A program made the position numbers and the translations under genes. Positions 1-64,000 of a stretch of DNA of 64,000 bases are shown here, one piece after another; the stretch's first letter is position 1, and the number at the start of each line of letters is the position of its first letter. This DNA is from a virus. Taxonomy: Duplodnaviria; Caudoviricetes. The stretch lies in IMG/VR virus record IMGVR_UViG_3300042451_000960; one strand, 5' to 3'. The notes under the pieces were generated by a model. That model was given only the letters and a program-made list of their open reading frames with translations. It did not search any database and had not been told where the DNA came from.

Positions 1-1057
1 ATTCTGTTGAGAGATTGACTAAGAAGTTTCCAAAGTCTTTTGTATCAATTTTTCCTTTATATTCAGCAACTTGTGTACAAGTTGTAATATCCATAACATG
101 TGCGGCTGAATAGTCACTTCCATCTCCTCTCGCCACATCGGCTATCACCATATATGAACCATTTGCCATTGGATATTCCCATCTCCAAAGGTTTCCATCA
201 AATCCAGTCTTTTCAATTGGGTCTTGGCAAAATGTTTCTTTGTAAAACATCAATAGTTCAGGATCAATAACAGTATCACCAGAAGATACGAAATCACAAT
301 CACATTCTTGAGCTGCTTTCTTTTGTCCTAATAGTTTTTCTTGTTCATCTCTCCATTGTTGTCCTCTTTCAGGATGAACTGTCCAATGCAATCTAATTGT
401 ATTGAATGGATTTTGTCCTTCCTCTGCACCTAACCAAGTTTTGTGAAACCAGTTACCCACACCATTAGGAGTAGAAAGTGCAATACAACTACCACCCGTT
501 GATAAGGTAGATTGAGCTGCCACCCAAATCTCATCAATATCATCAATAAAAGCAGCCTCATCAAATATAAGAAGTGATAGGGCTTCGGAACGTCCTGCAT
601 CCGGAGAACTAGCAATAGCCTTAATTTGAGAACCATTGTGTAAACGAAGGGAAAGTTTATTATCTTCCAAAGAACCACCCTTCAACCAAGAAGGAAGTAA
701 TTCATGCATCACCCTTACTTTAGTTACTAAGTTTTTTGCTACATCTTGCTTTGTTGCAATAACCAATACATTGAAATCCGAATTGAATAACATTTTCCAA
801 AGTGCATAACCAGCTGATAGCGTTGAGATACCAGTTTGACGTGATTTCAATACTATATTAAAACGATTATTTGCAAATTGAGTTAATGTTTTTTCCTGAA
901 ATGGGAAAAGGTGAAAAGGTATTTTACCTCTCACCGGATGCTGAATCATACAATATTTTTTCATAAAGTGTATAGGGTCACTAGCACACTTTTTGTATTC
1001 TTCTGCAATAATCTCTTTTAAAGATTTCTTTTGTGTTATACCTAAATTTTGAGCCAT
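1..1057 (-). CDS. terL: Terminase large subunit (T4 gp17-like), 3' end truncated by the window edge
   Basis: Not in the ORF track. Hand translation from ATG at 1057: MAQNLGITQKKSLKEIIAEEYKKCASDPIHFMKKY...LKSRQTGIST (Walker A)...LLIFDEAAFI (Walker B)...ALSTPNG...ADVARGDGSDYSA (nuclease domain). The start overlaps the upstream stop (TAATG). Confidence 0.95.
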   Translation of the reverse strand, partial: MAQNLGITQKKSLKEIIAEEYKKCASDPIHFMKKYCMIQHPVRGKIPFHLFPFQEKTLTQFANNRFNIVLKSRQTGISTLSAGYALWKMLFNSDFNVLVIATKQDVAKNLVTKVRVMHELLPSWLKGGSLEDNKLSLRLHNGSQIKAIASSPDAGRSEALSLLIFDEAAFIDDIDEIWVAAQSTLSTGGSCIALSTPNGVGNWFHKTWLGAEEGQNPFNTIRLHWTVHPERGQQWRDEQEKLLGQKKAAQECDCDFVSSGDTVIDPELLMFYKETFCQDPIEKTGFDGNLWRWEYPMANGSYMVIADVARGDGSDYSAAHVMDITTCTQVAEYKGKIDTKDFGNFLVNLSTE

Positions 1058-1740
1058 TAATCAATTGGTGGTTTAACTAAATCGTAATTTTTATCTTTAA
1101 GTTTTTCCCAAGCCTCATTTCTTAGTTTTTTTGCCTGTTGTATTTCTTCTTCAAATCGTGTAATATCAGCAAGTATTTCTGCCTTTAATTCATTTACATC
1201 TCTTTCCATACTCCACTTTTCAAGCGTACCATCTTCTTGCACAACTTCATAATCTTGCTTAGCATCATTGTACGCTTGTTGAAATTGTGATACTACATCT
1301 TTACCATACGAAATCATATTATTGTATATTTTATAATCTTCATATGCTTCCCACAACCCATCTAATTTAATTGTTAATTCTTTTTTTGCTAAACAAGTTG
1401 CACAATATCCAGTTTTTGAGATGAGTTTTTTATCAGCTCTACTTAATTTAATTGTATTACAAGCATCACCCTTGCAACTATTTAATGCAGCTAGGTAAGC
1501 TCGTGTCTCAGCCATTATATCACCCAATTCGGATACTTCTACTTTACCAGCAGCATGTTGCTCCCAAGACTTTCCGTTTTCATCAGTCCATCTTTCACCA
1601 ACCTCACGTTTTACATTTTGTTTATCTGCCCCGGCGAATGATATTTGTGTATTTTTTTCATAATCACCGCCTGTTAAAACCATATTTACCAACTTTCGGC
1701 GGGTTGGATGCATGTACTTTTTTTGAAATTCCTTTGCCAT
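1057..1740 (-). CDS. Hypothetical protein translationally coupled to terL (possible small terminase or packaging factor)
   Basis: 227-aa ORF with four Cys (CKGDAC...CATC) and a helical C-terminal half; TAATG overlap with terL; phage promoter motif upstream. Confidence 0.75.
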   Translation of the reverse strand: MAKEFQKKYMHPTRRKLVNMVLTGGDYEKNTQISFAGADKQNVKREVGERWTDENGKSWEQHAAGKVEVSELGDIMAETRAYLAALNSCKGDACNTIKLSRADKKLISKTGYCATCLAKKELTIKLDGLWEAYEDYKIYNNMISYGKDVVSQFQQAYNDAKQDYEVVQEDGTLEKWSMERDVNELKAEILADITRFEEEIQQAKKLRNEAWEKLKDKNYDLVKPPID

Positions 1741-1763
1741 ATTAGTTTTGATATATTCGTATA

Positions 1764-1772
1764 TATAAGTAT
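1764..1772 (-). promoter_or_regulatory. Phage-specific (putative late) promoter motif ATACTTATA
   Basis: Intergenic, about 24 nt upstream of the ATG at 1740. Confidence 0.6.
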
Positions 1773-1792
1773 ATCAAAATTAAATAAAACGA

Positions 1793-4141
1793 TTATCTTC
1801 CGTACTTAAAGATACCCAATATTTGATTTAATGGTGCAAATGCTCCAGTCAATTTATAGGTATTTCCCCCATAAACGAAAACAATACCCTCATTTGGAAC
1901 AATTTTATCAAATCCACCTAAAGAATTTAAGCGGCTTAATTCAATTTTTAATTTATCAATTTGTTGTGGATTTCCAGAAGCTTTTATTTGCTTAATTGCA
2001 GTTCCCAATTCTTTTCTTAATTGTTTGGTTGCATCCGAAGGATTGGCGGTAAGTACAGATTCCATAAATGATAATACATCAGCACCAACACCTAAAAAGA
2101 TTTGTTCAAACTTCATTATGTTTTCTTTCATAATCTTTTGCTGGTCTTGCTTATCAGTTTTATCCGCCCATGCTTTTATCTTCTGGTCTTGTATTTGATT
2201 TATACGCATTGATTTATCACCAAAAGCCCATCTTTTAACCAACCCTATTTTTGAATTTATGTCTAATTTTTTTGCATTCTTTTCAACATAATTTTGCCAC
2301 CAAGCCTGATGGTAATCTGCTACTCCAGCTGAATCAGAAAGTTTAAATTCGTTTTGCAATTTATTAACCATTGATATATACTTTCCTTGTAATTTAGAAA
2401 GTTCTTGAGATTTTGGTAATGATTGTATTGGGGGTCCCTGAATTGTGTATGTATTTTGTACATGCTTATTAACTTGCTTAATCATACCAGCTAAGATAGA
2501 TGCCGCCTGTTGGTTCTCTCCGATTACTTCACCTTCTTTATTATATTCAAAAGTTCCGTGAAATACTAAAATGTTTTGTCCATATGGTATTACGTTTGAA
2601 TTCTTTGGATATATTACTTCCAAATTCATAAAACATGCACCATCTTTAAATATCTTCTTACGTTGTGGTTCAGTTAATCCTGCTATTGCTTTTGAAAGGT
2701 CATTCATAGCAAATGTATAAGCATCTGTAAGAGCACCTCTACCAGCAAATTGTTTTGCAACCTGCCCTATAGTCATTGCACCTTCACCTTTATTTTTTGT
2801 ATGAGATTTATTTCTTGCGGCAACCAATCTACCATTTACCCAACTAATTGCCAATGCCTGTCCATCAGTTTTTTCTCTTGCTAATTCCAAATCACCATTA
2901 AGAGCTTTAGTTACAATATTTTTAAGGTCACCAAATGTAAGATTCATCTGAATGTCAAATGGGTGATTCATATGTCCATATGCTCCACCTTCTAAAAGTA
3001 AACCTTCACTTAGTGGGGTTTCAATCTTTGATAATTTACTATAATAATTTGGGTCTTCGTATAAATGGTCTAATGCTATTTCTTTTGCAACATTTACATC
3101 GGTTGTATGCTCTCTTTCTACTGCATATCCTTTTATAAATTCGTTCTTTAAAGTCTGCTGACTAACTTTATGGTGTTTAGCTATATCCGATAGTGTCATA
3201 CCTTCGGCTTTTCCACCTGGTATTTTATCTTCTTTTACTTTAGTGTATTCCTCACTACCATCTTTATCCAATTTAGATTTTAATTTCTTAACATCTTTTG
3301 GATTTGGTGCTCCATTAATATATCCACCAGTCAAAGATAATCCAACACCAGCACCACCACCTAGTCCTTCTTTAATATCTTTCTTAGGAATTCTAAATGT
3401 TACGGCTTTCTTACCATTGATTGTTGGCATTCCCCATTCATCTTTTCCGATAGATTTAACAAAAACTTTTTTGTTTTTAAATTTACCCATTAAGATTTGG
3501 TCACCAATCTTAACATTTAATTTAATTTCTTCGTTAATATATTCTTTAAGAGATTTAAGTTTGAGAGTAATCATTTTGAATATTTGCTCATCAAACTTTG
3601 GATATGCTTTCATAAAACCTTTCTTTCTATCCGCTTCACTACCAGCACTTAACCAATAACGAACATCAGTTCCACTTATAGGATTTGATTGAGCAGGTGC
3701 TATATAAACGTACCCCCTATCCAAATATCCAGTATCTACTTTACCTTTATATGGTTTGAAGTATTTACCACTTAGACGTGAAGAATCTTTTTCACCAACT
3801 GCTGTTATAAATGCAGTAGTATCTGAATCAAATTTATTGAGTATTTCTTGTGGAGCGTATGGGTTTTTAATACTGACTATTTTGTTTGATGGAATACCAA
3901 ACATCTTTGTCATTATTACTTTCTTTTCCTTAAACCCGAATGGAGATTTCTTTGAATCGGTTACATCGGAAGTTCCTACATAAACATTATCCCTTCCAAA
4001 CTTCTTAACCAAATGGTCATACGTTGCGTAGTGACCCTTATGAAAAGGTTGAAAGCGGCCCGAATAGACAACTATTGTTTTGTCTATCTGAGCCGCTTCA
4101 CCTAATATGCTTTCTATTAAAAATTGTGCTAATCTGTTCAT
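1793..4141 (-). CDS. Multi-module protein: HIGH-motif nucleotidyltransferase (NadM/cytidylyltransferase-like) + DUF5661-like module + ligase-like KxDG domain
   Basis: GRFQPFHKGH near the N-terminus; GYAVEREHTTDVNVAKEIALDHLYEDPNYYSKL module; EGGAYGHMNHPFD...EKTDG domain. Confidence 0.75.
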   Translation of the reverse strand: MNRLAQFLIESILGEAAQIDKTIVVYSGRFQPFHKGHYATYDHLVKKFGRDNVYVGTSDVTDSKKSPFGFKEKKVIMTKMFGIPSNKIVSIKNPYAPQEILNKFDSDTTAFITAVGEKDSSRLSGKYFKPYKGKVDTGYLDRGYVYIAPAQSNPISGTDVRYWLSAGSEADRKKGFMKAYPKFDEQIFKMITLKLKSLKEYINEEIKLNVKIGDQILMGKFKNKKVFVKSIGKDEWGMPTINGKKAVTFRIPKKDIKEGLGGGAGVGLSLTGGYINGAPNPKDVKKLKSKLDKDGSEEYTKVKEDKIPGGKAEGMTLSDIAKHHKVSQQTLKNEFIKGYAVEREHTTDVNVAKEIALDHLYEDPNYYSKLSKIETPLSEGLLLEGGAYGHMNHPFDIQMNLTFGDLKNIVTKALNGDLELAREKTDGQALAISWVNGRLVAARNKSHTKNKGEGAMTIGQVAKQFAGRGALTDAYTFAMNDLSKAIAGLTEPQRKKIFKDGACFMNLEVIYPKNSNVIPYGQNILVFHGTFEYNKEGEVIGENQQAASILAGMIKQVNKHVQNTYTIQGPPIQSLPKSQELSKLQGKYISMVNKLQNEFKLSDSAGVADYHQAWWQNYVEKNAKKLDINSKIGLVKRWAFGDKSMRINQIQDQKIKAWADKTDKQDQQKIMKENIMKFEQIFLGVGADVLSFMESVLTANPSDATKQLRKELGTAIKQIKASGNPQQIDKLKIELSRLNSLGGFDKIVPNEGIVFVYGGNTYKLTGAFAPLNQILGIFKYGR

Positions 4142-4156
4142 ATAGTTATTATACTA

Positions 4157-4165
4157 TATAAATAT
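4157..4165 (-). promoter_or_regulatory. Phage-specific promoter motif ATATTTATA
   Basis: Intergenic, 15 nt upstream of the ATG at 4141. Confidence 0.65.
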
Positions 4166-4181
4166 TGAAGATTAACATTTA

Positions 4182-4586
4182 TTAATTTCCATCAATTTTT
4201 ACTTCACCTTCAGATGGTGCTTGTGGAGCTAATTGTTGTTTTTGCATTTCTGCAATTTGTTTTCTTGAAAGAGTTCCAGGTTGATATTGGATAGTTCCTT
4301 CCATAAGGTTCAAACGTCCTCCAGGATACCTATCATCCAAATCATCCATCATTTTTTTGAATTCATCATTTTTTTGTTTGAATTCTTCTTCAATTCTTAT
4401 AACAGTTTCATCAAGTTTTCTCGATTCTTCCATTAAATCTTTTCTTCTTAAATAAAGATTTCCAAAATCAGTTACATAATTACCCAACATAGTGTTAAGG
4501 TTTTTAACTGAATTTAAAGTTTCTTCATCAAGTTTTACTGTTTCGATTTCAATTGTTGTTTTTGTAGGAATGTTATCTAATGACAT
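4182..4586 (-). CDS. Coiled-coil hypothetical protein, paralogue of 8381..8638
   Basis: C-terminal DDLDDRYPGGRLNLMEGTIQY matches NDLNQKYPNGEIDLNEGSVTF. Confidence 0.75.
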   Translation of the reverse strand: MSLDNIPTKTTIEIETVKLDEETLNSVKNLNTMLGNYVTDFGNLYLRRKDLMEESRKLDETVIRIEEEFKQKNDEFKKMMDDLDDRYPGGRLNLMEGTIQYQPGTLSRKQIAEMQKQQLAPQAPSEGEVKIDGN

Positions 4587-4610
4587 AATTTATGTTTTTT
4601 TGTTTGTATA

Positions 4611-4619
4611 TATAAGTAT
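4611..4619 (-). promoter_or_regulatory. Phage-specific promoter motif ATACTTATA
   Basis: Intergenic, upstream of the ATG at 4586. Confidence 0.6.
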
Positions 4620-4620
4620 A

Positions 4621-5010
4621 TTACTTTTTATTTTTTAAAATCTTAGATGTACTAAAGCCTGGTATTTTGTTGAAATATTCAATTTTTGGTACAAATTCTG
4701 CGCCTATTATTTGTTCATAACTATAATCGTTTCCAATTACCATAATATCAGGTCCCCATTCTTTTATTCTTTCGATTAATTCATCATCAGAATCAAAAGA
4801 GACCACAGAGTCAACACCATTGATAGCGGATAGAAACTCCATACGGTCAGCCAACGTATTGAACGGCCTTCCCACTCCTTTTTTTGAACGAACTCTTTCA
4901 TCCGTATCAATCCCCATTCGTAAGGTGCCCAATGATGCACCATGTAACATAAGTCTGATGTGGCCAATGTGCAAAACATCAAAAGTTCCATTTATCCAAA
5001 TTTTTTTCAT
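4621..5010 (-). CDS. Sugar-phosphate nucleotidyltransferase resembling the adenylyltransferase domain of HldE/RfaE (ADP-heptose synthesis) or TagD
   Basis: NGTFDVLHIGH...KGVGRPFN...R...VDSVVSF...PDIMVIGNDY...STSKI motifs. Confidence 0.85.
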   Translation of the reverse strand: MKKIWINGTFDVLHIGHIRLMLHGASLGTLRMGIDTDERVRSKKGVGRPFNTLADRMEFLSAINGVDSVVSFDSDDELIERIKEWGPDIMVIGNDYSYEQIIGAEFVPKIEYFNKIPGFSTSKILKNKK

Positions 5011-6167
5011 TATAAGAATTTCTCTAATTCTTTAATTACCATATCAGATGTAATTAATTTAGTACATTCAAATTGTCTTTCAGTACCTTTGTGGTCTGGG
5101 CACCAATTCCAATCACCAGCATCTAAACGTATTCTATTGAAACATCCTTCACATTTCCCTTCCGGAGAACCTATTCTAACACAATCTTTCATTTCTGCCC
5201 ATTTATAAGAAAAACCACTAATTAAGACTGTAGGTACATCTAATGCCCAACTTAACCAACTTAACCCACTACCAATTCCAATAAATGCTTTTGATTTTAA
5301 TAATTCATCCATAACTAATTCAATTGGACCATCGGGGTGTTTGATAACTCCATTTGGAATTTTATTTCCCATATAATCATCACCTTCTTTGGATATAATT
5401 CTAACAACATACCCTCTTTCGTTTAACCAATCAACAACTTCTTGCCAACCTGTTGGATTATTCCAAAACTTAGATTGTGCAGTACCAAACATACCAATAC
5501 AAACTTGTTTTAAATTATAATCTTTTGTTATGTATCTTTCTTTTATTTTAGGTTTAATTTCTTCATATTCTAATCCTAATATATCAGAACACATTTTTTG
5601 TAAAGTTGAACTTTTTGGGTCATTTGGATTTTTAAAAATGTTATGTGAATTATCTTCATTATAAAATAACCCAACACAATACATAGCGTATAAATTTTCA
5701 ACATTTGTACCCGGCTGTACGAATTCAATATGTGGATACCCATTTTCAAACATATCATTCATAAAAGTTGAAACAACAACTTTACATTTATGTTTTTTTC
5801 TGAATTCCTCTACATAAGCAAACCAAGCTAAAGAATCCCCAAGAGCTTTTGAATCTAATGCTATATAAACTCTTTTTTCTTCTGCATTAAAATAATGTGT
5901 ATGGAAATGATTATCGTTTTCATATATTTCTATACGCCAATCAATAAAATATTCTATACTACATCTAGACCACATATTGTTTTCTATTTCAGAAGAAAAT
6001 ACAATTTTATCAGAATTATTATCAATAAAATTAATTTTATATTTTGCTTTTTTTGGTCCTTTTATTTCAACAAAAGGTCCTTTAACAAAATGAATTAATA
6101 CTTTGTTTTTTATTTCAACAATATTATTGTGATTCTTTTTTAAATTATCGTAAATCATTAATCCCAA
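5010..6167 (-). CDS. Aah/TibC-like protein O-heptosyltransferase (autotransporter strand-loop-strand type, GT9-like fold)
   Basis: SKALGDSLAW catalytic-Asp loop, QSKFWNNPTGW, FIGIGSGLSWLSWA, LISGFS and the four-Cys iron site CEGC...WCPDH...FECTKLI. Confidence 0.85.
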   Translation of the reverse strand: MGLMIYDNLKKNHNNIVEIKNKVLIHFVKGPFVEIKGPKKAKYKINFIDNNSDKIVFSSEIENNMWSRCSIEYFIDWRIEIYENDNHFHTHYFNAEEKRVYIALDSKALGDSLAWFAYVEEFRKKHKCKVVVSTFMNDMFENGYPHIEFVQPGTNVENLYAMYCVGLFYNEDNSHNIFKNPNDPKSSTLQKMCSDILGLEYEEIKPKIKERYITKDYNLKQVCIGMFGTAQSKFWNNPTGWQEVVDWLNERGYVVRIISKEGDDYMGNKIPNGVIKHPDGPIELVMDELLKSKAFIGIGSGLSWLSWALDVPTVLISGFSYKWAEMKDCVRIGSPEGKCEGCFNRIRLDAGDWNWCPDHKGTERQFECTKLITSDMVIKELEKFL

Positions 6168-8338
6168 GTTTTTATAGTTTCATCCAATAAAGAATATCCT
6201 TCTGCTTGTTTGGAGTACATTTTATTAGTAGTATATCTAGGTTTTGGATGGTGATAAAATATATGATTAAACCAAAGGTCGCCCACATCCCATTCACAAT
6301 CTTTTATTCTATCCATCCACCAGCTTTTGTTTCTATTTGGAATTAAATAAGCGTGTGCAAGGTCTTGATTGTGTCCTGTTTTTGTAAACAAATCATCAAT
6401 TCTATATTTTTCTCGTGATGGGTTATCTGCCAATCCTATAAAATATACATCATCTCTTTCTGAAATAAAACAGGCTTTATGAACTATGTTTACAAATTCT
6501 TCTAACCCTGTGTAAATAAATGCATCGGCTTCAAATATTAAAGTATAATCGTAATTCGTATCATCTATTGTTTCTATAGCGTTTCTATGTGCTAAATAAC
6601 AACCATAATGTCTACCAGTTATCCAACCCAAACCAGCACCAGGATATAATTCACCAGGTTTATTATCTTTACTTAAATGCTCAGGTCTTCTACAATGTTC
6701 TGCCGGCGGTAACCCTTCATAAACCTTATTAACAATTGGTTGATAATCAATTCCATATTGACGTAATTGTTTTAAAGATTGAATAGATACTCTTTCACGC
6801 ATATCATCCGGTCTTGTCAACATATGTTTTATTTGAATACGTGGTTTTTTACGAACAAAAGATAAAAAATCTTTTTGAATCTGTCCATAAAAAAAGTGAT
6901 TAGCTGCATCTGTTACTCCACTAAAAACTCCAAAATCATCTCCACTAATAATTCCACCAGGTTTTACTTTATGATACCATCTATCTAACTCACCTAATAC
7001 AAAATCTCTACTATGCCCACCATCAATCATTATATAATCAATAGAATTATTTTGAAATAGTTTAGAAGCATTTTCTGATGTATCTTTTATAGTATTAAAC
7101 GCTTCATAATTATTTGAAATAACTGTGTTATCAACGAATTCATAAAATATATCTCCATTGAAAGACCCTACAATATCTATGTGTAATTCTTCATCTCCAG
7201 TTCCTTTAAATGTATCTATTGTTGTAAATGAAATATTCTTTTTAGAATCTCTAATTTTTTTTGCTAAATAATTTGTAGATTTTCCAAACCAAGAACCAAC
7301 CTCAACAAATGTAGAATTAAAAGGTGCAGTTTCTACCATTCTATCATATAAATTTTCATATGAAAACCAACCAGGTATTTCGTAAAATTCAGGTTTTAAT
7401 TTTTGAAGTAATAATTGTTTTGTTTTTTTAGTATCATCATCAATATATGTTACTAAATTATTGTTATCATATGTATCCAAAAAAGTATGCAATCTTCTAA
7501 ATAAGCATGGGAGCTTGTAAGAAAGAGCTTCCTTTACCGATAATGGATTTAACTCTAATATTGATGAAAAATAAAACAAATCAGATGCTGCATAAAATGT
7601 ATCAACATCATTTCGCTCTCCCCATATAACACAATTATCAGGTTTATGTTTCATTAGTGGCAACCAGTAATTTTCAAAGTTCATAGCTTGGTTTCCAACA
7701 AAATGAAATTTAATTTTATATTTTTCCAATTGCCTTGCTACTGAAAATATTTCTTTTTGATTTTTGCCCGGTGAAAATAATCCAACATTTAAAATATGCT
7801 TCCAAGTTGGGTCAAATCCTAATTTTTTTTGCGCTTCTTCTTTATCAAAATTATATTCTTCAATGGGATATTCCCAAAGTTGAGTTTCAACTCCTAAATT
7901 AGCATCATCAAATTTTTGTTTACTCCACTCAGATACCAAAACATATCTATCTGGATGATGTGTAATATCTAATGGATTTGTAAATGAACCATGTGTTGTT
8001 GCTACGATAAAATATTTTCTTTTGTTATCAAATATTTTATCTAATATTTCATTTGATAAATCAAATTGTGGGATTTCTTGAAAATGAATTATATCAGGTT
8101 TGTAGTCTTTAATTATATCAAGTATTTTAGATTTATCCTCACCTAAAGTATGTACAATAGCTAAAGATTTAATTCTATTTTTTTGAACTACAAACGCATC
8201 ACCACCACTATTGTTTATTTCAACAACTTCAATATTAAAATCATTTAAAAAATGCTTTACTTGCTTATATGTATATTGTGGTTGTCCGCCTGTTGAAAGG
8301 TGTGGACATACATAAAGTAACTTTTTTCTATTTTTCAT
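6158..8338 (-). CDS. Tri-domain protein: GT-B (GT4-like) glycosyltransferase + class I SAM methyltransferase + GT25-like glycosyltransferase
   Basis: NVGLFSPGKNQ...ELNPLSVKEALS (GT4); FVEVGSWFGKS...MIDGGHS...KPGGIISGDD (methyltransferase); HYGCYLAH...LIFEADA (GT25-like). Confidence 0.85.
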   Translation of the reverse strand: MKNRKKLLYVCPHLSTGGQPQYTYKQVKHFLNDFNIEVVEINNSGGDAFVVQKNRIKSLAIVHTLGEDKSKILDIIKDYKPDIIHFQEIPQFDLSNEILDKIFDNKRKYFIVATTHGSFTNPLDITHHPDRYVLVSEWSKQKFDDANLGVETQLWEYPIEEYNFDKEEAQKKLGFDPTWKHILNVGLFSPGKNQKEIFSVARQLEKYKIKFHFVGNQAMNFENYWLPLMKHKPDNCVIWGERNDVDTFYAASDLFYFSSILELNPLSVKEALSYKLPCLFRRLHTFLDTYDNNNLVTYIDDDTKKTKQLLLQKLKPEFYEIPGWFSYENLYDRMVETAPFNSTFVEVGSWFGKSTNYLAKKIRDSKKNISFTTIDTFKGTGDEELHIDIVGSFNGDIFYEFVDNTVISNNYEAFNTIKDTSENASKLFQNNSIDYIMIDGGHSRDFVLGELDRWYHKVKPGGIISGDDFGVFSGVTDAANHFFYGQIQKDFLSFVRKKPRIQIKHMLTRPDDMRERVSIQSLKQLRQYGIDYQPIVNKVYEGLPPAEHCRRPEHLSKDNKPGELYPGAGLGWITGRHYGCYLAHRNAIETIDDTNYDYTLIFEADAFIYTGLEEFVNIVHKACFISERDDVYFIGLADNPSREKYRIDDLFTKTGHNQDLAHAYLIPNRNKSWWMDRIKDCEWDVGDLWFNHIFYHHPKPRYTTNKMYSKQAEGYSLLDETIKTWD

Positions 8339-8348
8339 AACTTATTTA

Positions 8349-8380
8349 CAAATATACGATTTTTTTTTGGAATTTCCAAA
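8349..8380 (-). promoter_or_regulatory. Bacteroidota sigma-70-type promoter (-33 TTTG, -7 TATATTTG, 20-nt spacer) for the glycosylation operon
   Basis: Minus strand reads TTTG-gaaattccaaaaaaaaatcg-TATATTTG, 10 nt before the ATG at 8338; matches the TTTG-N19-21-TAnnTTTG consensus. Confidence 0.8.
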
Positions 8381-8638
8381 TTATTTTTGAAACGTTACAC
8401 TACCTTCATTCAGGTCTATTTCTCCATTTGGATATTTTTGATTCAAATCATTTAATAAAGTATCCAATTCAACGGAAACTTGCTTATATTCAGTTTCCGC
8501 TCCCAATATGATTTTTTTAAGCTCTGATAATTCTAAATACAACTCCCCTATATTATATATAAGTTCGGTTTTTTTGGTTGAAAGGTTTTTTAAGTTAATT
8601 AGTTGATATTCTTCTAATTTTTCAGTTTGTAACTCCAT
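8381..8638 (-). CDS. Small coiled-coil protein directly downstream of the tail fibre (possible fibre assembly factor)
   Basis: 85 aa; paralogue of 4182..4586. Confidence 0.75.
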   Translation of the reverse strand: MELQTEKLEEYQLINLKNLSTKKTELIYNIGELYLELSELKKIILGAETEYKQVSVELDTLLNDLNQKYPNGEIDLNEGSVTFQK

Positions 8639-8666
8639 ATGTTTTTATTTTAAATATATTTTAAAT

Positions 8667-11600
8667 TTATAAAGAACCACTTATAAATGCTTCTAAACTA
8701 GAAACTTTTTGTGAAAGTTCTTGTATTGCTTTTACCATAGGTGATATAAATTCATTGTATGTAACAGACCATCCAGCATTTTGTTGTTCTTCATCATACC
8801 ATTGTTGATTGTAAAGAGTACCATCAGAACCTGTTATAGAACCACTTGCTATAATTTCTTCAATAGGTCTTTTATATTCTCTTTCTAATGATTTGATAAA
8901 AGAAGAACCCGTATTCAATCCTTTAAAATCATCAGATGTTTTTCCAAGCGATTCTAAAGCAGTTAATACCTCTTGTGCAATAAATCCATATCTCGGTCTT
9001 TTTTTAGTACTTGATATGAAATTATATTTTACCGGTCTTAATTGTTTAATAAAATCCAAACCTAAATCGGAAGTGTAAATATTTTCTTTTAATTTTAAAT
9101 CAGATAAATTATTAAAATTATCGGCATATATTTCATCCCAAAAAACTCCAGTACCCGAGTTACTACCCATATCTTGAGTTCCATTATGTGGTCCACCAGC
9201 AGTTCCCCAGCGTGTATCGGCGGGGTGTACATCATCTATAAAATGCGCTTGATATATACTTCCGTATTTTGGTCTATACGCTAAATCCAATCTTCCATAG
9301 CCCGGACTTGCATCATTTCCAGAAATGAATATATTTCCTGCTAAATAAAGGCTTCCACGTGAATCTATTGCATAGTTCGAAAATGCACCACCAGCGGCAC
9401 CAAATGCCCAAAATTTAGATTGAGCTCCTTTTGCTTCAAAAATTATATCACTCGAACCAACTGATGTAGAAAGACGTGGAATTTGAACAAACGTTGATGT
9501 ATCATTTGCTATCTGAATACCTCCAGTTGTAACTTCTACTATGTTTGTTGGTATTATAATAGTAAAACTATTAGAATTATAACCAATTCCATTATCAGTT
9601 ACAGCAGTATTAATACCAGAAGTATGTCCATAAAATACTTCAGGTAACTCTGTACCAAAACTATCTACAGATACTGAACTTCCAGCTCTTGCGGATATTT
9701 GAATTGAATATCTAAATTTGTAATTTCCAGCAGAAGGGAAAGTAATAAATCTATCAGTAATTGCTGTAAATCCGCCGGTTGTGTATCCGGTATGAACGCC
9801 CGGTGTTGTATAATTACTATAAATCCAACTTGAACCATTCCACTCCCAATTATCAACACTGGTTGCGCTATAAGATGATACATTTTGTATCCAAACTCTA
9901 GCTATTTGACCCGTAGATTGGTTGACACCTTCTAAATACACATCAGCGCCAACAAACTTAGGACTTGCATATCCATTTTGACTTTCCCCAGGATACGTTC
10001 CAGGATTATTTGGATTATTTGCGTTTGCATAAATGGTTTGTGATGATAAATTATCAATTTGTAAAACACTAAATGTATAAAGATTAGTTAGTGCATAAGT
10101 ACCTGCAGCAGGTATTGAATAATTTGTTGCAGTTTCAAAATTAGAAACATCTGCATATGAATACGGCCCATATTGCGTAGCAAATGTTCCAAATGCCGAT
10201 ACATCAGCTGGTGTTGTCCAATCCGGATATGGTGAACCATTTCCATTTGGTATATCACTTACACTTACGTTTGAACCACCAACATTTGTCAAATAGTTTA
10301 CAGGAGATATGTTTAATTTTTTTTCACCCGCTAAATAAAATCCAAGTTCAGGTACAGTAGGGTTTAAAATAAGTTTTGAACCGGAATCTCGTAAGTTTCC
10401 ACCCAATGCTTGTGATTCAATAATCCAATTTCCAATTCTACCATCGGTAGCTGAAATAGAACCTGTAATAGAGAAATTATTTTCTTCAAATTTAATTTGG
10501 CTACCAATTGGATTACCAAATCTTACTCTACCACTACTATCCATATAAAATCCAGAACCACTATTAAACGTTGCTGCTGTAGCAGAACGTATAATTCCAC
10601 TACCCGTTCCACTTGTCTCAACACCCATAACTAAAGCTCTCGTAATAGTTGCGTCTTGAGCAAGTAAAATATCAGTTGCTACTGAACTAAATTGTGCACC
10701 AAAAGATTCCCAATATGTTGTATTAGTTGGAAGATTACCCGTTGTATTTTGTTTTGTTAAATAATATGCGTTATTATATTTTACAATATCTCTACGAACA
10801 CCTGCTGAAAAAATGTATGCAGTTGCTGCATTATATTCACCCCTATAAACCACACCAGGTCCAGTATCACCAGCTGCTCCCGCTGCTCCTTGTTTGGATT
10901 TTGAAAAAGATTGAACTCTACTTAAAGAAAACAAATCTCCATTTATTTTCTTACCGGATAATGTATAATTAATACTTGCCAAATCAGCTGTCATATTGGA
11001 ATGATTACCAACTACTGCATAGTTACCACCATCGGTTACAGATCCGGCTGTAATATTGGTAACAGATGAGGATACTGCCCATTTACCCGGTGAAGTACCA
11101 ACCCCATCATAATCCAATTGAGTTGCACCTTCATAAATGTATATATCAGTACCACTTCCAGCATAAGATGAAACAGTTCCATCATTTGCTGCTGGTAAAG
11201 TATGAGATTCATTTGTTACTATTACGGTTAATGCATCACTTCCTTCTTTAACCCTTGCTATTGAAACAGTATCAGTTATTGAATCCGCTGTTGCACTAAT
11301 TTCAACCAAAGTATTTGTACCAAAAGAACCCGTTCTTAAATAAACAATATTTCCGCTTGTTGTTGTACTTCCACCCGTTGCAGAATCAAATAATGTTACG
11401 GATGGTGTTGTAGTCCAATTCGTTGTTGCGGAAATATTTTGTTTGTTTGAAGTTAATTCAATATAATTTGGAGAAAGCGAACCACTCTTTGTTTCAACAA
11501 ATACTTGAGCAGATGCTTCTAATCTAAGTAACTTAGCTGCTATTGGTGCAATAGTCCAAGGACCGGAACCAGGATAACCTGTTCCTACATTTGTATTATT

Positions 11601-14600
11601 TGTAGATGTGTGGTTAGAGTTTGCTGTCCATGTATTTCCACCATATGTAACAATATCGTTTGTGTAGTAAACAGTTGCATCAGCCCAAGCTCCCATTAAA
11701 CGTCCTTCGTTTACGCCAGGGGATGATTGTTTTATTGAACCAACAATAGTCAAAGTACCACCATCCCAAAATAATCCCTTACCACTACCACCATATTCTT
11801 TAATTGAAAATCTTCCTGTTGTACCATTGACACCATCTTCGTACATTCCTAAAAATATACCAGGTCTATTAAATCCAATAATACCAGTTCCAGATGTACC
11901 AGATGCGCCGGAAGTTGATGGGTTATATGTTGTACCAGATGTGCCCGCAGTACCTACAGTACCATGCTGACCAATTGAAATATATGGGTCAGGTCTACCA
12001 CCTGCTATTACTATATTAGCAAATTTAGAAGTATTGTTATAAGTACCTACGTTAATTGAATTCTTAACATAAGATTCTTCAAATATAGCAATTTTAGCTG
12101 CTACAAAGAAATCTTGCTCACCCAAATACTGCCAATAATCGTTACTATTACCAACAGCAGGTGGGTATTGATGTCCAATTAATACATATCCACCCGGTGG
12201 TGTTGCTCCAACATAATAATCAGATGTTGTTGGGTTTACATAAGTTGTAGGCCCACTTCCACTTAGTGCTGCAAAATAGTGAGTTGTATTATTACTACCA
12301 GATGGGTCAGGCCAAATAATTGCATCTCTACGATAATTTACTGTTTCATACGAACCAATATAATCTTCATATTCACTATATTGACCTCTCATTACAATAC
12401 CAGGTCCAGTTTCACCTTCAAATTGAACAGAGAATGATTGGGTTTTAAATGCTACTCCCTTTCCATTTTCAAAATCAATTCTATAAACAACAGACCCAAT
12501 TGGATTTGAATCAGCGGTTGTCCAAGATACCAAATCACCAATTACAGCTCTACCAGCAACAATTGGTAAAACACTTTGAGATACCAACCCACCAGCTAAT
12601 CCTAAATAAGCTGATTTTGAATGTATAGTTACTTGATATTCTCCCAACGAACCAATTTCATTTGAAAATATATCTAAAGTTTGTGGACCAAATGGGTTAG
12701 CATGAGTTAATTGTGTTATTCCTTTTGTTGCATTTATAGTTGTTCCAGTTCCACCCAATTCAACTTCACCAGAAACTCTATAAATAATAGAAACGTTATC
12801 ATTAGTTAAAGTTGCGTTATATGATGGAACACCTTGTTGTAAACCTGTAAGTGTTAATGATGCTTGTGCTGTAATTGGTTGTGTTGAACTTATGTTACCA
12901 TCTCTAACTTGTACTACCCATAGTGCGGTTTCGCCTGGTGCAACAGAGTCACCAGAAGCTATTGTTGCTATGTTTGATGCTTGTATTGGTGTATATGCTA
13001 CATTATCTTTTAAAAATTGATAATAAGCTGAACCGGTAAAGTTGGTAACTGTTGCCGTTAATTCTATATCTCCCGCTGGTGATACTACAACACCATCACT
13101 ATCAAAACTTACAAAATTTGAAGTTGCTGATAATGTTACTCCTCTTGAATCCGCGCCATCTAATAGTTTAGTAAAGTTTTGAACTTTATTTATTACCGAT
13201 GAAGTATATTGATGACCAGGTCCTAGTGAATATGGATATGCAATTATATTATATGTTACACTACCTGTTCTTGGTCCTTGATTAAAATTGTGAAATCTTA
13301 TTAATGCCCTATCACCATTAAATGATGCTGTTAATGATGCCGTAAATACATTAGTTTGTTCAAAATTATCAACATAGAATGTACCAGGTTGATAAGACCA
13401 AGAATTATAAAGTAAATATTTATTTCCTTCTTTAATTCGTAATGTAGTATTAGATGATGCATAATTTGATACAACTCCGTTTTCATCAGCATTTAAAACA
13501 ACGGATTCGGGTGTTAATGATACTTCTAATTGTGGTGTACCATCTAATATTTTTGTAAATTGTTGAACTACACTTCCCGTATAAATTGATGATGTATAAA
13601 ATGGTTGTATTTCAAGATTATATGTAACACTACCACTTAAATTGTTCATACCACTAGCTGCGCCTATAAACAAAGAACCTGTGTAATTTGCATTAAAGCC
13701 CGGTGGTATTGGGTTTATAATTTTACCAGGTATAATATTAGAACCAGTTATACTGCCTGAAACAATAAAGAAAGTTCCTTCACCTTTACTTGCTGTAAAA
13801 TTAAGATACCTAGAGCCTTGTTTTAATCTTATTTGTGTTACTGATGATGAATAACTATTTACAAAACCTTCTGCTGTTGCATTAAGAGATACCAATGCAG
13901 GAGTTACTTCAAAAATAATTGTTTCATCTCCCGGCTTACCTTCTGGTATAATAGTGAATGTTTTATCTAAACTTATAGATGCAGAAGTCCAAGGTTCAGT
14001 ATATGTAAATGTAATTGTTAAATTTTTACTTTGCTTATTAGATTGCCCTATATATGAATTTAGTGGTAATGAATCAATTACATTTTTATTTTCATCTCTT
14101 GCTATTACGGAAATAGTTTTATCTGCACTTTGTGTTGTATAATAAAACCAATATTCAGGAACATAATCTTTATTAATTGACATCGAAGGGAATACCCTAA
14201 ACGATGCTGTTATTGCGTTGGTTGTTCCTCTTTCAAAAAATGAAGCCGTAGCAAATGCAAATGATGGTCTAAAATTTATTTCATTTCTTGGATTTATAGC
14301 AAATGTATCAGCATTAAATACTATACTTGGTGTATCCAAACCATCTTGCAAATCTTCTAAAATAATAGATGCTAAAACCGAACCAGATACTGCATATGCC
14401 GGTGAAGCTGCTGCAGATGATGATGGCATTAAATAAATAATTCTCCTAAAATCTATTGAATCTCTATCAAATACTGCATTATAGTTAATTTCTTTAGAAC
14501 CCAACGAACCAGTTATTATTCCTCTGATATATTTGCTTGATGATGCCAATGATAAAGGAATAAATTTTTCAGGTTCAGTTGCTGGATTAAGAGATGCTGA

Positions 14601-16781
14601 TAAAACGTGTAGTTGTATATTTCCCCAACCATCTTGAGCACCACTATAAAGATTAATTTCATTAATACCATCAATTCTTACCGCTTGAATTTCTAAAGAT
14701 GCAGTACTACTATTTCTAATTTGAGTTCCTCTATAAGGTCTAATGAAATGATTAACTCCACCCTTACCATCTAAAACTCTTGTAATAATAATTGAATCAG
14801 TTACACCTTCACATTCACCAGTAAATTCTATATATTGAACTAATTTATCTGCTCTGGAACCTGTAAAGTTTTCTACGGTTAATCTTACTGTATCCAAATT
14901 CCTATCCAATAATAAACCTGGATATTGTGAACCAACTCCAACATAATCGGTATTGAACAATTCGTTATTTGCAAAATCAAAAGAACGTGATGTAAAATTT
15001 ACCGAACCCGTTAGATAGTTTTTAATTACATCAATATAAACTGTTGTTGGTGGTAACGGGTTGCCATTACCAGAACCAGAATCAAATTGAAAATAAAGCG
15101 ATGATGGTACTAATTGTAAATCTTTATTAATTACATTTAAATTACCGCCATCAAATGTTTTTGTTTCTTCTACCAAAACAGGGATATAATTGTTATTTAT
15201 ATCGTAAAATTGAAACCTAAAATCAAATGTTTCTCTAGGTAAAGTCCTTGGTATTGGTTGTATGAATGTTATTTCATCAGGACTAAAAGATGTTTCTTGA
15301 GATGCTCTTAAACTAACATCGGATATATACCAATCACTACCCTCAGTTTCAAAATATAATCTAGTATTATTAATATCTTCTGCTTTAAAGTTAGCTACTA
15401 CATTTGATTTTTGTAACACACTACTATCAGAAGTTATCGTTACGATTGGCTGCTCAATTTGAATTGTACTAGTTACGTTATTGTATGTACTTAGTCTAGA
15501 ACCGCTCAAATATGCTTTTATATAATGGTTAGCACTTCCTACCGCATCTTTTCTAGTATTAAAAGTAAGAGTATATTCAGTATTTTCTCTTACATCTAAA
15601 GATTTTGTTGTTGCAAACCTTTCTCCAGAAATTAAACTGTTTAACTTAACAGAGTTATATAAGAAATTTTGATTAAATGATGTTACTAAATTATTTGAAG
15701 AAGTTATCCAATAATTTTTATAATTAAATTGGTCAAAACTACCGTAATATTCTTCATTTTTTGAATTTGATTCTAAATCTTTAAGTAATTCATTTGATTC
15801 TAATTGTATTTCTTGTACAAATTGATAATCCGATAAATCTGATTGTGACCTTCTATATATTTTTACTCTTGCACAATCTCCTACAAATGTTGTTAAATCG
15901 GTTATATTAATTTTAGCGAATGAACCAGTTAATGCTGTTTTTAAATTATCATTACCTTCAATGTAATTAAATGTTACAGAATAAGGTTCTGCTATTAATG
16001 TTTTTACAATACCATTTTCATTATATGGAGTTGATACTGTTAAATCTCTATCACTAACAACATCATCCGCTAATAAACTTACACCCTTATTTGTGAGTGT
16101 GATATAATTGTTTGTAACAGAACCTGTCCAAAATGAATCATTTAGGGTTGTTAAAAGATATGATGTTGGTAATGTATAACCAGACACACTTTCACCTTCC
16201 GCTGGGATTTGTGGAATACCATTTATAAAACCCGTTTGGGTGACCTGCCTAACGATGTTTGAAAATATTGGTTTAACTATTTCATTTATTGTTACTTCCG
16301 GTCTTCTATAAAATCTTACCTTATCTTCATTAGAAATTAATTTATTAACTTTAAAAGTTTTTTCCCATTTTACATTATATACACTTTTCCACTCATCAGG
16401 AACATCCCTTACTACACCACCCTCATCTAAATAAGTTTTTAACTCCCCTAAAACAGTTATTTTTGCTTCACCAATAGGAGTATCTTCGTAAACATAAACG
16501 GCTACAAGTTTTGATACACCTTCATAATATTCGGGCACACCATTGCCAGGCTCATAATAAATCGGGTCACCATTTACATCTAATATTTGAATCTTTATTT
16601 CAGTTGATTCTTTAAGGTGTTGAGACCCTTCTATTAGGAATCCATTTTTACCACCAGTAAACGTATCCTTAAACTCAGTTATTCTAAAATAAGTTGAATT
16701 TGGATTCGTATCAACTAAAAAAGTTTGAAAAGATGTTAATGGTTGAGTTAAAACTTCTGCGTATTTTTTTATTCTCGCCAT
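8667..16781 (-). CDS. Large tail fibre / receptor-binding protein with C-terminal peptidase S74 intramolecular chaperone
   Basis: 2704 aa; repeated ~100-aa beta modules and CBM5/12-like segments; C-terminal SDLKLKENI...LDFIKQLRPVKYNF...GFIAQEV...VKAIQEL. Confidence 0.85.
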   Translation of the reverse strand: MARIKKYAEVLTQPLTSFQTFLVDTNPNSTYFRITEFKDTFTGGKNGFLIEGSQHLKESTEIKIQILDVNGDPIYYEPGNGVPEYYEGVSKLVAVYVYEDTPIGEAKITVLGELKTYLDEGGVVRDVPDEWKSVYNVKWEKTFKVNKLISNEDKVRFYRRPEVTINEIVKPIFSNIVRQVTQTGFINGIPQIPAEGESVSGYTLPTSYLLTTLNDSFWTGSVTNNYITLTNKGVSLLADDVVSDRDLTVSTPYNENGIVKTLIAEPYSVTFNYIEGNDNLKTALTGSFAKINITDLTTFVGDCARVKIYRRSQSDLSDYQFVQEIQLESNELLKDLESNSKNEEYYGSFDQFNYKNYWITSSNNLVTSFNQNFLYNSVKLNSLISGERFATTKSLDVRENTEYTLTFNTRKDAVGSANHYIKAYLSGSRLSTYNNVTSTIQIEQPIVTITSDSSVLQKSNVVANFKAEDINNTRLYFETEGSDWYISDVSLRASQETSFSPDEITFIQPIPRTLPRETFDFRFQFYDINNNYIPVLVEETKTFDGGNLNVINKDLQLVPSSLYFQFDSGSGNGNPLPPTTVYIDVIKNYLTGSVNFTSRSFDFANNELFNTDYVGVGSQYPGLLLDRNLDTVRLTVENFTGSRADKLVQYIEFTGECEGVTDSIIITRVLDGKGGVNHFIRPYRGTQIRNSSTASLEIQAVRIDGINEINLYSGAQDGWGNIQLHVLSASLNPATEPEKFIPLSLASSSKYIRGIITGSLGSKEINYNAVFDRDSIDFRRIIYLMPSSSAAASPAYAVSGSVLASIILEDLQDGLDTPSIVFNADTFAINPRNEINFRPSFAFATASFFERGTTNAITASFRVFPSMSINKDYVPEYWFYYTTQSADKTISVIARDENKNVIDSLPLNSYIGQSNKQSKNLTITFTYTEPWTSASISLDKTFTIIPEGKPGDETIIFEVTPALVSLNATAEGFVNSYSSSVTQIRLKQGSRYLNFTASKGEGTFFIVSGSITGSNIIPGKIINPIPPGFNANYTGSLFIGAASGMNNLSGSVTYNLEIQPFYTSSIYTGSVVQQFTKILDGTPQLEVSLTPESVVLNADENGVVSNYASSNTTLRIKEGNKYLLYNSWSYQPGTFYVDNFEQTNVFTASLTASFNGDRALIRFHNFNQGPRTGSVTYNIIAYPYSLGPGHQYTSSVINKVQNFTKLLDGADSRGVTLSATSNFVSFDSDGVVVSPAGDIELTATVTNFTGSAYYQFLKDNVAYTPIQASNIATIASGDSVAPGETALWVVQVRDGNISSTQPITAQASLTLTGLQQGVPSYNATLTNDNVSIIYRVSGEVELGGTGTTINATKGITQLTHANPFGPQTLDIFSNEIGSLGEYQVTIHSKSAYLGLAGGLVSQSVLPIVAGRAVIGDLVSWTTADSNPIGSVVYRIDFENGKGVAFKTQSFSVQFEGETGPGIVMRGQYSEYEDYIGSYETVNYRRDAIIWPDPSGSNNTTHYFAALSGSGPTTYVNPTTSDYYVGATPPGGYVLIGHQYPPAVGNSNDYWQYLGEQDFFVAAKIAIFEESYVKNSINVGTYNNTSKFANIVIAGGRPDPYISIGQHGTVGTAGTSGTTYNPSTSGASGTSGTGIIGFNRPGIFLGMYEDGVNGTTGRFSIKEYGGSGKGLFWDGGTLTIVGSIKQSSPGVNEGRLMGAWADATVYYTNDIVTYGGNTWTANSNHTSTNNTNVGTGYPGSGPWTIAPIAAKLLRLEASAQVFVETKSGSLSPNYIELTSNKQNISATTNWTTTPSVTLFDSATGGSTTTSGNIVYLRTGSFGTNTLVEISATADSITDTVSIARVKEGSDALTVIVTNESHTLPAANDGTVSSYAGSGTDIYIYEGATQLDYDGVGTSPGKWAVSSSVTNITAGSVTDGGNYAVVGNHSNMTADLASINYTLSGKKINGDLFSLSRVQSFSKSKQGAAGAAGDTGPGVVYRGEYNAATAYIFSAGVRRDIVKYNNAYYLTKQNTTGNLPTNTTYWESFGAQFSSVATDILLAQDATITRALVMGVETSGTGSGIIRSATAATFNSGSGFYMDSSGRVRFGNPIGSQIKFEENNFSITGSISATDGRIGNWIIESQALGGNLRDSGSKLILNPTVPELGFYLAGEKKLNISPVNYLTNVGGSNVSVSDIPNGNGSPYPDWTTPADVSAFGTFATQYGPYSYADVSNFETATNYSIPAAGTYALTNLYTFSVLQIDNLSSQTIYANANNPNNPGTYPGESQNGYASPKFVGADVYLEGVNQSTGQIARVWIQNVSSYSATSVDNWEWNGSSWIYSNYTTPGVHTGYTTGGFTAITDRFITFPSAGNYKFRYSIQISARAGSSVSVDSFGTELPEVFYGHTSGINTAVTDNGIGYNSNSFTIIIPTNIVEVTTGGIQIANDTSTFVQIPRLSTSVGSSDIIFEAKGAQSKFWAFGAAGGAFSNYAIDSRGSLYLAGNIFISGNDASPGYGRLDLAYRPKYGSIYQAHFIDDVHPADTRWGTAGGPHNGTQDMGSNSGTGVFWDEIYADNFNNLSDLKLKENIYTSDLGLDFIKQLRPVKYNFISSTKKRPRYGFIAQEVLTALESLGKTSDDFKGLNTGSSFIKSLEREYKRPIEEIIASGSITGSDGTLYNQQWYDEEQQNAGWSVTYNEFISPMVKAIQELSQKVSSLEAFISGSL

Positions 16782-16802
16782 TTAGAGTTTGTTAATTACA
16801 AA

Positions 16803-16811
16803 AATAAATAT
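16803..16811 (-). promoter_or_regulatory. Phage-specific promoter motif ATATTTATT for the tail fibre
   Basis: Intergenic, 21 nt upstream of the ATG at 16781. Confidence 0.6.
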
Positions 16812-16830
16812 TCGATTATTTTTTATTCCT

Positions 16831-16839
16831 ATAATTATA
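16831..16839 (+). promoter_or_regulatory. Phage-specific promoter motif variant ATAATTATA for the plus-strand RHH gene
   Basis: 33 nt upstream of the ATG at 16873 and oriented with that gene. Confidence 0.45.
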
Positions 16840-16872
16840 TATATAGAATTCTAAAGAAAACTAAAGAAGTTT

Positions 16873-17049
16873 ATGAAAAAATACGCAATGATTCAAATTG
16901 ATGCCGAAATTCATCAAGTACTGAAGGATTTTTGTAAAGAGAAAGGTTACAAAATTAATGGATTGGTGGAATCTCTTATAAAAGAAAAGGTGGAATCTGT
17001 TAAAAAGACCCCACCTAAAAATATATTACCTGTTAATTCTAAAAGTTAA
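16873..17049 (+). CDS. Small ribbon-helix-helix-like DNA-binding protein (58 aa), the only credible plus-strand gene
   Basis: Below the ORF-track cutoff. Hand translation MKKYAMIQIDAEIHQVLKDFCKEKGYKINGLVESLIKEKVESVKKTPPKNILPVNSKS shows the beta-strand/helix/G/helix RHH pattern. Confidence 0.75.
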   Translation: MKKYAMIQIDAEIHQVLKDFCKEKGYKINGLVESLIKEKVESVKKTPPKNILPVNSKS

Positions 17050-20000
17050 TCTTAGAGAACCCATTATCTTTCTTAATTTCAATTAGTCCATCAACAATAT
17101 CTCTCATTTGTTCTAAGTGAGAAATCATCCAAATAAAATCGAATTGGGTTTTCAGATATTGCATCATCATAAAGAGTGAAGATAGGTTATCCGCATCCAA
17201 AGTTCCAAACCCTTCATCAATAACTAAGAAGTTAGGTCTAGGAAGGCCGCATATGTTAATTAGAGCCACTCTAATCGCTAATCCCGATATGAACTTCTCC
17301 ATACCACTACACATCTCCAGAGCCCACTCCTGGTCTTCGTAAACGATTTTAGCGTTAATGTTCTTACCATCAGTATCCATTGAAAGTGAGAAATCAACAA
17401 CCTGTGCTAATATGTTATTCACTTCGGATTCAATTACAGGCATTGCTTTGGAAATAAGTTCATATGGTACACCATCTTTCTTAACAGCATCTAAATAGTA
17501 AGTGTAAAGAGTATTCTTATTTTCCAATTGTTTTACTTCATCCATCTTAGCTTTAGTGGAGTCTATAAATGATTGTATAGAACCAATTGCGCCAGTTTTT
17601 TGAAGAATCTGTCTATTAATATCTGAAAGTTCCTTATCTATGTTTTTCTTACGAATTTCCAATCCTTTAATTTCTTCATTCAATTCATTGTTCTTACGAA
17701 TTGTTGCTTCGTTTGCATGGTATCGTTCTATATCAGTTTTAACTCCATCTAATTGATTTTCTAAAAGTTGATGAGCGGTTTTCAATCCACTCAATTCGGC
17801 TTCTCCTTTTTGTTTAAGGATTTCGCCCTTTTGATATTTGTTTCGTAGTTCAACTAATTTTTCCCAAACATATTCTACTTCAGAAAATGGTTCAGTTGCT
17901 TTGATTAAAGCATGATGTGCTATATTCAAAGTTTCCAATTGTCTTTCTTGTGTTTTAACAATTTCTTTTGTTGCGATAGCATCTTTAACGAATACATTAT
18001 TCATGCAAAACTTACAATTTGGGTCATACTCATGTTGTTCCAAATGTTTAAGTTTTTCCAAATTAGATTCGTATTGTCCTTCCAACTTATCTATTTGTTG
18101 TTGAACATCTGCTAATTTACCTTTTGCCAAATCCCATTCTTTCTTAGCTTCATTAATAGGTAAACCATTTACTGTATCGTATTGTGATATTGATTGCGAT
18201 GCTTCGGTAAGAACTTCAAAATAACTTTCAATATTATTCTTTTTAGTTTCTATAAGTGATTCATTATTCTCAATATCACTATCAATCTTCTTTTTAGATT
18301 TTTCCAATTGTATAAGGTCTAACTTAGAATCAATTGGTGTTAGGGATTCCTTTAAATCAGAAATTGCGTTTTGGTTTTCTTCTTTAAGTTTTTCTAATTG
18401 TTTATATTCAGATTGTAAACTGTCTAATTCTTTTTGAGTTTCGGTTAAGTCGGTTTCCTTTTGGGCTAATTCAGTCGTAAAATCTGTCCTTTTGAAATTT
18501 CTGATTAGTGCCGCCACTTCCTTAATGTCTTCACTAGCAGTTGCGTACAGCTTATCAAATATATCCAAGCCCATAAACTGCGCAAGAAGGTCTTTCCTTT
18601 CCGATTGTGATTTATCAATGAATAGTGCATTGTTACCTTGTAGTGATAGAGCAGTCATTACGAAATCCTCATATCTTCCAACGTATTGTTCTATAACGGA
18701 GTTAGTATCCCTTCTCTCTGTCCCATTAAGGGATTCCTTTTCCCCACCATTGGTTCTCCAGAATTGAACATCTACTTTAACATTTCTTCCTTTATTAATT
18801 GTTCGGGCTTCTCTCCTTATGTGATAATCTATACCTTCAACCTGAAAATGTAGTTGGCAATGGAAGTCTGATTTCCTATTGTTCATAATATTAGCTGCCT
18901 TAAATGCTCTGCTACATTTGTCAAACAAGCAAAATGAGATTGCATCAAATAGAGATGATTTTCCGCTTGCATTGGGTGCGAATAATCCCATCAGTCCATT
19001 TACTTTATCAAAATTGATTACATTATCCTCACCATAACTGAACATATTAGAGAATTCAAATCTTACCGGCTTCCATTGTACGTTTCTAGTAAGTTCATCC
19101 ATCTCTATTCTATTATTGATGTCCTTATTTAGCGATTGTATTCCTGCTATATCATCCGCAGTTGCGAATGGCATCATTCTTTGTATATAATCCGTAATTA
19201 AGGAGTTTTGATAAGTCACATCCGTAATATCTTCCAACTCCAATTGATTATCCCTATCACCAGTCTTTTTCTTTGCCAACGAATCAGTCCTAATTGTTGT
19301 AAAATCTTCTACACCATACTTCACCTTAATTTCGGTGATTGCTTTTTTAGTATCTACCGCATCAGTATCAGAAAATCTTACCCTAAGCCTAGGATGAGTA
19401 GGTAAATCAGTAACGTCAGGAACAACTCCTGCGATAATATCCATGGTGTAATAACCATAATCGTTTTGTATATCAACTTCTTCATATGTTAATGTATCTA
19501 AATCCCAAACTAAGAAACCATGCTTGTCCAAAGTTTCTCCAAAGTTTTGCTGCACCAACGAACCTGCGTAAACACACCTACAACCTCTTGGCGATTTGAG
19601 TTCTTGTCTTTTGTGGATGTCACCTAAAAGGGCTAAATCGTAACCATCAAACATATCAGTTGTGAAATGTCGAGATGATACTACATAACCTATATCAGTT
19701 TCAGAATGGTCCACAGGTCCGTGGAATAGTGCAATTTTTGTTTCAGCCGTTAAACTGTATGATTGTGGCCAATTATCTTTATTATCAAAAATACTAAACA
19801 CTGCGAATTCACATTGTCTATATTTCCAAATTTGTGTATCTTTTAAATACCAAAAGTTTTCTAAATTCAAAGCCTCTACGATTGGAGTTAATACATCCAA
19901 ACGGTCAGAGTTATTCATATTACAATCGTGATTACCAGCAATAAGAATTGTTGGACAATGTTTTGTACATTCGGTAAATAGCCAACTAATCTCTTTCACC

Positions 20001-20185
20001 AATTCAGGTGACATTTCCAATTTAGCATGTGCAATATCACCTGCTAAATAAATTAGTGAGTTTTCCGTTCCTCTTTGACGGATTTCCTCAAACATTTTTT
20101 CAAATACTTGTCTGAACTCTTTATGCCTCTTTACATTACGAATATGAATATCCGCAATATGATAAATCCTTTTTAATTTACTCAT
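17039..20185 (-). CDS. sbcCD: Fused Mre11/SbcD nuclease + Rad50/SbcC ATPase (T4 gp47-gp46 equivalent)
   Basis: ADIH, AGD, AGNHD, FHG, GDIH phosphoesterase motifs; APNASGKSS Walker A; CKFC zinc hook; SGMEK signature; IDEGFGTLD Walker B; ISH. Confidence 0.92.
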   Translation of the reverse strand: MSKLKRIYHIADIHIRNVKRHKEFRQVFEKMFEEIRQRGTENSLIYLAGDIAHAKLEMSPELVKEISWLFTECTKHCPTILIAGNHDCNMNNSDRLDVLTPIVEALNLENFWYLKDTQIWKYRQCEFAVFSIFDNKDNWPQSYSLTAETKIALFHGPVDHSETDIGYVVSSRHFTTDMFDGYDLALLGDIHKRQELKSPRGCRCVYAGSLVQQNFGETLDKHGFLVWDLDTLTYEEVDIQNDYGYYTMDIIAGVVPDVTDLPTHPRLRVRFSDTDAVDTKKAITEIKVKYGVEDFTTIRTDSLAKKKTGDRDNQLELEDITDVTYQNSLITDYIQRMMPFATADDIAGIQSLNKDINNRIEMDELTRNVQWKPVRFEFSNMFSYGEDNVINFDKVNGLMGLFAPNASGKSSLFDAISFCLFDKCSRAFKAANIMNNRKSDFHCQLHFQVEGIDYHIRREARTINKGRNVKVDVQFWRTNGGEKESLNGTERRDTNSVIEQYVGRYEDFVMTALSLQGNNALFIDKSQSERKDLLAQFMGLDIFDKLYATASEDIKEVAALIRNFKRTDFTTELAQKETDLTETQKELDSLQSEYKQLEKLKEENQNAISDLKESLTPIDSKLDLIQLEKSKKKIDSDIENNESLIETKKNNIESYFEVLTEASQSISQYDTVNGLPINEAKKEWDLAKGKLADVQQQIDKLEGQYESNLEKLKHLEQHEYDPNCKFCMNNVFVKDAIATKEIVKTQERQLETLNIAHHALIKATEPFSEVEYVWEKLVELRNKYQKGEILKQKGEAELSGLKTAHQLLENQLDGVKTDIERYHANEATIRKNNELNEEIKGLEIRKKNIDKELSDINRQILQKTGAIGSIQSFIDSTKAKMDEVKQLENKNTLYTYYLDAVKKDGVPYELISKAMPVIESEVNNILAQVVDFSLSMDTDGKNINAKIVYEDQEWALEMCSGMEKFISGLAIRVALINICGLPRPNFLVIDEGFGTLDADNLSSLFMMMQYLKTQFDFIWMISHLEQMRDIVDGLIEIKKDNGFSKINF

Positions 20186-21117
20186 ATATTATTTAACTTT
20201 GCCATCACCAAATCATCCCATGTAGTTTCTTTGGCAGATTTTAATATTTCGTTTACTTTTTGAAATCCCATTTCACCAGCATCCTTATCGGTTGGGATAA
20301 TATTTCTTACTTTGATTCCATTTTTTTGAAACCATTCAGTATGTTTTGTAGAATCATCTACGGCATCAGAATCTAACATAATCGTTACATCCTTAACACC
20401 CTTTTCCATAATTTTATTTTTGAGTTTGCTGAGTAAGAATTTACCCAATAGGGGAATTACATTTCTTTTGACTGAGAAAGAATCAAATACTCCCTCAACT
20501 AATGTGATTGGCTCATCCCAATTAATCATATTATCAAATACAATCACATCTCTACTAATTGGTGGGTTCTTATACTTCATTTTCTCATCTTCATAGAAAG
20601 AACGAGCTACAAAGTAATTAAGGTCACCATTATCATCGTAAGAAGGTATAATAACCCTTCCACCATATAAACCATCTTCACAATATCCGATGTTATACTT
20701 TACGATGTCAGCTTGAGTGATACCTCTTTTATTTAAATAGTGTAAAGCTTGATTATAAACTGGATTTATTCCTTTTGGTTTGAAGTATAATTGTTTGAAT
20801 TCTTTTGGTAGTTGTAACTTAGCTACATATTCTTCTTTGGAATCATATTCTGGTTCATCACCATATACATCCTTTACAACCGATATATCCCTAAGGTCTA
20901 CATTCAGTTTACGAAGGAGTGATGATATACTTCTACCTTTAGAATCACATACCCAACAATGCCATCTTTGTGTATCTAAATTTATTTGAAGTTTCTTTTT
21001 GTGGTGATTACAAAAAGGACAATGATGCGCCTGTTCATTTCCCTTTAAGGATGAACCTACTCCTAATGCGGAGTCTAATATATTGATTATTTTTAATTTG
21101 TTCTTACCCGATAGCAT
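20182..21117 (-). CDS. DNA primase (DnaG-type, zinc finger + TOPRIM)
   Basis: CPFCNHHKKKL...WHCWVC zinc finger; GRVIIP; LVEGVFD; LDSD; DAGE. Confidence 0.9.
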   Translation of the reverse strand: MLSGKNKLKIINILDSALGVGSSLKGNEQAHHCPFCNHHKKKLQINLDTQRWHCWVCDSKGRSISSLLRKLNVDLRDISVVKDVYGDEPEYDSKEEYVAKLQLPKEFKQLYFKPKGINPVYNQALHYLNKRGITQADIVKYNIGYCEDGLYGGRVIIPSYDDNGDLNYFVARSFYEDEKMKYKNPPISRDVIVFDNMINWDEPITLVEGVFDSFSVKRNVIPLLGKFLLSKLKNKIMEKGVKDVTIMLDSDAVDDSTKHTEWFQKNGIKVRNIIPTDKDAGEMGFQKVNEILKSAKETTWDDLVMAKLNNI

Positions 21118-21146
21118 AATTTAGGTTATATCCACAAAAACTTATA

Positions 21147-21178
21147 CAAATATACAACATTTTTGGGATATATCCAAA
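21147..21178 (-). promoter_or_regulatory. Bacteroidota-type promoter (TTTG-N20-TATATTTG) for the primase-sbcCD operon
   Basis: Minus strand reads TTTG-gatatatcccaaaaatgttg-TATATTTG. Confidence 0.8.
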
Positions 21179-21183
21179 TTTAA

Positions 21184-21387
21184 TTAACCGCCATAAGAAT
21201 TTTTAATATCAATAAGAAAATCGGCTAAAAATTGGAGTTTATTGGCTACTTCTTCTCTTGGTTGATTTTGAAGAACCATATTTTTAAGGTCTAATAAGGA
21301 TGCAGCTGCTACTGAATGCGCATCATCTTTTGAGTTTAAATATGCATCTGAAATGCCATATTTTTTACAAATTTCAGTAATTGTCAT
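21184..21387 (-). CDS. Hypothetical protein
   Basis: 67-aa ORF tiling with its neighbours. Confidence 0.65.
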   Translation of the reverse strand: MTITEICKKYGISDAYLNSKDDAHSVAAASLLDLKNMVLQNQPREEVANKLQFLADFLIDIKNSYGG

Positions 21388-21399
21388 AACGTGTGTTTA

Positions 21400-21807
21400 T
21401 TAATATATATCCTTACGAAAGAATTTTCCCATAAGGTTTTCATTTATTGATTGTGGGTCTGACAGTACATCTAATTTGAACTGCCACCAAACTTCCCAAT
21501 ATGTAAGTGATTTTTTACTAAAACAGAATTGAATGATTTCTCTTTCAAAATTCCCACCTCTACCTTCTTTTACTTCAGATTTAATCCATTCATTTGATGA
21601 GTAGTATTTTTCCCAATCAGAAGCCTTACGAACTACTCTCTTACGAACCTTTCCTTTTAGCGGTTTTAAACGGCGGGTTGATGTAAGTGATTTTTTACCA
21701 ATATAGAATTTACCAGTTGGTTTGTGTATAATTTTATAGACAAAACCAACCGCACCCTCTGGGGTGTTTTCTTCTGTAACCAAATTTCCATTAAATTTCC
21801 AAGACAT
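21400..21807 (-). CDS. GIY-YIG family nuclease-like protein
   Basis: GFVYKIIHKPTGKFYIGKK...YYSSN...F.REII...E. Confidence 0.75.
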   Translation of the reverse strand: MSWKFNGNLVTEENTPEGAVGFVYKIIHKPTGKFYIGKKSLTSTRRLKPLKGKVRKRVVRKASDWEKYYSSNEWIKSEVKEGRGGNFEREIIQFCFSKKSLTYWEVWWQFKLDVLSDPQSINENLMGKFFRKDIY

Positions 21808-21809
21808 TT

Positions 21810-21998
21810 TTACTTTTTAACTGTATCGGAGTATTTGGTAATTTTCAAATCTCCACCTCTAGCTTTTTTAAGTCTAGGTTCATTTTTAGCTAAGTCTAAG
21901 CCACCATCTGCTTCTATTGGAGTTTTATCTTTACCTTTAGAGTCAATTTTACCAGTCTTTGGTGGAGTTTTTTCGTAAATATCTATAATACTAGCCAT
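21810..21998 (-). CDS. Small hypothetical late protein
   Basis: 62-aa ORF behind a phage promoter motif. Confidence 0.65.
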   Translation of the reverse strand: MASIIDIYEKTPPKTGKIDSKGKDKTPIEADGGLDLAKNEPRLKKARGGDLKITKYSDTVKK

Positions 21999-22019
21999 TT
22001 TTTATTTGTTTTATCTTTA

Positions 22020-22028
22020 TATAAATAT
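22020..22028 (-). promoter_or_regulatory. Phage-specific promoter motif ATATTTATA
   Basis: Intergenic, upstream of the ATG at 21998. Confidence 0.65.
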
Positions 22029-22032
22029 AACC

Positions 22033-22974
22033 TTATGTATCAAAACGGATAATGAAGTTTATTGGATAATCCGGTAAAGATTTGATTGGTTGTGGTAACT
22101 TTGCCACTGCAACCATATTTAATTCGTTATCATATAAACCTATTGTTGTGATATAAGGAGCTAAATAGGAGCCTGTTGGGTCTATTGAGCTACTAAACTC
22201 ATAATCATCAAAACTACCATATTTTGATGGAATCAATTTTGATTGAATTGGGTATTTTGAATTTCTTACCCATTTGATACCAGGATCATAAAACGATGAT
22301 GTAACTAAATCATTTATCTTTGTATTACCCGGTCTATTAATAATAGTTGAAATTTTTGTACCACCATCTTCATAAACAGCTGTTGGATTTTGTGAAAAAT
22401 TAAATTCATTTTCTAATACTGAAATAAAGATTTCATTTTCAAATATAGTTTTTGTTGAACGGAAATCTAAAGTAAAGTTTCCCAAAACAGAACCACTATT
22501 AATATCCTTTGTTATCACGACAAGTCCTCTATCATAAAATATATTTCCTTTAACATTACTTGCAGAATCTATTAAATTTGAATACCCATCATCTGTGTAA
22601 GTTCTACCTATTGTATCATCTCTTAATGTTACAGTTTGTGGTTTAATTCCTTCACCATAATAAATTTGAGGAATTGAAAATACTGCAAATTCATCTTCTA
22701 AAACTCTTTCATAAGTTGATGCATAAGATTTTCTCCTACCAACTTCAGTAAGAACCGAAGCGGTTGCTGAATTTGTGTAGAATTGTGCTCTTACAGAATT
22801 ATATAGACTTAGTTTTGAAATTCCTTGACTCTTAGGGTCATTTTCATCATCAAATGCGCCCAAAGAAGAACTCATAGCAAATATAGGAGAAATATCATTT
22901 TCATCTAATCTCCATTCTTTATAGACCTTTATAGGTCTAACAACCACATCGGATTTTGGAATTTCCTTAATCAT
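22033..22974 (-). CDS. Baseplate/tail structural protein, paralogue of 23055..24296
   Basis: C-terminal EFNFSQNPT...YITTIGLYDNELNMVAVAKLPQPIK. Confidence 0.7.
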   Translation of the reverse strand: MIKEIPKSDVVVRPIKVYKEWRLDENDISPIFAMSSSLGAFDDENDPKSQGISKLSLYNSVRAQFYTNSATASVLTEVGRRKSYASTYERVLEDEFAVFSIPQIYYGEGIKPQTVTLRDDTIGRTYTDDGYSNLIDSASNVKGNIFYDRGLVVITKDINSGSVLGNFTLDFRSTKTIFENEIFISVLENEFNFSQNPTAVYEDGGTKISTIINRPGNTKINDLVTSSFYDPGIKWVRNSKYPIQSKLIPSKYGSFDDYEFSSSIDPTGSYLAPYITTIGLYDNELNMVAVAKLPQPIKSLPDYPINFIIRFDT

Positions 22975-22991
22975 TTAATTTTCCAATTTTA

Positions 22992-23000
22992 TATAAATAT
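22992..23000 (-). promoter_or_regulatory. Phage-specific promoter motif ATATTTATA
   Basis: Lies just downstream of a terminator and upstream of the ATG at 22974. Confidence 0.65.
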
Positions 23001-23010
23001 TTCTTAAATG

Positions 23011-23031
23011 AAAAACCCCCTTTCGGGGGTT
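23011..23031 (-). terminator. Rho-independent terminator
   Basis: Minus strand reads AACCCCC-GAAA-GGGGGTT-TTT, after the gene ending at 23055. Confidence 0.85.
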
Positions 23032-23054
23032 CTCCTATTTGAGTTTAAATTTTA

Positions 23055-24296
23055 TTAGAATGATAATTTAACTTTAATTAGTACTTCTTTATCAAATGAT
23101 TTTGGAATTGGTTGAGAAGTTTTTGCAACTGCAATCAATTCGTTTGCATCGTTTAATAAACCTACAGTTGTAATGTAAGTTTGAGGGTCCGATTCAAATG
23201 TACCTTCTACAAAGAAACCATCTGCATCAACATAAGTTGGGTTGTTAGAATAGTTAAACTCTCTATTTGTTGCTCTTACGAAGAAATGTTGTGTTGATAC
23301 ATTTTCAGTTCTTCTTGCTTCAAAATCTTTACCATTCTTTATTGCGTAATAGATTCTTTTATGATTGTATTGCTCAGCTGCAGTTGAAATACTACCACTA
23401 GCATTTCCAACATTATCAAATGTTTCAGTCCATACGTTACCAACAACAGAACCAATCGCTTTAGCGTTAAGAACAATAATACCTCTATCAGGATAGAAAG
23501 TACCATATCCTTCATTGGTTGCTGGTTTACCTACTGCTAAATCAGTAGCTGTATCTGCTTCGTTTTTAATGGTTGCGTCTGATTGTGTTCCTAAATTAAG
23601 TGAACCAGAAACTACTTTAAATTCTCTACCACTTAATCCTAAATCATCACCAAATTTCTTTCCACTATTATCAATGAAAGTAAATAAACCATTAGAACCA
23701 GATAGTTTTAATGACCAGTTACCAGCATCCATTTTTTCTCTATAACGTCCTCTAGCTACATTAATTGCATAGATTCCATTACAATCTGTTGAAATACCAG
23801 ATGAATTTTCAAATGAAAATTTGGTATCCGTTGGGTCTAACAACATAGAACGATATTGTGCATATGTTGCTTTTGAAGATAATAATGCATTATCATCAGT
23901 TGCTAAATCTACCGAACCACTTCCATCAACATGTCCGTATGCAACTGCATACTGTATTTCTGCTGATGAATCCGTTGTTGGACTTGTACTATAAACATTA
24001 TAATAATATTGTCCGCTTGTAGCTGCTACTTGCGTAGATGAAGTGAAGAATGAAATTAAAGAACCCGAATCATTAGTCCACAATCCAGTTGTTACAACTT
24101 CTACTTTTGCGTTTACCTTGTCAAAATCGCCAAATCTTTTATAGATACCAGTTGTTACGCCAGAACCAACAGCAATTTGTTGACCTGCTGGTAAAACAGA
24201 ATTTAAAATTGAAACGAGTTGATTCGAATCAATTGTGCCCGTATTAGCTAAATCTCTAATTTGGGCGGTTATATTAGGGTCATTAATTAGTGCCAT
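23055..24296 (-). CDS. Baseplate/tail structural protein
   Basis: C-terminal EFNYSNNPTY...YITTVGLLNDANELIAVAKTSQPIPK, like tail-collar/baseplate proteins; lies in the structural cluster. Confidence 0.7.
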   Translation of the reverse strand: MALINDPNITAQIRDLANTGTIDSNQLVSILNSVLPAGQQIAVGSGVTTGIYKRFGDFDKVNAKVEVVTTGLWTNDSGSLISFFTSSTQVAATSGQYYYNVYSTSPTTDSSAEIQYAVAYGHVDGSGSVDLATDDNALLSSKATYAQYRSMLLDPTDTKFSFENSSGISTDCNGIYAINVARGRYREKMDAGNWSLKLSGSNGLFTFIDNSGKKFGDDLGLSGREFKVVSGSLNLGTQSDATIKNEADTATDLAVGKPATNEGYGTFYPDRGIIVLNAKAIGSVVGNVWTETFDNVGNASGSISTAAEQYNHKRIYYAIKNGKDFEARRTENVSTQHFFVRATNREFNYSNNPTYVDADGFFVEGTFESDPQTYITTVGLLNDANELIAVAKTSQPIPKSFDKEVLIKVKLSF

Positions 24297-24309
24297 TTTC
24301 TATGTCTTT

Positions 24310-24933
24310 TTATGCTTTATAAGTTACGGTTACAGGTATAGTTTGAGAACCTCCAGTTTCATTACCATACACAGTAAGAGTTGTTGCAATATCAATTGTT
24401 AAATTTGGATTTGGAGTAAATCTAAATTCTAAACCACTAACAACTTGTGCAGTTGTTGTAATTTCTTCACCCAAAAATACCGGAACAGTTCCAGTTGATG
24501 TTGCTCCTCTTGTTACAGTAAGAGTACCTGCTCTTTGGTCTGCTAACACCACAGTATAACCTGCGTTTGTATTTCCAGCAGGAGATGTTGTTGGTGAAAG
24601 TGCCACCCCACCTTCAGTTTGGTTTACAGCGATTGAAGGTACACCCAATCTTACAGTTGGGATTTGAGTTGTTCCTTTAGGAAGTGTTACTAATTTATAT
24701 CTCAATACTTGAGTTTCATCAGGTGATGCTTCCGTAACAGGAATGTTTCTAATTGCTGAATCATAATAAGCCGAACCCTTTGGGTGTGCCGGCTCATAAA
24801 GTGTGTAATCAATTTCATCATCACCCAATGCGAATTTTGTGATGTTAAGAGATTGACCGGATGCTAATTTTTCTCTACCTTTTTTGGTAAGAACCGCATC
24901 TACAGTAATTTCGGTATTATCTAAATATGCCAT
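24310..24933 (-). CDS. Baseplate/tail-collar structural protein
   Basis: VLTKKGREKLA...ITKFALGDDEIDYTLY N-terminus typical of tail-collar/wedge proteins. Confidence 0.7.
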   Translation of the reverse strand: MAYLDNTEITVDAVLTKKGREKLASGQSLNITKFALGDDEIDYTLYEPAHPKGSAYYDSAIRNIPVTEASPDETQVLRYKLVTLPKGTTQIPTVRLGVPSIAVNQTEGGVALSPTTSPAGNTNAGYTVVLADQRAGTLTVTRGATSTGTVPVFLGEEITTTAQVVSGLEFRFTPNPNLTIDIATTLTVYGNETGGSQTIPVTVTYKA

Positions 24934-24962
24934 TTGATATTGTTTTTATGCTTTTTATCTAA

Positions 24963-24971
24963 AATAAATAT
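24963..24971 (-). promoter_or_regulatory. Phage-specific promoter motif ATATTTATT
   Basis: Intergenic, upstream of the ATG at 24933. Confidence 0.55.
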
Positions 24972-24992
24972 AACCATTTAGTATTTTCAATT

Positions 24993-27900
24993 CTAATCAA
25001 CTTCCAATATTGGTTCACCACTACCTCTACCAGTCTTAGCAACTCTAAGAATGTTAGGATTAGTTGTAAATGTTTCTACCGGAGATAACCCATCAGGTGT
25101 AGTTGTTGCAGTTTGTTGAGAACCTTTCCAATAAGTACGTTGCATTCCCTCTGATAAATTATTTGTATAACGATAGTGTGTTGGGAAATATCCATTTAAA
25201 GCTGTTACTTGTACTACATTATTTCCTACCGCAATACTTCCACTAAAAGGAAGTTGAGAAATTCTATATTTATATTTTGTAACTGAAACGTTTTGGTAAA
25301 CTACTTGGTCACCCAATTGAGCTCCATTTACAGGCCATCCGGCAACTTGAGTTGAAACATTTTCTACATAACTTTCTTTAACTAAGAATACACTTTGTCT
25401 ACTTCCAGTCAATTGAAAGTTCCCAAATACCCCATCAAAAGGTCTTACCAATGCATTACCATCTTTTGCATATAAACCAAATCCAGAATTTGCCAAAGAA
25501 TCCTTTTCCATACCAATTTGAACAGATTTAAAAGAATCGGCTTGACCTGTAAGTGTTGCTCCATTTGGTGCTTCTATTTCAACATCATAAAAAGGAGCAG
25601 TTGCTTCTATTATTTCTGTTGTATCATATTCAATAAGTGTATCGTAATTTGGATTGGTTACATCTAATACACATAAATTTTCATTTTCAATTAATGCATC
25701 ATAGTTTGGTAATTCTCCAACTAAATTTGTAGTATCATTTGTAACAATGTTCATTTCTTCAACATTATAAGTTGATTCTATTTCATTGTTTTCATCTATG
25801 TTTATAATTGTATCGTAATCACCTCTAACAGAAGTTGGCTTATCCCATCTTACTTTACTTCTTTCTAAAAAGTGAGGTTCAATAAGTAAACCTTTTGAAA
25901 TTTTAGCTCTAGCCGGTGCCAAATCTGCTAAAACATCAAACAAAGATTTATCAACATACTTTACCAATTGAATATATTCATAAATGTTTCTATCCAATCT
26001 TTCAAAATAGTAATTTCTAAGAGTTTCCAATTCTTTATAAGAATCTTTATATTCATCCGCAGGATTACCTATGTAATTATCAATATTAAAATCTCCAAAT
26101 GTTTTAAGAATATCCATATTCAACTCTTTCATAGGAGAGAAGAATAATCCCAATCTATTGGAATCTATTGGAGCTTGGTCAAATGATTTTTTAGTTGCTC
26201 TTACTTTATATGAAAGGTCAGTAACTAAAGAAGCAGATTCAAATCTAATTTTATTTGAATAACTTAATCCTGTTGAAGGAACAGTAGCTGTTACTGTTCT
26301 ATCATATGGAATATATTGATAAGGATATGAAGATGCTGAATAGAATTTACTTGCCGTTGCGTAATTTTCTGCGTATAATGTACTAATTGATACATTTTTA
26401 ATACTATTATCAGCGGTTCTATCTTTTGGATATTCAAAATCTAAACGGAACATTAAATCTGATGTAGATGCTGTGTATGAATTACCATTTGTTGCATCTG
26501 GAAATAATGTGTGGTTTTCAAACTTTGAAGTTTGTAATGGTACTTTCCATAATCTAACTTCATCCAATGCTCCAGTATAATCATTTCCTATTGTAAGTAC
26601 AGACCCACTCTCCCAAGGACCAGGCTCAGAAAGAAGTGACATACTTACATATGTTGTAATTCTTGTACCATTTGAAGTTGCAAATAATACTTCATATAAA
26701 CTCCCACCACCATATTGATGTCTATTTACTAAAATATTACTGTAGTGCTCTGTTGATAATGGGAAATCCAAACTTCCCGTTCCAGTTTCTGGCGGTAAAA
26801 CATATATTGTATATGTTGGGTCATTATAATAAGATGCTGTAAAGTATGGTTGAGCCGTTACACTACTACCTACACTAAATCCAAGTTTTACAAATGAGCC
26901 CGTTGTTTGTTCTAAAGTAATTGAACATTCTCCAAACGTAGCTAATGTAGTATTTTTTACAACATCAGGTTTTATTCTAAATTCTACAGCGTCAGGATAA
27001 TGAATTGTTGAAGGTATAACTTTCCAAGGTATTTGAACTAAAGAACCAGACTTCATTTGTATTGCCGCAGTCCTATCATCAAATGTAAATTTAGTAGAAC
27101 CACCCTTAGTTGGGTCTTGAGGTCCACCAAACTCCATTATTGTCAACATAGATTGAGGTACGCCATAACAAGCCATAATAGCTTTCATAGCTCTACCAGT
27201 TCCCTTATGCTTTAATAGATAAGGTAAGTTATTTAATATTCTTCTCCAAACTTCATTATTAGCATCTTCTAAAGGTCTATCATATTTTTTAGTACCATCT
27301 TTATATTGTCCAAATACATACTCCCAAAGGAATTGTGAATCAAAAGCTCGTTTACCTTCCCAACCTAAAGATTGTAAAAGATGATAAACCATATTATTAG
27401 CTACACCATCAAATTGTTTATTTTCAACTAACTTTGTTTTATTTATACCATTTATATAAGACCAAATAACATCAAAGTGCTGACCAATCATATCTAAGAA
27501 AAGAATAAAATCTTCATTGTTATAATCTTCTCTAATATGTTCTGGTAAATTATTTACTAAATAGTTTACATTGTACTTATCATATTCTGCGGATAAATCA
27601 ATTGCTGTGTCATACCAATTTTCTACTGTTGGATTTGTTGATGATAGTAATATTCCATTTACTTTTGGATATGATAACGATGATGAAACGTCTGTATATA
27701 AAAAGTTTTCAAGTCCATCAAATCCTCTTTTAACTTCAGATACTTTTTGTTGAACTTTATTTGCTTCGTTTACTACGTTAATAGATGATGTCCATGCACT
27801 ACCAGAAGATAATTCATTATACTTTGATTCATAAGTTTCTATCAATTGAACTTTGTAGAAGAAGTTTTTAAATCTTTCTTCTGCAGAACCAAAATGTGAA

Positions 27901-30029
27901 AAGTTTTCAAAGGAATAAACTGAACCACTTGTGTATTGAATATTTAAATTTGTGGTATCAATATTATTTGATGCTGCATATCGTAATACTAAATCGTTTG
28001 ATGTGGCAGAACCACTAGCTACCAACTCATCAAATACTTTAAATCCAATTCCATTATCAGGAAGTAAATTAAAATTAGGCCCTTTTAATGGTGGGCAATA
28101 TGCACTTTCTTTTCCAACAATTGTTACTGTTTCAATTATTGGATTTGATTGAATTTTTGAAATCCAAACTTGCTGATTTGGTTGGATTGCTGTTGGTATT
28201 GGTTCATATAATTTTACAATTAAAGAATCTAAACTACCTGTCCAAGTTGTAATAACTTTATTATCACCATCTCCTAAATGTAAAAGATGCGTTAAATACT
28301 TTGATGTTTCTTGTTCAAATACAGTATCATCAAATTGAGAAGTAAATCCTTCTAAAATTCTATTTAAAACTAAATTTCTTGGTAATATTGTTTTACCAGT
28401 TTCTAATTTTATTGTTATAAATTCAGCTTTTCCCTCAACTACTTCATTACCACTTGAATTATATGGTATTAATTTAAGGGTAAGTGATATTATATTTTCA
28501 TTTGTATTTTTAGATTGAGTTGAACTTATATTTTCATTTGCTAAGTTTAATAATTGTTGAAAATTAAGATTTACTTTACCTACTTTATTAACTTGTGTAT
28601 ATAATCCGTTCTCACCATTAAAAATTCTTACATAATCAGTATTAATACTTTCCCAACTTATTTGAAAATCTACATTTGTGCCAACATTATCCGCACCTTT
28701 TATTATAGATGGATATACAATATTTCTAATATCCGGTACACCAACATAAACCGCATCAATTACTTTTACAGTTACATCTTTTGAATCACCATCACCAGCA
28801 ATATTTGATGGCACAATTACTACTCTATAATTTCCAACTCGTTCAAAAGCAGCTGATGGTATTACAATAACAGCTGTTTTTTCGCTTTCTAGTATTTCAA
28901 ACTTATATGAGTTAGTACCAACATATGCAGTTACATATGATACATTTCTAATAATTTCAATATAAACTGGAACTCCAGAATTTGAGTTTATATTATATTC
29001 TCTTGCTTCATTATTTGTTACATTAATTAAAGGCGATGCTACAAATCCTTTATTTATTTCTATTGATTTTATATCAATAGAATAGTCACCATCCAATTTA
29101 ATAGAAGTTTTTAAACTCTCATCTTGCCCTGCTTCTAAAGGTGCAATTCTGGTAGTTGTGGATGCTATGTTTATATTTGTAACTCTAAATGATAATGTAT
29201 CTGCTGTTTGAATTGATATTGTATCGCCGGCGTAAAATTCTAAAACGTTACTACCATTTTTAAGAGATATAGTATCAATATTATTTTTTATAATTTCTAC
29301 CGAATTATCAGGACCATCTAAAGTTATAGGTAACTGACTTATTGGTAATGGTTCTCGAACAATTACAGAAGGTACTAATTCAAATGTTATATTTTGAGTT
29401 TGGTCAGATAATTCATATGGAAAACTTTGAATAATATCATCAACATAATATTCAATTTTTATCCTATAAAATTTTTCATTAGAATAAACGTTTTGAAATG
29501 GAGCTGCTATTTTTTGTAAATCATAATAATTTGAATATCCATATAGCGAAGAACCTAAACCTAAATCAATATTAATAGTACTCTTTTCAAAATAAGAATT
29601 AAAATATGGATTTTGAATTACAGAAAATACATATTTTTGAGTTGTTTTAAATCCATCTTTGGATATTGTAATCGTTTTATATCCCGTAGGGCTTTTTAAT
29701 ATTGAATTAACATCTATATTGATTGCGTCTGGTGTAATTCTAAAAGTATTTTCACCATCAATTAATATATTTGCAGATTCAATATTTGATTTTACATAAA
29801 TTATGTAGTTTATATTGTCAACTGCAGTTCCGTAATTTGGTAGATTTATATCTTTTGGTATTGTAGGTTCTACTGGCGTTTCTATACCAGACTTCACACC
29901 CACTGGCATACCAAATGTTGGTTTAGTTGATATATCTGTATTAGCATCATAAATGACACTGCCACCACCGCCACCTTCAATAGTACCGGTTAATGTTAAA
30001 TCAATTGTATTTTCTGAAAACACTGCCAT
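24993..30029 (-). CDS. Large baseplate wedge-like structural protein with a probable LamG-like domain
   Basis: 1678 aa; NLPEHIRED...FLDMIGQHFDVIW...ILNNLPYLLKHKGT (wedge / P2 gpI-like); VEFRIKP...YTGALDEVRLW (LamG-like). Confidence 0.7.
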   Translation of the reverse strand: MAVFSENTIDLTLTGTIEGGGGGSVIYDANTDISTKPTFGMPVGVKSGIETPVEPTIPKDINLPNYGTAVDNINYIIYVKSNIESANILIDGENTFRITPDAINIDVNSILKSPTGYKTITISKDGFKTTQKYVFSVIQNPYFNSYFEKSTINIDLGLGSSLYGYSNYYDLQKIAAPFQNVYSNEKFYRIKIEYYVDDIIQSFPYELSDQTQNITFELVPSVIVREPLPISQLPITLDGPDNSVEIIKNNIDTISLKNGSNVLEFYAGDTISIQTADTLSFRVTNINIASTTTRIAPLEAGQDESLKTSIKLDGDYSIDIKSIEINKGFVASPLINVTNNEAREYNINSNSGVPVYIEIIRNVSYVTAYVGTNSYKFEILESEKTAVIVIPSAAFERVGNYRVVIVPSNIAGDGDSKDVTVKVIDAVYVGVPDIRNIVYPSIIKGADNVGTNVDFQISWESINTDYVRIFNGENGLYTQVNKVGKVNLNFQQLLNLANENISSTQSKNTNENIISLTLKLIPYNSSGNEVVEGKAEFITIKLETGKTILPRNLVLNRILEGFTSQFDDTVFEQETSKYLTHLLHLGDGDNKVITTWTGSLDSLIVKLYEPIPTAIQPNQQVWISKIQSNPIIETVTIVGKESAYCPPLKGPNFNLLPDNGIGFKVFDELVASGSATSNDLVLRYAASNNIDTTNLNIQYTSGSVYSFENFSHFGSAEERFKNFFYKVQLIETYESKYNELSSGSAWTSSINVVNEANKVQQKVSEVKRGFDGLENFLYTDVSSSLSYPKVNGILLSSTNPTVENWYDTAIDLSAEYDKYNVNYLVNNLPEHIREDYNNEDFILFLDMIGQHFDVIWSYINGINKTKLVENKQFDGVANNMVYHLLQSLGWEGKRAFDSQFLWEYVFGQYKDGTKKYDRPLEDANNEVWRRILNNLPYLLKHKGTGRAMKAIMACYGVPQSMLTIMEFGGPQDPTKGGSTKFTFDDRTAAIQMKSGSLVQIPWKVIPSTIHYPDAVEFRIKPDVVKNTTLATFGECSITLEQTTGSFVKLGFSVGSSVTAQPYFTASYYNDPTYTIYVLPPETGTGSLDFPLSTEHYSNILVNRHQYGGGSLYEVLFATSNGTRITTYVSMSLLSEPGPWESGSVLTIGNDYTGALDEVRLWKVPLQTSKFENHTLFPDATNGNSYTASTSDLMFRLDFEYPKDRTADNSIKNVSISTLYAENYATASKFYSASSYPYQYIPYDRTVTATVPSTGLSYSNKIRFESASLVTDLSYKVRATKKSFDQAPIDSNRLGLFFSPMKELNMDILKTFGDFNIDNYIGNPADEYKDSYKELETLRNYYFERLDRNIYEYIQLVKYVDKSLFDVLADLAPARAKISKGLLIEPHFLERSKVRWDKPTSVRGDYDTIINIDENNEIESTYNVEEMNIVTNDTTNLVGELPNYDALIENENLCVLDVTNPNYDTLIEYDTTEIIEATAPFYDVEIEAPNGATLTGQADSFKSVQIGMEKDSLANSGFGLYAKDGNALVRPFDGVFGNFQLTGSRQSVFLVKESYVENVSTQVAGWPVNGAQLGDQVVYQNVSVTKYKYRISQLPFSGSIAVGNNVVQVTALNGYFPTHYRYTNNLSEGMQRTYWKGSQQTATTTPDGLSPVETFTTNPNILRVAKTGRGSGEPILEVD

Positions 30030-30034
30030 CTTTT

Positions 30035-30043
30035 AATAAATAC
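30035..30043 (-). promoter_or_regulatory. Phage-specific promoter motif variant GTATTTATT
   Basis: In the 16-nt gap upstream of the ATG at 30029; very close to the start, so weaker. Confidence 0.4.
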
Positions 30044-30045
30044 TT

Positions 30046-31287
30046 TTATTGTATATTTTCTCTTTGACTACTTTCTCTTACAAAAACCTGTTCTCTACCA
30101 TAACCTGTTCCAAAATCTCTTTCAATAAATCCACCACCGCCGCCGAATCCGCCACCGCCGCCTCCACGTGGTGTTTCAATTGGTGTTTCAATTGGTGTTT
30201 CTATAACCGGTTCTTTAATTGGTGGGGGATTATCTATTATAATTGGAATTTCCTTTTTTATTTGTTTTTTTAATTCTAATGTTTCTTGCTTTTCAATTGG
30301 TTTTTGCAATTCTGCTTTAACTACCAATGGTTCTTTTGTTTCAAACATCGTATCAGCTGTTTTTGTTTGTAAAACATCAGATACCAAATCCATACTTTCT
30401 TCAGTTGCTATTTCGAAATCAGACTTATTGTTAATATCAGGAATTATTAAATAAAAGTTTATAGAAGTTATTAATAATTGAGTACATTTATTATTTATTT
30501 CGGATTTTGATAATTTTAAAGGTGATGGGTTTGGTTTTAATTTTCCATACAATAATGAATTAATATCGGAATATCTATTTGTAAATTCAAAAATTGCTGA
30601 TTCTAAAAATTTACTATAAACTCTATTACAAAATTCATCTATATTTGTAATTCTATAATCACTTTGCATTTTTTGAGTCCATGCATCTGAATATTTGTTT
30701 GTTAAAAATGTATCAATTACAGATGGATTAATTTTTTCCAAAAATGATAAAGCTGATTGTATTGTATCATCTCTAAATTCCTCATCTGAAACAAATAGTT
30801 TAAATCTTTCATCCAATTGATAACTTTGATTTGTTGGTTTTTTTAAAGGAAATAATCTTAATTCAGTTCTTGATGGCGATATTTCTGAAATCCACATTTT
30901 ATTATCTCTTTCAAATCCACCAACCCTTCTGTTTATTAGATTAATTTGAGTTTTAAAAATACCATTATCAAACCCGCCTTCATTAAGTAATCTTTCTATA
31001 TCTACAAAATATTCTTTTGGAAAATTAAGAGCTTGAAATTGTGTACCATCTGGTAATAAAATATAATCTCTTATATTTTGATTGTTTAGTTGAATATATC
31101 TAACTAATCCAATATTAGCTTGTTCTAATTGATTATCATTAGCATCATAAACAATAAATTCAATCATATCACCTTCACCAAATCCAAAGAATGAAGCATA
31201 ATCACCTTCTTCAAAAATTTTTCTATCTTTTGAATTTATAAAGTAAGCTTTATTATCAATAATATCTTTAAAGTTTCTCAATGCCAT
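30046..31287 (-). CDS. Hypothetical virion structural protein
   Basis: 413 aa in the baseplate cluster; ISEISPSRTELRL motif; low-complexity IETP/Gly tail. Confidence 0.7.
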   Translation of the reverse strand: MALRNFKDIIDNKAYFINSKDRKIFEEGDYASFFGFGEGDMIEFIVYDANDNQLEQANIGLVRYIQLNNQNIRDYILLPDGTQFQALNFPKEYFVDIERLLNEGGFDNGIFKTQINLINRRVGGFERDNKMWISEISPSRTELRLFPLKKPTNQSYQLDERFKLFVSDEEFRDDTIQSALSFLEKINPSVIDTFLTNKYSDAWTQKMQSDYRITNIDEFCNRVYSKFLESAIFEFTNRYSDINSLLYGKLKPNPSPLKLSKSEINNKCTQLLITSINFYLIIPDINNKSDFEIATEESMDLVSDVLQTKTADTMFETKEPLVVKAELQKPIEKQETLELKKQIKKEIPIIIDNPPPIKEPVIETPIETPIETPRGGGGGGFGGGGGFIERDFGTGYGREQVFVRESSQRENIQ

Positions 31288-31293
31288 ATTTTA

Positions 31294-32307
31294 TTATCCC
31301 CATTTATCTCCACGCATTTTTTGTAATGCAACTGGAATGTTAACTGTTCCCTTTGATGATTTAACAATTATATTACCCTTATATTCTTTATCTCCAATAA
31401 ATCCAAATCCATTTTTAGGAGCATAATCTTTAATTTTACCATCAATAGTTTTAAGAGTTATATTTTTTTCTTCATTTGATGCTAATGTTAAGGATGGTAT
31501 AGAATTAAATATACCAGATATTTCACCATCTTGTGCAAACGTAATAGTAACGCTATCTTTTGTGAAATTTTTAATATTAATTTCAGGACCATTAATCCAA
31601 GTTCCTCTGCCATTATCCTTTGCTCTAGCTCTAAATGTTAAATCCGCATATTGTGCTTCTGCTTTATTTACAACTTTAACTGCAAAATCATCTGTTACTT
31701 TTGCCCCTTCGTCTTTTGATGCTTGCTTACCAAATAATTGTTCTCTTAATGTTGCGTTTTCAGATTCTAATGCTCTAGTTAAAGCAGTAAGTGAAACTCT
31801 TTGTATTGCTTCAGCTGTTGCTTTTTGTATTGCATTTTGTAAATCAACTACAGAAGATTGAACTTTATTTGTAGATTGAAACGATTGATTTTGAGAAGAT
31901 GCAACTACTAAATCTTTTGCATCCAAATCTACTCGTAAACTCTGAGAAATTATTTCTAATTCTTTTACTTTACCAGTTAAATCTAAAATATTTCCATTTA
32001 ATCGTTCAACTTCTGCTGTTAAATCAATTACAGATTGTGTTACTGGATTATATATACTTCTTAATACTGTATCAGGTAGTGGTGGTGCTTCTATTGGAAT
32101 TAATTCTACAATATTTGTATCTATTGATTTAATTAATTCTACTTTATTATATTTTGGTTTAGTTAGTTTACCAAATATAATACCATCATCATCATTTGAA
32201 GCACTAAAAATATGTACGCCGTATTCGTTTTTAGATTTAATACTCAACGAACCGGATACAATTATGTCTTGAACTTTAACTTCGTTTTTAAGTCCTGCTT
32301 TTACCAT
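31294..32307 (-). CDS. Hypothetical structural protein (coiled coil + Ig-like C-terminus)
   Basis: 337-aa ORF in the operon; central heptad-rich segment. Confidence 0.7.
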   Translation of the reverse strand: MVKAGLKNEVKVQDIIVSGSLSIKSKNEYGVHIFSASNDDDGIIFGKLTKPKYNKVELIKSIDTNIVELIPIEAPPLPDTVLRSIYNPVTQSVIDLTAEVERLNGNILDLTGKVKELEIISQSLRVDLDAKDLVVASSQNQSFQSTNKVQSSVVDLQNAIQKATAEAIQRVSLTALTRALESENATLREQLFGKQASKDEGAKVTDDFAVKVVNKAEAQYADLTFRARAKDNGRGTWINGPEINIKNFTKDSVTITFAQDGEISGIFNSIPSLTLASNEEKNITLKTIDGKIKDYAPKNGFGFIGDKEYKGNIIVKSSKGTVNIPVALQKMRGDKWG

Positions 32308-32309
32308 TT

Positions 32310-33380
32310 TTAATTAATTACTTCAAAAGTTAAATCATCATCAAAATACTGAATATCTCCTTCTCCAAAATCAACTTTAAATTCCATCTTATAGACTCTT
32401 CCTATTTCCCAATTGGAAAGATTTAATTTAAAATAATTTCCACTACTATTACAACTTATTTTTGAATAGTCACCAAATGGTACAATTACATCATCTGATG
32501 CGAAGTCTTTAATTTGATAATATGACGATGTTGGTAGATATTTAATATCGTTGTATGTGAATGTATTACTAAAAGTTTTTACAGGATAAAGTTCTCTACC
32601 TAAAACTTCTATTTTAGGTGTTGTATTTACTTTATATTCTTTTTTGAAATTTCTTGCTACAACTTTTAAATTTGTTGAAGTAATTGCCGATAATGAGCCA
32701 GTTGAAAAAGCTTGGTCGTTCCAACCAATTCTTAATTTTGGTTGATATATAGTATGCGTTTCTTTACTAAATAATTTTACAATACCATAATCTTCCGTAT
32801 CAGTTTCTACAGAGTTTGAGTGTTTTAATATAATACCATCATTTGGAATAGAACCACTTATCCATGCTCTAATCATAGATTTAACATCCATTTGAATATC
32901 TGCTGTTTGGTAATTAAAATACTGAGATGATTCTGAAGTGGTGTAATACACACCACCCAATCCATTATAACTTCCAGTAGAACCCAAAGCATATACATTA
33001 TTAGGTAACCATCTATCTTTTGAATCACCTTCTCTATAATTCCAAGTCACACCTTCTGTTGTAATATCATCGAATCTAGTTCCTTTACCCATTTGCCAAC
33101 TTCCAGAAATTGGATGTGCGTATATTGTATATTCTAAAGGAATTTCTTCACTTTCAGTTTCTCTCAAAACTAAAGTTGCTTCTCCTAAATTCATACTACC
33201 ATTTGAAATGGATGATGATAAGTGACTTATATCAAATTTTAATAAAGCTCTTGAAACATCTTTTATTGTTCCATAATAAACTTTAGTCACTTCTAATACT
33301 TCATCCAATCCAGTATTTTGGTTTGGTTGTTGTAGATAAACCGTTGCATCTTTTGATGCTGTTATAAAATAGTATGCCAT
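32310..33380 (-). CDS. DNRLRE/CBM96-like domain structural protein
   Basis: ASKDATVY...NTGLDEVLEV...SRALLKFDIS...NDGIILK...FSKE...PKLRIGW. Confidence 0.7.
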   Translation of the reverse strand: MAYYFITASKDATVYLQQPNQNTGLDEVLEVTKVYYGTIKDVSRALLKFDISHLSSSISNGSMNLGEATLVLRETESEEIPLEYTIYAHPISGSWQMGKGTRFDDITTEGVTWNYREGDSKDRWLPNNVYALGSTGSYNGLGGVYYTTSESSQYFNYQTADIQMDVKSMIRAWISGSIPNDGIILKHSNSVETDTEDYGIVKLFSKETHTIYQPKLRIGWNDQAFSTGSLSAITSTNLKVVARNFKKEYKVNTTPKIEVLGRELYPVKTFSNTFTYNDIKYLPTSSYYQIKDFASDDVIVPFGDYSKISCNSSGNYFKLNLSNWEIGRVYKMEFKVDFGEGDIQYFDDDLTFEVIN

Positions 33381-35419
33381 TATCTTACTCTACCTTTTAT
33401 GTCTGAATCAGGATATTTCACCTCAAAAACTGATGGGTCTAATGATGGATATACAATCTTATCTTTTGTTGCCGCAGTAATGTTATAAGAATTATTTGTA
33501 TATCTACCACCCCCACATTTATTTACAATTTCAACCATAGGTACTGATGATACTCCTTCAACATTTGCTATTAACAATTCAACTTCACTCAAATTTATAG
33601 TTTGATTAAATTGCCAATTTTCAGTATTGAAGTAATCTTTTAACTCAGTTATACACTTAGTCAATACTTCAGATTTATTGTAATTTTGGTAAACAATAAT
33701 TTCAAAGTTTATACCAATATTTATAATAAAACCATCTAATATATTTACACCATCAGTTAAGATACGGTATTCATTTAAATAAGTTTTTAAGTTTTCTTTT
33801 ACGCCTCTATTTAATTGACTTAACCTACCATCAGAATTATATCCTAATAAATAAAGATTAATTGCAAATGGATTATTTTTTTCGTTTGTATTTGAAGTTT
33901 TTCCAATTAAAAATTTTTGTATATCTTGCTTAACACTTGCTACATTAGGTTCTTCACTATCAGGTTTATTTACAAAGCTCATTACCAAATCAGTAAATTC
34001 TTGCAAATTATTTGGAGATGCTAATATTGATGATGGTGAATTATTATCTAACGTACCATCTGCTGTTGCAAATGCCTTTGCTATACCACCATATTTTGCA
34101 GGCATAGATAATGCTCTTACTTGATAATCTTTTGCAGTAACTGCTCTATTTTGAGAACCAAAATTTGCTAATGCATTCTGTCTAATTTCTTCTACAGTCT
34201 CACCACTTCTACCACCAGTTGCAGGTACTTCATTATCTATTGCTATGGAATTTTTAACTGTGTTGTACGTTGCTAATTCTGGTGTTGAAAATAAACTCAA
34301 ATCTTCTTCATATTGAACTGCACTTATTCTTGTCAATTCACCTACACCAATATTTGAATTTACACCACCACCAATTAAATACTTAACTGTTATTGTTGTG
34401 TTGGCTGGTGATGTTCCATATGTTTTTGTTTTTAAAAAATTAGTTGGGTCGAATGATTCTTCCAATCTACTAATTGAATTTGGTAATCCCAATCCTACAT
34501 TCTTAAGATTTGGAATCAATTGTTCATCTGCCGCAGATGGGTCACCAGCTCCAAATTGTATAGTCATTGTACTATCTGCATTTACTTTAGTAACAAATCG
34601 TTTTGGAGTTCTAATGGTTTTAAGAACATATGGTACTGTAGTTTTGAATTGATATAAATCAGGATCGTTTGCTTCAGTATTTGGCATATCAGCAAAAACC
34701 ATTTCTTGTGCTAAATAAGGTACTTCATAATATTTGTTATTATTAGAATCTCTTACATCATAAATTTCTATTATATTTGTATCATCTAAATTAATTCTCT
34801 GAAATGGTTCGTATGTTCCAAAATCAAATGTTATTGTTTTTTCATCAGCTGATATAGCTTGTACATATTTTTTTATAAGATAGAATGTTGGTTCTCCTGT
34901 TATTGCATCTCTTTGATATACTGTGATTTCTCTATCTGTTTCATCATTAAAGTCCACAACATTTGTAGTTCTAAAAACCACTCCATTTGTATTAGATGTA
35001 GTGCGTAATCCTTCCCTTATTCTTAAATAATATTTTGGGTCTGGTTTGTTATTAGCGCCAGTTCCTATTGATGGGACTAATTGATAAATTGATAATGTAG
35101 TTATTGCTGGCGCAGTTACTTTTGGTTTATATCCCAAATATTGAGATAATGCTAAAATATTTTGAATATCTTCAGCATACACCATTAGAGATTCTTTTAA
35201 TGTATCATCAACATAATAAGATAAAGAATCGCCAATATAAGATGCCATCTCTATAAACATCATACCAGGAGAAGCCTCATTAAAATCTGAATACGTTTTT
35301 GGAAAATAAGTCTTAGCATACTCAATAAGATTTTCTCTAAAACTTACAAAATCCTTATTAAGATATTTTATATCTCTACCTTTATTTTTAAAATTCTTAT
35401 TTGTAATAGTTAATGCCAT
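33380..35419 (-). CDS. Baseplate wedge subunit (T4 gp6 / baseplate J-like)
   Basis: LNKDFVSFRENLIEYAKTYFP...DFNEASPGMMFIEMASYIGD; QNRAVTAKDY. Confidence 0.88.
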   Translation of the reverse strand: MALTITNKNFKNKGRDIKYLNKDFVSFRENLIEYAKTYFPKTYSDFNEASPGMMFIEMASYIGDSLSYYVDDTLKESLMVYAEDIQNILALSQYLGYKPKVTAPAITTLSIYQLVPSIGTGANNKPDPKYYLRIREGLRTTSNTNGVVFRTTNVVDFNDETDREITVYQRDAITGEPTFYLIKKYVQAISADEKTITFDFGTYEPFQRINLDDTNIIEIYDVRDSNNNKYYEVPYLAQEMVFADMPNTEANDPDLYQFKTTVPYVLKTIRTPKRFVTKVNADSTMTIQFGAGDPSAADEQLIPNLKNVGLGLPNSISRLEESFDPTNFLKTKTYGTSPANTTITVKYLIGGGVNSNIGVGELTRISAVQYEEDLSLFSTPELATYNTVKNSIAIDNEVPATGGRSGETVEEIRQNALANFGSQNRAVTAKDYQVRALSMPAKYGGIAKAFATADGTLDNNSPSSILASPNNLQEFTDLVMSFVNKPDSEEPNVASVKQDIQKFLIGKTSNTNEKNNPFAINLYLLGYNSDGRLSQLNRGVKENLKTYLNEYRILTDGVNILDGFIINIGINFEIIVYQNYNKSEVLTKCITELKDYFNTENWQFNQTINLSEVELLIANVEGVSSVPMVEIVNKCGGGRYTNNSYNITAATKDKIVYPSLDPSVFEVKYPDSDIKGRVR

Positions 35420-35428
35420 ACTTTTTTA

Positions 35429-35857
35429 TTATGCTGCTACATTAAAAGTAACACTGTTTAATTCTGGGTTATTTAAAACTGAAAACGATATTGTAATATT
35501 AACTAAATTATTATCTCTTTCATAATTTCCGTTTTCAACTAAAATATCTTCTACATTTACATATGGTAACCAAATTTGTATGGCACTTCCAATAGCTTCT
35601 TCTATTTTACCCGGAAGTTGGTCATCATTAAAATCAAAAATTAGATTTTGCAAATTACTTCCAAATTCCGGTTGCATTGGCCTCTCACCTTTTTTTGTGA
35701 GAAGTAAATTTTTAATATTAGATTTTGCTTGTTCTGCTGTTTTATATGCCTGAGCAAATGAATTTCCTGTCATCTGCAAAGGTAGTGTTATACCAATAGC
35801 ATAATCTTCGTATTTTTTTACGTCTTGAACAAGTTTACTACCTAATACAATTGCCAT
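35429..35857 (-). CDS. Baseplate wedge subunit, T4 gp25-like
   Basis: IKNLLLTKKGERPMQPEFGSNL...I..WLPYV. Confidence 0.88.
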   Translation of the reverse strand: MAIVLGSKLVQDVKKYEDYAIGITLPLQMTGNSFAQAYKTAEQAKSNIKNLLLTKKGERPMQPEFGSNLQNLIFDFNDDQLPGKIEEAIGSAIQIWLPYVNVEDILVENGNYERDNNLVNITISFSVLNNPELNSVTFNVAA

Positions 35858-36333
35858 TATTTCTTAAATCTTTTAACAAGCTCAGAATAATCTCTATTAA
35901 AAGCTTTATCTAATTCAGCTACGCCCGTTTGAACTCCCAATCCGGTTTTTTGAGTTCCATTAGCGAATTCACCATAACCCATTTTTTCAGCCATTGCTGT
36001 TCTACCAACTATTGAACCCATATCAGCCTGTCCAAACGCCATAGTTCTAAAACCACCAGCATCATTTGAAACAGCTGCTTTTGTTTCGTTTAGTATTTGA
36101 TTAATCATTGGATTCTTACTAAATTCTTTTGATTTTGTATCTGCTACTTTAATTACTTCCTCACCTAAAATAGCTTTAGTCATACTTAATCCAGTATTTT
36201 TTGGTTGTTTTTGTTCAGCCAACAATTTCTTCATTTCAGACCTTACAGCTTCCTTAATAAGAGTAGGAAGTTGTTGTTTAATTTCCTCTTTAACTAAGAT
36301 TTGAATGGCTTGTACTAATTTCTCAGTATTCAT
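35857..36333 (-). CDS. Hypothetical late protein
   Basis: 158 aa; coupled to the gp25-like gene; promoter motif upstream. Confidence 0.7.
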   Translation of the reverse strand: MNTEKLVQAIQILVKEEIKQQLPTLIKEAVRSEMKKLLAEQKQPKNTGLSMTKAILGEEVIKVADTKSKEFSKNPMINQILNETKAAVSNDAGGFRTMAFGQADMGSIVGRTAMAEKMGYGEFANGTQKTGLGVQTGVAELDKAFNRDYSELVKRFKK

Positions 36334-36353
36334 ATGTCTTTATTTGTTATGTT

Positions 36354-36362
36354 TATAAATAT
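36354..36362 (-). promoter_or_regulatory. Phage-specific promoter motif ATATTTATA
   Basis: Intergenic, upstream of the ATG at 36333. Confidence 0.65.
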
Positions 36363-36388
36363 TTGAATGGTATATTTTTGGGATTTTA

Positions 36389-37531
36389 TTATACTTGTGT
36401 AGAATATACATCAACTTTTGTAACTAAAGATGCTAAATAACTACCACTACCCCTCTTTATTGGACTACCAGCAATTATACTTGTAATTAATAAATTAGCA
36501 TCCGATTGGGAAGCCCCTTGAGTTGGAATACCCATTTTTTTAGAAAAAGTTTTAAGACTTCTATTAATAAACCATGCACAGCTATCTGCAGCTGGTTCTG
36601 GTTGTTGTAATAATTCTGGGTTTGTGACTAAAGAAGTATTTTTGTAAACTGCCAATGAATTTGCCGTATAATTAGCTTTTCCTGTAATTTGGATAAACCC
36701 TCTACCTCTATATCGGAAGCCATCACCAGATGATGTATTTCCTAGCCACTTACCAACATTACCCGAATCAGGACCATACATTAAATCTCCCATACTTTGT
36801 GGATTAGATTTAATTCCATTTAGTTCTACATCGGAATATTTTGAAGCTCGTTTACCAAATATAGACCTAATTCTTTCATTTGATGTACCACCATAATTCA
36901 TAAATTCAACAATAGGTTGTCCACCAGATTCTTTTAAAGCATTTGCTTTTACCGCTTTTACTATTGCTTCATCAGTAATACCAACTTTAGCTAATGCCCT
37001 TTCTATTAAATCTAAATTTTTATTTTTGTTATACTTTTTACCACCAGAGCCAGCATCTTTTTTTTGTGGATTTTTTCTTTCATCTTCTTCAGTTTCTTTA
37101 TTTCTTTTATTTTTTTCTTCTTCGTTTACTTCATTATTTGTTTTCACAGCTTCTCCAATAGGTATCCTTTCATTTACAGTTTCGTCTATAAATCTTTTAC
37201 CAACTTGTCTTACTTCTTCATCATCGGTTTCTTCAATTACACTTTGAACCGCTTTTATATCTTCCTCTGCTAATTCTCTTTGAGTTGCTAAAGCTTCTGC
37301 TTCTTCTTCAGTTGGAACTTCATTTATATCTGAAGCTGTTGGTTGACTTGGAGTTGCTGGGTCAACAAAGTATCCTGTCCAAGTTAATATACCTGGTGCT
37401 GGAGTTCCTGTCGGTGGATATAATGAAGTTGTACTTATAGTACCACCAACTGTTGTAAGATGTTGTGTAGCATAAGCTATAAAATCATCTACTATTAAGC
37501 CTGTATTTTTAGTTGGTGAAATTGCTGACAT
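36389..37531 (-). CDS. Virion-associated glycoside hydrolase family 19 (lysozyme-like) protein
   Basis: KESGG...E...GDGFRYRGRGFIQITGKANY...P.LL...A..SCAWF; non-catalytic N-terminus and an acidic linker. Confidence 0.85.
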   Translation of the reverse strand: MSAISPTKNTGLIVDDFIAYATQHLTTVGGTISTTSLYPPTGTPAPGILTWTGYFVDPATPSQPTASDINEVPTEEEAEALATQRELAEEDIKAVQSVIEETDDEEVRQVGKRFIDETVNERIPIGEAVKTNNEVNEEEKNKRNKETEEDERKNPQKKDAGSGGKKYNKNKNLDLIERALAKVGITDEAIVKAVKANALKESGGQPIVEFMNYGGTSNERIRSIFGKRASKYSDVELNGIKSNPQSMGDLMYGPDSGNVGKWLGNTSSGDGFRYRGRGFIQITGKANYTANSLAVYKNTSLVTNPELLQQPEPAADSCAWFINRSLKTFSKKMGIPTQGASQSDANLLITSIIAGSPIKRGSGSYLASLVTKVDVYSTQV

Positions 37532-37534
37532 ATA

Positions 37535-38722
37535 TTATTTTTTTACAGGTAGTACATAACCTAATGCTTTTGCAGTAGTAGTTTTCTTTTTAAATACACC
37601 AACCCCATTTCTACTAAACCCACCACCAGAAGTATTACCTTCTATCGTTTTAACTATATTTCCATCAACCGATTCTACAATACCTATATGATGTGCATCA
37701 GCAGGTGTACCATATAATATGGCTGCTCCTATTGCTGGTGTTGTACTCCACAATCCATTTTTCTTTGCCCAACTAACCCATTGGTCACATCCTGCACTAT
37801 TTGGTGATTTTGCTCCCGCTGATTTGAACCAACTTGAAACAGCAGCTGCACACCAAAAGGCTGGTGCTTTATGACCAACTCCAGCAAGAACAGAAGAAAC
37901 ATAAGGTCCCCAATTTTCAGGTTTGCCCGGTGGGAGTGGGTTTTCTAATTTACCAACATCCATATTTGCATAAGCAACAATTCTTTTTCCAATATCGGAT
38001 TCAGCCACATTTGGTGGTGGTCCTTGTGGTTCATCTGCTGGTCTTGATGGTGTATTAGTTGTGACCTGAATTGGATTTGTAACACCACCATCTAAAGGTA
38101 TTTCAGTTCTTATTGGTGGTGTTCTAACATCTTCATCATCTACTGAATAGTTTTCATTTGTGGCTAATCTAGTTTCTTGATAAGATATTTGTTCTTTTGC
38201 TGCTTCTTTTATATCTTCAGAAACTTCTGGGTCATTTTCTATTGCTGCAAGTTCTTGTTTGGCACTTTCTAAATCTTCTTTTGCTCCTTGTTTTTGTTCT
38301 TCACTCATTTCAAAGTTTGGTTGTCCGCCTAAACTTTGTGGTGGTTGCCATTGGCCTGGATTACTAATTGAATTAGAAATTACAGCAACATTTACAACAG
38401 CACCAACAGCTGGTATGATGGGAATTGGCGTATTATACATTGTACCACTTGTCCAATATGCTAAAACACCCTTTCCCATTTCACCAACCAAATCATAAGG
38501 TTGTTTTGATGTTAAACCTTTTTGTAAAGCAACTACAAAAAGTTGTTTCATTGCTTCAACATTACCTTTTTGTAAAGGTACACCATGTACAGTATCTTTA
38601 CCTCTTTTTATCGCAGCATCATATTCTCTAGCATACAATTCAGCTACCTGTTCTATACTTCTTATTTGGTCTGGATTGTTAGCAACATTTAATATATTAT
38701 TTTTGAATATCTCCCAAGACAT
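37535..38722 (-). CDS. Virion-associated CHAP-domain peptidoglycan hydrolase
   Basis: NWGPYV...AFWCAAAVSSW...HHIGIVE...TIEGNT. Confidence 0.85.
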   Translation of the reverse strand: MSWEIFKNNILNVANNPDQIRSIEQVAELYAREYDAAIKRGKDTVHGVPLQKGNVEAMKQLFVVALQKGLTSKQPYDLVGEMGKGVLAYWTSGTMYNTPIPIIPAVGAVVNVAVISNSISNPGQWQPPQSLGGQPNFEMSEEQKQGAKEDLESAKQELAAIENDPEVSEDIKEAAKEQISYQETRLATNENYSVDDEDVRTPPIRTEIPLDGGVTNPIQVTTNTPSRPADEPQGPPPNVAESDIGKRIVAYANMDVGKLENPLPPGKPENWGPYVSSVLAGVGHKAPAFWCAAAVSSWFKSAGAKSPNSAGCDQWVSWAKKNGLWSTTPAIGAAILYGTPADAHHIGIVESVDGNIVKTIEGNTSGGGFSRNGVGVFKKKTTTAKALGYVLPVKK

Positions 38723-39951
38723 TATGAAGTTTTGTTTAAGTTACTCAAAGCAGTTTTTAATTTACTTTTTATTGAATTAAATGTTGGTAAGTTTTCAGGT
38801 CCTACCTTTGATGGACCAGATGGTGTTAAATAATTTTGGGCTACTATTGCATCAATAAGTTCTTCCATAATAGAAACCCACTTATCACCCTTTACTAAAG
38901 GTTCTAACTCTTTATCACCTAAATTTATTTTACCATTACCTGTGTTGAGGTTTACATCTCTATCGTTAGTTTTTACATTCGTATTATCCCCAACGTTTAT
39001 ATCTATTCCTAATTTGTTATCAATTGATAATCCACCATCAGAAATAAATCCGTAATTCTTTTTAGAATAAAAAATCATTTCCGCATTTTTTGCAGATAAT
39101 ATAATTCTTCCCGAATTTATTAAAATTTGGTCTCCTTTTAATGTAGATGGATATGATTTAAAACTATTTGGTTTTGTTTCAAAATCAGAAGTTCCTTTAT
39201 CATCAACAGTACCGGGTGCAAAGTTTAATTGATACTGATTAGAGCTTAATGTAATTATACTACCATCTCTAGCAACGTCTTCATTTATTGTATTTGCATT
39301 ATCATTATTTCTTGTAATTGAACTCTCTCCATTTCTTATTATTACTGTTGGTGAAAACGTTCTATCGTTGTTATTGTAAGCGGAAAATCTTATTGATTGT
39401 CCAAATCGGCTTTCAATAAGCATATCACCTTCATTAAGTTTTAATTTGTGTATTCCATTTTCTAATTTAAAATAATCACCATAGCCATCATACTTTGTTG
39501 ATTCATCTGCATTAGTTCTTTGAATTCCCGTTGATTGTACTTTATTATAATCTTGTGCACTTTGAGAATTATCCTTTTCAGGTGAAAATAATTTTGAAAT
39601 TGTAGTTTCTGGTGTATTAACATTTGGACTTGCTTCATTTCCAATTCTTTTATAATAAGGTTGTCCATTTCCAGCTACTATAATTTCAACTATTTCATTT
39701 TTAACAGGTAATGATTTGAAATTTTTATCAAATGGTAGTGCAACAGGTAATTTTGCTTCATCAGAAGACATCTGTCCACTAAATCTAAATTGAATAGCCC
39801 CTACATAACTTACATCTAAATCTTTATTTTTAATAACAGGACTTGTTTCATCCAAAATAATAGCATAAACAGTGCCCAATCCTTTTGGAGTAGAACCTAC
39901 GGCGTTTTGTGATGACCTTGCTGATGTTACTCTTGAATTTTCTAATGGCAT
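38722..39951 (-). CDS. Baseplate hub / central spike protein (T4 gp5/VgrG-like OB-fold + beta-helix)
   Basis: LPVKNEIVEII; EGDMLIESRFGQSIRFS; GDQILINSGRIILSAK; INLG...EPLVKGD. Confidence 0.7.
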   Translation of the reverse strand: MPLENSRVTSARSSQNAVGSTPKGLGTVYAIILDETSPVIKNKDLDVSYVGAIQFRFSGQMSSDEAKLPVALPFDKNFKSLPVKNEIVEIIVAGNGQPYYKRIGNEASPNVNTPETTISKLFSPEKDNSQSAQDYNKVQSTGIQRTNADESTKYDGYGDYFKLENGIHKLKLNEGDMLIESRFGQSIRFSAYNNNDRTFSPTVIIRNGESSITRNNDNANTINEDVARDGSIITLSSNQYQLNFAPGTVDDKGTSDFETKPNSFKSYPSTLKGDQILINSGRIILSAKNAEMIFYSKKNYGFISDGGLSIDNKLGIDINVGDNTNVKTNDRDVNLNTGNGKINLGDKELEPLVKGDKWVSIMEELIDAIVAQNYLTPSGPSKVGPENLPTFNSIKSKLKTALSNLNKTS

Positions 39952-39952
39952 C

Positions 39953-40345
39953 TTATTTTATTGATTTTTTTAATTCTTCCAACTCAAACTCCAAATCATC
40001 TACTCTCTCAACCTCTTGCTTAGTTTCTTCTAATTCTTTGAGTAGTTGATTTTTTTCAAATTCAGTTAGGAATCCATCTTGTCCTTCGGTTTTCTTTTCA
40101 GATGCTATAATTTTAGTTGCAATTGTTGCAAGTTTAACCAATTGGTCATCGTTCTTTACAGAACTATCAATTAGTGAAGATAGGATAGGTCCTATACTTG
40201 CCACATCTCCAGCGTGCTTAATCATTTTTTTAAGTTCTTCTATTAAAGAACTTATCCTTTGTTTCTTTGAAGTTTGGTTGTTATAAATGTCCTCAAATAG
40301 AGAACTTAGGTTTTTTCCTTTAAATAACTCGAAATCTGTTGACAT
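39953..40345 (-). CDS. Helical hypothetical protein
   Basis: 130 aa; promoter motif upstream. Confidence 0.7.
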   Translation of the reverse strand: MSTDFELFKGKNLSSLFEDIYNNQTSKKQRISSLIEELKKMIKHAGDVASIGPILSSLIDSSVKNDDQLVKLATIATKIIASEKKTEGQDGFLTEFEKNQLLKELEETKQEVERVDDLEFELEELKKSIK

Positions 40346-40369
40346 ACGTTTTTCTATTTTAGGTATGTC

Positions 40370-40378
40370 TATAAATAT
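40370..40378 (-). promoter_or_regulatory. Phage-specific promoter motif ATATTTATA
   Basis: Intergenic, upstream of the ATG at 40345. Confidence 0.65.
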
Positions 40379-40398
40379 GTATAATGAAAAAAGTGGGG

Positions 40399-41211
40399 TT
40401 ATAATTCGATTACCTGTATTTTTATCTTAGGTTGGTAATCTTTAGGTAGTTGATTGTTTATACCTTTAAATTCTTTTACTTTATCTTTAAAATATGTAAT
40501 TTGTAATATACGGTCTGTTAGATTCATTACCGTTTGTGATGATGTAGACATCTCTTTGGTGTCCCTTTTCATATTTAACATAGGTTTTTTTGGAAAGTAT
40601 TCCTTTCTCATAGCTTGTGCTATTTCTTTCCAATCATCTACTTTATCAACCGATTTTTCAGCTGATATTTTTCTCATTTTAGAACTTAAATACTTTTCTC
40701 CATTCGTATATCCAGCATCGGTGAACAAATGTCCGTGATTTGTACGAACCACTGCTGATTCTGAATTTTGTAGTTTAATATCAGGTTTATGTTTTGATGT
40801 GGTCTCAACACTAATCATATGTTTTGGAGAAGATAGAAATGTATGTCCTTTTAGAGCCAATCCACTTTTACCTTTATATGTTATAGATGCTTTTAATGCC
40901 TGTTTAAGTGTTGGTTGTTTAATGATGTTTCTCATTTTATCACCATCAGGACCTGGCTTCCCACCCTTCTTTACAATCTTATGTTCGGCTTCATCGTGCC
41001 CAACTAATAGTGCTGAGTTTACAACACCAATTCCGTTTTCATTTAGTCCTTCACTCCAATCTGTGATTAAATCATGCAGATATGCAACTTCCACACCATC
41101 AATAATAGTGTGAACAATTTCTAAAGATGGGTTGTAAGCTCTATCTCTATTTTTAGCTAATATAAATTTATCACCAACTTCTTTGGATACAATGATACAT
41201 TCGTTTATCAT
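40399..41211 (-). CDS. N-terminal-nucleophile (Ntn) hydrolase-like protein (C45/NRDE-like)
   Basis: MINE-CIIV...LAKNRDR...WSEGLNENGI...VRTNH. Confidence 0.7.
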   Translation of the reverse strand: MINECIIVSKEVGDKFILAKNRDRAYNPSLEIVHTIIDGVEVAYLHDLITDWSEGLNENGIGVVNSALLVGHDEAEHKIVKKGGKPGPDGDKMRNIIKQPTLKQALKASITYKGKSGLALKGHTFLSSPKHMISVETTSKHKPDIKLQNSESAVVRTNHGHLFTDAGYTNGEKYLSSKMRKISAEKSVDKVDDWKEIAQAMRKEYFPKKPMLNMKRDTKEMSTSSQTVMNLTDRILQITYFKDKVKEFKGINNQLPKDYQPKIKIQVIEL

Positions 41212-41975
41212 ATCTTTTCCAATCCTTGCTTTTCTGCGTATTGATTTATAAAACCTTTTACTTGTCCACTTTGTAAAACACTAGTAAATTCATCAACTGC
41301 TTTATTTAGTGTTAGTAATTTCCATTGAAAATATGTTACATTTAACATAGTATCGGTTGGTATATTTCTAGAACTTTTATCCTTATCAGGATATAATTCT
41401 TTAAATACTTTTTCCAATTCATTTTCTGCCGGTTTGCTTGTCAACCATTTTCTAACTAATGATTTTTCATAAGTAAACTTTTCAAAATCAAATTTACCAT
41501 TTTTTTCTTTTGATTGTAATGATTTAAGTTTACTATCATTTTTTAAAGTATAGTAAACAAACTTATTAAATTTATCATTTTTATCCAATCTATCCAACCA
41601 CTTAATATATGCTTTACCAATTTCTTTTTCTTTAACCGATTTTCCTCTAAATGAAAGGATGGCTTGCTTAATTGCCCAAATAGCACCATTAACTAAAATG
41701 AATATTAAAGCATCTTGTAATATACCCTCTTTTAATATTTCAGATAATTTACTTTCCGATTTATGCTTCTTTATTGTTTGTGATTGTTTAAAGTTATTCA
41801 TTGTTTGTTGAATAACTTTTATTTGATTTTTTTGTAATTTTACTGTTTCAGAACTTTTATCTTTTGCTTTAGATATTTTATCTTGTAAATGTTTAATTCT
41901 CTCTTTATACTTAGAGATTCTTTCATTTGGAGTCTGATGACGATGTTCTAATAATATGTTAGTAAGTCTAATCAT
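41208..41975 (-). CDS. Hypothetical protein with MIRLTNILLE leader (putative head-packaged protein)
   Basis: 255 aa; shared leader plus an internal KLSEILKE copy. Confidence 0.7.
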   Translation of the reverse strand: MIRLTNILLEHRHQTPNERISKYKERIKHLQDKISKAKDKSSETVKLQKNQIKVIQQTMNNFKQSQTIKKHKSESKLSEILKEGILQDALIFILVNGAIWAIKQAILSFRGKSVKEKEIGKAYIKWLDRLDKNDKFNKFVYYTLKNDSKLKSLQSKEKNGKFDFEKFTYEKSLVRKWLTSKPAENELEKVFKELYPDKDKSSRNIPTDTMLNVTYFQWKLLTLNKAVDEFTSVLQSGQVKGFINQYAEKQGLEKI

Positions 41976-41977
41976 TA

Positions 41978-42325
41978 TTAGTTAATATAGCAATTCAATT
42001 CGTATTCATTTTGACCACCATACATACTTCTAACTAAAGAACCATCAGAATCTCTTTTGAAAGTACCCATATTATAGACTTGAATATGTAACATTTTCTT
42101 TTGTGGCTTTCCACCTTTAGTTAATTCAATTGAAAATCTATTTGTCTTACCAGCGGATGGTTTTCTAGGGCCCATTCCTATTTTTCTAAAAGAATCTTCA
42201 TCATCAACTTCATATCCTTTTTTCTCCGCATATTCTTTAGCCGTAGCTATTGCTGCTGAGTATGTTTTATGATATACTTGATAATCTGATTTTGCTTCTG
42301 TTATTAAATCTTTTAACTTTATCAT
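41978..42325 (-). CDS. Hypothetical protein with MIKLKDLITE leader
   Basis: 115 aa. Confidence 0.75.
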   Translation of the reverse strand: MIKLKDLITEAKSDYQVYHKTYSAAIATAKEYAEKKGYEVDDEDSFRKIGMGPRKPSAGKTNRFSIELTKGGKPQKKMLHIQVYNMGTFKRDSDGSLVRSMYGGQNEYELNCYIN

Positions 42326-42326
42326 A

Positions 42327-42599
42327 TTAAAATCCTATTGAAATTACATCACCATCTGCTTCAACCCAACGAATCTTTAATGCTAATAATTTTTTAAGAG
42401 TATCGGCGCCAAAACGATAACCAGTTCCAAAATTACCTCTTGCTGGAATATCTACCACCATTCCGTGAATACCAGCAAAAATTTGAGAATGGTCTGCACC
42501 AATTACTTTTTGAAATGCTACAACCTGTTTTTGTTGAATAGGCTTTAATTCTTTGAATTTTACTTCCGATGCTTCGTTTAGTTGAGTAAGCTTTATCAT
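42327..42599 (-). CDS. Hypothetical protein with MIKLTQLNE leader
   Basis: 90 aa. Confidence 0.7.
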   Translation of the reverse strand: MIKLTQLNEASEVKFKELKPIQQKQVVAFQKVIGADHSQIFAGIHGMVVDIPARGNFGTGYRFGADTLKKLLALKIRWVEADGDVISIGF

Positions 42600-42600
42600 T

Positions 42601-43257
42601 TTATTTCTTTAATTTAATTTTCCAATATGTACCAAAACCAACATAAGGTGAGAATGAACCATTAGTTCCATCGGTAGTTCTATTATTTACACCCAAACCA
42701 AATTGATAAATTTTATCTTTTTTAGTTTTTAATATTAGACCAGCTCCAACTGCAGATACATAATCTTCTTTGTTAAACCCAGCATTCAAACCATAATAAA
42801 GTTGTGCTTTTGCAGGTTCTTTAACAATAAGTTCTTCTTTAATTGTTCTTTCTTTTACTTTAGCATCCCAAGTTCTACCCAAAATTCTATTCTTTGTGAT
42901 AGTATCGGTAAGAGCAATAGTTCCTAATCCACCATCTAATACTAATGTATCTTTATAGATAATTTTAGCTAAGTAATCTTTAAGAATAGCTGCACTATCT
43001 ACATTTACCAATTCTTTAAGAACTAAGGTATCTACATCAATTACTTCATGTACAATATCTTTACCTTTTTTAGTTACTGTTTTAATCTTTTCAACTTCTA
43101 CAGTATCAATTGTATGTTTAATAACCTCATATTTTTTACCATCAATTCTGATAGTTCTTCCACCTGGCATTACTCCACCTGGATTAAACCATTGTAAAAG
43201 TATGTAGATGATTAATGCTGCAATAGCAATGTTTTTAAAATTAACAAATTTTTTCAT
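42601..43257 (-). CDS. N-terminally membrane-anchored periplasmic protein (possible spanin-like lysis component)
   Basis: One hydrophobic helix IAIAALIIYILLQWF, followed by a beta-rich C-terminus. Confidence 0.6.
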   Translation of the reverse strand: MKKFVNFKNIAIAALIIYILLQWFNPGGVMPGGRTIRIDGKKYEVIKHTIDTVEVEKIKTVTKKGKDIVHEVIDVDTLVLKELVNVDSAAILKDYLAKIIYKDTLVLDGGLGTIALTDTITKNRILGRTWDAKVKERTIKEELIVKEPAKAQLYYGLNAGFNKEDYVSAVGAGLILKTKKDKIYQFGLGVNNRTTDGTNGSFSPYVGFGTYWKIKLKK

Positions 43258-43275
43258 AAGACGTGTTTTTATGTG

Positions 43276-43284
43276 TATAAATAT
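43276..43284 (-). promoter_or_regulatory. Phage-specific promoter motif ATATTTATA
   Basis: Intergenic, upstream of the ATG at 43257. Confidence 0.65.
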
Positions 43285-43293
43285 TAATTTGTT

Positions 43294-44652
43294 TTAAAAT
43301 ACCATCTTTGAACCAATTTGGAAGTTGTTCATCAAATTAAATTTAGGTTCAAAGGTCATAGCTCCTCTATACGAAGTTGATAGAGCAAATCGTTTACTAA
43401 GTTTATAATCATATCCTAACCCAATTATAGCACCAGGTTTTCGTGTTACTGAACTATTTCCTGTCAATGTATTCCATGCTATCGGTGATTGCATTAGGAA
43501 TAATTGAGGGGTTAGTGTAACCTTTCTACTATATTGAAATGGTTTCATCCAAAATCCAACTGCAGATGCACTTAGGGATACATCATAACCACCCTCACCC
43601 ATTCTAGGCATCATTAGGGTAATTACACCCACATTATAACCAAATGTTCCGTACTTAGGATGTGGTTTGATGTAGGTATATCCATTAAGGTTCATTAGAG
43701 TTCCTTTAAGGTACGCAAATGTAGTTCCGTATGAATGTATCGCATTTAATTTACCTTCATCAAAATCCATCTTAGTAACCCCAGCACTCAATGCGAATTG
43801 GTTTAGGGTACTCCAAATAAGTGCGGTAGCTGAATATGATTTATCACCCATAAGAGATGATTTAGAAACTCCCACACTCATCATTACAGCATATCTACCT
43901 TCCATATCTTCCGTACCAGCCAAATCAGATGCTAACATCATTGGGTTTGCTACGGATTTCTTTTTTTCTTCTTTTTTCTTTTCTTCCTTCTTCTCCTCTG
44001 ACTTGGATTCTTCTTTCTTTTCTTCCGATTTGCTTTCAGATTTGGATTCCTCTTTTGATTCTGACTTGCTTTCTGATTTGCTCTCTGATTTTGTTTCAGA
44101 TTTAGTCTCTGTTTTAGTTTCAGTTTTGGTTTCGGATGATGAACTTGATGATGAAGATGAACTACTTCCCGATGAAGACGATGAAGAACTACTACCAGAT
44201 GAAGGTGGTGCCGTTGTTGATGGTGTTGATGCAGCTGCTGCGCTTGCACTACTACTTGCAGCGGTAGAAGCCGATGAACTAGCTGCCGAACTTGCAGCAC
44301 TACTTGCAGCCTGTGATGCTGCTTGTGATGCTGCTTGTGATGCTGCTTGAGCAGCTGCTTGAGTTATTGTTTGCTGAACTACTTGATTTGTAGGACATCC
44401 CATTGTTGAATATGCTGTATAAGTTGCGGTTATCCAAACTTGAACCGCACCTGCCATTACTTCCTGTGGTGAGAATACTCTTATTTGATTATAGAAAGAT
44501 ACTGTTGCAAATCCGTTTGTGATTGTAGTGGTTGCTATTTTAATTTCACCAGTACATTTATCTTTATAGGTTTGCGTATAGGTTTGTCCTTCAGCTTTCC
44601 AGCTTACACAAACAAATACCAATATGGTCAATAGTGATAATAATTTTTTCAA
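43294..44652 (-). CDS. Secreted protein with an Ala/Ser/Lys/Glu low-complexity linker and a predicted C-terminal outer-membrane beta-barrel
   Basis: TTG start, Sec signal peptide, (AASQ)n/poly-Ser/(ESKS)n linker, amphipathic beta strands ending in terminal Phe. Confidence 0.75.
   Translation of the reverse strand: MKKLLSLLTILVFVCVSWKAEGQTYTQTYKDKCTGEIKIATTTITNGFATVSFYNQIRVFSPQEVMAGAVQVWITATYTAYSTMGCPTNQVVQQTITQAAAQAASQAASQAASQAASSAASSAASSSASTAASSSASAAAASTPSTTAPPSSGSSSSSSSSGSSSSSSSSSSSETKTETKTETKSETKSESKSESKSESKEESKSESKSEEKKEESKSEEKKEEKKKEEKKKSVANPMMLASDLAGTEDMEGRYAVMMSVGVSKSSLMGDKSYSATALIWSTLNQFALSAGVTKMDFDEGKLNAIHSYGTTFAYLKGTLMNLNGYTYIKPHPKYGTFGYNVGVITLMMPRMGEGGYDVSLSASAVGFWMKPFQYSRKVTLTPQLFLMQSPIAWNTLTGNSSVTRKPGAIIGLGYDYKLSKRFALSTSYRGAMTFEPKFNLMNNFQIGSKMVF
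44312..44347. repeat. Three exact tandem copies of the 12-bp unit TGTGATGCTGCT (codes AASQ repeats)
   Basis: Read directly; lies inside 43294..44652. Confidence 0.9.
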
Positions 44653-44661
44653 AACGATTTA

Positions 44662-45501
44662 TTAGAAATTTAATCCGAGTCCGAATTGAGAATAACCTCT
44701 AATTGGGTCAGAATCAAATTTCAAAGTAAAGTTTTTGAAATCTCTGATAGCACCAAGTTTAATTGATGTAAACTTAGAATTGGATTTAGGAAAAGTAATT
44801 TCACCTACTATATCCTTACCTCTGAATAATATTCTTTCATTTCCAAAACCTATCATAGCATGTACACCAGTTCTCTTAAATCGTTTACCGGCTCCTAAAT
44901 ACATACTTCTTTTTTTAACTAAATCATTTATAAGTGGAAAATCAACTCTATCTAGTGTTCCATAAGGAAAGAAAGTTGAACGGTCTATTTCATAAGTGGA
45001 ACTAAAATCCATTACAAAATATCCTCTATTACCAATTGTGAAGAATCCACCAATTTGTCTATCAGTTGTTTTGTGTAAACCAAAACTGATAATTGGTTTC
45101 TTACCTCTTATTGTATCTCTCTTACCATCTTCGTAAACGTAAATTCTTTGTGGTTGGCGGTAGCCCCAATCATTCCAATAAAATGAAGGTGTGTAGAAGT
45201 TCCAACCAAATGCAGGTGCTCCCCACATATTCCATCTATTGAAACCCCATCCCCAACCCCAATCATTCCATAACCAAGGGTTATTGTTAATGATTATGTT
45301 AGAGCCTGGTTTCGTTTGATGTGGTCTATTAAATTCTCTCGGTGATTCATTTCTCCAACTACTTACATCGTTTCTTTGTGGAGTTGATGGTTGTACCGAT
45401 GATGTGCTTCTTTGTGGTTGTGGAGGATTACTTCTCCAATTACTAACTTGTGAAAAAGCTAGTGTTGGCACAAATGCCAATAAAAATAATAGGTTTTTCA
45501 T
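44662..45501 (-). CDS. Secreted Trp/Gly-rich protein with a predicted small outer-membrane beta-barrel
   Basis: Signal peptide MKNLLFLLAFVPTLAFSQ; WGWGWG-rich segment; C-terminal YSQFGLGLNF beta-signal-like end. Confidence 0.75.
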   Translation of the reverse strand: MKNLLFLLAFVPTLAFSQVSNWRSNPPQPQRSTSSVQPSTPQRNDVSSWRNESPREFNRPHQTKPGSNIIINNNPWLWNDWGWGWGFNRWNMWGAPAFGWNFYTPSFYWNDWGYRQPQRIYVYEDGKRDTIRGKKPIISFGLHKTTDRQIGGFFTIGNRGYFVMDFSSTYEIDRSTFFPYGTLDRVDFPLINDLVKKRSMYLGAGKRFKRTGVHAMIGFGNERILFRGKDIVGEITFPKSNSKFTSIKLGAIRDFKNFTLKFDSDPIRGYSQFGLGLNF

Positions 45502-45521
45502 AGGTATATTATTTAGTTACC

Positions 45522-45557
45522 TATAAATATAAAAAAAGGGAGTTTAATACTCCCTTT
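45522..45557 (-). terminator. Terminator + phage promoter cassette (stem AAAGGGAGT/ACTCCCTTT, U-tract, then ATATTTATA at 45522..45530)
   Basis: 9-bp perfect stem with a 5-nt loop; the first 21 nt are shared with the cassettes at 50967 and 52422. Confidence 0.8.
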
Positions 45558-45561
45558 CTTT

Positions 45562-46758
45562 TTAATTACCTTTAGATGGGAATCTAGCCCACCCATTCAC
45601 CCATATTGGTTTATCTAATTCAGGTATTACAACATCTATTTCTTTATTACTCTTACTTAATGCCAAAGTTTTAAGTTGGTCATTTGTTAGGATTGTGGTT
45701 GCTCTACTGATAAAGTTTAGCGTAGGGTTAAATGTTCCTACTGAATTGTTTTCAAATACAGAAACACCATCTTTTACGAATTGTGCAGTTTCATTACTTT
45801 CTAAACTCAATCCACCTTTCATCCATCCCCAAATTACACTATTCTTCATTGTGAATTGAGTCCCTCTCCTAAATCTTAAACCTAAGTTATGGTTTGCCAA
45901 TGCAGTTGATACATTAGGACCAACTAAAATCATATTGAATAGTTTTGGATGTGTATATGGAGTTGCAGTTGAACCCGTGCCATCATTATCACATTCAATG
46001 CCATTTCCAGCATCTCCGTTATCTACGAATTGTGGGTCTCTCTTTGCTACACCATTTGTAATAGTTCCGGTGTATCCAAAATCAAAATCAAAATCATCAT
46101 CAGCAGTTGCAAATGCATATAAGTTTCTAGCATTTACAGTTCCACCAAAGAATTCAAATGCATCATCGTTAGCATAGATAGTTTGAACATTATCAATTAT
46201 TGTTCCACTACCAACACCACCTAATGTTAATGCGTTGATTTCAGAGTTTGGCATTGAAGCAATTCCAGCGTATTCAATTCTTACATATTTTAGAACACCA
46301 CTATTATCTAAATCGTTTGTTCCACCATAAGGTCTACCAATACCACCTTCGATAGTTGGTTCTGATGTTCTATTGGTTTTTGCTCTACCCAATATTACAA
46401 TACCACCCCAATCACCAGGAGTTCTTTCACCTGCAGGTCTGCCTGATGTAAATACAATTGGTTTTGTTACAGTTCCTTCCGCAATTATTTGTGCACCTCT
46501 TTCGATACACAATGCACCCTTCTCACTTATATCAGAAATGATTGTAGTGCCAGGTTGAATGATAAGTTTAGCACCATCGGTTACATAAACATATCCTTTC
46601 AATGTCCACACTTTGTCTGCTGTCAAAGTTGTTGTTGTGTTAATAGTTCCGGTTAATGTTGTTGATGATGGAATGTTAATAGGTGCATCATCTCCACCCA
46701 ATTCTTTTTGGCAACTGAATAGTCCCAAAATTAAAATAATTCCTAATAGTTTTCTCAT
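45562..46758 (-). CDS. Surface lipoprotein with parallel beta-helix repeats (type usually encoded next to a TonB-dependent receptor)
   Basis: Lipobox LFSC followed by QKE..DD; VYVTDGAKLIIQPGT, GDWGGIVILG, DNSGVLKYVRIEYAG, DDAFEFFGG, DDDFDFDFG. Confidence 0.85.
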   Translation of the reverse strand: MRKLLGIILILGLFSCQKELGGDDAPINIPSSTTLTGTINTTTTLTADKVWTLKGYVYVTDGAKLIIQPGTTIISDISEKGALCIERGAQIIAEGTVTKPIVFTSGRPAGERTPGDWGGIVILGRAKTNRTSEPTIEGGIGRPYGGTNDLDNSGVLKYVRIEYAGIASMPNSEINALTLGGVGSGTIIDNVQTIYANDDAFEFFGGTVNARNLYAFATADDDFDFDFGYTGTITNGVAKRDPQFVDNGDAGNGIECDNDGTGSTATPYTHPKLFNMILVGPNVSTALANHNLGLRFRRGTQFTMKNSVIWGWMKGGLSLESNETAQFVKDGVSVFENNSVGTFNPTLNFISRATTILTNDQLKTLALSKSNKEIDVVIPELDKPIWVNGWARFPSKGN

Positions 46759-49232
46759 AATGTTAAATTTAATGTTAATGAAATTGTTTGTTCGTTGTTT
46801 ATTTTTATTAGATTTCGGTTTTGTAACTTTTGATAATAGATTGATGATTGGCCAAATACATCACCTACTGCCAATTTTATTTCCCCATTTTTGAGTTTAT
46901 GTAAAAGAGTTATATCCAATACATCTCTGCTGTTTTCAAATATGTCTGGGTAACCCTGAAATCCTACTGCTGATATTCTATCACCTACTCTATTGTAAGT
47001 TATGTTAAGTGTGTTTTTATTTTTGTGAATATTAACACCACCATTTATTACATAGTTTGATTGCCCTTGTAATTGTCTTTTTATTCCATTTACATTTACT
47101 TCAGAATTCATTACCGAAGTATTGGTATATACATCTAACCAACTCATTACCTTTTTACGAAACTCCAATTCAACACCATAAAGAAGTGCATTATCAGGAT
47201 TTGTATAAGTTAATAATAAGTTAGATGGAACTGAACCATCTGCTACTATTTGTTCTATCGGTCTAATGAATTGTTTACCAAATACGGATACTGAAATATT
47301 CTCTCCTGCTTTTGGATATAGTTCCCATTTCAAATCTACATTATATATGTCAGATTTTTCTAATTTAGAATTACCCAATATTTGTGCGTTTCTTACAAAA
47401 TCATAATAAGCAAAATTAGCTACTTCTCTAAATTCAGGTCTTGCCAATGTTTTACTTAATGAAAATCTATACTTTGTTTTTTCTAAATTGTAAGAAAGGT
47501 TTAATGATGGTAAAAGGTCTAAATACTCTCTATTCACATTTACTTTCTGTCCACTAAAATCTGCTGTATTAACATTGAATAGATTATACTCACCTCTCAA
47601 ACCTGTATTTAGTTTCCACTTACCCCATTCGTTTTCATACATTGAATAAAGAGAACCTAAATCAAAATCAGCAGTATATCTATCGGTATTGTTTGTTATT
47701 TCATCTAACATATCAGTTGAAAGGTATCTGAATATTCTTGCATTAAATCCTCTAATCTTTTTTAGATAACCACCACCAACTTTAATGTTACCAAACGATT
47801 TGTTGATGTTACCATTAAAACTATTCTCATCCATTACACTCCAAAAACGATATGTATCTCTCCATGCAGTAGCATAAGGTTCGTTTACACCTAATGATTT
47901 TGTAATTGGATTTACTCTATAATCGGGCTGTTCTCTGAATATAAAATTATACCCTAAATTGAAATCCCAATCTTTAAGTTTACCATCTAATTGAGAATTG
48001 ATTACAATATTATTAATGTGGTTAGATGAATTACTTAAAACATTTTGAACATTATCAAAGTTATCACCACTACGGGTTAGGTATGTATCATCTGCCTGAT
48101 AGTTTACTAATGTTTTCCAGCTATATCGATTTTCACCTAAATAAGTTAAGTTTAATAAACCATTTGTAGAAAATCTTTTTGTATATAAAATATCTTTATA
48201 ATCGTATGCTAATTCAGTTGATGATTGATAATCCTTTCTTTCAATATTATTTAGAGTAAATGTGTTTCTTACAGTTGAACTAAATAAGGAATTAAATTTT
48301 CCTTTTGTATAACCAAACGAAAGACCTCCATTTAAGTTTGGAGTAGATGTAAAGGATTCTTCCGTTGGATTGCCGAATTGCTTTGTAAATAATCTCTTAT
48401 CACCATTGCCACTAATACGATATTTGTAAGTGGATGGGAATGTGGAAGGGAATTCGGTAGCTTGAACTAACTTGAAACCTTTCGAAGTTGAAACCGAACC
48501 CCAACCACTTCCCAATGAGATATTGAAGAAATTATCGGATACTTCTTTTGTTGTAATCTGAACCAATCCACCACTCCAATCTCCCGGCTGATTTGCGGAT
48601 GCTGATTTAGAAACTATAATGTTATCAATTAATGCGGTTGGAATTATATCAAATGAAAATGCTCTCCTATCAGGTTCGGTTGATGGTAGAAGTGTTTTGT
48701 TTAGAATGGCTGAATTGTATCTATCTGCCAATCCTCTTACTAATACAAACTTATCGTTTTGAATTGTTACACCACTTACTCTTTTAAGTGCATCACCCAC
48801 ATTTCTATCGGGTGTTTTTTTAATGAATTCTATTGATACTCCATCCGATACCACATTACTATTTCGGATTGTTCTTACTACCGCTACTTCGGTTACTTTT
48901 TGAGGTGCCGCTCTAACAACAACTTCTGATAATTGTTTTGCATCATCCGCAAATACAATATCAAATGTAGTATCTGATGTTAGGTTTATTTGATTTGTGT
49001 AAGTAGTATATCCAACATAAGATGCTTTGATTTGATATACACCGGATTTTAGATTGATTTTGTATTCTGCGTTTTCATTTGATATGGTAGAAAACTTATT
49101 ACCATTTACATCTTCAAATGTAATGTGAGAAAAATATATTTTTTCCGAGTTTGATTTGGTTACACCATTTACATTTACTTGTGCGAATGAAAATATTGGT
49201 AACAATAGTAAAATAAAAAAGAAACGTTTCAT
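46755..49232 (-). CDS. TonB-dependent outer-membrane receptor
   Basis: Signal peptide; carboxypeptidase-regulatory-like N-domain (ASYVGY); plug (DALKRVSGVT...VRGLADRYN...DIIP...IIVSKS); barrel motifs (LLPSLNLSY, RPEFRE, YGVELEFRK). Confidence 0.92.
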   Translation of the reverse strand: MKRFFFILLLLPIFSFAQVNVNGVTKSNSEKIYFSHITFEDVNGNKFSTISNENAEYKINLKSGVYQIKASYVGYTTYTNQINLTSDTTFDIVFADDAKQLSEVVVRAAPQKVTEVAVVRTIRNSNVVSDGVSIEFIKKTPDRNVGDALKRVSGVTIQNDKFVLVRGLADRYNSAILNKTLLPSTEPDRRAFSFDIIPTALIDNIIVSKSASANQPGDWSGGLVQITTKEVSDNFFNISLGSGWGSVSTSKGFKLVQATEFPSTFPSTYKYRISGNGDKRLFTKQFGNPTEESFTSTPNLNGGLSFGYTKGKFNSLFSSTVRNTFTLNNIERKDYQSSTELAYDYKDILYTKRFSTNGLLNLTYLGENRYSWKTLVNYQADDTYLTRSGDNFDNVQNVLSNSSNHINNIVINSQLDGKLKDWDFNLGYNFIFREQPDYRVNPITKSLGVNEPYATAWRDTYRFWSVMDENSFNGNINKSFGNIKVGGGYLKKIRGFNARIFRYLSTDMLDEITNNTDRYTADFDLGSLYSMYENEWGKWKLNTGLRGEYNLFNVNTADFSGQKVNVNREYLDLLPSLNLSYNLEKTKYRFSLSKTLARPEFREVANFAYYDFVRNAQILGNSKLEKSDIYNVDLKWELYPKAGENISVSVFGKQFIRPIEQIVADGSVPSNLLLTYTNPDNALLYGVELEFRKKVMSWLDVYTNTSVMNSEVNVNGIKRQLQGQSNYVINGGVNIHKNKNTLNITYNRVGDRISAVGFQGYPDIFENSRDVLDITLLHKLKNGEIKLAVGDVFGQSSIYYQKLQNRNLIKINNEQTISLTLNLTL

Positions 49233-49252
49233 ATAGTTTGAGTTAGTTCCCC

Positions 49253-49261
49253 AATAACTAT
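49253..49261 (-). promoter_or_regulatory. Phage-specific promoter motif variant ATAGTTATT
   Basis: Intergenic, 20 nt upstream of the ATG at 49232. Confidence 0.45.
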
Positions 49262-49301
49262 ATTAACGTTTCTTCAAAAAAGTTAATTCAATATTATCAA
49301 A

Positions 49302-50111
49302 TTATGAAGAAATTCCACATAATGTTAGGAATTCCTCAGCATTATGTATAACATCTTCTGATTTGAACTTTCTTAACATAGAATCAGCTATCTCTTTTCT
49401 ATTGTTCATATCATCCACCATACGAAGTATTTCAGCAACACCTACAACCATATCTCTGTCGTTTTCATGCCCCTGTCCAACTTCTACTTCTTTCATAACA
49501 CCTTCTTTACATACCTTCCATCCACCACCTTTTGATTTATAGTTCTTTGCAGCCCAGCCGTTTGCATAAGCTGATGGATATACATCAAACTTCTTTTTAG
49601 CTGCTGCTTTAGATGCTGACCATTTACCTGGGTCAGTTGGACAATTCTTTTCTAAGAACAATTGCATTTTTTCTTCTATTGTCATACTTTCGTTTTTCTT
49701 TTTACCAGCACAATGTGCTTTTTGTGAGAATCCTTTTGGATTACTACAATTGATTGATTTCTTATATTTTGTACTCCACTTTTCTTCCAATCCTTCACTA
49801 GCTCCAGTCTTTACGAATGTAGGTTTCTGTCCTTTCTTTTGTTCACCACCTTTCTTACTATCACCAGCTTTGGATTGTGCAGCTCTCTTTCTTTTTACAA
49901 ATGCAGCAATACCATCTTTACCTAACTTAGCTGCTTTCTCTTTTGATAAACAAGCTGCATACGAATCTCCTTTCTCACTATCTCCACATTTACCTGCTTT
50001 CTCTCCTTTACTATTATATCTATCCCAGCCACCACCAGTAGTAGAGCCTTCACCACCTTTGCCAAACCATTTACGGAGGTCTTCGTTTACGATATTACTT
50101 AACTTTATCAA
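49302..50111 (-). CDS. Basic multi-module protein with MIKLSNIVNE leader (putative head-packaged protein)
   Basis: TTG start; small Cys/Lys-rich modules (DLRKWF..., SINCSNPKGFSQKAHC, NCPTDP...YPSAYANGW) separated by xxE junctions. Confidence 0.75.
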   Translation of the reverse strand: MIKLSNIVNEDLRKWFGKGGEGSTTGGGWDRYNSKGEKAGKCGDSEKGDSYAACLSKEKAAKLGKDGIAAFVKRKRAAQSKAGDSKKGGEQKKGQKPTFVKTGASEGLEEKWSTKYKKSINCSNPKGFSQKAHCAGKKKNESMTIEEKMQLFLEKNCPTDPGKWSASKAAAKKKFDVYPSAYANGWAAKNYKSKGGGWKVCKEGVMKEVEVGQGHENDRDMVVGVAEILRMVDDMNNRKEIADSMLRKFKSEDVIHNAEEFLTLCGISS

Positions 50112-50217
50112 TTTCTAATTTTTTTAATATTGCTAAATTTGCATCTATTAATTTCTTTTTCTTCAAACCACTTCTTCTACTTCTCATTGGTTTTGGTTTT
50201 TTTGCTGCACTTCCCAT
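50095..50217 (-). CDS. Small very basic protein (40 aa)
   Basis: Not in the track. Hand translation MGSAAKKPKPMRSRRSGLKKKKLIDANLAILKKLEIDKVK fills the gap between its neighbours. Confidence 0.6.
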   Translation of the reverse strand: MGSAAKKPKPMRSRRSGLKKKKLIDANLAILKKLEIDKVK

Positions 50218-50221
50218 ATTA

Positions 50222-50950
50222 TTACTTAGCGAATACGCCCTTTTTAATTAATTTATCTAAAATGTTTGCACAAGCTACATCCAATGCTTTCTTAGTTGAA
50301 ATACTAATTGTTGATTGGTTAAACTTAATCGGGTCTACTGAAGCATCTGAAACTAAAGTAAGTTCTCTAGTTGTTTTAGCTTCACCTAAACCAGATGCTG
50401 CTATGATTGAACCATTTTCTGCATTTGTGAAACGTACTTGTAAACCTAAACGAGTTACTAAGTTATCTTTGATACCATCTTTTAAGTTAATAGTTTCATC
50501 TTCTGATACTGAATAATCATATACTTCAATCTCTACAAAGTAATGTGCTAACTTAATATTTCCTCTACCTTCTATTTTGTTTTCTGAAATTCCAGCGTTT
50601 GATGCTTTGAATTGTTGCACCATTCTGTTTTTGATTTCAGTCTTATCTTCGGTAAATTCAAATCTATTAAGGTTATCTAAATATTCTAATACGATATTTG
50701 CAACACCCAATCCAACTCTTTTTTCTTTTAATTCAGGATACATTTCGTACACTTCTTCACCAATACCACACTTTAAGATTTGGATATACTTTTTAGGTCC
50801 TTCATAGTCCAAATAAGCAGATATATCTTTTTTCTTTTCAAAATCTGCTTTGAATTCTTCAGTCTTTGTTTTTCCTATTGTTTGAGCAGTTAGGACATTT
50901 ACACCACTCGTAATCAATAATATACCTAATAATATTAATAATTTTTTCAT
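50222..50950 (-). CDS. CsgG/HfaB-like secreted or outer-membrane protein
   Basis: Signal peptide; LGVANIVLEYL..LNRFEFTE...IEVYDYSV...LGLQVRFTNAENGSII topology resembles the CsgG family. Confidence 0.65.
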   Translation of the reverse strand: MKKLLILLGILLITSGVNVLTAQTIGKTKTEEFKADFEKKKDISAYLDYEGPKKYIQILKCGIGEEVYEMYPELKEKRVGLGVANIVLEYLDNLNRFEFTEDKTEIKNRMVQQFKASNAGISENKIEGRGNIKLAHYFVEIEVYDYSVSEDETINLKDGIKDNLVTRLGLQVRFTNAENGSIIAASGLGEAKTTRELTLVSDASVDPIKFNQSTISISTKKALDVACANILDKLIKKGVFAK

Positions 50951-50966
50951 ACATTTTGTTGTTTGA

Positions 50967-51007
50967 TATAAATATAAAAAAAGGGAGAAACGATGTTCTC
51001 CCCTTAA
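50967..51007 (-). repeat. Terminator + promoter cassette copy 1 (~41 bp)
   Basis: tataaatataaaaaaagggagaaacgatgttctccccttaa; near-identical to 52422..52461; stem GGGAGAA/TTCTCCC. Confidence 0.85.
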
Positions 51008-51008
51008 T

Positions 51009-51485
51009 TTACTTTTGATTTGGGTCTTCTAAATTTTTGATGTATTCATCAATCAATCTACTTACGGCTTCAGGTTTATCATCAGCCTTAAACTTAACCC
51101 TTATTTTAGCGGTACCTGTTTCATTTGGGTTAAATCCAGAATCAACCTCAATACCTTTAATATTGTGTTCGTATCCTTTTTTCTTAAATAATCCTAAAAG
51201 AGATTTTTTAAGATTGGATACATCTTTTTCCTCATCACCAAATATTAGTCTACAAGTAAACTCAATATCTAATTCATCCAATCCAATAGATGAGTGGTCT
51301 GCTAAAATATAAAGAGGTACAACCAAATCCTTACCACCTATATTAAAGGAAGTAGTTTTGGGTGTACCATCTTCATTGAAATAGTTTCGGAGAGCATTAA
51401 TATGCTGTCTTTCACTTATACCTTGAGAAACCATGGCGGCTTCTAATAGACCGCCAACTAGTTCCTCTACATTTAATCTTGCCAT
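51009..51485 (-). CDS. DUF2589-like protein (partner of the upstream gene)
   Basis: LNVEELVGGLLEAAMVSQ...LVVPLYILADHSSIGLDELDIEF pattern. Confidence 0.65.
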   Translation of the reverse strand: MARLNVEELVGGLLEAAMVSQGISERQHINALRNYFNEDGTPKTTSFNIGGKDLVVPLYILADHSSIGLDELDIEFTCRLIFGDEEKDVSNLKKSLLGLFKKKGYEHNIKGIEVDSGFNPNETGTAKIRVKFKADDKPEAVSRLIDEYIKNLEDPNQK

Positions 51486-51513
51486 ATATTGTAACCTTTA
51501 TTGTTTTTTATTA

Positions 51514-52128
51514 TTACTTCTTACCACCACCAGTTGCTGGGTCTTCAGTAAGTGGAATTAAAGATGGTTCTAACATTTGAGTTAGGTAATCTGATAATTT
51601 CAACATACCTTCAGTTGCTGGTAATTGCTCAGCGTGTACTTTTACATTGTATTTAGCTGAGTTGTCAGTACTTCTAGTGTTCTCTTTGTTTGTAGCTACT
51701 TTACCAGAAATTTTTGCATTCCAGCTCATACCCCAAAATCTACCACCAGCTGATACTTCAACACTGCTTTCAGTTTTTACATCACTTTTTTCTGTCTCTG
51801 AAGTTTTTACTTCCATAGCAAATTCAATATCTGCTGAAGTAATTGCTAATGAAGGAAGTGGTACTAATGGTAACATAGGAACTTTACTATAAATTTTTTG
51901 TAGTTTTTGTTCACCTGTTGCACCATCGGTTACAACTCTGTTCATTTCAACATCTAAAGCACGTGCTTTAGTTTTTTTAGTTTTCTCATCCGTTACGAAT
52001 GCTACTTCAGAAATGTATTTCCAAGTTACTTCGTTTAATTTTGCTTGACCTTTTGCCATACCAACAATCGGTGAAACAATCAAGTCTTCAATAGGAAGAC
52101 CTGCGAATTGGTCTGCGATACCTGCCAT
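51514..52128 (-). CDS. DUF2589-like protein
   Basis: FAGLPIEDLIVSPIVGMAKGQAKL...VPMLPLVPLPSLAITSADIEFAMEV...KYNVKVHA...EGMLKL. Confidence 0.75.
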   Translation of the reverse strand: MAGIADQFAGLPIEDLIVSPIVGMAKGQAKLNEVTWKYISEVAFVTDEKTKKTKARALDVEMNRVVTDGATGEQKLQKIYSKVPMLPLVPLPSLAITSADIEFAMEVKTSETEKSDVKTESSVEVSAGGRFWGMSWNAKISGKVATNKENTRSTDNSAKYNVKVHAEQLPATEGMLKLSDYLTQMLEPSLIPLTEDPATGGGKK

Positions 52129-52169
52129 AAAATATTGTTTTTTTAATTAATTTTTGTAACTTGTTTGAA

Positions 52170-52178
52170 CATAAATAT
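52170..52178 (-). promoter_or_regulatory. Phage-specific promoter motif ATATTTATG
   Basis: Intergenic, upstream of the ATG at 52128. Confidence 0.55.
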
Positions 52179-52203
52179 CTCAAAATTTGATAAACCCTAC
52201 TAA

Positions 52204-52407
52204 TTATCCAAACTTTACCATTCCTTGGTATTGCTTCTTTACTTTTTCAATTTCGGCAATAGCCTCATTATATTTGTTCTTTATCTCATCATTTACACTA
52301 AAATCCAAAATAGTTTCACAATGCGGACAAGCTGAAACTGGATGTTTGATAATAAATTCTAACGTTAAATCAATTGGTTTTCTGCAAGAAGGACAGGGTA
52401 GAGCCAT
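52204..52407 (-). CDS. Small zinc-ribbon protein
   Basis: CPSC...CPHC. Confidence 0.7.
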   Translation of the reverse strand: MALPCPSCRKPIDLTLEFIIKHPVSACPHCETILDFSVNDEIKNKYNEAIAEIEKVKKQYQGMVKFG

Positions 52408-52421
52408 AACATTTTATTTAG

Positions 52422-52461
52422 TATAAATATAAAAAAGGGAGAAACTATGTTCTCCCCTTAA
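52422..52461 (-). repeat. Terminator + promoter cassette copy 2 (~40 bp)
   Basis: tataaatataaaaaagggagaaactatgttctccccttaa; differs from copy 1 by one A and one substitution. Confidence 0.85.
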
Positions 52462-52499
52462 AATATTTCCGCCCTTCCTACAGTTAAAGGAAATATCAA

Positions 52500-52766
52500 T
52501 TATCCTAGTTCTTCTTCGGAACTTTCTTTCTTCCCATCAGCTTTTTTGTTGATGTATTTATCAACTGAAGCAATGCCGAAAGAACCTAAAGTGATAACCA
52601 AAAATCCGTTGAAGATGTATTCGTTAATCAAAAGTTCCTTACCTAGCCATCCGGTGATAAGGTCTACAAACAAAGCTATAACCATCATTGTGAATGACAA
52701 GAATCCAACTACTGATTTTTCGTTGATGTCATTGTTGTCTTTAAAAAGGTCTTTAATAAATCCCAT
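52500..52766 (-). CDS. Small two-TM membrane protein (holin-like)
   Basis: Two hydrophobic helices and a charged C-terminal tail. Confidence 0.6.
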   Translation of the reverse strand: MGFIKDLFKDNNDINEKSVVGFLSFTMMVIALFVDLITGWLGKELLINEYIFNGFLVITLGSFGIASVDKYINKKADGKKESSEEELG

Positions 52767-52802
52767 TTTTCTTTAATTTAATGTTACTTTTATTGTAACC
52801 TA

Positions 52803-53471
52803 TTAGCCTGCTTGTTCAGCATCTTCATCTTTTATTTTTCCACATTTCAAACATTCCAAGTCACCATCGTTATCGGAATCTCCCCAAATGTGTTCACATT
52901 GTCTGTGTGCGAAATATACATCAATCTTACCATCACCATCAAAGTCAATACCATCCATTACACCATCACCATCTTCATCAACTTCTACACCAGTTCTACC
53001 TACTTTTGGAGTTGGAGCGGTTACAGCGTCTGTAATTTGTGATTCAACCTTTTCTTCTTTTGGTTTGTTAGCTTCAATCAAATTGATTTCATGTGCATTT
53101 TTTGCAGCTTGAACAAATGCATCAGGAATTAATGGAGTATTATTTGGTGGAGTTACAGGCATATCAGCTGTGTTGCTTAATGATGTGCCATCTTCTTCAT
53201 CCATTTTCTGAACTAACATCTTATCCTTATCAGTATCACTAAACCAATAATCTATAATCTTACCATAAGAACCAATGAAAGCGCCTAACAACAATAAGAG
53301 AAGTTCTTTCCATTCTCCTTCTATTGCAGATTTATTAAAAATAGCAAAGAACATGCCTGCCATTATAAACATAAACCCACCTAATACCATAGCAGTAATA
53401 TACCATCTACGGCTCATCATTTTATTTAATAATTCTTTAAATCCACTTGGTGGTTGTTGATTGTTACTCAT
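52803..53471 (-). CDS. Two-TM membrane protein with DxDxDG (EF-hand-like) repeats and a C-terminal Cys/His motif
   Basis: Likely start MSNNQQ at 53471 (overlaps the upstream stop); DEDGDGVMDGIDFDGDGKID; CEHIW...CLKCG. Confidence 0.75.
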   Translation of the reverse strand: MSNNQQPPSGFKELLNKMMSRRWYITAMVLGGFMFIMAGMFFAIFNKSAIEGEWKELLLLLLGAFIGSYGKIIDYWFSDTDKDKMLVQKMDEEDGTSLSNTADMPVTPPNNTPLIPDAFVQAAKNAHEINLIEANKPKEEKVESQITDAVTAPTPKVGRTGVEVDEDGDGVMDGIDFDGDGKIDVYFAHRQCEHIWGDSDNDGDLECLKCGKIKDEDAEQAG

Positions 53472-53562
53472 TTTCTTTTCGTATTCTTTCGTTATTTGCA
53501 TGATTCATAGCCCATAATAACAAGGCTATAAAAAATAATGTAACCCCTATCTTATATCCCAT
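53464..53562 (-). CDS. Tiny single-TM protein (32 aa)
   Basis: Not in the track. Hand translation MGYKIGVTLFFIALLLWAMNHANNERIRKENE fills the gap and is coupled to both neighbours. Confidence 0.55.
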   Translation of the reverse strand: MGYKIGVTLFFIALLLWAMNHANNERIRKENE

Positions 53563-53565
53563 ATA

Positions 53566-53877
53566 TTACCACTCAGCTGGTTTCTCTTTGAACTCATCAC
53601 CTTCTTTTTTCTTAGGTTTTGGTGCTGCTTCTTTAACTGTTTCTTTTTCTTTTACAATTACAGTTTTACCACCACCTGCTGATTGTGATTGTTGGTTGGT
53701 GTTGTTAATGTTAATTACTGGTGCAGGTGCTACTGCAGGAGCTGCTTCTTCACCGCCTGTAATTTTTGTTACACCCCAAGTACCTAAGCCCATAACTGCT
53801 GTTGTTGCAACACCAATTATTGTTTTTTTCAAACCTGACCAAGTACCGTCATTTGTGCTTTCTACTTCTTCTGACAT
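53566..53877 (-). CDS. Single-TM hypothetical protein with a low-complexity tail
   Basis: 103 aa; IIGVATTAVMGLGTWGV helix. Confidence 0.7.
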   Translation of the reverse strand: MSEEVESTNDGTWSGLKKTIIGVATTAVMGLGTWGVTKITGGEEAAPAVAPAPVININNTNQQSQSAGGGKTVIVKEKETVKEAAPKPKKKEGDEFKEKPAEW

Positions 53878-53904
53878 TTTGTTTTTATTTTAATGTTACA
53901 AATT

Positions 53905-54276
53905 TTATAACTTATTAAAATCGGTAATACCAATCATCTTACCATTAACATCATACAAACCGATACGATATGCAGATGGTGGAAAAGCGTTAGTATATAC
54001 CTTTAGTATATTATCACCAGAATTTGCGTACATAGTTTCTTTAGATACTACTCTATTAGCAATATCAAAGATTTTTATAGTAACGTTTCCAGCGTTTTCT
54101 AACTTAACATTGATTGCAACCTCTGAAGTAACGAATACTGATTGTAATTTCAAACCAGCTGCGGCTTCTATTTTTAGTTCTGAATTTGGTGTTGGTTGAG
54201 GATAAGGATACTCATCAAACTTTGTACACCCAGCGAAAATTAGTACTCCAAATAATAATATGATTACTTTTTTCAT
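53905..54276 (-). CDS. Lipoprotein consisting of a T9SS-CTD/FlgD-like Ig domain
   Basis: Lipobox FAGC + TKFDE; VTIKIFDIANRVV...G.N.L...YRIGLYD.NG. Confidence 0.7.
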   Translation of the reverse strand: MKKVIILLFGVLIFAGCTKFDEYPYPQPTPNSELKIEAAAGLKLQSVFVTSEVAINVKLENAGNVTIKIFDIANRVVSKETMYANSGDNILKVYTNAFPPSAYRIGLYDVNGKMIGITDFNKL

Positions 54277-54289
54277 TTTTTCTAATTTA

Positions 54290-54637
54290 TTAGTTTATTA
54301 AAAGTAACGTTTTACCTATTTGTTTACCACTTTCATCTTCAAGTGATAAATATAAATATTTTGATTGTAACGATTTTGTCCACATTTTTAAGGAATTTAT
54401 TCCAGTTTTACCAACTATTTTTTCTCTAATTAAAACTTGTTCGGTTTCTTTATCAGTAAGTGTTAGTGTGTATATTCCATCAATTTGTAAATTAAATTTA
54501 ATATCCTGTCCATCGGAAACTTGAGCTTCCTTTACAGAAAATATATCTTCAACTTTTGGTGGTATTGGTTCTATATCAAATTTTCTACATCCTACCAAAG
54601 TTAAACAAAATAATATTACAATTCCTATTCGTTTCAT
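54290..54637 (-). CDS. Lipoprotein, paralogue of 53905..54276
   Basis: Lipobox LVGC + RKFDIE; YTLTLTD...G.NSLKMWTKSL...YLYLSLED.SG. Confidence 0.7.
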   Translation of the reverse strand: MKRIGIVILFCLTLVGCRKFDIEPIPPKVEDIFSVKEAQVSDGQDIKFNLQIDGIYTLTLTDKETEQVLIREKIVGKTGINSLKMWTKSLQSKYLYLSLEDESGKQIGKTLLLIN

Positions 54638-56925
54638 TATTGTATTTTTATTTTAAGTGGTTTACCATCCTTATCTACAGCCTCATTTGAAGATATTGAA
54701 ATCAATCCCAAAGAATTTGGTATTTGTTTATTTAATTTAAAAATCACCTTATATTCGGTAGTATTGTCTAAAAGTTCTCCTGATGTGTTTATAGAACCCA
54801 AATTTATATATGAACCTTTATCTGTCCCAAAGTTTATGGGTGAACCAGTGGTTTTAAAATCAATTCCTGAGTACTTTAAAAAGCTGTTATCATAGTTTAT
54901 TCTAAATTGTGTTCCCACAATTAAATTTGTATTAGGACTAAACTTAATATAAGCTATTAACATATCATCTTTAATTTCCGAAATGATATATGCAGTTGGT
55001 AGTGCCGATACACTCATTGTTTTAACAGCCATAGAAGATATGGAATTTACACCATTTGCCGAATTACCACTTACTGATTGTGCCGATGAGTGCGATAGGT
55101 TTACATCACCCTTCCAAAATGTATTAAGTGTAAATGCATTAAGTAATTGAGATGAACTAAAGTTAATACCACTATAACTGTCCGAAGTGGTATTTGGGTA
55201 TGTTTGCCAATTAGTTTTTGTTATAGCATCGTATATTGATTTTGGAAGAACCTTCATAAATGATTCTAAATTATTTGCCGTTAATAATGATTCTTGTCCC
55301 AAAAGATGTCTTAATAATTTAAAACAATCTGCTTCATTAAACTGCCCATCTCCATTTACATCTGCGTTCATAAACTGAATACCAGAAGTAAATTGAGTTC
55401 CACTACTACCACCAAATATACCACCACCATCCGAAAATTCTTTGAAAGCAAGATATACATCGGTTACAGTTACTATTCTATCCAACATTGAAGAAATACT
55501 ATCCGCAGTTTGTGGTTGGAATTGAACTCTTTGTGGTTTATATCCCAATACATTTGACGTTGTTACTTCACAGGCAAAAGCATAGTTATCATATCCAGCA
55601 TTTCTGATATATGAATTAAATACTGAAGTTCCGTCCGTCAGTTTAGAAGGAATATATGGCAAACGATACTCTGCCCAATATGGATTATTACCCAAATAAG
55701 TTACAGGTCCGCTATATACATCCAATATAGAAACATTTGTAATTTGTGAAGGTTGGTGATTAGTAAACTTTCTTAAATCAATATAAAGTGTTCCCACATT
55801 ATTAAAAGTGTTTACATAAGACCATTCTACTCCACCTGCTACAATATTTGCTCCCGCTCCAACTGCAACCCTAACTGTATCAGAAAGAGAACTCATATCA
55901 ACTCTACCAATATTATTTAAAGGAGTATAATTTTGTGAAAATGGAGTCCAAACATTATTAGATTGTGAATGTGTTCTTAATGCGAATCTACTTGCTGTAA
56001 GATTGTTAAAATTAAAAGTATATTGAACCCTAAACACATCACCATTTGAATGAATAACACTATTAGAATAAAATTCAGTAAATGTTTGGTCATCAGGATT
56101 TGCCCAAGTTCCAAATTCAACTACATAAGCACAACTAAAATGATTTGGTAAATCATTCCATTGAGAACCACCACCCCATTTAGTTACTGCGTAATCTTCG
56201 TTACCACTGTTGTTTGGTTCACCACCTGCCCAATTATTATATTGTCCAACTATGTTTCCAGCAGTTTGTCCGTTTGATGTTTTGATTAAAGTTCCTGCTT
56301 CAGGTCCCGCATCAATTCTCCATTGTGCCTCAACTATTTCATCGGTTAGTGCAAACCAAATACTAGATTGTGGAACATTCGCAAATATAAAAGCATCTTC
56401 ATCAGATGAAGTAATTGTTACCAAGTATCCTTGCTGCCCTTTGAAAGTTTGTTGCGATGAAAGTAGTTTAGCATTTGAATATGTTGCACCGGTTGATATT
56501 GGTCTATAAAAGTGTCCGTTTGACGGGTTATAAAAATACCCAGTTGGATTAACAGTTGCCGATACTGATATTTGTATGTTACCTGCTGTGGCGTTTGTAT
56601 TTACTTTTAAGGTTGCCAATGCATTGTTTATATTAGCCATTGTGCCTGTAAACACCAAACGAGTTTTGTTACCGGTAAAGTTAAATCCAGATGCTGGTGT
56701 AAGACCCGTTGTTGTGCTTATGTTAAATGTTGTTCCGGCTGGTGCTTGTGGTAAACCAATAGCACAAAGGAGTGTTGCTGTTGAACTAAATCCGTTAAGG
56801 GAAAATCCACTAGCATCTTGTCCTGCTGTACTTTTAGCAAACGATTTTGGTTCGGGAGCCGTTACTGATTGCCCAAACCCAAAAATCGTTACTAAAGATA
56901 ATAAAAGTGTTAATAATATTCTCAT
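54637..56925 (-). CDS. Secreted protein: C-type lectin domain + dockerin-like + cohesin-like C-terminus
   Basis: Signal peptide; NGHFY...GYLVTITS..E...WFALTD...YNNWAGGEPNN...WND; ADVNGDGQFNEAD; GTQFRINYDNSFLKY. Confidence 0.8.
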   Translation of the reverse strand: MRILLTLLLSLVTIFGFGQSVTAPEPKSFAKSTAGQDASGFSLNGFSSTATLLCAIGLPQAPAGTTFNISTTTGLTPASGFNFTGNKTRLVFTGTMANINNALATLKVNTNATAGNIQISVSATVNPTGYFYNPSNGHFYRPISTGATYSNAKLLSSQQTFKGQQGYLVTITSSDEDAFIFANVPQSSIWFALTDEIVEAQWRIDAGPEAGTLIKTSNGQTAGNIVGQYNNWAGGEPNNSGNEDYAVTKWGGGSQWNDLPNHFSCAYVVEFGTWANPDDQTFTEFYSNSVIHSNGDVFRVQYTFNFNNLTASRFALRTHSQSNNVWTPFSQNYTPLNNIGRVDMSSLSDTVRVAVGAGANIVAGGVEWSYVNTFNNVGTLYIDLRKFTNHQPSQITNVSILDVYSGPVTYLGNNPYWAEYRLPYIPSKLTDGTSVFNSYIRNAGYDNYAFACEVTTSNVLGYKPQRVQFQPQTADSISSMLDRIVTVTDVYLAFKEFSDGGGIFGGSSGTQFTSGIQFMNADVNGDGQFNEADCFKLLRHLLGQESLLTANNLESFMKVLPKSIYDAITKTNWQTYPNTTSDSYSGINFSSSQLLNAFTLNTFWKGDVNLSHSSAQSVSGNSANGVNSISSMAVKTMSVSALPTAYIISEIKDDMLIAYIKFSPNTNLIVGTQFRINYDNSFLKYSGIDFKTTGSPINFGTDKGSYINLGSINTSGELLDNTTEYKVIFKLNKQIPNSLGLISISSNEAVDKDGKPLKIKIQ

Positions 56926-58592
56926 TATTCAATTACCAATTCTACCTTCTCACCATTAGCATCTACCGCATCGGCTAATACAAAGAAGAATAAACCAGCA
57001 GTGTTGCTTAATGGAACTTTAGGTGTGAAGATTAATTTATATGGAGTTCCTGTTTTAATTCTAGCTGTCTTTAATTGGTCAATAGAACCAAATGTTAATC
57101 TACCATCATCTTTTGTTGAGAAGTTGGTTATTGTACTTCCAGCATCAAATATTACATTATCCAAAGTTAGTTTTGTTGAGTCATAATTCATAATAACTTG
57201 CAAACCTGCTAATCCTTCTTTTGTTAAACCAGCAGTAAGAACAACTTTACCATTTTCCAATTTAGAAACAACTGAAAGTGATGCAGATTGTTCAATTTTT
57301 TCAGCATAAACATTTGATTGATTAGAAGTCATTGCCATTGTTTTTATATCACCAACTTTTAATCCATTAGCAGAATTTGTATAGTTTCCAGCTGTAATAC
57401 TAGCTGCGATAGCAGTAGTGCTAGATGAATGTGACCAATCCAAATCACCACCCCATGCAAATACCGCATCTACAGTTTGTGCAGGTTGAGTTACATATAC
57501 TCTATATTTTGCAGTTCCATCTAACCAACTCTGATTTAGTAAACCACTATTCCATCTGAAAGTTGTTGCTGTATTTGATGGTATGAATGCAAGCGATGAT
57601 ACATCTTGTCCCATCACATGCGCAAATAGATAGTAAGAATCTTTTTCAGTAAATATACCATCATCTTTGGATACGTTACCAATCTTTTTTTCTAAATTAG
57701 GATATGTAAAATAGTTTGCAGTTCCACTAATATCAGTTTGTGAATGTCCTAAGAATGCCTTATATGCATCTGATATAGTGATGATATTATTCATCCATGC
57801 TTTTTGTGTTGCAACTCCAACAAATACACCTAAACTATCACCAACTTTAACACCAGAGGTGAATATAGCCTCACCAGCACCATCCAACATTTTCGTTTGA
57901 AGTGGTTGTTGTGTCCAATCTATATCACCACTACCATCGGTTTTTAATTTCATCAATTGAACATTATGGTCACCAATGTTATATCCTTGTGGGAATAGAA
58001 CTCTTACCTTAAAGAAAGATGTATTACCAGTTACACCAGTTAGTGTAGTTTGACCAGCCGTAGTTTTAATATATGGAATGTTATTACCAGTTTGGCTATC
58101 AATTGCATAAGCATGATTCAATTTGAAAATCGCATTGTAAGTGTTTTGGTCTTTAAGAATATACTTTTGAGTTGCAATTACACCATTTATAGAAGCATCA
58201 GCTCTTTGAATTGCTAATTGACCAACGTTCCAATCATTGTTTACATTATATCCCCAAGGTGTAGCTTGATATTGTGCATAAAGTGCGGTATCCGGTGAAG
58301 CTACTGATGGAGTAAATGAATAGTTATTCCAACCTGTATAGTATGTTTGTGATTGGGTACCCTGATTAAATGTGGTTGAAACGTATGTAAGTGCTTTATT
58401 GTTAAATGAGTATCTTAACCAAAAATATCTCGGAGTTGTACCTGCTCTATCAACCGTATAAGTTACAGTTAGGGTATCACCAACTTTGTATGGTCCTGCT
58501 GATACAGATTGGTTTACGATTATTTGAGCTTCTACTTTTAATGCGAATAAGGATATAATCAATACCCCTAAAAGTGTTATTAGTTTTTTCAT
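56925..58592 (-). CDS. Secreted cohesin-like protein, C-terminally paralogous to 54637..56925
   Basis: Signal peptide; N-terminal YSFNNKALTYVSTTF and C-terminal GLQVIMNYDSTKLTLDNV cohesin-like domains; WGGDLDWSHSS. Confidence 0.75.
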   Translation of the reverse strand: MKKLITLLGVLIISLFALKVEAQIIVNQSVSAGPYKVGDTLTVTYTVDRAGTTPRYFWLRYSFNNKALTYVSTTFNQGTQSQTYYTGWNNYSFTPSVASPDTALYAQYQATPWGYNVNNDWNVGQLAIQRADASINGVIATQKYILKDQNTYNAIFKLNHAYAIDSQTGNNIPYIKTTAGQTTLTGVTGNTSFFKVRVLFPQGYNIGDHNVQLMKLKTDGSGDIDWTQQPLQTKMLDGAGEAIFTSGVKVGDSLGVFVGVATQKAWMNNIITISDAYKAFLGHSQTDISGTANYFTYPNLEKKIGNVSKDDGIFTEKDSYYLFAHVMGQDVSSLAFIPSNTATTFRWNSGLLNQSWLDGTAKYRVYVTQPAQTVDAVFAWGGDLDWSHSSSTTAIAASITAGNYTNSANGLKVGDIKTMAMTSNQSNVYAEKIEQSASLSVVSKLENGKVVLTAGLTKEGLAGLQVIMNYDSTKLTLDNVIFDAGSTITNFSTKDDGRLTFGSIDQLKTARIKTGTPYKLIFTPKVPLSNTAGLFFFVLADAVDANGEKVELVIE

Positions 58593-58598
58593 ATTCTT

Positions 58599-59249
58599 TT
58601 ACTTTTTACCAAATAGCTTTTTAATTAAGCTATCCGATGCTTTTTTAAGAGCGTTACTTAAAGATGTTTGATTGAATTTTCCACCCTCATCCACTATAAG
58701 TGTGGACATTGAAATTTCAGATGAACCTTCTTCAACCACAACCTCTTTAACTTTCTTACCTTCTTTATAAAGGATTCCATGTAACCTTACAACAGTTTCA
58801 TCTTCCCCCTTATGGAAAACTCCAATGTTTGTCTTGGTTGAAAGCACATCTAAATACACAATGTTTACTTTGAGTTTGTATTTAGAATCTTTAGATAAGT
58901 CATAACCTGCTTCTTGCAGATATTCCTCTAATATATTTTTAACACCAAAAGCAAGATTTCTATTACCTGCTAATTTACCAATTTTAACTTGATTTTCTAC
59001 CGATTCAACCCATATATGTTCTTCTTCTTGATACCATATATTATCGGGATTATTTTTGAATGTACCATCTACTCTCCACATAATTTCTTTAGAGATTTGG
59101 GTAGCCCATTCAGTTCTACCACTAAATTCCAAGAATACCATAAAGACTTGGAATGTGAATGCCAATCCTATAAAAAGACCAACACCCAATAAAAACATTT
59201 TGAACAATAACTCTTTAATGTTCAAAACAGCTGATTTAATGTATTGCAT
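58599..59249 (-). CDS. Membrane-anchored CsgG-like protein
   Basis: N-terminal TM helix; FGVKNILEEYL aligns with LGVANIVLEYL of 50222..50950. Confidence 0.6.
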   Translation of the reverse strand: MQYIKSAVLNIKELLFKMFLLGVGLFIGLAFTFQVFMVFLEFSGRTEWATQISKEIMWRVDGTFKNNPDNIWYQEEEHIWVESVENQVKIGKLAGNRNLAFGVKNILEEYLQEAGYDLSKDSKYKLKVNIVYLDVLSTKTNIGVFHKGEDETVVRLHGILYKEGKKVKEVVVEEGSSEISMSTLIVDEGGKFNQTSLSNALKKASDSLIKKLFGKK

Positions 59250-59322
59250 GATTTTTCCTGCTTATTATATTAGTATAACAAGTTAGATAACACTTACGGA
59301 AACAATCAATAAAACTTTACTA

Positions 59323-59347
59323 AAAAACTAATTGCAAAAACTAATTG
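59323..59347. repeat. Direct repeat AAAAACTAATTG x2 (13-bp period) in a leader region
   Basis: 59323..59334 and 59336..59347, intergenic. Confidence 0.75.
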
Positions 59348-59356
59348 GACACGAAT

Positions 59357-59392
59357 AAAAAAGAGTATCCAAACATAAATATTGGATACTCT
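59357..59392 (-). terminator. Terminator hairpin (11-bp perfect stem) whose loop carries the phage promoter motif
   Basis: AGAGTATCCAA-(acataaata)-TTGGATACTCT at 59362..59392; U-tract on the minus strand; ATATTTATG at 59374..59382. Confidence 0.8.
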
Positions 59393-59421
59393 AAAAATAC
59401 TACTAACTCTAATGTTAATTA

Positions 59422-59787
59422 TTAAAGATTTCTTAACTTATATAATGTTGTGAATAAGAGTTTTTCTATATTATCAACTTCGTTCTGAATCCAGCTAGCA
59501 GATAATTCTTCTTTTTCTCTTTCAGTTCTAACGAATTTTAAAAGGTCTTCAAAATATGCTATAATGTTTTCGATACTTGCATCATTATCAATTCCCTTTA
59601 CAGCTTTGAATTCAATCAATCCACTCATTCCCTGATAAGGTTCTACAATACCATCCAATAATGGTACAATAGATTCGTAATACTCCTGCAATGCTAAATG
59701 TGGGGCCAATGCGTTAGGCGATACTCTTAGGTGAAATACATGCGCTTGTGTGCGGCTGTGTAATAGCATTGATGCAAAATCTGTCAT
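59422..59787 (-). CDS. Ferritin-like four-helix protein (DUF5856-like)
   Basis: LLHSRTQAHVFHL...HLALQEYYE...D.IVE.YQG...EVDNI...YKL. Confidence 0.7.
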   Translation of the reverse strand: MTDFASMLLHSRTQAHVFHLRVSPNALAPHLALQEYYESIVPLLDGIVEPYQGMSGLIEFKAVKGIDNDASIENIIAYFEDLLKFVRTEREKEELSASWIQNEVDNIEKLLFTTLYKLRNL

Positions 59788-59805
59788 AATAATCCGGTTT
59801 AACCA

Positions 59806-60528
59806 TTATAAATATTCTTCTTCCCAAAAATCGTTATTTGGTGAAGTAATCATACCGTGGTCTAAATAATCATTCAACATCTTTACCTGATGTTTTTTCA
59901 TTTCATTTACCACCTTTGTAATATAATGAGTCTTACAATCTGTCATCTCTCTTATCAAGAGATATAGGTGCTTTTTATTAAAGTTTTCTATATATCTACT
60001 TCTACGGAATAATTCTAATACAGCATCTGCTATTTGTATATCTCTTTTCTTTGTAAATACTTTAGTAAGATTTTGGTCCCAATATTTAAGCATTAATTCT
60101 TTAAATTCCACAAACTCATCACCTTTTTGTACTTCTTCAAAATCATCAGGTGGATTCCAACTTTCAGGCATTTCAGAAAGTAGTGCTGTTTTTTTGAAAC
60201 GTTTGTAATTACCATTATTTTTTAGAATCAAATGGTTTTTTGCAACAATAGAAAAATAAGAGAATGCTTTACCCTTACCTTCTTTGAACATATGTATTTT
60301 TTCAATTAAAGTAGATACAACTTCCATTTGTATATCTTCTTTAGAAACATCAAAGTATGAAAACTTAAATGTATTAAGAATATTCTCTGCCAATTTTTCA
60401 AATGGATATTTTATACTTTCTTCGTATATTTTATTTCTTAATTTAAAATCTTCAGATTTATTATATTCTATAATGGCTCTTTCGGTATCCATTGTAAAAT
60501 ACATTTTTTCCTTCTTTTTTCTAGGCAT
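59806..60528 (-). CDS. Phage RNA polymerase sigma factor (late sigma, T4 gp55-like)
   Basis: YFT...AIIEYN...LAENI...EDIQMEVVSTLIEKIHMF..GKGKAFSYFSIVAKNHL, resembling sigma region 2. Confidence 0.8.
   Translation of the reverse strand: MPRKKKEKMYFTMDTERAIIEYNKSEDFKLRNKIYEESIKYPFEKLAENILNTFKFSYFDVSKEDIQMEVVSTLIEKIHMFKEGKGKAFSYFSIVAKNHLILKNNGNYKRFKKTALLSEMPESWNPPDDFEEVQKGDEFVEFKELMLKYWDQNLTKVFTKKRDIQIADAVLELFRRSRYIENFNKKHLYLLIREMTDCKTHYITKVVNEMKKHQVKMLNDYLDHGMITSPNNDFWEEEYL
59807..59815 (-). promoter_or_regulatory. Phage-specific promoter motif ATATTTATA overlapping the stop codon of the sigma gene
   Basis: 19 nt upstream of the ATG at 59787. Confidence 0.55.
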
Positions 60529-60530
60529 TT

Positions 60531-60818
60531 TTAGATTTCATTTTTATAAGTTTCTATTGTTTCCTTTAATTCAGAAAACACAGCTCCAACTTCATCATCT
60601 GATTCAAAAGAACCTTTAATATCTATATCTCTCATTTGTTGAAGCATTGATTCTAATTTTTCTTGCGTTCTTGATTGCTTATCATCATAAACATCTATAA
60701 CATCTCTTAGTTGTTCATTTTGTTTGACAAGATTAATACCCCTAATCAATAGAAGGATGTTAAATATTATTGAAGCTGGTAGTAAGATTATTAATAAAAA
60801 ACCAATTAGGTATTCCAT
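60531..60818 (-). CDS. Single-TM hypothetical protein
   Basis: N-terminal hydrophobic helix followed by a coiled coil. Confidence 0.7.
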   Translation of the reverse strand: MEYLIGFLLIILLPASIIFNILLLIRGINLVKQNEQLRDVIDVYDDKQSRTQEKLESMLQQMRDIDIKGSFESDDEVGAVFSELKETIETYKNEI

Positions 60819-60835
60819 AAATTTTAATTAATATA

Positions 60836-60867
60836 CAAATATACAACATTTTTTCGAGAATACCAAA
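60836..60867 (-). promoter_or_regulatory. Bacteroidota-type promoter (TTTG-N20-TATATTTG) for the sigma-factor operon
   Basis: Minus strand reads TTTG-gtattctcgaaaaaatgttg-TATATTTG. Confidence 0.8.
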
Positions 60868-60868
60868 T

Positions 60869-61108
60869 TTAGGCTTCTCCAACAGGCCCACCATAATTAA
60901 ACATAGTTGGTATTTTTTCCTGTTCTCTTAATTCCTCTGCAATAGCTTGAAGTTTTTTTAACTTCTTTTTCATTCTTTTATTTAATTTTTCACTATCTAA
61001 TAAATCGTTTTCTTCTAATTCTTCAATAAGAGAATCCATATGAACAGATAATGAAAGGATTGCGTTTTGCTGATTCTTAATAATTTCAGCCAATGATTGT
61101 ACTTCCAT
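60869..61108 (-). CDS. Hypothetical protein
   Basis: 79-aa ORF tiling with its neighbours. Confidence 0.65.
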   Translation of the reverse strand: MEVQSLAEIIKNQQNAILSLSVHMDSLIEELEENDLLDSEKLNKRMKKKLKKLQAIAEELREQEKIPTMFNYGGPVGEA

Positions 61109-61109
61109 A

Positions 61110-61352
61110 TTATAATGCGTAAGAGCCCGAATAAAGGGCTTTTAAATTTTCAGTAATTTCGTAATCAGATTCTCTTTTATATTCGTGCCCAAATGCTTTT
61201 TTAATTGATAAACTAGCATAACCCATTGCTCCTGCCATTCTTACACATATTCTTTTATATTCCCAAATATCTAAATCATTTGGTACTGTGAATTCTATTT
61301 TAGATGCCTCTCGATTTTCTTCTTCTTCAATTATAAATATTAATTTTGCCAT
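61110..61352 (-). CDS. Hypothetical protein
   Basis: 80-aa ORF. Confidence 0.65.
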   Translation of the reverse strand: MAKLIFIIEEEENREASKIEFTVPNDLDIWEYKRICVRMAGAMGYASLSIKKAFGHEYKRESDYEITENLKALYSGSYAL

Positions 61353-61361
61353 TTGTTAAAA

Positions 61362-61946
61362 TTAAATTATACTCCATCCTTTTTGTAGGTAAGAATCAAC
61401 CTTCTTTGATTTTACAAACTCCATTTCACCAGCAGGTCCTTGTAACATAACTCTTTCGTTTCTACCAGGCTCTTTGTCTTTTGTAATTGTTTCTGAATAA
61501 ACTCTTGTTGGGTGTGTAATATCAATACCATTTATTGCATCTATTGCTCTTTGTACCAATACACATTCTAATAACCCAATATCTCCAAAAAATTCATCAG
61601 CATTTTTCCAATCTCTATTTTCATTAGTAGCTTTAAATTCAACTTTTCCTAAGTTATCAGTATTAATAATAATGTGTGGGTATCTAACTGTTTTTCTAAC
61701 TTTATTCTTTTTTAAAGAATCTTTTTCAAAATATACCAAAGCTTTATCTTTATCAGCATTTGTTATTGTAGGATTTACTAAAGTTAATTCTTCTTCTTGG
61801 TTACCCAACCTAATCGTTACTATTCTTTTTTCTAAAGATGTATCAAGACCTGTAAATAAAAATCCTTCTAATTTAGAAACTTCTTCTTTGTGTTTTGCAA
61901 TATCTTCTGATGTTATTTCAGCTATATCAATTTTTTTTATTTTCAT
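61362..61946 (-). CDS. Degenerate peptide-deformylase-like protein lacking the metal ligands
   Basis: LVNPTI; EKDSL where EGCLS is expected; VQRAIDAINGI where QHExDHLxG is expected; Cys-less GRNE (SEC-C-like) tail. Confidence 0.7.
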   Translation of the reverse strand: MKIKKIDIAEITSEDIAKHKEEVSKLEGFLFTGLDTSLEKRIVTIRLGNQEEELTLVNPTITNADKDKALVYFEKDSLKKNKVRKTVRYPHIIINTDNLGKVEFKATNENRDWKNADEFFGDIGLLECVLVQRAIDAINGIDITHPTRVYSETITKDKEPGRNERVMLQGPAGEMEFVKSKKVDSYLQKGWSII

Positions 61947-62112
61947 TTTGTTTTTGTTTATATTCTTCTATTTTTTCAGTTATATAATCAATAGAACCAT
62001 CCGGTCCATTATATCCCATATAACCTATGTAATATTTTATATTTTCAGGATTCTTTTCCAATTCCTCTTTCATTTCTTCCACAGTTCGTAGATATTTTAT
62101 TATTTTTGTCAT
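61927..62112 (-). CDS. Hypothetical protein
   Basis: 61-aa ORF. Confidence 0.6.
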   Translation of the reverse strand: MTKIIKYLRTVEEMKEELEKNPENIKYYIGYMGYNGPDGSIDYITEKIEEYKQKQNENKKN

Positions 62113-62501
62113 TATTCTAAATCTTGCGGTCCATTTCTATAAACTCTATAAGAATCTTCATCAAAGTGTTCCGTACTAACCTCAAATACAATTGAATTAT
62201 CAATTAATGCAGTTAGTTGGTGTGGTAATCCTTTTTGGATATAAACTACATCACCTTTTTGTAATTGTGTGTAGCATCTTTCTGCTTTATCACCATCAAT
62301 CCAATCAAATTGAAATGCTCCGTCTTGAATATACCAAGTTTCGTTTTTCAACATATGATAATGCATTGAAAATTTATTTCCTGAATTTGTGAATACTAAA
62401 AGTTTACCACAATATTGTGGGTCATTATGAATCCATAATTCATAACCCCATTGTTTTTCTACCCTCTTTGGGTGTTGAATTTTTACATCTATTGTTGCCA
62501 T
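62112..62501 (-). CDS. Cupin-domain protein (sugar isomerase-like)
   Basis: VEKQWGYELW...GKLL...SMHYH..K.ETWY...GLPHQL...EVST...D.YR. Confidence 0.85.
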   Translation of the reverse strand: MATIDVKIQHPKRVEKQWGYELWIHNDPQYCGKLLVFTNSGNKFSMHYHMLKNETWYIQDGAFQFDWIDGDKAERCYTQLQKGDVVYIQKGLPHQLTALIDNSIVFEVSTEHFDEDSYRVYRNGPQDLE

Positions 62502-62503
62502 AA

Positions 62504-62683
62504 TTAAATGATTATTGCTCTAATTTGATTAGTTTCGATTGAAGGACCATAAATGTATAGTTCTTTATCGAAATAGGTTTCTAAAAAATCTTTTAAGTTA
62601 AGATTAAACGTTTCTGTTTGGTAAACCTTTTCACCAATTTCTTTTATTGGTTTATCTATAATTTCATAAAATTTGTTTGCCAT
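62504..62683 (-). CDS. Hypothetical protein (59 aa)
   Basis: Not in the track. Hand translation MANKFYEIIDKPIKEIGEKVYQTETFNLNLKDFLETYFDKELYIYGPSIETNQIRAIII fills the thyA-cupin gap. Confidence 0.65.
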   Translation of the reverse strand: MANKFYEIIDKPIKEIGEKVYQTETFNLNLKDFLETYFDKELYIYGPSIETNQIRAIII

Positions 62684-62689
62684 AATATT

Positions 62690-63685
62690 TTAATTTGATA
62701 AAGGTGCTTTAATTGTTGGGTGGTATTGATAATTTTCTAAAACAAAATCATCAGGAGTTGCACAACAAATACCATCAATTTTTACATCAGTTTTAAGTTT
62801 TGGTAAATTAAAGGATGTTCTACCTATTTGTTCTTTTGCTTGTTCAATGTGATTAGAATACAAATGAGTATCACCTAAATTACCAATCAATTCATCAGGT
62901 ATCATATTCACTTCATTTGCCAATATATGTAAAAGTAATCCATATGAAGCAATGTTGAATGGTAATCCTAAAAATGTATCCACACTTCTCTGATTCCACA
63001 TTAGAGAGATTGCTCTTGTTGGAGTTGGTTCATAATATGAATTATCAAAATCAGGAACGTTACCTTCATAATATTCCATTCCAGTTTCGTAATTATTATT
63101 AAACCATATTTTATATCTTTCCGAATATGTCAATTCTCTTGTCCAAACTTGAAAACCATAATGACACGGTGGTAATACCATTTTATCCAACTGTCCTACA
63201 TTCCAAGCACTTACCATTAATCTTCTACTATCAGGATTCTCTTTTAAGTTTCTAACCAAATCAGCTATTTGGTCTATACCATTATGTTTAATATATGAAG
63301 GTTTTAGATAACCATTCTCATCTTTTTCACCTGTGAATTTAACTTCTTTCCAACCACCCCAATTTCTCCATTGATGACCATAAATAGGTCCTAAATCACC
63401 ATCATCCCTTCCACTCTTTTCATAATCACCATCCCAAATATGATTGTTATGTTTATGTAAAAAAGCAATATTAGTTTGGCCTGTTAGAAACCATAATAGT
63501 TCACTAACGATTTGTTTCCACGCCATCTTCTTTGTAGTAAGAATTGGAAACCCTTCACTCATTTTATGTCTGATTTGATGTCCGAATTCAGATAATGTAC
63601 CTGTTCCGGTTCTATCTTTTTTTTCTACTCCAAATTCTATAATATCGCTGAGTAATTGTTGATATTTCCTATCTATATTATTCAT
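62690..63685 (-). CDS. thyA: Thymidylate synthase
   Basis: DRTGTGT, LTTKKM, ELLWF, LGPIYGHQWR, SRRLMVSAWN, LPPCHYGFQ, QRSVDTFLGLPFNIASY, GDTHLY. Confidence 0.98.
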   Translation of the reverse strand: MNNIDRKYQQLLSDIIEFGVEKKDRTGTGTLSEFGHQIRHKMSEGFPILTTKKMAWKQIVSELLWFLTGQTNIAFLHKHNNHIWDGDYEKSGRDDGDLGPIYGHQWRNWGGWKEVKFTGEKDENGYLKPSYIKHNGIDQIADLVRNLKENPDSRRLMVSAWNVGQLDKMVLPPCHYGFQVWTRELTYSERYKIWFNNNYETGMEYYEGNVPDFDNSYYEPTPTRAISLMWNQRSVDTFLGLPFNIASYGLLLHILANEVNMIPDELIGNLGDTHLYSNHIEQAKEQIGRTSFNLPKLKTDVKIDGICCATPDDFVLENYQYHPTIKAPLSN

Positions 63686-63686
63686 A

Positions 63687-63932
63687 TTAGTTTATTAAAT
63701 CATCTAATTTGATATTATGTTCTTCCAATATCAAATATATTCTGTCATATACCAAATCTAAAACTTCGTATTTATCTAGCTCTTTACCATCCAAACTCCA
63801 CTCAATACTTTTCTTTGTGTTATGTGTTATATCCCAAAGTGCTAAAGCTAAATCTAATGCTTTAGTTGCTCTCTTATGTGCCATTATATCATCTGGTTCA
63901 TTTAGGTCGAACTCTAGTATTCCTTTTGCCAT
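63687..63932 (-). CDS. Hypothetical protein
   Basis: 81-aa ORF immediately upstream of thyA. Confidence 0.7.
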   Translation of the reverse strand: MAKGILEFDLNEPDDIMAHKRATKALDLALALWDITHNTKKSIEWSLDGKELDKYEVLDLVYDRIYLILEEHNIKLDDLIN

Positions 63933-64000
63933 CTTCTTTTGTTTTGAAAAATATAAATAATTTGGATTCTAAATTATCCATTTGAGTCATTGCTATCCAT
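63898..64000 (-). CDS. Possible 3' end of a gene entering from beyond the window
   Basis: Open frame ...WIAMTQMDNLESKLFIFFKTKEDGKRNTRVRPK* ends at 63898; only 33 codons visible. Confidence 0.35.
   Translation of the reverse strand, partial: WIAMTQMDNLESKLFIFFKTKEDGKRNTRVRPK

What the first reader, a model, noticed from the sequence alone, without database searches (positions are those of the whole stretch)
4621..8338. Phage-encoded protein O-glycosylation (heptosylation) module next to the tail fibre
Seen: one operon holding a GT4/methyltransferase/GT25-like fusion, an Aah/TibC-like enzyme with the LGD catalytic loop and the four-Cys iron site, and an HldE-like nucleotidyltransferase. Known: Aah/TibC transfer heptose from ADP-heptose onto Ser residues of bacterial autotransporter adhesins, and HldE makes ADP-heptose. 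Inference: the phage activates a sugar, attaches it to protein, then extends and methylates the glycan. The target could be the virion (shielding, adhesion, host range) or the host surface. I know of no characterised TibC-type system acting on phage virions.
Basis: partly seen in the sequence, partly recalled or inferred. Interest (0 to 1): 0.8.

Follow-up and report, generated by a model that had tools for sequence, protein, structure and literature searches.

The report
Phage TibC-type protein glycosylation cassette
A large lake phage, probably of Bacteroidota, carries next to its giant tail-fibre gene a true relative of the E. coli adhesin-heptosylating enzyme TibC plus sugar-activating, sugar-extending and methylating enzymes, so it most likely sugar-coats one of its own virion proteins, although no glycan has been shown.

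Summary
Window 4621-8338 (minus strand) holds three tightly coupled genes. The first is a 726-aa fusion of a GT4 domain, a SAM methyltransferase and a GT25-like GT-A domain. The second is a 382-aa TibC/Aah-family enzyme: TIGR04414 gives 292 bits against a cut-off of 200, and the model matches TibC at TM 0.84. The third is a 129-aa HldC-like nucleotidyltransferase. They lie 330 bases downstream of a 2,704-aa tail fibre.

- **Conserved TibC features:** the catalytic Asp, both phosphate ligands, the heptose-binding Trp, the four iron-finger Cys and the thumb are invariant in 81 relatives.
- **One feature lost:** the adenine-reading Arg is always Val.
- **Phylogeny:** the enzyme lies in a mostly phage-borne branch, apart from the autotransporter-linked enzymes.
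- **Support for a heptose donor:** 23 of 80 relatives, and a strain 99.5% identical in DNA, add a heptose-7-phosphate-kinase-like gene.
- **Transcription:** the cassette has its own conserved Bacteroidota-type promoter.

The best reading is glycosylation of a virion protein, probably the fibre, by heptose that is then extended and methylated. Donor, acceptor and glycan are all inferred. I found no paper on it, but this scan has noted the same kind of module in at least 136 other genomes.

The parts
8667..16781 (-). 2,704-aa tail fibre (P0007), the candidate acceptor. It is 20% Ser+Thr and ends in a self-cleaving Peptidase_S74 chaperone domain.
   Evidence: Peptidase_S74, E 7e-11, residues 2560-2613. 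Gene order is conserved in relatives: the fibre gene was detected in 58 of 80 loci, many of which are cut before reaching it.
11928..11972 (-). Short proline-free collagen-like run inside the fibre, five Gly-X-Y triplets rich in Thr/Ser. It is the only such run in the window.
   Evidence: Relatives' fibres carry runs of 5-11 triplets. The fibres of two cassette-less relatives have none.
8381..8638 (-). 85-aa coiled-coil protein (P0005), a paralogue of P0004. Function unknown.
   Evidence: 33% identity, E 3e-15. Detected in 73 of 80 relatives.
8349..8380 (-). Bacteroidota-type promoter (TTTGG, 19-20 nt, GTAT[A/C]TTTG) ending 10 nt before the P0001 ATG.
   Evidence: Both boxes are kept and the spacer varies in 64 of 68 relatives. 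A promoter of the same form precedes the primase gene at 21147-21178.
7379..8338 (-). P0001 residues 1-320: GT4 (GT-B) glycosyltransferase domain with an E-x7-E motif at residues 262-270.
   Evidence: Glycos_transf_1, 48.7 bits, cut-off 26.4.
6884..7336 (-). P0001 residues 335-485: class I SAM-dependent methyltransferase domain (Methyltransf_24, TylF-like).
   Evidence: 58.8 bits, cut-off 26.3.
6161..6841 (-). P0001 residues 500-726: GT-A domain of GT25 type, with an invariant F-E-A-D-A motif at residue 602.
   Evidence: Language-model look-alikes are viral clusters in which 79% of members carry PF01755.
5010..6158 (-). P0002: 382-aa TibC/Aah-type glycosyltransferase with an N-terminal beta-barrel, a GT-B core, a thumb and a four-Cys iron finger.
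4621..5010 (-). P0003: 129-aa HldC-like (HldE domain II-like) nucleotidyltransferase with an HxGH motif. Its start overlaps the P0002 stop by one base.
   Evidence: (phrog_7878, E 1e-32).
4182..4586 (-). 134-aa coiled-coil protein (P0004), a paralogue of P0005, closing the cassette. Function unknown.
   Evidence: Detected in 80 of 80 relatives.

Best explanation
This is a phage-encoded protein O-glycosylation cassette of a T4-like jumbo phage from lake water, whose host is probably a Bacteroidota bacterium.

Proposed mechanism (inferred):
1. In the infected cell, the HldC-like enzyme P0003 converts heptose-1-phosphate and an NTP into NDP-heptose, topping up or replacing the host supply. Some relatives also supply the preceding kinase step.
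2. The TibC-type enzyme P0002 transfers this first sugar to Ser/Thr hydroxyls of an elongated phage structural protein before or during assembly. The most likely acceptor is the adjacent 2,704-aa tail fibre.
3. The three-domain protein P0001 adds further sugars through its GT4 and GT25-like domains and O-methylates the glycan.

The result would be a glycan coat on the fibre, which could affect stability, protease resistance or receptor recognition.

Shown here: the family and fold of each enzyme, conservation of the catalytic and sugar-phosphate residues, gene order, and the promoter.

Inferred: the donor, the acceptor, the order of the steps and the biological role.
For: - P0002 passes the curated TIGR04414 cut-off.
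- Its model (pLDDT 91) superposes on TibC at TM 0.84 over 377 columns. The LPS heptosyltransferases WaaC and WaaF reach only TM 0.41-0.52.
- The equivalents of TibC D110, T226, K230, W305, F368 and the four Cys are invariant in 81 clade members. Their roles come from PMC4358343.
- P0001 and P0002, and P0002 and P0003, overlap stop on start.
- The nearest 50%-cluster relatives are single chains joining GT4, the TibC-like domain and a methyltransferase.
- 23 of 80 relatives carry, right after the nucleotidyltransferase, a PfkB kinase whose best family is rfaE_dom_I (E 1e-25). So does a strain 99.5% identical in DNA.
- In all 80 loci found through P0002, the fusion gene and the 134-aa gene P0004 accompany it, and the order fibre, cassette, terminase is kept wherever the locus reaches far enough. 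All 31 close relatives found through another gene also carry P0002.
- Of nine more distant relatives looked up, seven lie on phage-like contigs and two contigs were too short to tell. Those seven sit beside GT4 or methyltransferase genes and beside sheath, Laminin_G_3, capsid, terminase or giant proteins.
- One further relative lies next to a collagen-repeat protein.
- 47 of 121 Flavobacteriales genomes have a true HldC, so a host heptose pathway is plausible.
Against: - No glycan, donor or acceptor has been observed.
- The adenine-contacting Arg-286 of TibC, whose Ala mutant loses activity, is Val in all 81 members.
- P0003 scores half its family cut-off, and 42 of 80 relatives lack it.
- No gmhA, gmhB or epimerase was found in the window or in three partial relatives.
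- The cassette has a host-type promoter like that of the primase gene, not the ATATTTAT box that precedes the fibre and other structural genes.
- The [ST]-G-S motif I tested as a possible acceptor site is just as enriched in the fibres of two related phages that lack the cassette at this locus.
- TibC's known acceptors are monomeric beta-helices threaded through a dodecamer, not trimeric fibres.
Confidence: 0.5

Rival explanations
1. Same chemistry, different acceptor. The cassette glycosylates a host surface protein, such as a beta-helical adhesin or a phage receptor, early in infection, to block superinfection or to change the cell surface.
For: - All characterised family members act on bacterial surface adhesins (PMC4358343; Aah lies next to AIDA-I).
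- The cassette is driven by a host-type promoter of the same form as the one before the primase gene, which suggests expression before the late genes.
Against: - The cassette sits between the fibre gene and the packaging genes in every relative.
- More distant relatives also sit among structural genes of unrelated phages.
- No autotransporter or adhesin gene lies beside it.
- An enzyme needed for late proteins can reasonably be made early.
Confidence: 0.15
2. Same acceptor logic, but the donor is not ADP-heptose. The transferase would use another NDP-heptose or a different NDP-sugar, and P0003 would activate that sugar.
For: - The Arg that reads adenine N1 in TibC is Val in all 81 members, and varies (R, V, T, L, I) across the wider branch.
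- P0003 is below the rfaE_dom_II cut-off and also matches glycerol-3-phosphate cytidylyltransferase at 51.5 bits.
- Viral and other HldE-like enzymes can make CDP- and UDP-heptose (Tang et al. 2024, as summarised in PMC11461863).
Against: - The heptose-O4 ligand Trp and the beta-phosphate ligands Thr and Lys are invariant.
- rfaE_dom_II beats every other nucleotidyltransferase family by about 39 bits.
- The kinase in relatives matches the heptose-7-phosphate kinase best.
- By my own reading of the P0003 sequence, not a tool result, there is no Arg five residues before the STT-like motif. That Arg is the feature reported to widen NTP use.
Confidence: 0.15
3. The cassette acts on a non-protein acceptor, namely host LPS/LOS core or capsule. 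GT9, GT25, GT4 and HldE are all classic LPS-core families.
For: - All four domain families occur in LPS core synthesis.
- The best Swiss-Prot fold matches of the GT-A domain include LgtB, LgtE, LpsA and Lex-1.
- The cassette has a host-type promoter.
Against: - P0002 matches TIGR04414 at 292 bits but LPS heptosyltransferase I at only 23 bits.
- It keeps the N-terminal beta-barrel, the thumb and the iron finger, which in TibC serve oligomerisation and binding of the protein substrate.
- Its fold match to WaaC and WaaF is far weaker.
Confidence: 0.08
4. The glycosyltransferases modify phage DNA, giving glycosylated hypermodified bases as in T-even phages.
For: - The phage is T4-like: it has a T4-type portal and prohead protease.
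- The cassette shares its promoter type with replication genes.
Against: - The only thymidylate-synthase-family gene in the window is a canonical ThyA, at 283 bits against a cut-off of 108.
- No hydroxymethylase was seen.
- None of the domains resembles a known DNA glucosyltransferase.
- P0002 is TibC-like throughout.
Confidence: 0.02

Closest known systems
TibC (ETEC) and Aah (AIDA-I-associated): bacterial autotransporter heptosyltransferases (BAHT; TIGR04414; PDB 4RAP/4RB4)
   Same: - Same length and full architecture: N-terminal beta-barrel, GT-B core, beta-hairpin thumb and four-Cys iron finger.
- Same catalytic Asp in the LGD loop, beta-phosphate Thr/Lys and heptose-binding Trp.
- The score is above the curated family cut-off, and the model matches at TM 0.84.
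   Different: - 31-36% identity.
- It lies in a separate, well-supported and mostly phage-borne branch.
- The adenine-reading Arg is Val.
- The thumb is three residues shorter, with a Tyr-Met tip instead of Phe-Val.
- No autotransporter gene is adjacent; the neighbour is a tail fibre.
- It is coupled to further transferases and a methyltransferase. As far as I know the enterobacterial enzymes add single heptoses; I did not check this.
[quoted passage not shown] PDB 5X9Q is the best-matching solved structure; I believe it is Burkholderia HldC, but its deposited name is 'putative cytidylyltransferase'.
   Same: - It is the best-scoring family.
- The HxGH motif is present.
- It is stand-alone and of similar size.
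- In relatives it is followed by an HldE-domain-I-like kinase.
   Different: - It scores 90 bits against a cut-off of 181.5.
- At 129 aa it is shorter than bacterial HldC, which is about 165-185 aa in Flavobacteriales.
- It is absent from about half of the relatives.
Virus-encoded virion glycosylation: mycobacteriophage capsid and tail-tube glycans (Freeman et al. 2023, cited in PMC12619734) and chlorovirus PBCV-1 capsid glycosyltransferase A64R (PDB 2P6W)
   Same: - The virus brings its own glycosyltransferases, presumably to decorate structural proteins.
- The GT-A domain of P0001 matches the PBCV-1 enzyme by fold at E 2e-5.
   Different: - The initiating enzyme family is different (GT9/BAHT type).
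- The host phylum is different.
- The sugar is probably heptose.
- Nothing has been shown experimentally here.
Microcystis phage Mel-JY01 1,226-aa protein, annotated 'methyltransferase FkbM' (PP395634.1)
   Same: - Its C-terminal part is 49% identical to P0002.
- It lies after a structural gene and before a cytidylyltransferase-like gene and the terminase, as here.
   Different: - It is a single fused chain in a cultured cyanophage.
- It is not annotated or studied as a glycosyltransferase, and I found no paper naming the phage.
GT25 family (LgtB/LgtE LOS galactosyltransferases; COLGALT1 collagen galactosyltransferase; mimivirus R655)
   Same: A GT-A fold with a conserved acidic motif; these are the best fold matches.
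   Different: - The Pfam score is below the cut-off, and identity is 13-16%.
- The domain is fused behind a GT4 and a methyltransferase.

Membership tests
BAHT (TibC/Aah, TIGR04414) | Score above the curated equivalog cut-off over the full-length profile | tested here: met
   291.7 bits against a cut-off of 200; profile positions 14-373 of 374.
BAHT (TibC/Aah, TIGR04414) | Overall architecture: N-terminal beta-barrel plus GT-B core plus iron-finger insertion | tested here: met
   Model pLDDT 91. TM 0.83-0.84 and rmsd 2.9 A to 4RAP over 377 columns. The next-best folds, WaaC and WaaF, reach TM 0.41-0.52.
BAHT (TibC/Aah, TIGR04414) | Catalytic base Asp-110 in the LGD loop | tested here: met
   D111 here; Asp in 81 of 81 clade members and 140 of 140 representatives.
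BAHT (TibC/Aah, TIGR04414) | Sugar-nucleotide ligands Thr-226, Lys-230 (beta-phosphate) and Trp-305 (heptose O4) | tested here: met
   T229, K233 and W304 here; invariant in 81 of 81.
BAHT (TibC/Aah, TIGR04414) | Arg-286 contacting adenine N1 (the basis of ADP specificity) | tested here: not met
   Val-285 here and in all 81 clade members. Aah and the Paraburkholderia enzyme keep Arg.
BAHT (TibC/Aah, TIGR04414) | Four-Cys iron finger (Cys-339, 342, 358, 370) and Phe-368 | tested here: met
   C339, C342, C356, C368 and F366 here; invariant in 81 of 81. Iron binding itself cannot be tested with these tools.
BAHT (TibC/Aah, TIGR04414) | Beta-hairpin thumb with two hydrophobic tip residues that builds the dodecamer | tested here: inconclusive
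   The thumb is present but three residues shorter. The tip is Tyr-Met (81 of 81) instead of Phe-Val. The oligomeric state is not testable here.
BAHT (TibC/Aah, TIGR04414) | Gene adjacent to its autotransporter (AIDA/TibA-type) substrate | tested here: not met
   No autotransporter is in the window. The neighbours are a tail fibre and two small coiled-coil proteins. Aah and the Paraburkholderia gene do sit before AIDA-type genes.
BAHT (TibC/Aah, TIGR04414) | Transfers heptose from ADP-heptose to Ser of a protein | not testable with these tools
   This needs an enzyme assay or glycoproteomics.
HldC / HldE domain II (TIGR02199) | Score above the curated cut-off | tested here: not met
   90.4 bits against 181.5. 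It is still the best family, 39 bits ahead of glycerol-3-phosphate cytidylyltransferase.
HldC / HldE domain II (TIGR02199) | Genomic coupling to the heptose-7-phosphate kinase (HldE domain I / HldA) | tested here: inconclusive
   Absent in this window. Present directly downstream in 23 of 80 relatives and in strain L086.
GT4 (Glycos_transf_1) | Pfam score above the gathering cut-off, and an E-x7-E motif | tested here: met
   48.7 bits against 26.4; E262-x7-E270.
GT25 (Glyco_transf_25) | Pfam score above the gathering cut-off | tested here: not met
   15.5 bits against 24.
GT25 (Glyco_transf_25) | GT-A fold closest to GT25 members | tested here: met
   Foldseek top hits are COLGALT1, LgtB/LgtE, HI_0765 and mimivirus R655, at E 1e-6 to 4e-8 and TM 0.55-0.61.
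Methyltransf_24 (class I SAM methyltransferase) | Pfam score above the gathering cut-off | tested here: met
   58.8 bits against 26.3, covering the full profile 1-105.

The most novel reading that the evidence does not exclude
A widespread clade of freshwater Bacteroidota jumbo phages uses a ring-forming, iron-finger TibC-type enzyme to prime its own giant tail fibre with heptose. The donor's nucleotide is read differently from ADP in TibC (Arg to Val). The phage then builds a methyl-capped oligosaccharide on that heptose. The sugar-supply genes (nucleotidyltransferase, with or without kinase) are swapped between near-identical strains. This would be a new virion glycosylation system that tunes fibre stability or host range.
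Probability: 0.4. Interest if true: 0.8.

Novelty: new variant of a known kind. Interest (0 to 1): 0.6.

Why it matters
TibC/Aah enzymes are known only as virulence-associated modifiers of enterobacterial adhesins. This family has thousands of metagenomic members, many of them on phage contigs beside structural genes. That points to an unstudied and probably common form of virion protein glycosylation in aquatic phages.

If confirmed, it would do three things:
- Add a second well-defined case of phage virion glycosylation, after the mycobacteriophages.
- Give a role to the 'LPS-like' sugar genes often seen in aquatic phage genomes.
- Provide a compact enzyme set for site-specific protein heptosylation.

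Tried and rejected
1. **[ST]-G-S as an acceptor motif.** It is strongly enriched in the fibre: 27 observed against 5.6 +/- 2.3 in shuffles, and 428 against 128 expected across 41 relatives. Its Ser/Thr positions are more conserved than other Ser/Thr (p = 0.002). However, the fibres of two related phages with the same backbone and no cassette at this locus are just as enriched (24 vs 5.6 and 28 vs 5.9). The motif is therefore not evidence for glycosylation.
2. **Long collagen-like repeats as the acceptor,** as proposed in earlier notes for other phages. This window has only one five-triplet run. The idea is not excluded but is weakly represented here.
3. **Rest of the heptose pathway.** No SIS, HAD or epimerase family was found among 31 further window proteins. 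No gmhA was found in three partial relatives. The whole genome, and the long contigs of the same phage, are not held.
5. **Sigma-70 promoter and terminator scan.** It did no better than shuffles.
6. **Defence-system libraries.** No PADLOC match for any of the six proteins.
7. **Literature.** I found no paper on a phage TibC-type enzyme. The 'moraphage' paper (PMC12619734) mentions core glycosyltransferases but not heptose, and I could not tie it to this lineage.
8. **DNA glycosylation.** Rejected as unlikely.

Full report
**What is there**

All long genes of the window lie on the minus strand. The order of transcription is:
- a fused SbcD-SbcC nuclease (17039-20185);
- a terminator-like hairpin (16988-17016);
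- a 2,704-aa protein (8667-16781);
- an 85-aa protein (8381-8638);
- P0001 (6158-8338), P0002 (5010-6158) and P0003 (4621-5010);
- a 134-aa protein (4182-4586);
- a 782-aa cytidylyltransferase-like/DUF5661 protein;
- a 227-aa protein and the large terminase.

On longer contigs of the same phage, a T4-type portal and prohead protease follow. Contigs carrying the identical P0002 reach 278 kb. The DNA recurs in lake-water metagenomes of many studies. This is therefore an uncultured T4-like jumbo phage from fresh water.

**The fibre**

The 2,704-aa protein is 20% Ser+Thr and ends in a Peptidase_S74 intramolecular chaperone domain. That is the signature of a tail fibre or spike.

**The three enzymes**

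P0001 has three domains.
- The GT4 domain is above the Pfam cut-off and carries an E-x7-E motif.
- The Methyltransf_24 domain is above the cut-off.
- The C-terminal 230 residues score below the cut-off for GT25. They fold as a GT-A domain whose best matches are GT25 proteins and a chlorovirus capsid glycosyltransferase.

P0002 is a TibC/Aah-family enzyme.
- It passes the curated TIGR04414 cut-off, 292 against 200 bits.
- It aligns with TibC over residues 38-379 at E 5e-53.
- Its model (pLDDT 91) matches TibC at TM 0.84. The LPS heptosyltransferases reach only 0.41-0.52.
- Its true start is the ATG that overlaps the P0001 stop (TAATG).

P0003 overlaps the P0002 stop by one base.
- Its best match is HldE domain II: 90 bits, below the cut-off of 181.5, but 39 bits above the next nucleotidyltransferase family.
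- It matches a phage family of the same length (phrog_7878, E 1e-32).

**Residue-level test against TibC**

The TibC paper (PMC4358343) names these residues:
- Asp-110 as the catalytic base;
- Thr-226 and Lys-230 on the beta-phosphate;
- Trp-305 on heptose O4;
- Arg-286 on adenine N1;
- Pro-300 as the D,D/L,D selector;
- Cys-339, 342, 358 and 370 as the iron finger;
- Phe-265, Val-266 and Phe-368 in the ring contacts.

I aligned the window protein with 80 close relatives, 140 representatives, Aah and a Paraburkholderia enzyme. In the 81 clade members:
- Asp, Thr, Lys, Trp, Phe-368 and all four Cys are invariant.
- The thumb tip is Tyr-Met.
- The selector position is Gly.
- Arg-286 is Val in every member, whereas the two autotransporter-linked enzymes keep Arg.

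The sugar and phosphate side of the donor pocket is thus kept, but the adenine contact is not.

**Position in the family**

A tree places the clade (support 1.0) among fusion proteins and phage contigs. The autotransporter-linked enzymes form a separate clade of 28 tips with support 0.98.
- The nearest 50%-cluster representatives (50-54% identity) are chains that join GT4, the TibC-like domain and Methyltransf_24 or FkbM domains. This ties the domains of P0001 functionally to P0002.
- Of nine more distant relatives looked up, seven lie on phage-like contigs and two contigs were too short to tell. Those seven sit next to GT4 or methyltransferase genes and among sheath, Laminin_G_3, capsid, terminase or giant proteins.
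- A contig binned with a Flavobacteriales genome has a collagen-repeat protein followed by two GT4 genes and a TibC-like fusion.
- In the phage sequence collection only four records hold a homologue: Microcystis phage Mel-JY01, where it is the tail of a 1,226-aa 'FkbM methyltransferase', and three megaphages.

**Variation of the cassette**

- In all 80 viral loci found through P0002, P0001 and the 134-aa gene P0004 accompany it. The order fibre, cassette, cytidylyltransferase-like gene, terminase is kept wherever the locus reaches far enough.
- Only 38 of these loci have the nucleotidyltransferase. Of those, 23 also have a 248-aa PfkB kinase whose best family is the heptose-7-phosphate kinase domain of HldE, at E 1e-25 against 4e-8 for ribokinase.
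- One strain (L086) is 99.5% identical in DNA from the fibre through nearly all of the nucleotidyltransferase gene. Its nucleotidyltransferase protein matches P0003 exactly for the first 45 residues and is only about 70% identical after that, and the kinase follows. The sugar-supply genes are therefore exchanged by recombination.
- Loci found through the 782-aa protein show that all 31 close relatives carry the cassette. Seven more distant ones lack it. Two of these go straight from the fibre to the next gene. The other five have different genes upstream; in the one I scanned (L238) these include two NDP-sugar epimerase/dehydratase genes. The site thus looks like a hot spot for sugar genes.

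**Promoter and host**

The sequence at 8349-8380 reads TTTGG, 19-20 nt, GTATATTTG and ends 10 nt before the ATG.
- The loose pattern is not above chance in the window: 7 matches against 4.1 expected.
- However, three near-identical intergenic copies exist, including one before the primase gene.
- Both boxes are kept, while the spacer varies, in 64 of 68 relatives.

That this pattern matches the Bacteroidota primary-sigma consensus comes from my own knowledge and from the earlier notes. I did not check it against a paper.

The fibre and several structural genes are instead preceded by ATATTTAT, with 16 of 20 copies on the coding strand. By my own comparison with the ORF table, 11 of those copies lie 17-43 nt before an ATG.

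No terminator-like site separates the fibre from the cassette. The cassette can therefore be read both from its own promoter and by read-through.

The host is thus probably a Bacteroidota bacterium. In a sample of 121 Flavobacteriales genomes, 47 have an HldC above the curated cut-off. A Flavobacteriales and a Chitinophaga genome also have strong GmhA matches. A host heptose pathway is therefore plausible, contrary to two earlier notes.

**Acceptor**

The acceptor remains inferred from position alone.
- The [ST]-G-S motif is enriched and conserved. It is equally enriched in the fibres of two cassette-less relatives, so I dropped it as evidence.
- The fibre has one five-triplet Gly-Thr/Ser-rich collagen-like run, and relatives have runs of 5-11 triplets. 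The two cassette-less fibres have none. With only two controls, this is a lead and not a result.

**Verdict**

The enzyme is a genuine relative of TibC/Aah. It fails two family features, the adenine-reading Arg and the adjacent autotransporter, so it is best called a phage-borne variant of the family.

I found no publication on such a system. The source annotation pipeline already names these proteins 'autotransporter strand-loop-strand O-heptosyltransferase'. This scan has noted the same kind of module in at least 136 other genomes.

Noticed in passing
window 8381-8638 and 4182-4586 (minus strand): Two paralogous small coiled-coil proteins (33% identity, E 3e-15, with a shared C-terminal motif) bracket the glycosylation cassette in nearly all relatives. 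They belong to virus-only families with no known function. They could be fibre-assembly helpers, or a trace of how the cassette was inserted.
   Followed up: partly
L086:11149-12280 compared with window 4621-5010: A strain 99.5% identical in DNA from the fibre to the end of the nucleotidyltransferase gene has a protein identical to P0003 for the first 45 residues and diverged after that. It then carries an extra 250-aa heptose-kinase-like gene. This suggests a recombination breakpoint inside or just after this small gene.
   Followed up: partly
L238:3683-6442; also L243, L240, L234 and L241, upstream of the homologue of window 1793-4141: In more distant relatives, the place of the TibC cassette is taken by a different set of genes. 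In L238 these include two NAD-dependent sugar epimerase/dehydratases. The other four loci were read only from ORF ends, not scanned. The site before the cytidylyltransferase-like gene seems to be a hot spot for sugar genes.
   Followed up: partly
window 1793-4141 (minus strand): A 782-aa protein with an N-terminal NMN-adenylyltransferase-like/cytidylyltransferase-like domain and a DUF5661 domain. It is conserved before the terminase genes here and in Microcystis phage Mel-JY01. Its role is unknown.
   Followed up: no
window 17039-20185 (minus strand): A single 1,048-aa chain matches SbcD-like (residues 5-335) and SbcC-like (residues 311-1047) phage families, so it is a fused Mre11-Rad50-type nuclease.
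   Followed up: no
window 21400-21807 (minus strand): A SegE-type GIY-YIG homing-endonuclease-like gene (E 6e-26) sits between the structural block and the primase.
   Followed up: no
window, about 11600-11700 (fibre residues 1698-1729): A weak match to carbohydrate-binding module family 5/12 inside the fibre (E 1.4e-4, below cut-off). It may be a glycan-binding part of the fibre.
   Followed up: no
G004 (Flavobacteriales MAG): C73:6728-7111 and C55:9437-9841: Besides a true HldC, this genome bin holds short (136-151 aa) HldC-like frames scoring 89-113 bits, in the range of the phage enzyme. They may be phage contigs binned with the host.
   Followed up: no
window 60836-60867 and 21147-21178 (minus strand): Two further copies of the TTTGG...GTATATTTG promoter-like element, near-identical in form to the one before the cassette. 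The one at 21147-21178 lies before the primase gene.
   Followed up: partly

What the first reader, a model, noticed from the sequence alone, without database searches (positions are those of the whole stretch)
8667..33380. [ST]-G-S tripeptide strongly enriched in tail/baseplate proteins: candidate modification sequon
Seen (hand counts): about 27 [ST]GS in the 2704-aa fibre, about 10 in the 1678-aa wedge protein, 5 in 23055..24296 and 4 in 32310..33380, typically hydrophobic-[ST]GS-hydrophobic (LTGSF, VSGSI, YTGSL). Related TAS/TSS/SAS variants also recur. I found none in SbcCD (1048 aa), ThyA or the TonB receptor (825 aa). A rough compositional expectation for the fibre is only about 4. The fibre also carries a GTSGTT..TSGASGTSGTG stretch. 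Inference: these are acceptor sites for the adjacent Ser-directed glycosyltransferase, so the virion exterior may be densely glycosylated.
Basis: partly seen in the sequence, partly recalled or inferred. Interest (0 to 1): 0.75.

Follow-up and report, generated by a model that had tools for sequence, protein, structure and literature searches.

The report
Ser-Gly-Ser tag on phage tails
The outer baseplate and fibre proteins of this lake phage carry the tripeptide Ser/Thr-Gly-Ser about six times too often, at turns between beta-strands. It is probably an attachment tag for a phage-made sugar coat, but the neighbouring TibC-type enzyme cannot be its general cause, because related phages without that enzyme carry the tag just as densely.

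Summary
Observation confirmed. All four hand counts reproduce (27, 10, 5, 4). Six fibre and outer-baseplate proteins hold 49 [ST]GS against 8.8 expected (P 6e-21). The other 43 ORFs hold 5 against 10.3. SGS and TGS are the two most enriched of all 8000 tripeptides. Same-composition controls ([ST]GT, G[ST]S, S[ST]G) are flat, and the next residue is hydrophobic in 67% of sites.

The sites are independent occurrences. They are not copies of one domain and not a DNA motif.

The trait is on or off per lineage. Homologous baseplates are rich in this clade, Mel-JY01, immuto and many metagenomic phages. They are bare in T4, RM378 and two metagenomic lineages, where other residues fill the same turns. 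The fold therefore does not need the motif.

Interpretation partly supported. The adjacent gene is a true TibC/Aah-family Ser O-heptosyltransferase, and the family is named for strand-loop-strand acceptors, which fits the motif's context. However, one complete genome (immuto) and three 93-100% complete genomes, none with TibC, are equally rich. Four of the 27 fibre sites also lie in the C-terminal chaperone that is normally cleaved off.

Best reading: a selected surface-turn tag, probably an O-glycosylation acceptor. TibC is one possible user in this phage. No chemistry exists.

The scan met this motif before in at least seven other aquatic phage genomes.

The parts
8667..16781 (-). 2704-aa tail fibre with 27 [ST]GS sites. 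It has an N-terminal anchor (about 1-200, 0 sites), a beta-rich shaft (201-1300, 15 sites vs 1.65 expected), a short collagen-like G-T-x stretch (about 1606-1633), a weak CBM_5_12 match at 1698-1729 (22.2 bits, below the 26.2 cut-off), and a Peptidase_S74 intramolecular chaperone from 2560 (4 sites vs 0.24).
24993..30029 (-). 1678-aa outer baseplate protein in the gp7-like position, downstream of the gp6-like wedge. It has 10 sites against 1.6 expected, mostly at positions not shared with homologs in Mel-JY01 or immuto.
23055..24296 (-). 413-aa baseplate protein of a very large uncharacterised family (1759 representatives). It has 5 sites, at residues 77, 126, 199, 230 and 300. The AlphaFold model (pLDDT 90) places them at strand ends, a hairpin tip and loops.
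32310..33380 (-). 356-aa baseplate protein with a weak CBM96-like N-terminus. It has 4 sites against 0.5 expected.
22033..22974 (-). 313-aa baseplate or fibre-adaptor protein with 2 sites here. Relatives have a median of 3, and the group is 11x enriched.
31294..32307 (-). 337-aa baseplate protein with 1 site (residue 18). That site is present in all 56 relatives compared.
5010..6167 (-). 385-aa TibC/Aah-family (BAHT) O-heptosyltransferase homolog. The catalytic Asp, T226/K230/W305 equivalents and the four iron-finger Cys are conserved. R286 aligns to Val and P300 to Gly.
   Evidence: residue roles from PMC4358343
6158..8338 (-). 726-aa GT1 (GT-B) plus Methyltransf_24 protein that overlaps the TibC start. 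In Mel-JY01 the GT1 and TibC domains lie in one 1234-aa frame.
4621..5010 (-). 129-aa nucleotidyltransferase. Its best match is RfaE domain II, the heptose-1-phosphate adenylyltransferase (E 9e-26, below the equivalog cut-off).

Best explanation
[ST]-G-S followed by a hydrophobic residue is a short tag that natural selection places at turns between beta-strands. It occurs in the outward-facing baseplate and fibre proteins of a very large group of aquatic T4-like ('Far-T4') phages.

Its most likely job is to be the acceptor or recognition site for O-glycosylation. Phage-encoded soluble glycosyltransferases would act in the host cytoplasm, before or during tail assembly, so that the distal tail carries a glycan coat.

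In this phage the TibC-type heptosyltransferase cassette (adenylyltransferase, TibC, GT1-methyltransferase) is a plausible user of these sites, above all on the fibre next to it. It did not create the motif and is not needed for it. Other glycosyltransferases must serve in TibC-less relatives and may serve here too.

Shown: the enrichment, its specificity, the independence of sites, the turn location in one protein, the on/off distribution across lineages, and that the fold can do without the motif.

Inferred: that the tag is modified, that the modification is a sugar, and which enzyme does it.
For: 1. Specificity. There are 49 sites against 8.8 expected, and the permuted words G[ST]S and S[ST]G and the Thr variant [ST]GT are flat. 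Position +1 is 67% hydrophobic.
2. Restriction. The excess is confined to peripheral baseplate and fibre proteins. TerL, SbcCD, the gp6-like and gp25-like proteins and the GTs are at or below expectation, and in a relative's 133-kb contig so are the large unannotated ORFs downstream of TerL.
3. Independence. With the motif masked, site flanks are no more alike than random windows (mean score 19.7 vs 19.5-20.0). The fibre has no internal BLAST repeats.
4. Gain at different positions. In the wedge family, sites lie mostly in different alignment columns in the window, Mel-JY01 and immuto.
5. Genome-level on/off trait.
   - Rich: window clade, Mel-JY01, immuto, the P0049 contig (11/0.7, 14/1.5, 9/0.9, 6/0.6), 11 marine contigs, and G021-G028.
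   - Bare: T4 (8 vs about 13 over 23 virion proteins), RM378, largely the 484-kb phage, and the P0098 and P0007 contigs, whose wedges have 0 sites in 1435 and 1406 aa.
6. Not required by the fold. In poor lineages the same turns read E-G-S, D-K-D, N-E-A or G-N-G-T.
7. Location. In the pLDDT-90 model of the 413-aa protein the sites sit at a hairpin tip (199-201), at strand ends (79, 230-232) and in loops (126-128, 300-302).
8. Candidate enzymes. A BAHT equivalog named for strand-loop-strand acceptors lies next to the fibre. BAHTs glycosylate Ser in the cytoplasm and accept short peptides (PMC4358343).
9. Shared transferases. The two complete motif-rich genomes share a conserved GT trio. The one member I searched for, the GT436 type, is absent from the three complete motif-poor genomes.
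Against: - No chemical evidence of any modification exists for any of these phages.
- Exposure was judged from secondary structure in one protein only. No coordinates were available for solvent accessibility.
- Four fibre sites (17x local excess) lie in the S74 chaperone that is normally cleaved off, which fits a folding or assembly role as well as, or better than, a surface coat.
- At one ancient site (window residue 230) 23 of 115 homologs have SGT, so Ser is not absolute there.
- No single enzyme tracks the motif. TibC is absent from rich genomes. The GT436-type gene was not found in window-clade contigs, although these are fragments. Its link with rich lineages is confounded by shared ancestry.
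- Any-GT presence does not discriminate: RM378 and the 484-kb phage also carry GT1 genes.
Confidence: 0.45

Rival explanations
1. The sites are acceptors for the adjacent TibC-like heptosyltransferase, which puts heptose on the Ser of [ST]GS in this phage. GT1-MT then extends and methylates the sugar.
For: - TibC equivalog: 292 bits on TIGR04414, and E 5e-53 to PDB 4RAP, with the catalytic Asp and iron finger intact.
- The gene next to it on the other side from GT1-MT is RfaE-II-like.
- The cassette abuts the fibre, which has the most sites.
- The same fibre-then-cassette order holds in Mel-JY01, where GT1 and TibC are fused.
- TibC is present in 6 of 7 long clade contigs.
- The family's acceptor geometry is strand-loop-strand, and known sites S-G-G-A-V and S-A-A-V resemble S-G-S-V (PMC4358343).
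Against: - Equal enrichment occurs in four complete or near-complete TibC-less genomes.
- BAHTs are reported to modify Ser and not Thr, yet position 1 is Thr in 45% of sites.
- R286, a sugar-binding residue, aligns to Val, and P300 to Gly, so the donor may differ.
- This genome reportedly has about a dozen further GT-like genes (AI note e1-5391934, not checked).
- An earlier follow-up on the cassette favoured collagen-like Ser-rich stretches as targets (e1-5391963).
Confidence: 0.2
2. A structural or assembly motif with no covalent modification. This would be a preferred turn (small-Gly-small, then a beta-strand) that co-evolves with a lineage-specific folding helper, trimerisation register or inter-subunit contact.
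For: - Sites are at turns and strand ends.
- Some sites are ancient and conserved across very distant homologs: window residue 126 has SGS in 81 of 115, and residue 230 has SGS or SGT in 89 of 115.
- SGT is tolerated at one site.
- There is a strong excess inside the cleaved intramolecular chaperone, which acts only in folding.
- No enzyme tracks the motif perfectly.
Against: - Homologous folds do without it entirely: T4, P0098, P0007.
- Permuted words of the same small residues are not enriched.
- Sites are gained at different positions in different lineages.
- Position 3 is Ser-specific overall ([ST]GT flat).
- No candidate helper protein was identified.
Confidence: 0.25
3. A tag for something other than a sugar. 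Options are another modification (phosphorylation, acylation, ADP-ribosylation), a docking site for a decoration or lectin-like protein, or direct contact with a host surface component.
For: The same selection signature as for a sequon. The window also encodes lectin, cohesin and dockerin-type proteins, according to an earlier AI note (e1-5391993, not checked).
Against: No kinase, acyltransferase or decoration gene was linked to the motif here. Glycosyltransferase islands are the prominent tailoring genes in all the rich genomes examined.
Confidence: 0.08
4. An artefact of composition, codon bias, a DNA motif or repeated domains.
For: The target proteins are richer in S, T and G than the enzymes. 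GGT and ACG codons are somewhat over-used at the sites.
Against: - Per-protein shuffles give z 5-10.
- Same-composition permuted words are flat.
- Ser uses both codon families.
- Flanks are not homologous and there are no internal repeats.
- The excess is reproduced in hundreds of relatives.
Confidence: 0.02

Closest known systems
Bacterial autotransporter heptosyltransferases (BAHT: TibC/TibA, Aah/AIDA-I)
   Same: The window encodes a family member that passes the TIGR04414 equivalog cut-off. BAHTs are soluble cytoplasmic enzymes that add many sugars to Ser in short loops between beta-strands of a fibrous surface protein, and the substrate gene lies next to the enzyme gene.
   Different: - The substrate here would be phage tail proteins, not a 19-residue-repeat beta-helix autotransporter.
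- The word differs: [ST]GS-hydrophobic against S-G-G-A-V and S-A-A-V.
- Thr is frequent at position 1.
- The R286 equivalent is not conserved.
- The motif is equally dense in relatives with no BAHT, so it cannot be defined by this enzyme.
Mycobacteriophage virion glycosylation (Freeman et al. 2023, Cell Host Microbe; known to me through citations in PMC12619734 and PMC12801897)
   Same: Phage-encoded glycosyltransferases O-glycosylate virion proteins inside the host cell, giving a glycan coat.
   Different: There the glycans sit on C-terminal tails of capsid and tail-tube subunits, with no short internal sequon. Here a defined tripeptide is scattered over baseplate and fibre proteins of Gram-negative and cyanobacterial phages, and no chemistry exists.
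Short glycosylation sequons: the cytoplasmic N-glycosyltransferase word N-x-S/T (HMW1C/NGT) and the Bacteroidota O-glycosylation word D-(S/T)-(A/I/L/V/M/T) (my own knowledge, not tested here)
   Same: A three-residue word ending before a hydrophobic residue, over-represented in the substrate proteins, and recognised on exposed turns.
   Different: The word is different. The Bacteroidota system acts in the periplasm on exported host proteins, whereas tail proteins fold in the cytoplasm. No enzyme has been assigned here.

Membership tests
BAHT / TIGR04414 (enzyme encoded at 5010-6167) | Full-length similarity above the curated family cut-off | tested here: met
   TIGR04414 scores 291.7 bits against a cut-off of 200, covering residues 25-383 of 385. 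phmmer to TibC 4RAP gives E 4.7e-53 over residues 40-377. The Pfam TibC_1st and GT9 models alone fall below their cut-offs.
BAHT / TIGR04414 | Catalytic base Asp-110 and the four iron-finger cysteines (C339, C342, C358, C370) | tested here: met
   In the alignment, LGDSLAWF aligns with TibC LGDLLGWF, and C-x-x-C...WCP...FECT aligns with the TibC cysteines. Residue roles are from PMC4358343.
BAHT / TIGR04414 | ADP-heptose-binding residues R286, W305, T226 and K230 | tested here: inconclusive
   T226, K230 and W305 are conserved. R286 aligns to Val and P300 (stereoselectivity) aligns to Gly. The donor sugar may differ, or the local alignment may be shifted.
BAHT / TIGR04414 | Neighbouring substrate is an autotransporter with a beta-helical passenger of 19-residue repeats | tested here: not met
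   The neighbour is a 2704-aa phage fibre with no internal repeats and no autotransporter domain.
BAHT acceptor sites (the [ST]GS motif as TibC's sequon) | Acceptor Ser in a short loop between two short beta-strands | tested here: inconclusive
   In the 413-aa protein model (pLDDT 90) the sites are at a hairpin tip, at strand ends and in loops. Flanks are hydrophobic overall. Only one protein was modelled and no coordinates were available.
BAHT acceptor sites (the [ST]GS motif as TibC's sequon) | The motif is present where the enzyme is present and absent where it is absent | tested here: not met
   Rich without TibC: immuto (complete), G021, G022 and G023 (93-100% complete). Rich with TibC: the window clade and Mel-JY01.
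Protein glycosylation sequon (generic) | A specific word over-represented only in the substrate class | tested here: met
Protein glycosylation sequon (generic) | Co-variation of motif density with a particular transferase across genomes | tested here: inconclusive
   The GT436-type GT is present in eight rich genomes, six of them chosen because they carry it. It is absent from three complete poor genomes. It was not found in window-clade fragments, and the link is confounded by shared ancestry.
Protein glycosylation sequon (generic) | Sugar demonstrated on the residue | not testable with these tools
   No glycoproteomic data were found for these phages (literature searches).

The most novel reading that the evidence does not exclude
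[ST]-G-S-hydrophobic is a true O-glycosylation sequon used by thousands of aquatic T4-like phages to sugar-coat the distal tail. Whole lineages have switched the system on or off. In this phage a bacterial adhesin-type heptosyltransferase (TibC family) has been recruited to act on phage fibres.
Probability: 0.35. Interest if true: 0.8.

Novelty: new variant of a known kind. Interest (0 to 1): 0.62.

Why it matters
If the tag is a glycan acceptor, it would be the first defined sequon for virion glycosylation. It would apply to an abundant, globally distributed group of lake and ocean phages: the 413-aa baseplate family alone has 1759 representatives at 50% clustering.

A sugar coat on receptor-binding organs could affect host range, stickiness to particles and polysaccharides, protease resistance and grazing loss, so it bears on phage ecology.

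The on/off lineages, and two cultured phages (immuto on Flavobacterium, Mel-JY01 on Microcystis; one without and one with TibC), make the idea directly testable by mass spectrometry.

It would also extend the BAHT family from bacterial adhesins to phage fibres.

Tried and rejected
- **DNA-level motif:** rejected. Ser uses both codon families, and the word is restricted to one frame and to certain genes.
- **One repeated domain as the source:** rejected. Masked flanks are not alike, and there are no self-BLAST repeats.
- **'Any glycosyltransferase' as the discriminator:** rejected. GT1 genes also occur in RM378 and the 484-kb phage.
- **Window GT1-MT as the shared enzyme:** no homolog in immuto or Mel-JY01, and not significantly similar to GT436 (E 0.11).
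- **The 782-aa nucleotidyltransferase (1793-4141) as part of the cassette:** rejected. It is NadR/NMNAT-like and shared with motif-poor phages.
- **First AlphaFold run with 27 close relatives:** pLDDT 46, discarded.
- **Foldseek against PDB with the good model:** no match.
- **Neighbourhoods of TibC in two megaphages (LR756501, LR756504):** no enriched ORFs. ORF calling under code 11 is patchy there, so this is uninformative.
- **Whole genome of the window:** not held.
- **Several metagenome look-ups:** gave contigs of only 1.5-6 kb.
- **IMG/VR contigs related to the motif-free P0098:** all are motif-rich but only 17-32% complete, so their lack of TibC and GT436 hits says nothing.
- **GT436-type carriers in IMG/VR:** none belongs to the window clade. 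A by-sequence look-up in earlier notes found none in this genome. Its presence here therefore stays open.
- **phmmer of the fibre C-terminus against PDB:** nothing. The cleavage site is inferred from the Pfam S74 match and the S-D-L-K-L-K motif.
- **Complex prediction:** not used. An enzyme-substrate pair is a poor case for it.
Full report
**Context.** All genes in the window lie on the minus strand of a low-GC (about 31%) T4-like phage. Reading in the direction of transcription, the order is:
- gp25-like (35429-35857) and gp6-like wedge (33380-35419);
- seven uncharacterised baseplate proteins (33380 down to 22033);
- a SegE-like homing endonuclease, primase and SbcCD;
- a 2704-aa fibre (8667-16781);
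- a glycosylation cassette (8338 down to 4621);
- a 134-aa ORF of unknown function, a NadR-like protein, a 227-aa ORF, and TerL.

No close relative is in GenBank phages. IMG/VR holds hundreds of relatives at 70-80% identity from lake metagenomes.

- The four hand counts reproduce exactly. Per-protein shuffles give z of 5.4 to 9.6.
- Pooled, six proteins hold 49 [ST]GS against 8.8 expected (P 6e-21). The other 43 ORFs hold 5 against 10.3.
- In a scan of all 8000 tripeptides, SGS and TGS rank first and second, then GSL and GSV.
- Words of identical composition (G[ST]S, S[ST]G) and the Thr variant ([ST]GT) are at expectation. The order matters, and position 3 is Ser-specific.
- The residue after the motif is hydrophobic in 67% of sites against 33% background (P 3e-6).
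- Ser is encoded by both AGY and TCN codons, which rules out a DNA word.
- With the motif masked, flanks of different sites are no more alike than random windows. The fibre has no internal BLAST repeats. The sites are therefore independent occurrences, not copies of a domain.

**Persistence and restriction.**
- In about 60-80 IMG/VR relatives the same six orthologous groups are 3.7x to 11x enriched.
- TerL, the cassette enzymes, SbcCD, and two baseplate proteins (orthologs of 24310-24933 and 30046-31287) are at 0-0.5x; primase is at about 1.1x.
- Many sites are present in 90-100% of relatives. Others turn over, including SAS/SGS exchanges.
- In a relative's 133-kb contig only the same five proteins stand out. 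The large unannotated ORFs downstream of TerL do not.

**The enzyme next door.**
- The 385-aa protein at 5010-6167 matches solved TibC over its whole length (E 5e-53). The catalytic Asp and the four iron-finger cysteines align (residue roles from PMC4358343).
- It passes the NCBIfam equivalog cut-off for TIGR04414, 'autotransporter strand-loop-strand O-heptosyltransferase' (292 vs 200 bits).
- Three of four sugar-binding residues are kept. R286 aligns to Val and P300 to Gly.
- The next gene is best matched by heptose-1-phosphate adenylyltransferase. The previous gene is a GT1 plus methyltransferase.
- In Microcystis phage Mel-JY01 the GT1 and TibC domains lie in one 1234-aa frame, in the same synteny after a fibre whose N-terminus is homologous to this one.
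TibC modifies Ser only, at N-S-G-G-A-V and T-S-A-A-V, and accepts peptides (PMC4358343).

The 413-aa protein has homologs in four kinds of complete genome.
- Mel-JY01 has TibC (47% identity) and is rich: SGS 33 vs 4.6, TGS 22 vs 3.1.
- Flavobacterium phage immuto has no TibC in three searches, including a local profile with the filters off (best E 0.45). It is just as rich, with the same hydrophobic context: SGS 33 vs 7.3, TGS 28 vs 6.0.
- The 484-kb uncultured phage and RM378 lack TibC and are not enriched.
- T4 is not enriched: 8 against about 13 over 23 virion proteins.
- immuto is not free of glycosyltransferases. It has an 11-kb island with two GT1, two GT2, a methyltransferase, a PglD-like acetyltransferase, two aminotransferases and an epimerase.
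- Six further contigs, three of them 93-100% complete by CheckV, have no TIGR04414 match and are strongly enriched in the same proteins.
- A motif-rich 52-kb contig has no TibC between SbcCD and TerL, where the cassette sits here.

TibC is therefore not required for the motif.

**A lineage-level on/off trait.**
- The 413-aa family has 1759 representatives at 50% clustering. In 114 full-length ones there are 478 sites against 76 expected, with counts from 0 to 11.
- Density in this protein predicts density in its neighbours. In the contig of the 11-site member, the neighbours score 14/1.5, 9/0.9 and 6/0.6. In the contigs of two 0-site members, the 1435-aa and 1406-aa wedge homologs have 0.
- IMG/VR relatives of one 0-site member at about 50% identity are all rich, so that lineage lost the motif.
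- In poor lineages the same turns read E-G-S, D-K-D, N-E-A or G-N-G-T.
- In the wedge family the sites of the window, Mel-JY01 and immuto are mostly in different alignment columns. At about 30% identity the alignment is only approximate.
- Two sites of the 413-aa protein are ancient: residue 126, and residue 230, which is kept even in RM378.

This pattern is what a trans-acting, lineage-specific reader of the motif would produce. It argues against a requirement of the fold.

**Where the sites sit.** With a deep alignment the 413-aa protein models at pLDDT 90.2.
- S199-G200-S201 forms the tip of the hairpin 195-200/203-209.
- 230-232 ends strand 226-232.
- 77-79 leads into a short strand.
- 126-128 and 300-302 are in loops.

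The fold has no match in PDB. No coordinates were available, so exposure is inferred rather than measured.

**A point against 'virion exterior'.** The Pfam S74 match starts at fibre residue 2560, at an S-D-L-K-L-K motif. In characterised S74 fibres the part from this Ser onward is an intramolecular chaperone that is cleaved off (my own knowledge). It holds 4 sites against 0.24 expected.

**Search for a shared enzyme.**
- immuto and Mel-JY01 share a conserved trio directly after a PD-(D/E)XK nuclease gene: a GT1-like protein of 480 aa (split in Mel-JY01), a GT1-like protein of 436/455 aa (43% identity, E 1e-121), and a GT-A of 207/226 aa.
- The 436-aa type is absent from the complete records of the 484-kb phage, RM378, T4 and two TibC+ megaphages.
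- It is very conserved (58-91% identity) in 258 IMG/VR hits.
- It was not found in window-clade contigs, which are fragments (the largest is about 70% complete), nor among the carriers.
- Its association with rich lineages is confounded by common descent, so I treat it only as a candidate.
- Earlier AI notes on other genomes report the same motif with 'a particular pair of sugar-transferase genes'. One note says this genome holds about a dozen more GT-like genes elsewhere. Neither is evidence on its own.

**Verdict.** The best explanation is a selected surface-turn tag, most probably an O-glycosylation acceptor (0.45). The TibC cassette is one plausible user in this phage (0.2 that it is the main one). 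A purely structural or assembly role is the main rival (0.25). I found no published description of such a sequon in phages.

Noticed in passing
L165 / Mel-JY01 PP395634.1 about 5200-8400: In Microcystis phage Mel-JY01 the GT1 domain and the TibC domain lie in one 1234-aa open frame, annotated 'methyltransferase FkbM'. In the window the GT1-MT gene overlaps the TibC start by 10 nt. This looks like a fused or split version of one module.
   Followed up: partly
window 5010-6167 (-): The TibC-like protein keeps D110, T226, K230, W305 and the four Cys. The sugar-binding R286 aligns to Val and the stereoselectivity residue P300 to Gly, so the donor sugar may not be ADP-D,D-heptose.
   Followed up: partly
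window 23055-24296 (-): This is a very large family of baseplate proteins: 1759 representatives at 50% clustering. The model is confident (pLDDT 90) but has no Foldseek match in PDB and no Pfam or PHROG family.
   Followed up: partly
L169 1674-2984 (immuto) and L209-L288: A GT1-like transferase of about 436 aa is 58-91% identical across 258 IMG/VR phage contigs, far more conserved than the structural proteins of the same phages. It always lies near a PD-(D/E)XK (Cas4-like) nuclease gene. Whether its substrate is protein or DNA is unknown.
   Followed up: partly
L168 (immuto MW353176.1 135031-136152 and 146982-149111): In immuto the motif also marks the tail sheath (7 vs 1.3) and a 373-aa protein (12 vs 1.3). 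Several fibres there start with repeated SGSF(S/T)GSFxGDGSxLTG modules.
   Followed up: no
window 8667-16781 (-), fibre residues 1684-2704: The distal 1000 residues of the fibre, including the weak CBM_5_12 match (below cut-off) and the S74 chaperone, have no homolog in the close relative G006, whose fibre aligns only to residues 1-1683. This is a swapped receptor-binding module that is itself motif-rich.
   Followed up: partly
L170, L171 (LR756501.1, LR756504.1): Two uncultured megaphages of 636-735 kb carry TibC homologs (34-40% identity). Long stretches beside them have no ORF of 200 aa or more under code 11, which may mean an alternative genetic code.
   Followed up: no
window 21400-21807 (-): A SegE-type GIY-YIG homing endonuclease (E 6e-26) sits between the primase and the baseplate genes.
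   Followed up: no
window 1793-4141 (-): A 782-aa protein has an NMN-adenylyltransferase-like N-terminus and a DUF5661 domain. Homologs occur in Mel-JY01, the 484-kb phage and (in part) immuto. It looks NAD-related and not part of the sugar cassette.
   Followed up: partly

Follow-up and report, generated by a model that had tools for sequence, protein, structure and literature searches.

The region from 42601 to 59249 was a mosaic of a conserved phage module, hereafter the core, and an inserted transporter pair of host lineage (Table 1). The locus is probably a phage-owned accessory region (about 16.6 kb) built of independently inherited modules, which exports its products to the envelope of the infected cell. 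The window, i.e., the whole stretch of 64,000 nucleotides that was analysed, came from a large freshwater Bacteroidota myovirus of the group encoding ribosomal protein S21 (PMC9723584). Its phage identity was evident from baseplate, primase, SbcCD and tail-fibre genes, and S21 was encoded in all three complete relatives (209-326 kb). The core comprised 58599-52500, 50222 and 44662-42601 (genes are named by their lower coordinate), and its products included a CsgG-fold protein, predicted cohesin-fold and lectin-dockerin-cohesin proteins, a pair of small lipoproteins, several small membrane proteins, and beta-rich proteins that are probably secreted.

By hydropathy scanning, N-terminal segments of the signal, lipoprotein or membrane-anchor type were detected in 13 of the 18 locus proteins, compared with 5 of 42 proteins elsewhere in the window (Fisher p = 8e-6), in agreement with the original prediction of many exported proteins; 53566-53877 was a marginal 14th. 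Lipoboxes were present in three locus proteins (45562, 53905 and 54290), with the Cys invariant among homologues. The locus products would be located at the envelope. Purifying selection acted on every testable gene of the locus (dN/dS 0.08-0.43). Metatranscriptome contigs from three studies overlapped parts of the transporter, lipoprotein, DUF2589, 52500/52803 and 50222 genes, although RNA libraries may contain DNA and genes cannot be ranked from these contigs.

Table 1. Genes and regulatory cassettes of the locus (window coordinates).
Coordinates	Strand	Feature	Basis or remark
42601..43257	-	Signal-anchored beta-rich protein	Own promoter-like motif
43294..44652	-	Predicted secreted protein; N-terminal domain, linker, conserved 218-aa C-terminal domain ending in F	
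44662..45501	-	Predicted secreted protein; Trp-rich segment, beta-rich C-terminal domain ending in F	
45502..45561	-	Terminator + promoter-like cassette	10/13 relatives
45562..46758	-	Pectate-lyase-like beta-helix lipoprotein, transporter partner	PF28492, invariant lipobox Cys
46755..49232	-	TonB-dependent transporter; CarboxypepD_reg domain, plug, barrel	Signal peptide MKRFFFILLLLPIFSFAQ
49233..49301	-	Promoter-like ATAGTTAT + conserved TTGGGGAACTAACT element, upstream of transporter	
49302..50111	-	Lys-rich non-exported protein, MIKL-type N-terminus, optional insert	
50222..50950	-	Predicted CsgG-fold secreted protein, anchor gene of core	Profile, Foldseek, VIA, Pfam on family
50951..51008	-	Terminator + promoter-like cassette before CsgG-like gene	Motif in 25/30 relatives
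51009..52128	-	Tandem pair of DUF2589 proteins, no signal peptides, optional cassette	PF11655, E = 3e-30 and 6e-13
52204..52407	-	Zinc-ribbon protein, travels with DUF2589 pair, optional cassette	
52408..52499	-	Terminator hairpin + T-run, then directly promoter-like motif TATATTTATA	Kept in 8/8 relatives
52500..52766	-	Small protein, two membrane helices	TssN match E = 4e-4, below cut-off
52803..53501	-	Membrane protein; Asp-rich calcium-binding-like repeat, Cys/His cluster	Usually adjoins CsgG-like gene
53566..53877	-	Small single-pass membrane protein; Pro/Ala-rich + Lys-rich tail	
53905..54276	-	Small lipoprotein with beta-rich domain, 123 aa	Lipobox FAGC
54290..54637	-	Small lipoprotein, paralogue of 53905-54276	Lipobox LVGC
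54637..56925	-	Predicted secreted protein; C-type lectin domain + type I dockerin + cohesin-like C-terminal domain	Pfam
56925..58592	-	Predicted secreted protein; predicted cohesin-fold N-terminal domain + cohesin-like C-terminal domain	Signal peptide, AF2 match
58599..59249	-	First gene of core; N-terminal membrane anchor + alpha/beta domain	Weak Lipoprotein_16/LptE/CsgG-like signals

The transporter pair and its bacterial relatives

The transporter (46755-49232) matched the Pfam families Plug (PF07715; 31.6 bits, cut-off 23.9), CarbopepD_reg_2 (PF13715) and OMP_b-brl_3 (PF14905; 92.9 bits, cut-off 27), and TIGR01782 at E = 9e-50 yet below the cut-off of that model. With the PF28492 beta-helix of 45562-46758, these matches bore out the TonB receptor and lipoprotein that had been predicted. 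The TonB-box-like LSEVVVRAA of the transporter aligned, at the level of a motif, with LADVVVKTV of Aquirufa and LGEVVVTSS of Phnomibacter. This motif and the plug were kept in phage transporter copies, and some phage variants lacked the N-terminal CarboxypepD_reg domain.

The two genes overlapped by 4 nt, and their products had 64% (transporter, Aquirufa esocilacus) and 71% (lipoprotein, Aquirufa) identity to their homologues. The transporter lay directly upstream of the lipoprotein in 73 of 80 Bacteroidota chromosomal loci carrying the lipoprotein. In the lipoprotein tree, the phage copies grouped as a single clade (SH-aLRT 97) whose sister was Aquirufa/Spirosomataceae (100), placed amid Chitinophagaceae. 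This phylogeny indicated a single capture of the pair, as a host-derived two-gene cassette, from an Aquirufa-like host lineage. The Aquirufa transporter homologue carried a host-type TAATTTTG in place of the phage motif.

Neighbours of the Aquirufa pair included PHO4 (two copies), Porin_O_P, Metalloenzyme and Metallophos genes, and about 22 of 75 bacterial loci (only about 30%) had a PHO4 plus PhoU_div pair at a distance of 5-6 kb upstream. No phosphate-acquisition genes were found beside the pair in phage loci, where only Metallophos-like matches occurred. In Flavobacterium johnsoniae, the transporter Fjoh_0545 shares these three Pfam domains and Fjoh_0546 is a pectin-lyase-fold lipoprotein; both lie in the phoBR operon ("PUSIV", "FII" lipoprotein), and phosphate depletion induces the two genes strongly (Lidbury et al. 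2021, PMC8115612). The phage pair has the architecture of this phosphate-starvation type, i.e., a PF07715 + PF13715 + PF14905 transporter followed directly by a pectin-lyase-fold lipoprotein (Table 1 of PMC8115612). Its bacterial homologues likewise stood among PHO4, PhoU_div, Porin_O_P and Metallophos genes. Unlike Fjoh_0545/0546, the pair is phage-encoded, has a phage-type promoter, and lies apart from phoBR and other phosphate genes. By this analogy, the phage transporter pair probably scavenges phosphorus.

Alternatively, the module including the transporter could serve superinfection exclusion or receptor masking instead of nutrient uptake or adhesion: the phage transporter would replace or mimic the host receptor, the lipoproteins would act as receptor blockers resembling T5 Llp, and progeny would also be kept from adsorbing to cell debris. 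TonB-dependent transporters often serve as phage receptors, and Llp of T5 is a small lipoprotein that blocks FhuA. The divergence of the phage transporter from its closest host copy (only 64% identity) agrees with such a role, as does the proposal of surface remodelling against superinfection for bS21 phages (PMC9723584). However, the TonB box, plug and partner lipoprotein were conserved under purifying selection, which fits a working transporter, and the lectin and cohesin proteins would be left unexplained. Receptor masking was considered unlikely, and phosphorus scavenging by the pair was preferred.

Cyanophages carry phosphate auxiliary genes (pstS, phoA). Like these and T5 Llp, the locus would contribute phage genes acting at the host envelope, for phosphorus acquisition or receptor block, but the protein families and cell compartment differ and the likeness is in logic only. 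Phage outer-membrane proteins are themselves of an already published kind: beta-barrel outer-membrane proteins, including 22-stranded TonB-dependent receptors, were reported in 18% of huge phages, many of them freshwater, with phylogenies indicating exchange with hosts and phosphate-acquisition genes among the neighbours (preprint, October 2026). The text of that preprint is silent on the beta-helix lipoprotein partner and on cohesin/dockerin and CsgG-like proteins, and it does not divide the present locus into modules.

Exported proteins of the core

Modelling and profile comparisons assigned the CsgG fold to 50222-50950. Its family profile matched CsgG chains in the PDB (E = 3e-4). The best 18 Foldseek matches of its model (pLDDT 79) were all CsgG (E = 1.6e-7, TM 0.53-0.57), and VIA aligned it with CsgG at Z 12.8 (173 residues, rmsd 2.9), followed by PelC as the second family (9.9). 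Pfam CsgG (PF03783) was matched by 16 of 40 family members (best E = 1.9e-17), and the window protein itself had no Pfam match. The lipobox Cys was absent from 50222-50950, which had a type I signal peptide (...VNVLTAQ followed by TIG after the cleavage site), as did most phage homologues; more distant family members had a G-C lipobox in their consensus. Two CsgG-like proteins had been expected, and the assignment held for this one. The other, 58599-59249, had only short motifs in common with it: PF03923 was below the cut-off (E = 4e-4), its clusters were viral-only, and hhalign gave a probability of 7% against the CsgG-like family.

Phage CsgG clusters have been published since 2020 in pelagimyophages (PMC7029224). 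The "curli operon" of pelagimyophages and of OM43 phage Melnitz (CsgF, CsgG and hypotheticals; PMC7029224, PMC9004378) is likewise a conserved accessory cluster that includes a CsgG-family protein and lacks CsgA/CsgB; its carriers are large T4-like phages of aquatic habitats with S21 and deformylase-like genes. No CsgE, CsgF, CsgA or CsgB partner had a Pfam or PHROG match within the present locus. It also differed in that the hosts are Bacteroidota and not Proteobacteria, in that the partners are cohesin/dockerin/lectin proteins, small lipoproteins and beta-rich secreted proteins, and in that its CsgG-like protein is not a lipoprotein and belongs to a phage subfamily with only distant bacterial relatives.

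The original prediction of two cohesin/dockerin-like proteins was supported. Residues 22-187 of the AF2 model of 56925-58592 matched cohesin modules at Z 12-13, with the best 14 matches all cohesins, which supported a cohesin fold for this N-terminal domain (shallow alignment; pLDDT 56 overall and about 75 in the matched domain). The C-terminus of the same protein matched Pfam Cohesin below the cut-off (E = 0.019). In its paralogue 54637-56925 (mutual cross-matches), Lectin_C (27 bits) and Dockerin_1 (PF00404, residues 470-560; 24.7 bits, cut-off 22.9) exceeded the Pfam cut-offs, and the C-terminal domain matched Cohesin below it (E = 8e-4). Por_Secre_tail was rejected for the C-termini of 56925 and 54637, which match Cohesin instead. 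As in cellulosomal and non-cellulosomal cohesin-dockerin assemblies, a type I dockerin sequence accompanies a predicted cohesin-fold domain. Unlike in those assemblies, a C-type lectin domain takes the place of glycoside hydrolases or other carbohydrate-active enzymes, and the proteins are phage-encoded.

The two small lipoproteins had been described as CTD-like, which was not upheld, as Pfam matches were sub-threshold and there were none in the PDB. For 53905-54276, DUF3244 (E = 2.4e-4) and Por_Secre_tail (E = 2.3e-3; 18.6 bits, cut-off 27) were both below the cut-off; 54290-54637 had no match in Pfam or the PDB, and its lipobox Cys was invariant across 19 homologues. A type IX secretion sorting domain in the locus was also rejected, the match of 53905 being sub-threshold and this protein being a 123-aa lipoprotein and not cargo. 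The linker of 43294-44652 was disordered, about 140 aa long and rich in Ser, Ala, Lys and Glu. This protein and 44662-45501, originally proposed as two beta-barrels, are at most putative outer-membrane barrels.

A lysis or exit device, in which a pore of the CsgG-like protein, together with the small lipoproteins and membrane proteins, would permeabilise or disrupt the envelope in a pinholin-, spanin- or disruptin-like manner, was considered an unlikely account of the core. The proteins 52500 and 53566 (one to two membrane helices) and the lipoproteins 53905 and 54290 are similar in format to holins and o-spanins, the window contained no recognisable canonical holin or spanin, and a role in lysis timing has been proposed for the CsgG of Melnitz (PMC9004378). 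Nevertheless, large lectin, cohesin and dockerin proteins are foreign to known lysis systems. The lipoproteins (115-123 aa) differ from o-spanins, which are short and proline-rich, in having a folded beta domain, and no coiled-coil i-spanin partner was seen; the lysozyme-like genes (36389-38722) belong to the baseplate module, away from the locus.

Modularity, regulation and phage ownership

The CsgG-like gene was present in at least 417 viral contigs and the transporter in 111. In a set of 80 loci taken around the CsgG-like gene, its most constant neighbour was 43294 (71/80), followed by 52803 (58/80), 58599 (51/80), 53905 and 44662 (46/80 each), 56925/54637 (42-44/80) and 42601 (25/80). The transporter with its beta-helix lipoprotein occurred in 8 of these loci, DUF2589 in 6-8 and 49302 in 6. 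The DUF2589 pair was very strongly conserved (92-100% identity in relatives) and had no match among defence systems; the products of its module with the zinc-ribbon gene (51009-52407) are presumably cytoplasmic.

Of the 26 intergenic regions, 16 carried the motif ATANTTAT in gene orientation, with 17 intergenic occurrences against 1.95 +/- 1.4 in shuffles and 2 only in the opposite orientation. Across the whole window, its total was no higher than expected (32 found against 51). All seven sites that had been listed for the locus (43276, 45522, 49253, 50967, 52170, 52422 and 59374) exist to within 1 nt. Six were 16-43 nt upstream of start codons, and the site at 59375 lay in a terminator-hairpin loop, 126 nt from the next start. 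Of the host-type TAnnTTTG, the sole intergenic instance in the locus was inside that same loop. The operon beginning at 58599 had no ATANTTAT promoter in the window, and one was present in 5 of 11 relatives. Upstream of 42601..43257, the motif (43277-43284) was kept in 12 of 13 relatives. It also preceded tail-fibre and baseplate genes. It is a promoter-like motif of the phage itself, conserved with its terminator cassettes across relatives.

The original prediction took the whole of about 16 kb as one integrated system building a single new surface structure late in infection. Its genes are indeed contiguous, all on one strand (-) and tightly packed with common promoter/terminator cassettes, and the full gene order was kept in the closest relatives (L023, L031, L033, L034 and L042). 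However, the transporter pair, the DUF2589 pair and 49302 were optional, and most core-carrying loci lacked both pairs. The transporter stood on either side of the CsgG-like gene depending on the phage, 27 kb away from it in a complete 326-kb relative, and was missing at the locus of a 300-kb relative. In bacteria, the transporter pair was a stand-alone cassette without other locus genes. A single system was therefore improbable, and independently inherited modules were preferred.

That the envelope genes are bacterial DNA misjoined to a phage contig, or recently and passively carried, as the close Bacteroidota chromosomal homologues of the transporter pair (64-71% to Aquirufa) might suggest, was effectively refuted. 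Many IMG/VR assemblies made independently, and also a JGI 300-kb contig, showed the same junctions with phage genes, and each of 15 lake-water DNA runs contained over half of the words sampled from the stretch. Phage copies of the pair formed their own old clade with phage promoters. A sample of 401 Bacteroidota genomes yielded only distant relatives of the CsgG-like gene, the best scoring 65 bits where phage homologues score 270-280, and GC content was uniform across the window. The block was the phage's own, as had been proposed, given its synteny in dozens of independently assembled IMG/VR contigs, its dN/dS, and its phage motif and terminators.

Proposed function at the infected cell surface

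The locus would remodel the surface of the infected cell and probably scavenge phosphorus. Core products would leave the cytoplasm by the Sec and lipoprotein pathways, and the CsgG-like protein may form an oligomeric pore or ring in the outer membrane. The dockerin-bearing lectin protein would dock on cohesin domains, forming a glycan-binding complex at the cell surface that would alter its exposed surface or adhesion. The transporter pair, after one capture from an Aquirufa-like (Cytophagales) lineage, came under a phage promoter and was retained for long. At the outer membrane it may serve as an auxiliary metabolic gene pair that brings in a phosphorus-containing substrate while the cell is infected.

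Tentatively, the core could be a self-assembling glycan-binding scaffold, with the lectin-dockerin protein on cohesin, tethered by small lipoproteins and exported with a CsgG-type pore assisting, for capture of hosts or particles or for receptor shielding; this reading is less likely than not. If so, the infected cell would adhere to nearby particles or host cells ("sibling capture") or shield its receptors, and the host-derived pair would make the same cell a phosphorus scavenger in some of these phages. The virus would then re-engineer the surface of its host with a cellulosome-like architecture.

Genomic setting of the envelope locus

The block of envelope genes at 42601-59249 (-) is a genuine, conserved and phage-programmed locus, and its make-up is best described as a mosaic of several modules. 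A hydropathy scan detected signal or membrane-anchor segments at the N-terminus of 13 of its 18 proteins and of 5 of 42 outside (p = 8e-6), in agreement with the original prediction of a locus enriched for exported proteins. Its three lipoboxes have a Cys that is invariant among homologues. A search with the transporter gene returned 111 IMG/VR contigs (60-99% identity), and the complete gene order with the flanking phage genes was repeated in independent assemblies and in a 300-kb JGI contig. The dN/dS was 0.08-0.43 in all genes with suitable pairs, and each of 15 lake-water DNA runs contained over half of the words sampled from a 10-kb stretch of the locus. By this synteny, these dN/dS values and the lake-water runs, the locus is neither a chimeric assembly nor a passive host fragment, the latter in keeping with the earlier view. 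Metatranscriptome contigs from three studies matched parts of the transporter, its lipoprotein, the DUF2589 pair, 52500/52803 and 50222 (genes are named by start coordinate) at 90-99% identity, which denotes presence in RNA libraries only; differences in depth between genes were not used to rank expression. PHROGs gave no match in the locus apart from phrog_27331 on 49302. A defence-system reading was dropped, as PADLOC returned no match in the locus.

The DNA of the window is phage DNA. Every called gene from 430 to 63685 lies on the minus strand, GC is uniform along the window (27-37%), and a primase gene is also present. A giant tail fibre is the probable product of 8667-16781. The region 1793-8338 contains a cluster of cytidylyltransferase, glycosyltransferase and methyltransferase-like genes, possibly a second surface-glycan remodelling function of the same phage. 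Megablast against deposited phages gave no DNA-level match to the window; homologues of single genes occurred in hundreds to thousands of metagenomic clusters. All three CheckV-complete relatives (209, 274 and 326 kb) encode ribosomal protein S21, and on that basis the phage belongs in or close to the 'bS21 phages' of freshwater Bacteroidetes (PMC9723584). The phoH gene was present in two of the three complete related genomes (G001, G002).

Features of the window and recurrence of locus genes among the best 80 loci centred on 50222
Gene or coordinates	Strand	Feature	Loci of 80
8667-16781	(-)	2704-aa protein, C-terminal Peptidase_S74 intramolecular chaperone domain, weak CBM_5_12 match	
17039-20185	(-)	1048-aa fusion of SbcD-like and SbcC-like nuclease subunits	
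33380-35857	(-)	Baseplate wedge proteins, ~40% identity to Microcystis phage Mel-JY01, Flavobacterium phage immuto and a 484-kb uncultured phage	
43294			71
44662			46
45562-46758	(-)	Lipoprotein, PF28492 pectate-lyase-like beta-helix family	
46755-49232	(-)	TonB-dependent transporter: signal peptide, CarboxypepD_reg, TonB-box-like LSEVVVRAA, plug, OMP_b-brl_3 barrel	8
49302			6
51009-52128		DUF2589 pair	6-8
52803			58
53905			46
54637-56925	(-)	C-type lectin domain and type I dockerin (both above Pfam cut-offs), cohesin-like C-terminus (E = 8e-4)	42
56925-58592	(-)	N-terminal domain matching solved cohesins (predicted structure), C-terminus weakly cohesin-like	44
58599			51

Conserved core and inserted cassettes

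The anchor gene of the core, 50222-50950, is tied to CsgG by four lines of evidence: its family profile matched CsgG chains (E = 3e-4), 16 of 40 family members matched Pfam CsgG (best E = 1.9e-17), the top 18 Foldseek matches of its model (pLDDT 79) were CsgG (E = 1.6e-7), and VIA placed CsgG first (Z 12.8; next family PelC, 9.9). The protein has a type I signal peptide and no lipobox. Its family is small, with 197 representative clusters in a set of 1.8 billion proteins; one distant homologue occurred only on 1-2-kb contigs. The viral scan, run with alignment A2 (alignment A4 was too divergent), returned at least 417 contigs. Only distant relatives were found in 401 sampled Bacteroidota genomes (best 65 bits, vs 270-280 bits in phages), and none in Aquirufa. 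Two CsgG-like proteins had been proposed; 50222 bore this out by family profile, Pfam matches of family members, Foldseek and VIA, but 58599 was not confirmed by comparison.

The N-terminal domain of 56925 aligned with cohesins (Z 12-13, rmsd 2.7-3.0 over ~129 residues), which made up all of its top 14 structural matches, in a model that is poor overall. The proposal of two cohesin/dockerin-like proteins was upheld for the dockerin of 54637, above its cut-off, and more loosely for 56925, whose putative cohesin fold comes from the poor model. No recognised family was assigned to 58599, 44662, 43294, 42601 or the two small lipoproteins, and profile searches yielded nothing meaningful for 58599, 44662, the 43294 C-terminus or the small lipoproteins. 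Matches of 58599 to eukaryotic 'cohesin SA-2' were spurious. A TssN match of 52500 (E = 4e-4, below cut-off), considered as a type VI or contractile lead beside the baseplate genes, covers membrane helices only and was rejected.

Among the best 80 loci from the at least 417 contigs, the recurrent order was 58599, 56925, 54637, (54290/53905), 52803, (52500), 50222, (44662), 43294, (42601). The transporter and its lipoprotein (the transporter pair) were found on either side of 50222, depending on the phage, and in the 326-kb relative lay 27 kb from 50222, beside which 43294, 42601, 53566 and 58599 remained. With a recurrent core order and a transporter pair that is rare and variable in position, the locus amounts to a conserved core with inserted cassettes. 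The single integrated 16-kb system first proposed is made unlikely by this distance and by the low recurrence of the transporter and the DUF2589 pair.

The DUF2589 pair was 92-100% identical in amino acids in phages whose transporter is 80-87% identical, and had ~990 near-identical metagenomic clusters; the literature, the Atlas and the homologue search gave no functional lead for DUF2589. A minimal core in some relatives' loci (L190-L200, L203-L206, L216) consisted of 58599, ~3 kb of unmatched genes, 52803, 50222, 43294, 42601 and 44662. Cohesin/dockerin genes could not be recognised in it; divergent analogues may be encoded in the unmatched 3 kb. A DUF5856 protein (59422-59787) immediately upstream of the core matches the PHROG family 'starvation-inducible transcriptional regulator', and its position was kept in relatives (L042, L170-L176, L256). 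Four non-exported proteins start with MI(K/R)L and have an acidic residue within ~10 aa: 49302-50111 (MIKLSNIVNED), 42327-42599 (MIKLTQLNEA), 41978-42325 (MIKLKDLITEA) and 41208-41975 (MIRLTNILLEH). This start may be a common signal for N-terminal processing or targeting; of the four, 49302 lies within the envelope locus as an optional insert.

Promoter-like motif and terminator cassettes

All seven predicted sites of the phage-type motif ATANTTAT were present. The motif was not over-represented window-wide (32 observed vs 51 +/- 9 expected). In gene orientation there were 24 copies, 17 of them intergenic, vs 1.95 +/- 1.4 expected from shuffled intergenic regions (17 reached in 0 of 2000 shuffles); only 2 intergenic copies had the opposite orientation. 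Sixteen of the 26 intergenic regions of at least 20 nt carried it, mostly 16-26 nt ahead of the start codon. It would be a late-type motif, because it also precedes the tail-fibre gene (16804, where the site reads ATATTTAT) and the baseplate operon (36355). The site at 59375 was atypical, lying within a terminator-hairpin loop with 126 nt between it and the next start; the eight-gene operon 58599-52500 is consequently without a ATANTTAT promoter in the window, whereas 5 of 11 relatives do have one before it.

The locus is punctuated by three near-identical cassettes of a hairpin, a T-run and then TATATTTATA, which were kept in relatives. Just upstream of the transporter gene, the Aquirufa homologue has the host-type TAATTTTG, and phages have a conserved cATAGTTATTGGGGAACTAACT instead. 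This 21-nt element (within 49233-49261) was kept across L001-L017 despite divergence of the surrounding intergenic sequence. It exceeds the promoter motif in length and so may include a regulatory or 5'-UTR element.

Transporter pair and significance

A PDB search with the single transporter sequence gave no match, nor did a profile search with the lipoprotein give meaningful ones; the exact lipoprotein sequence was absent from the called genes on record. Across prokaryotes, scanned at one genome per species, the lipoprotein had more than 500 chromosomal relatives. In the best 80 bacterial loci, a transporter homologue lay immediately upstream in 73, and no other gene of the locus was found. 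Neighbourhoods in phages and bacteria supported the predicted block for the core, recurrent in viral contigs, but not for the transporter pair, which in bacteria stands without the other genes.

The nearest relative was Aquirufa esocilacus (64% identity for the transporter, 71% for the lipoprotein), in which the genes after the pair encode a Metalloenzyme-family protein, two PHO4 transporters, a phosphate-selective porin and a Metallophos protein. A PHO4 and PhoU_div pair lay 5-6 kb upstream in ~22 of 75 bacterial loci, as counted by clustering and Pfam on representatives (tblastn with Aquirufa queries gave lower numbers). In F. johnsoniae, the phoBR operon includes Fjoh_0545, whose Pfam domains are exactly those of the phage transporter, and next to it the pectin-lyase-fold lipoprotein 'FII' (Fjoh_0546); both rank among the genes with the strongest induction under phosphate depletion (Lidbury et al., PMC8115612). 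This architecture and the phosphate-gene neighbourhood of the homologues suggest that the phage pair is an outer-membrane phosphorus-scavenging auxiliary gene pair.

In a maximum-likelihood tree, 57 phage lipoproteins formed one clade (support 97), which had Aquirufa/Spirosomataceae as its sister group (support 100) and fell inside Chitinophagaceae. The tree indicates a single, old capture whose source, a Cytophagales lineage, is also the likely host. The homologue of the 635-kb phage LR745206 fell outside the phage clade, pointing to a probable separate acquisition. A subset of transporters (L043, L057, L075 and others) was ~750 aa long and lacked the N-terminal CarboxypepD_reg, with the TonB-box-like motif and plug kept; a Pedobacter row (wrong open reading frame) was left out of the transporter alignment. 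Pairs nearly identical to Chitinophagaceae ones in genomes binned as Azovibrio, Rhodocyclaceae (L106) and Sphingomonadales (L126) are probably mis-binned contigs.

Known phage phosphorus auxiliary genes (pstS, phoA) encode periplasmic and inner-membrane proteins. If the pair works as proposed, it would extend them to TonB-powered outer-membrane uptake and give natural access to a phosphate-regulon pair of Bacteroidota. Bacteria of the Aquirufa-like Cytophagales are common in fresh water, phages of this group are abundant in lakes, and cultivable Aquirufa strains open the question to experiment.

Phage genes that remodel the host envelope are already a known kind; the functions at this locus are predicted. 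Phage-encoded 'curli operons' with CsgG and CsgF occur in pelagimyophages (PMC7029224) and phage Melnitz (PMC9004378), with proposed roles as an uptake pore, in 'sibling capture' by means of fibres and in the timing of lysis. A preprint of October 2026 catalogued 1,603 outer-membrane proteins of huge phages, TonB-dependent receptors among them, as well as phosphate-related neighbourhoods; the beta-helix lipoprotein, cohesin/dockerin proteins and CsgG go unmentioned in its text. As far as was found, the literature describes neither the phosphate-type transporter cassette nor the cohesin, dockerin and lectin partners of a phage CsgG. The CsgG/cohesin/dockerin/lectin core, recurrent in at least 417 viral contigs, links to the pelagimyophage 'curli operon' and suggests that large aquatic myoviruses in general remodel the infected-cell surface.
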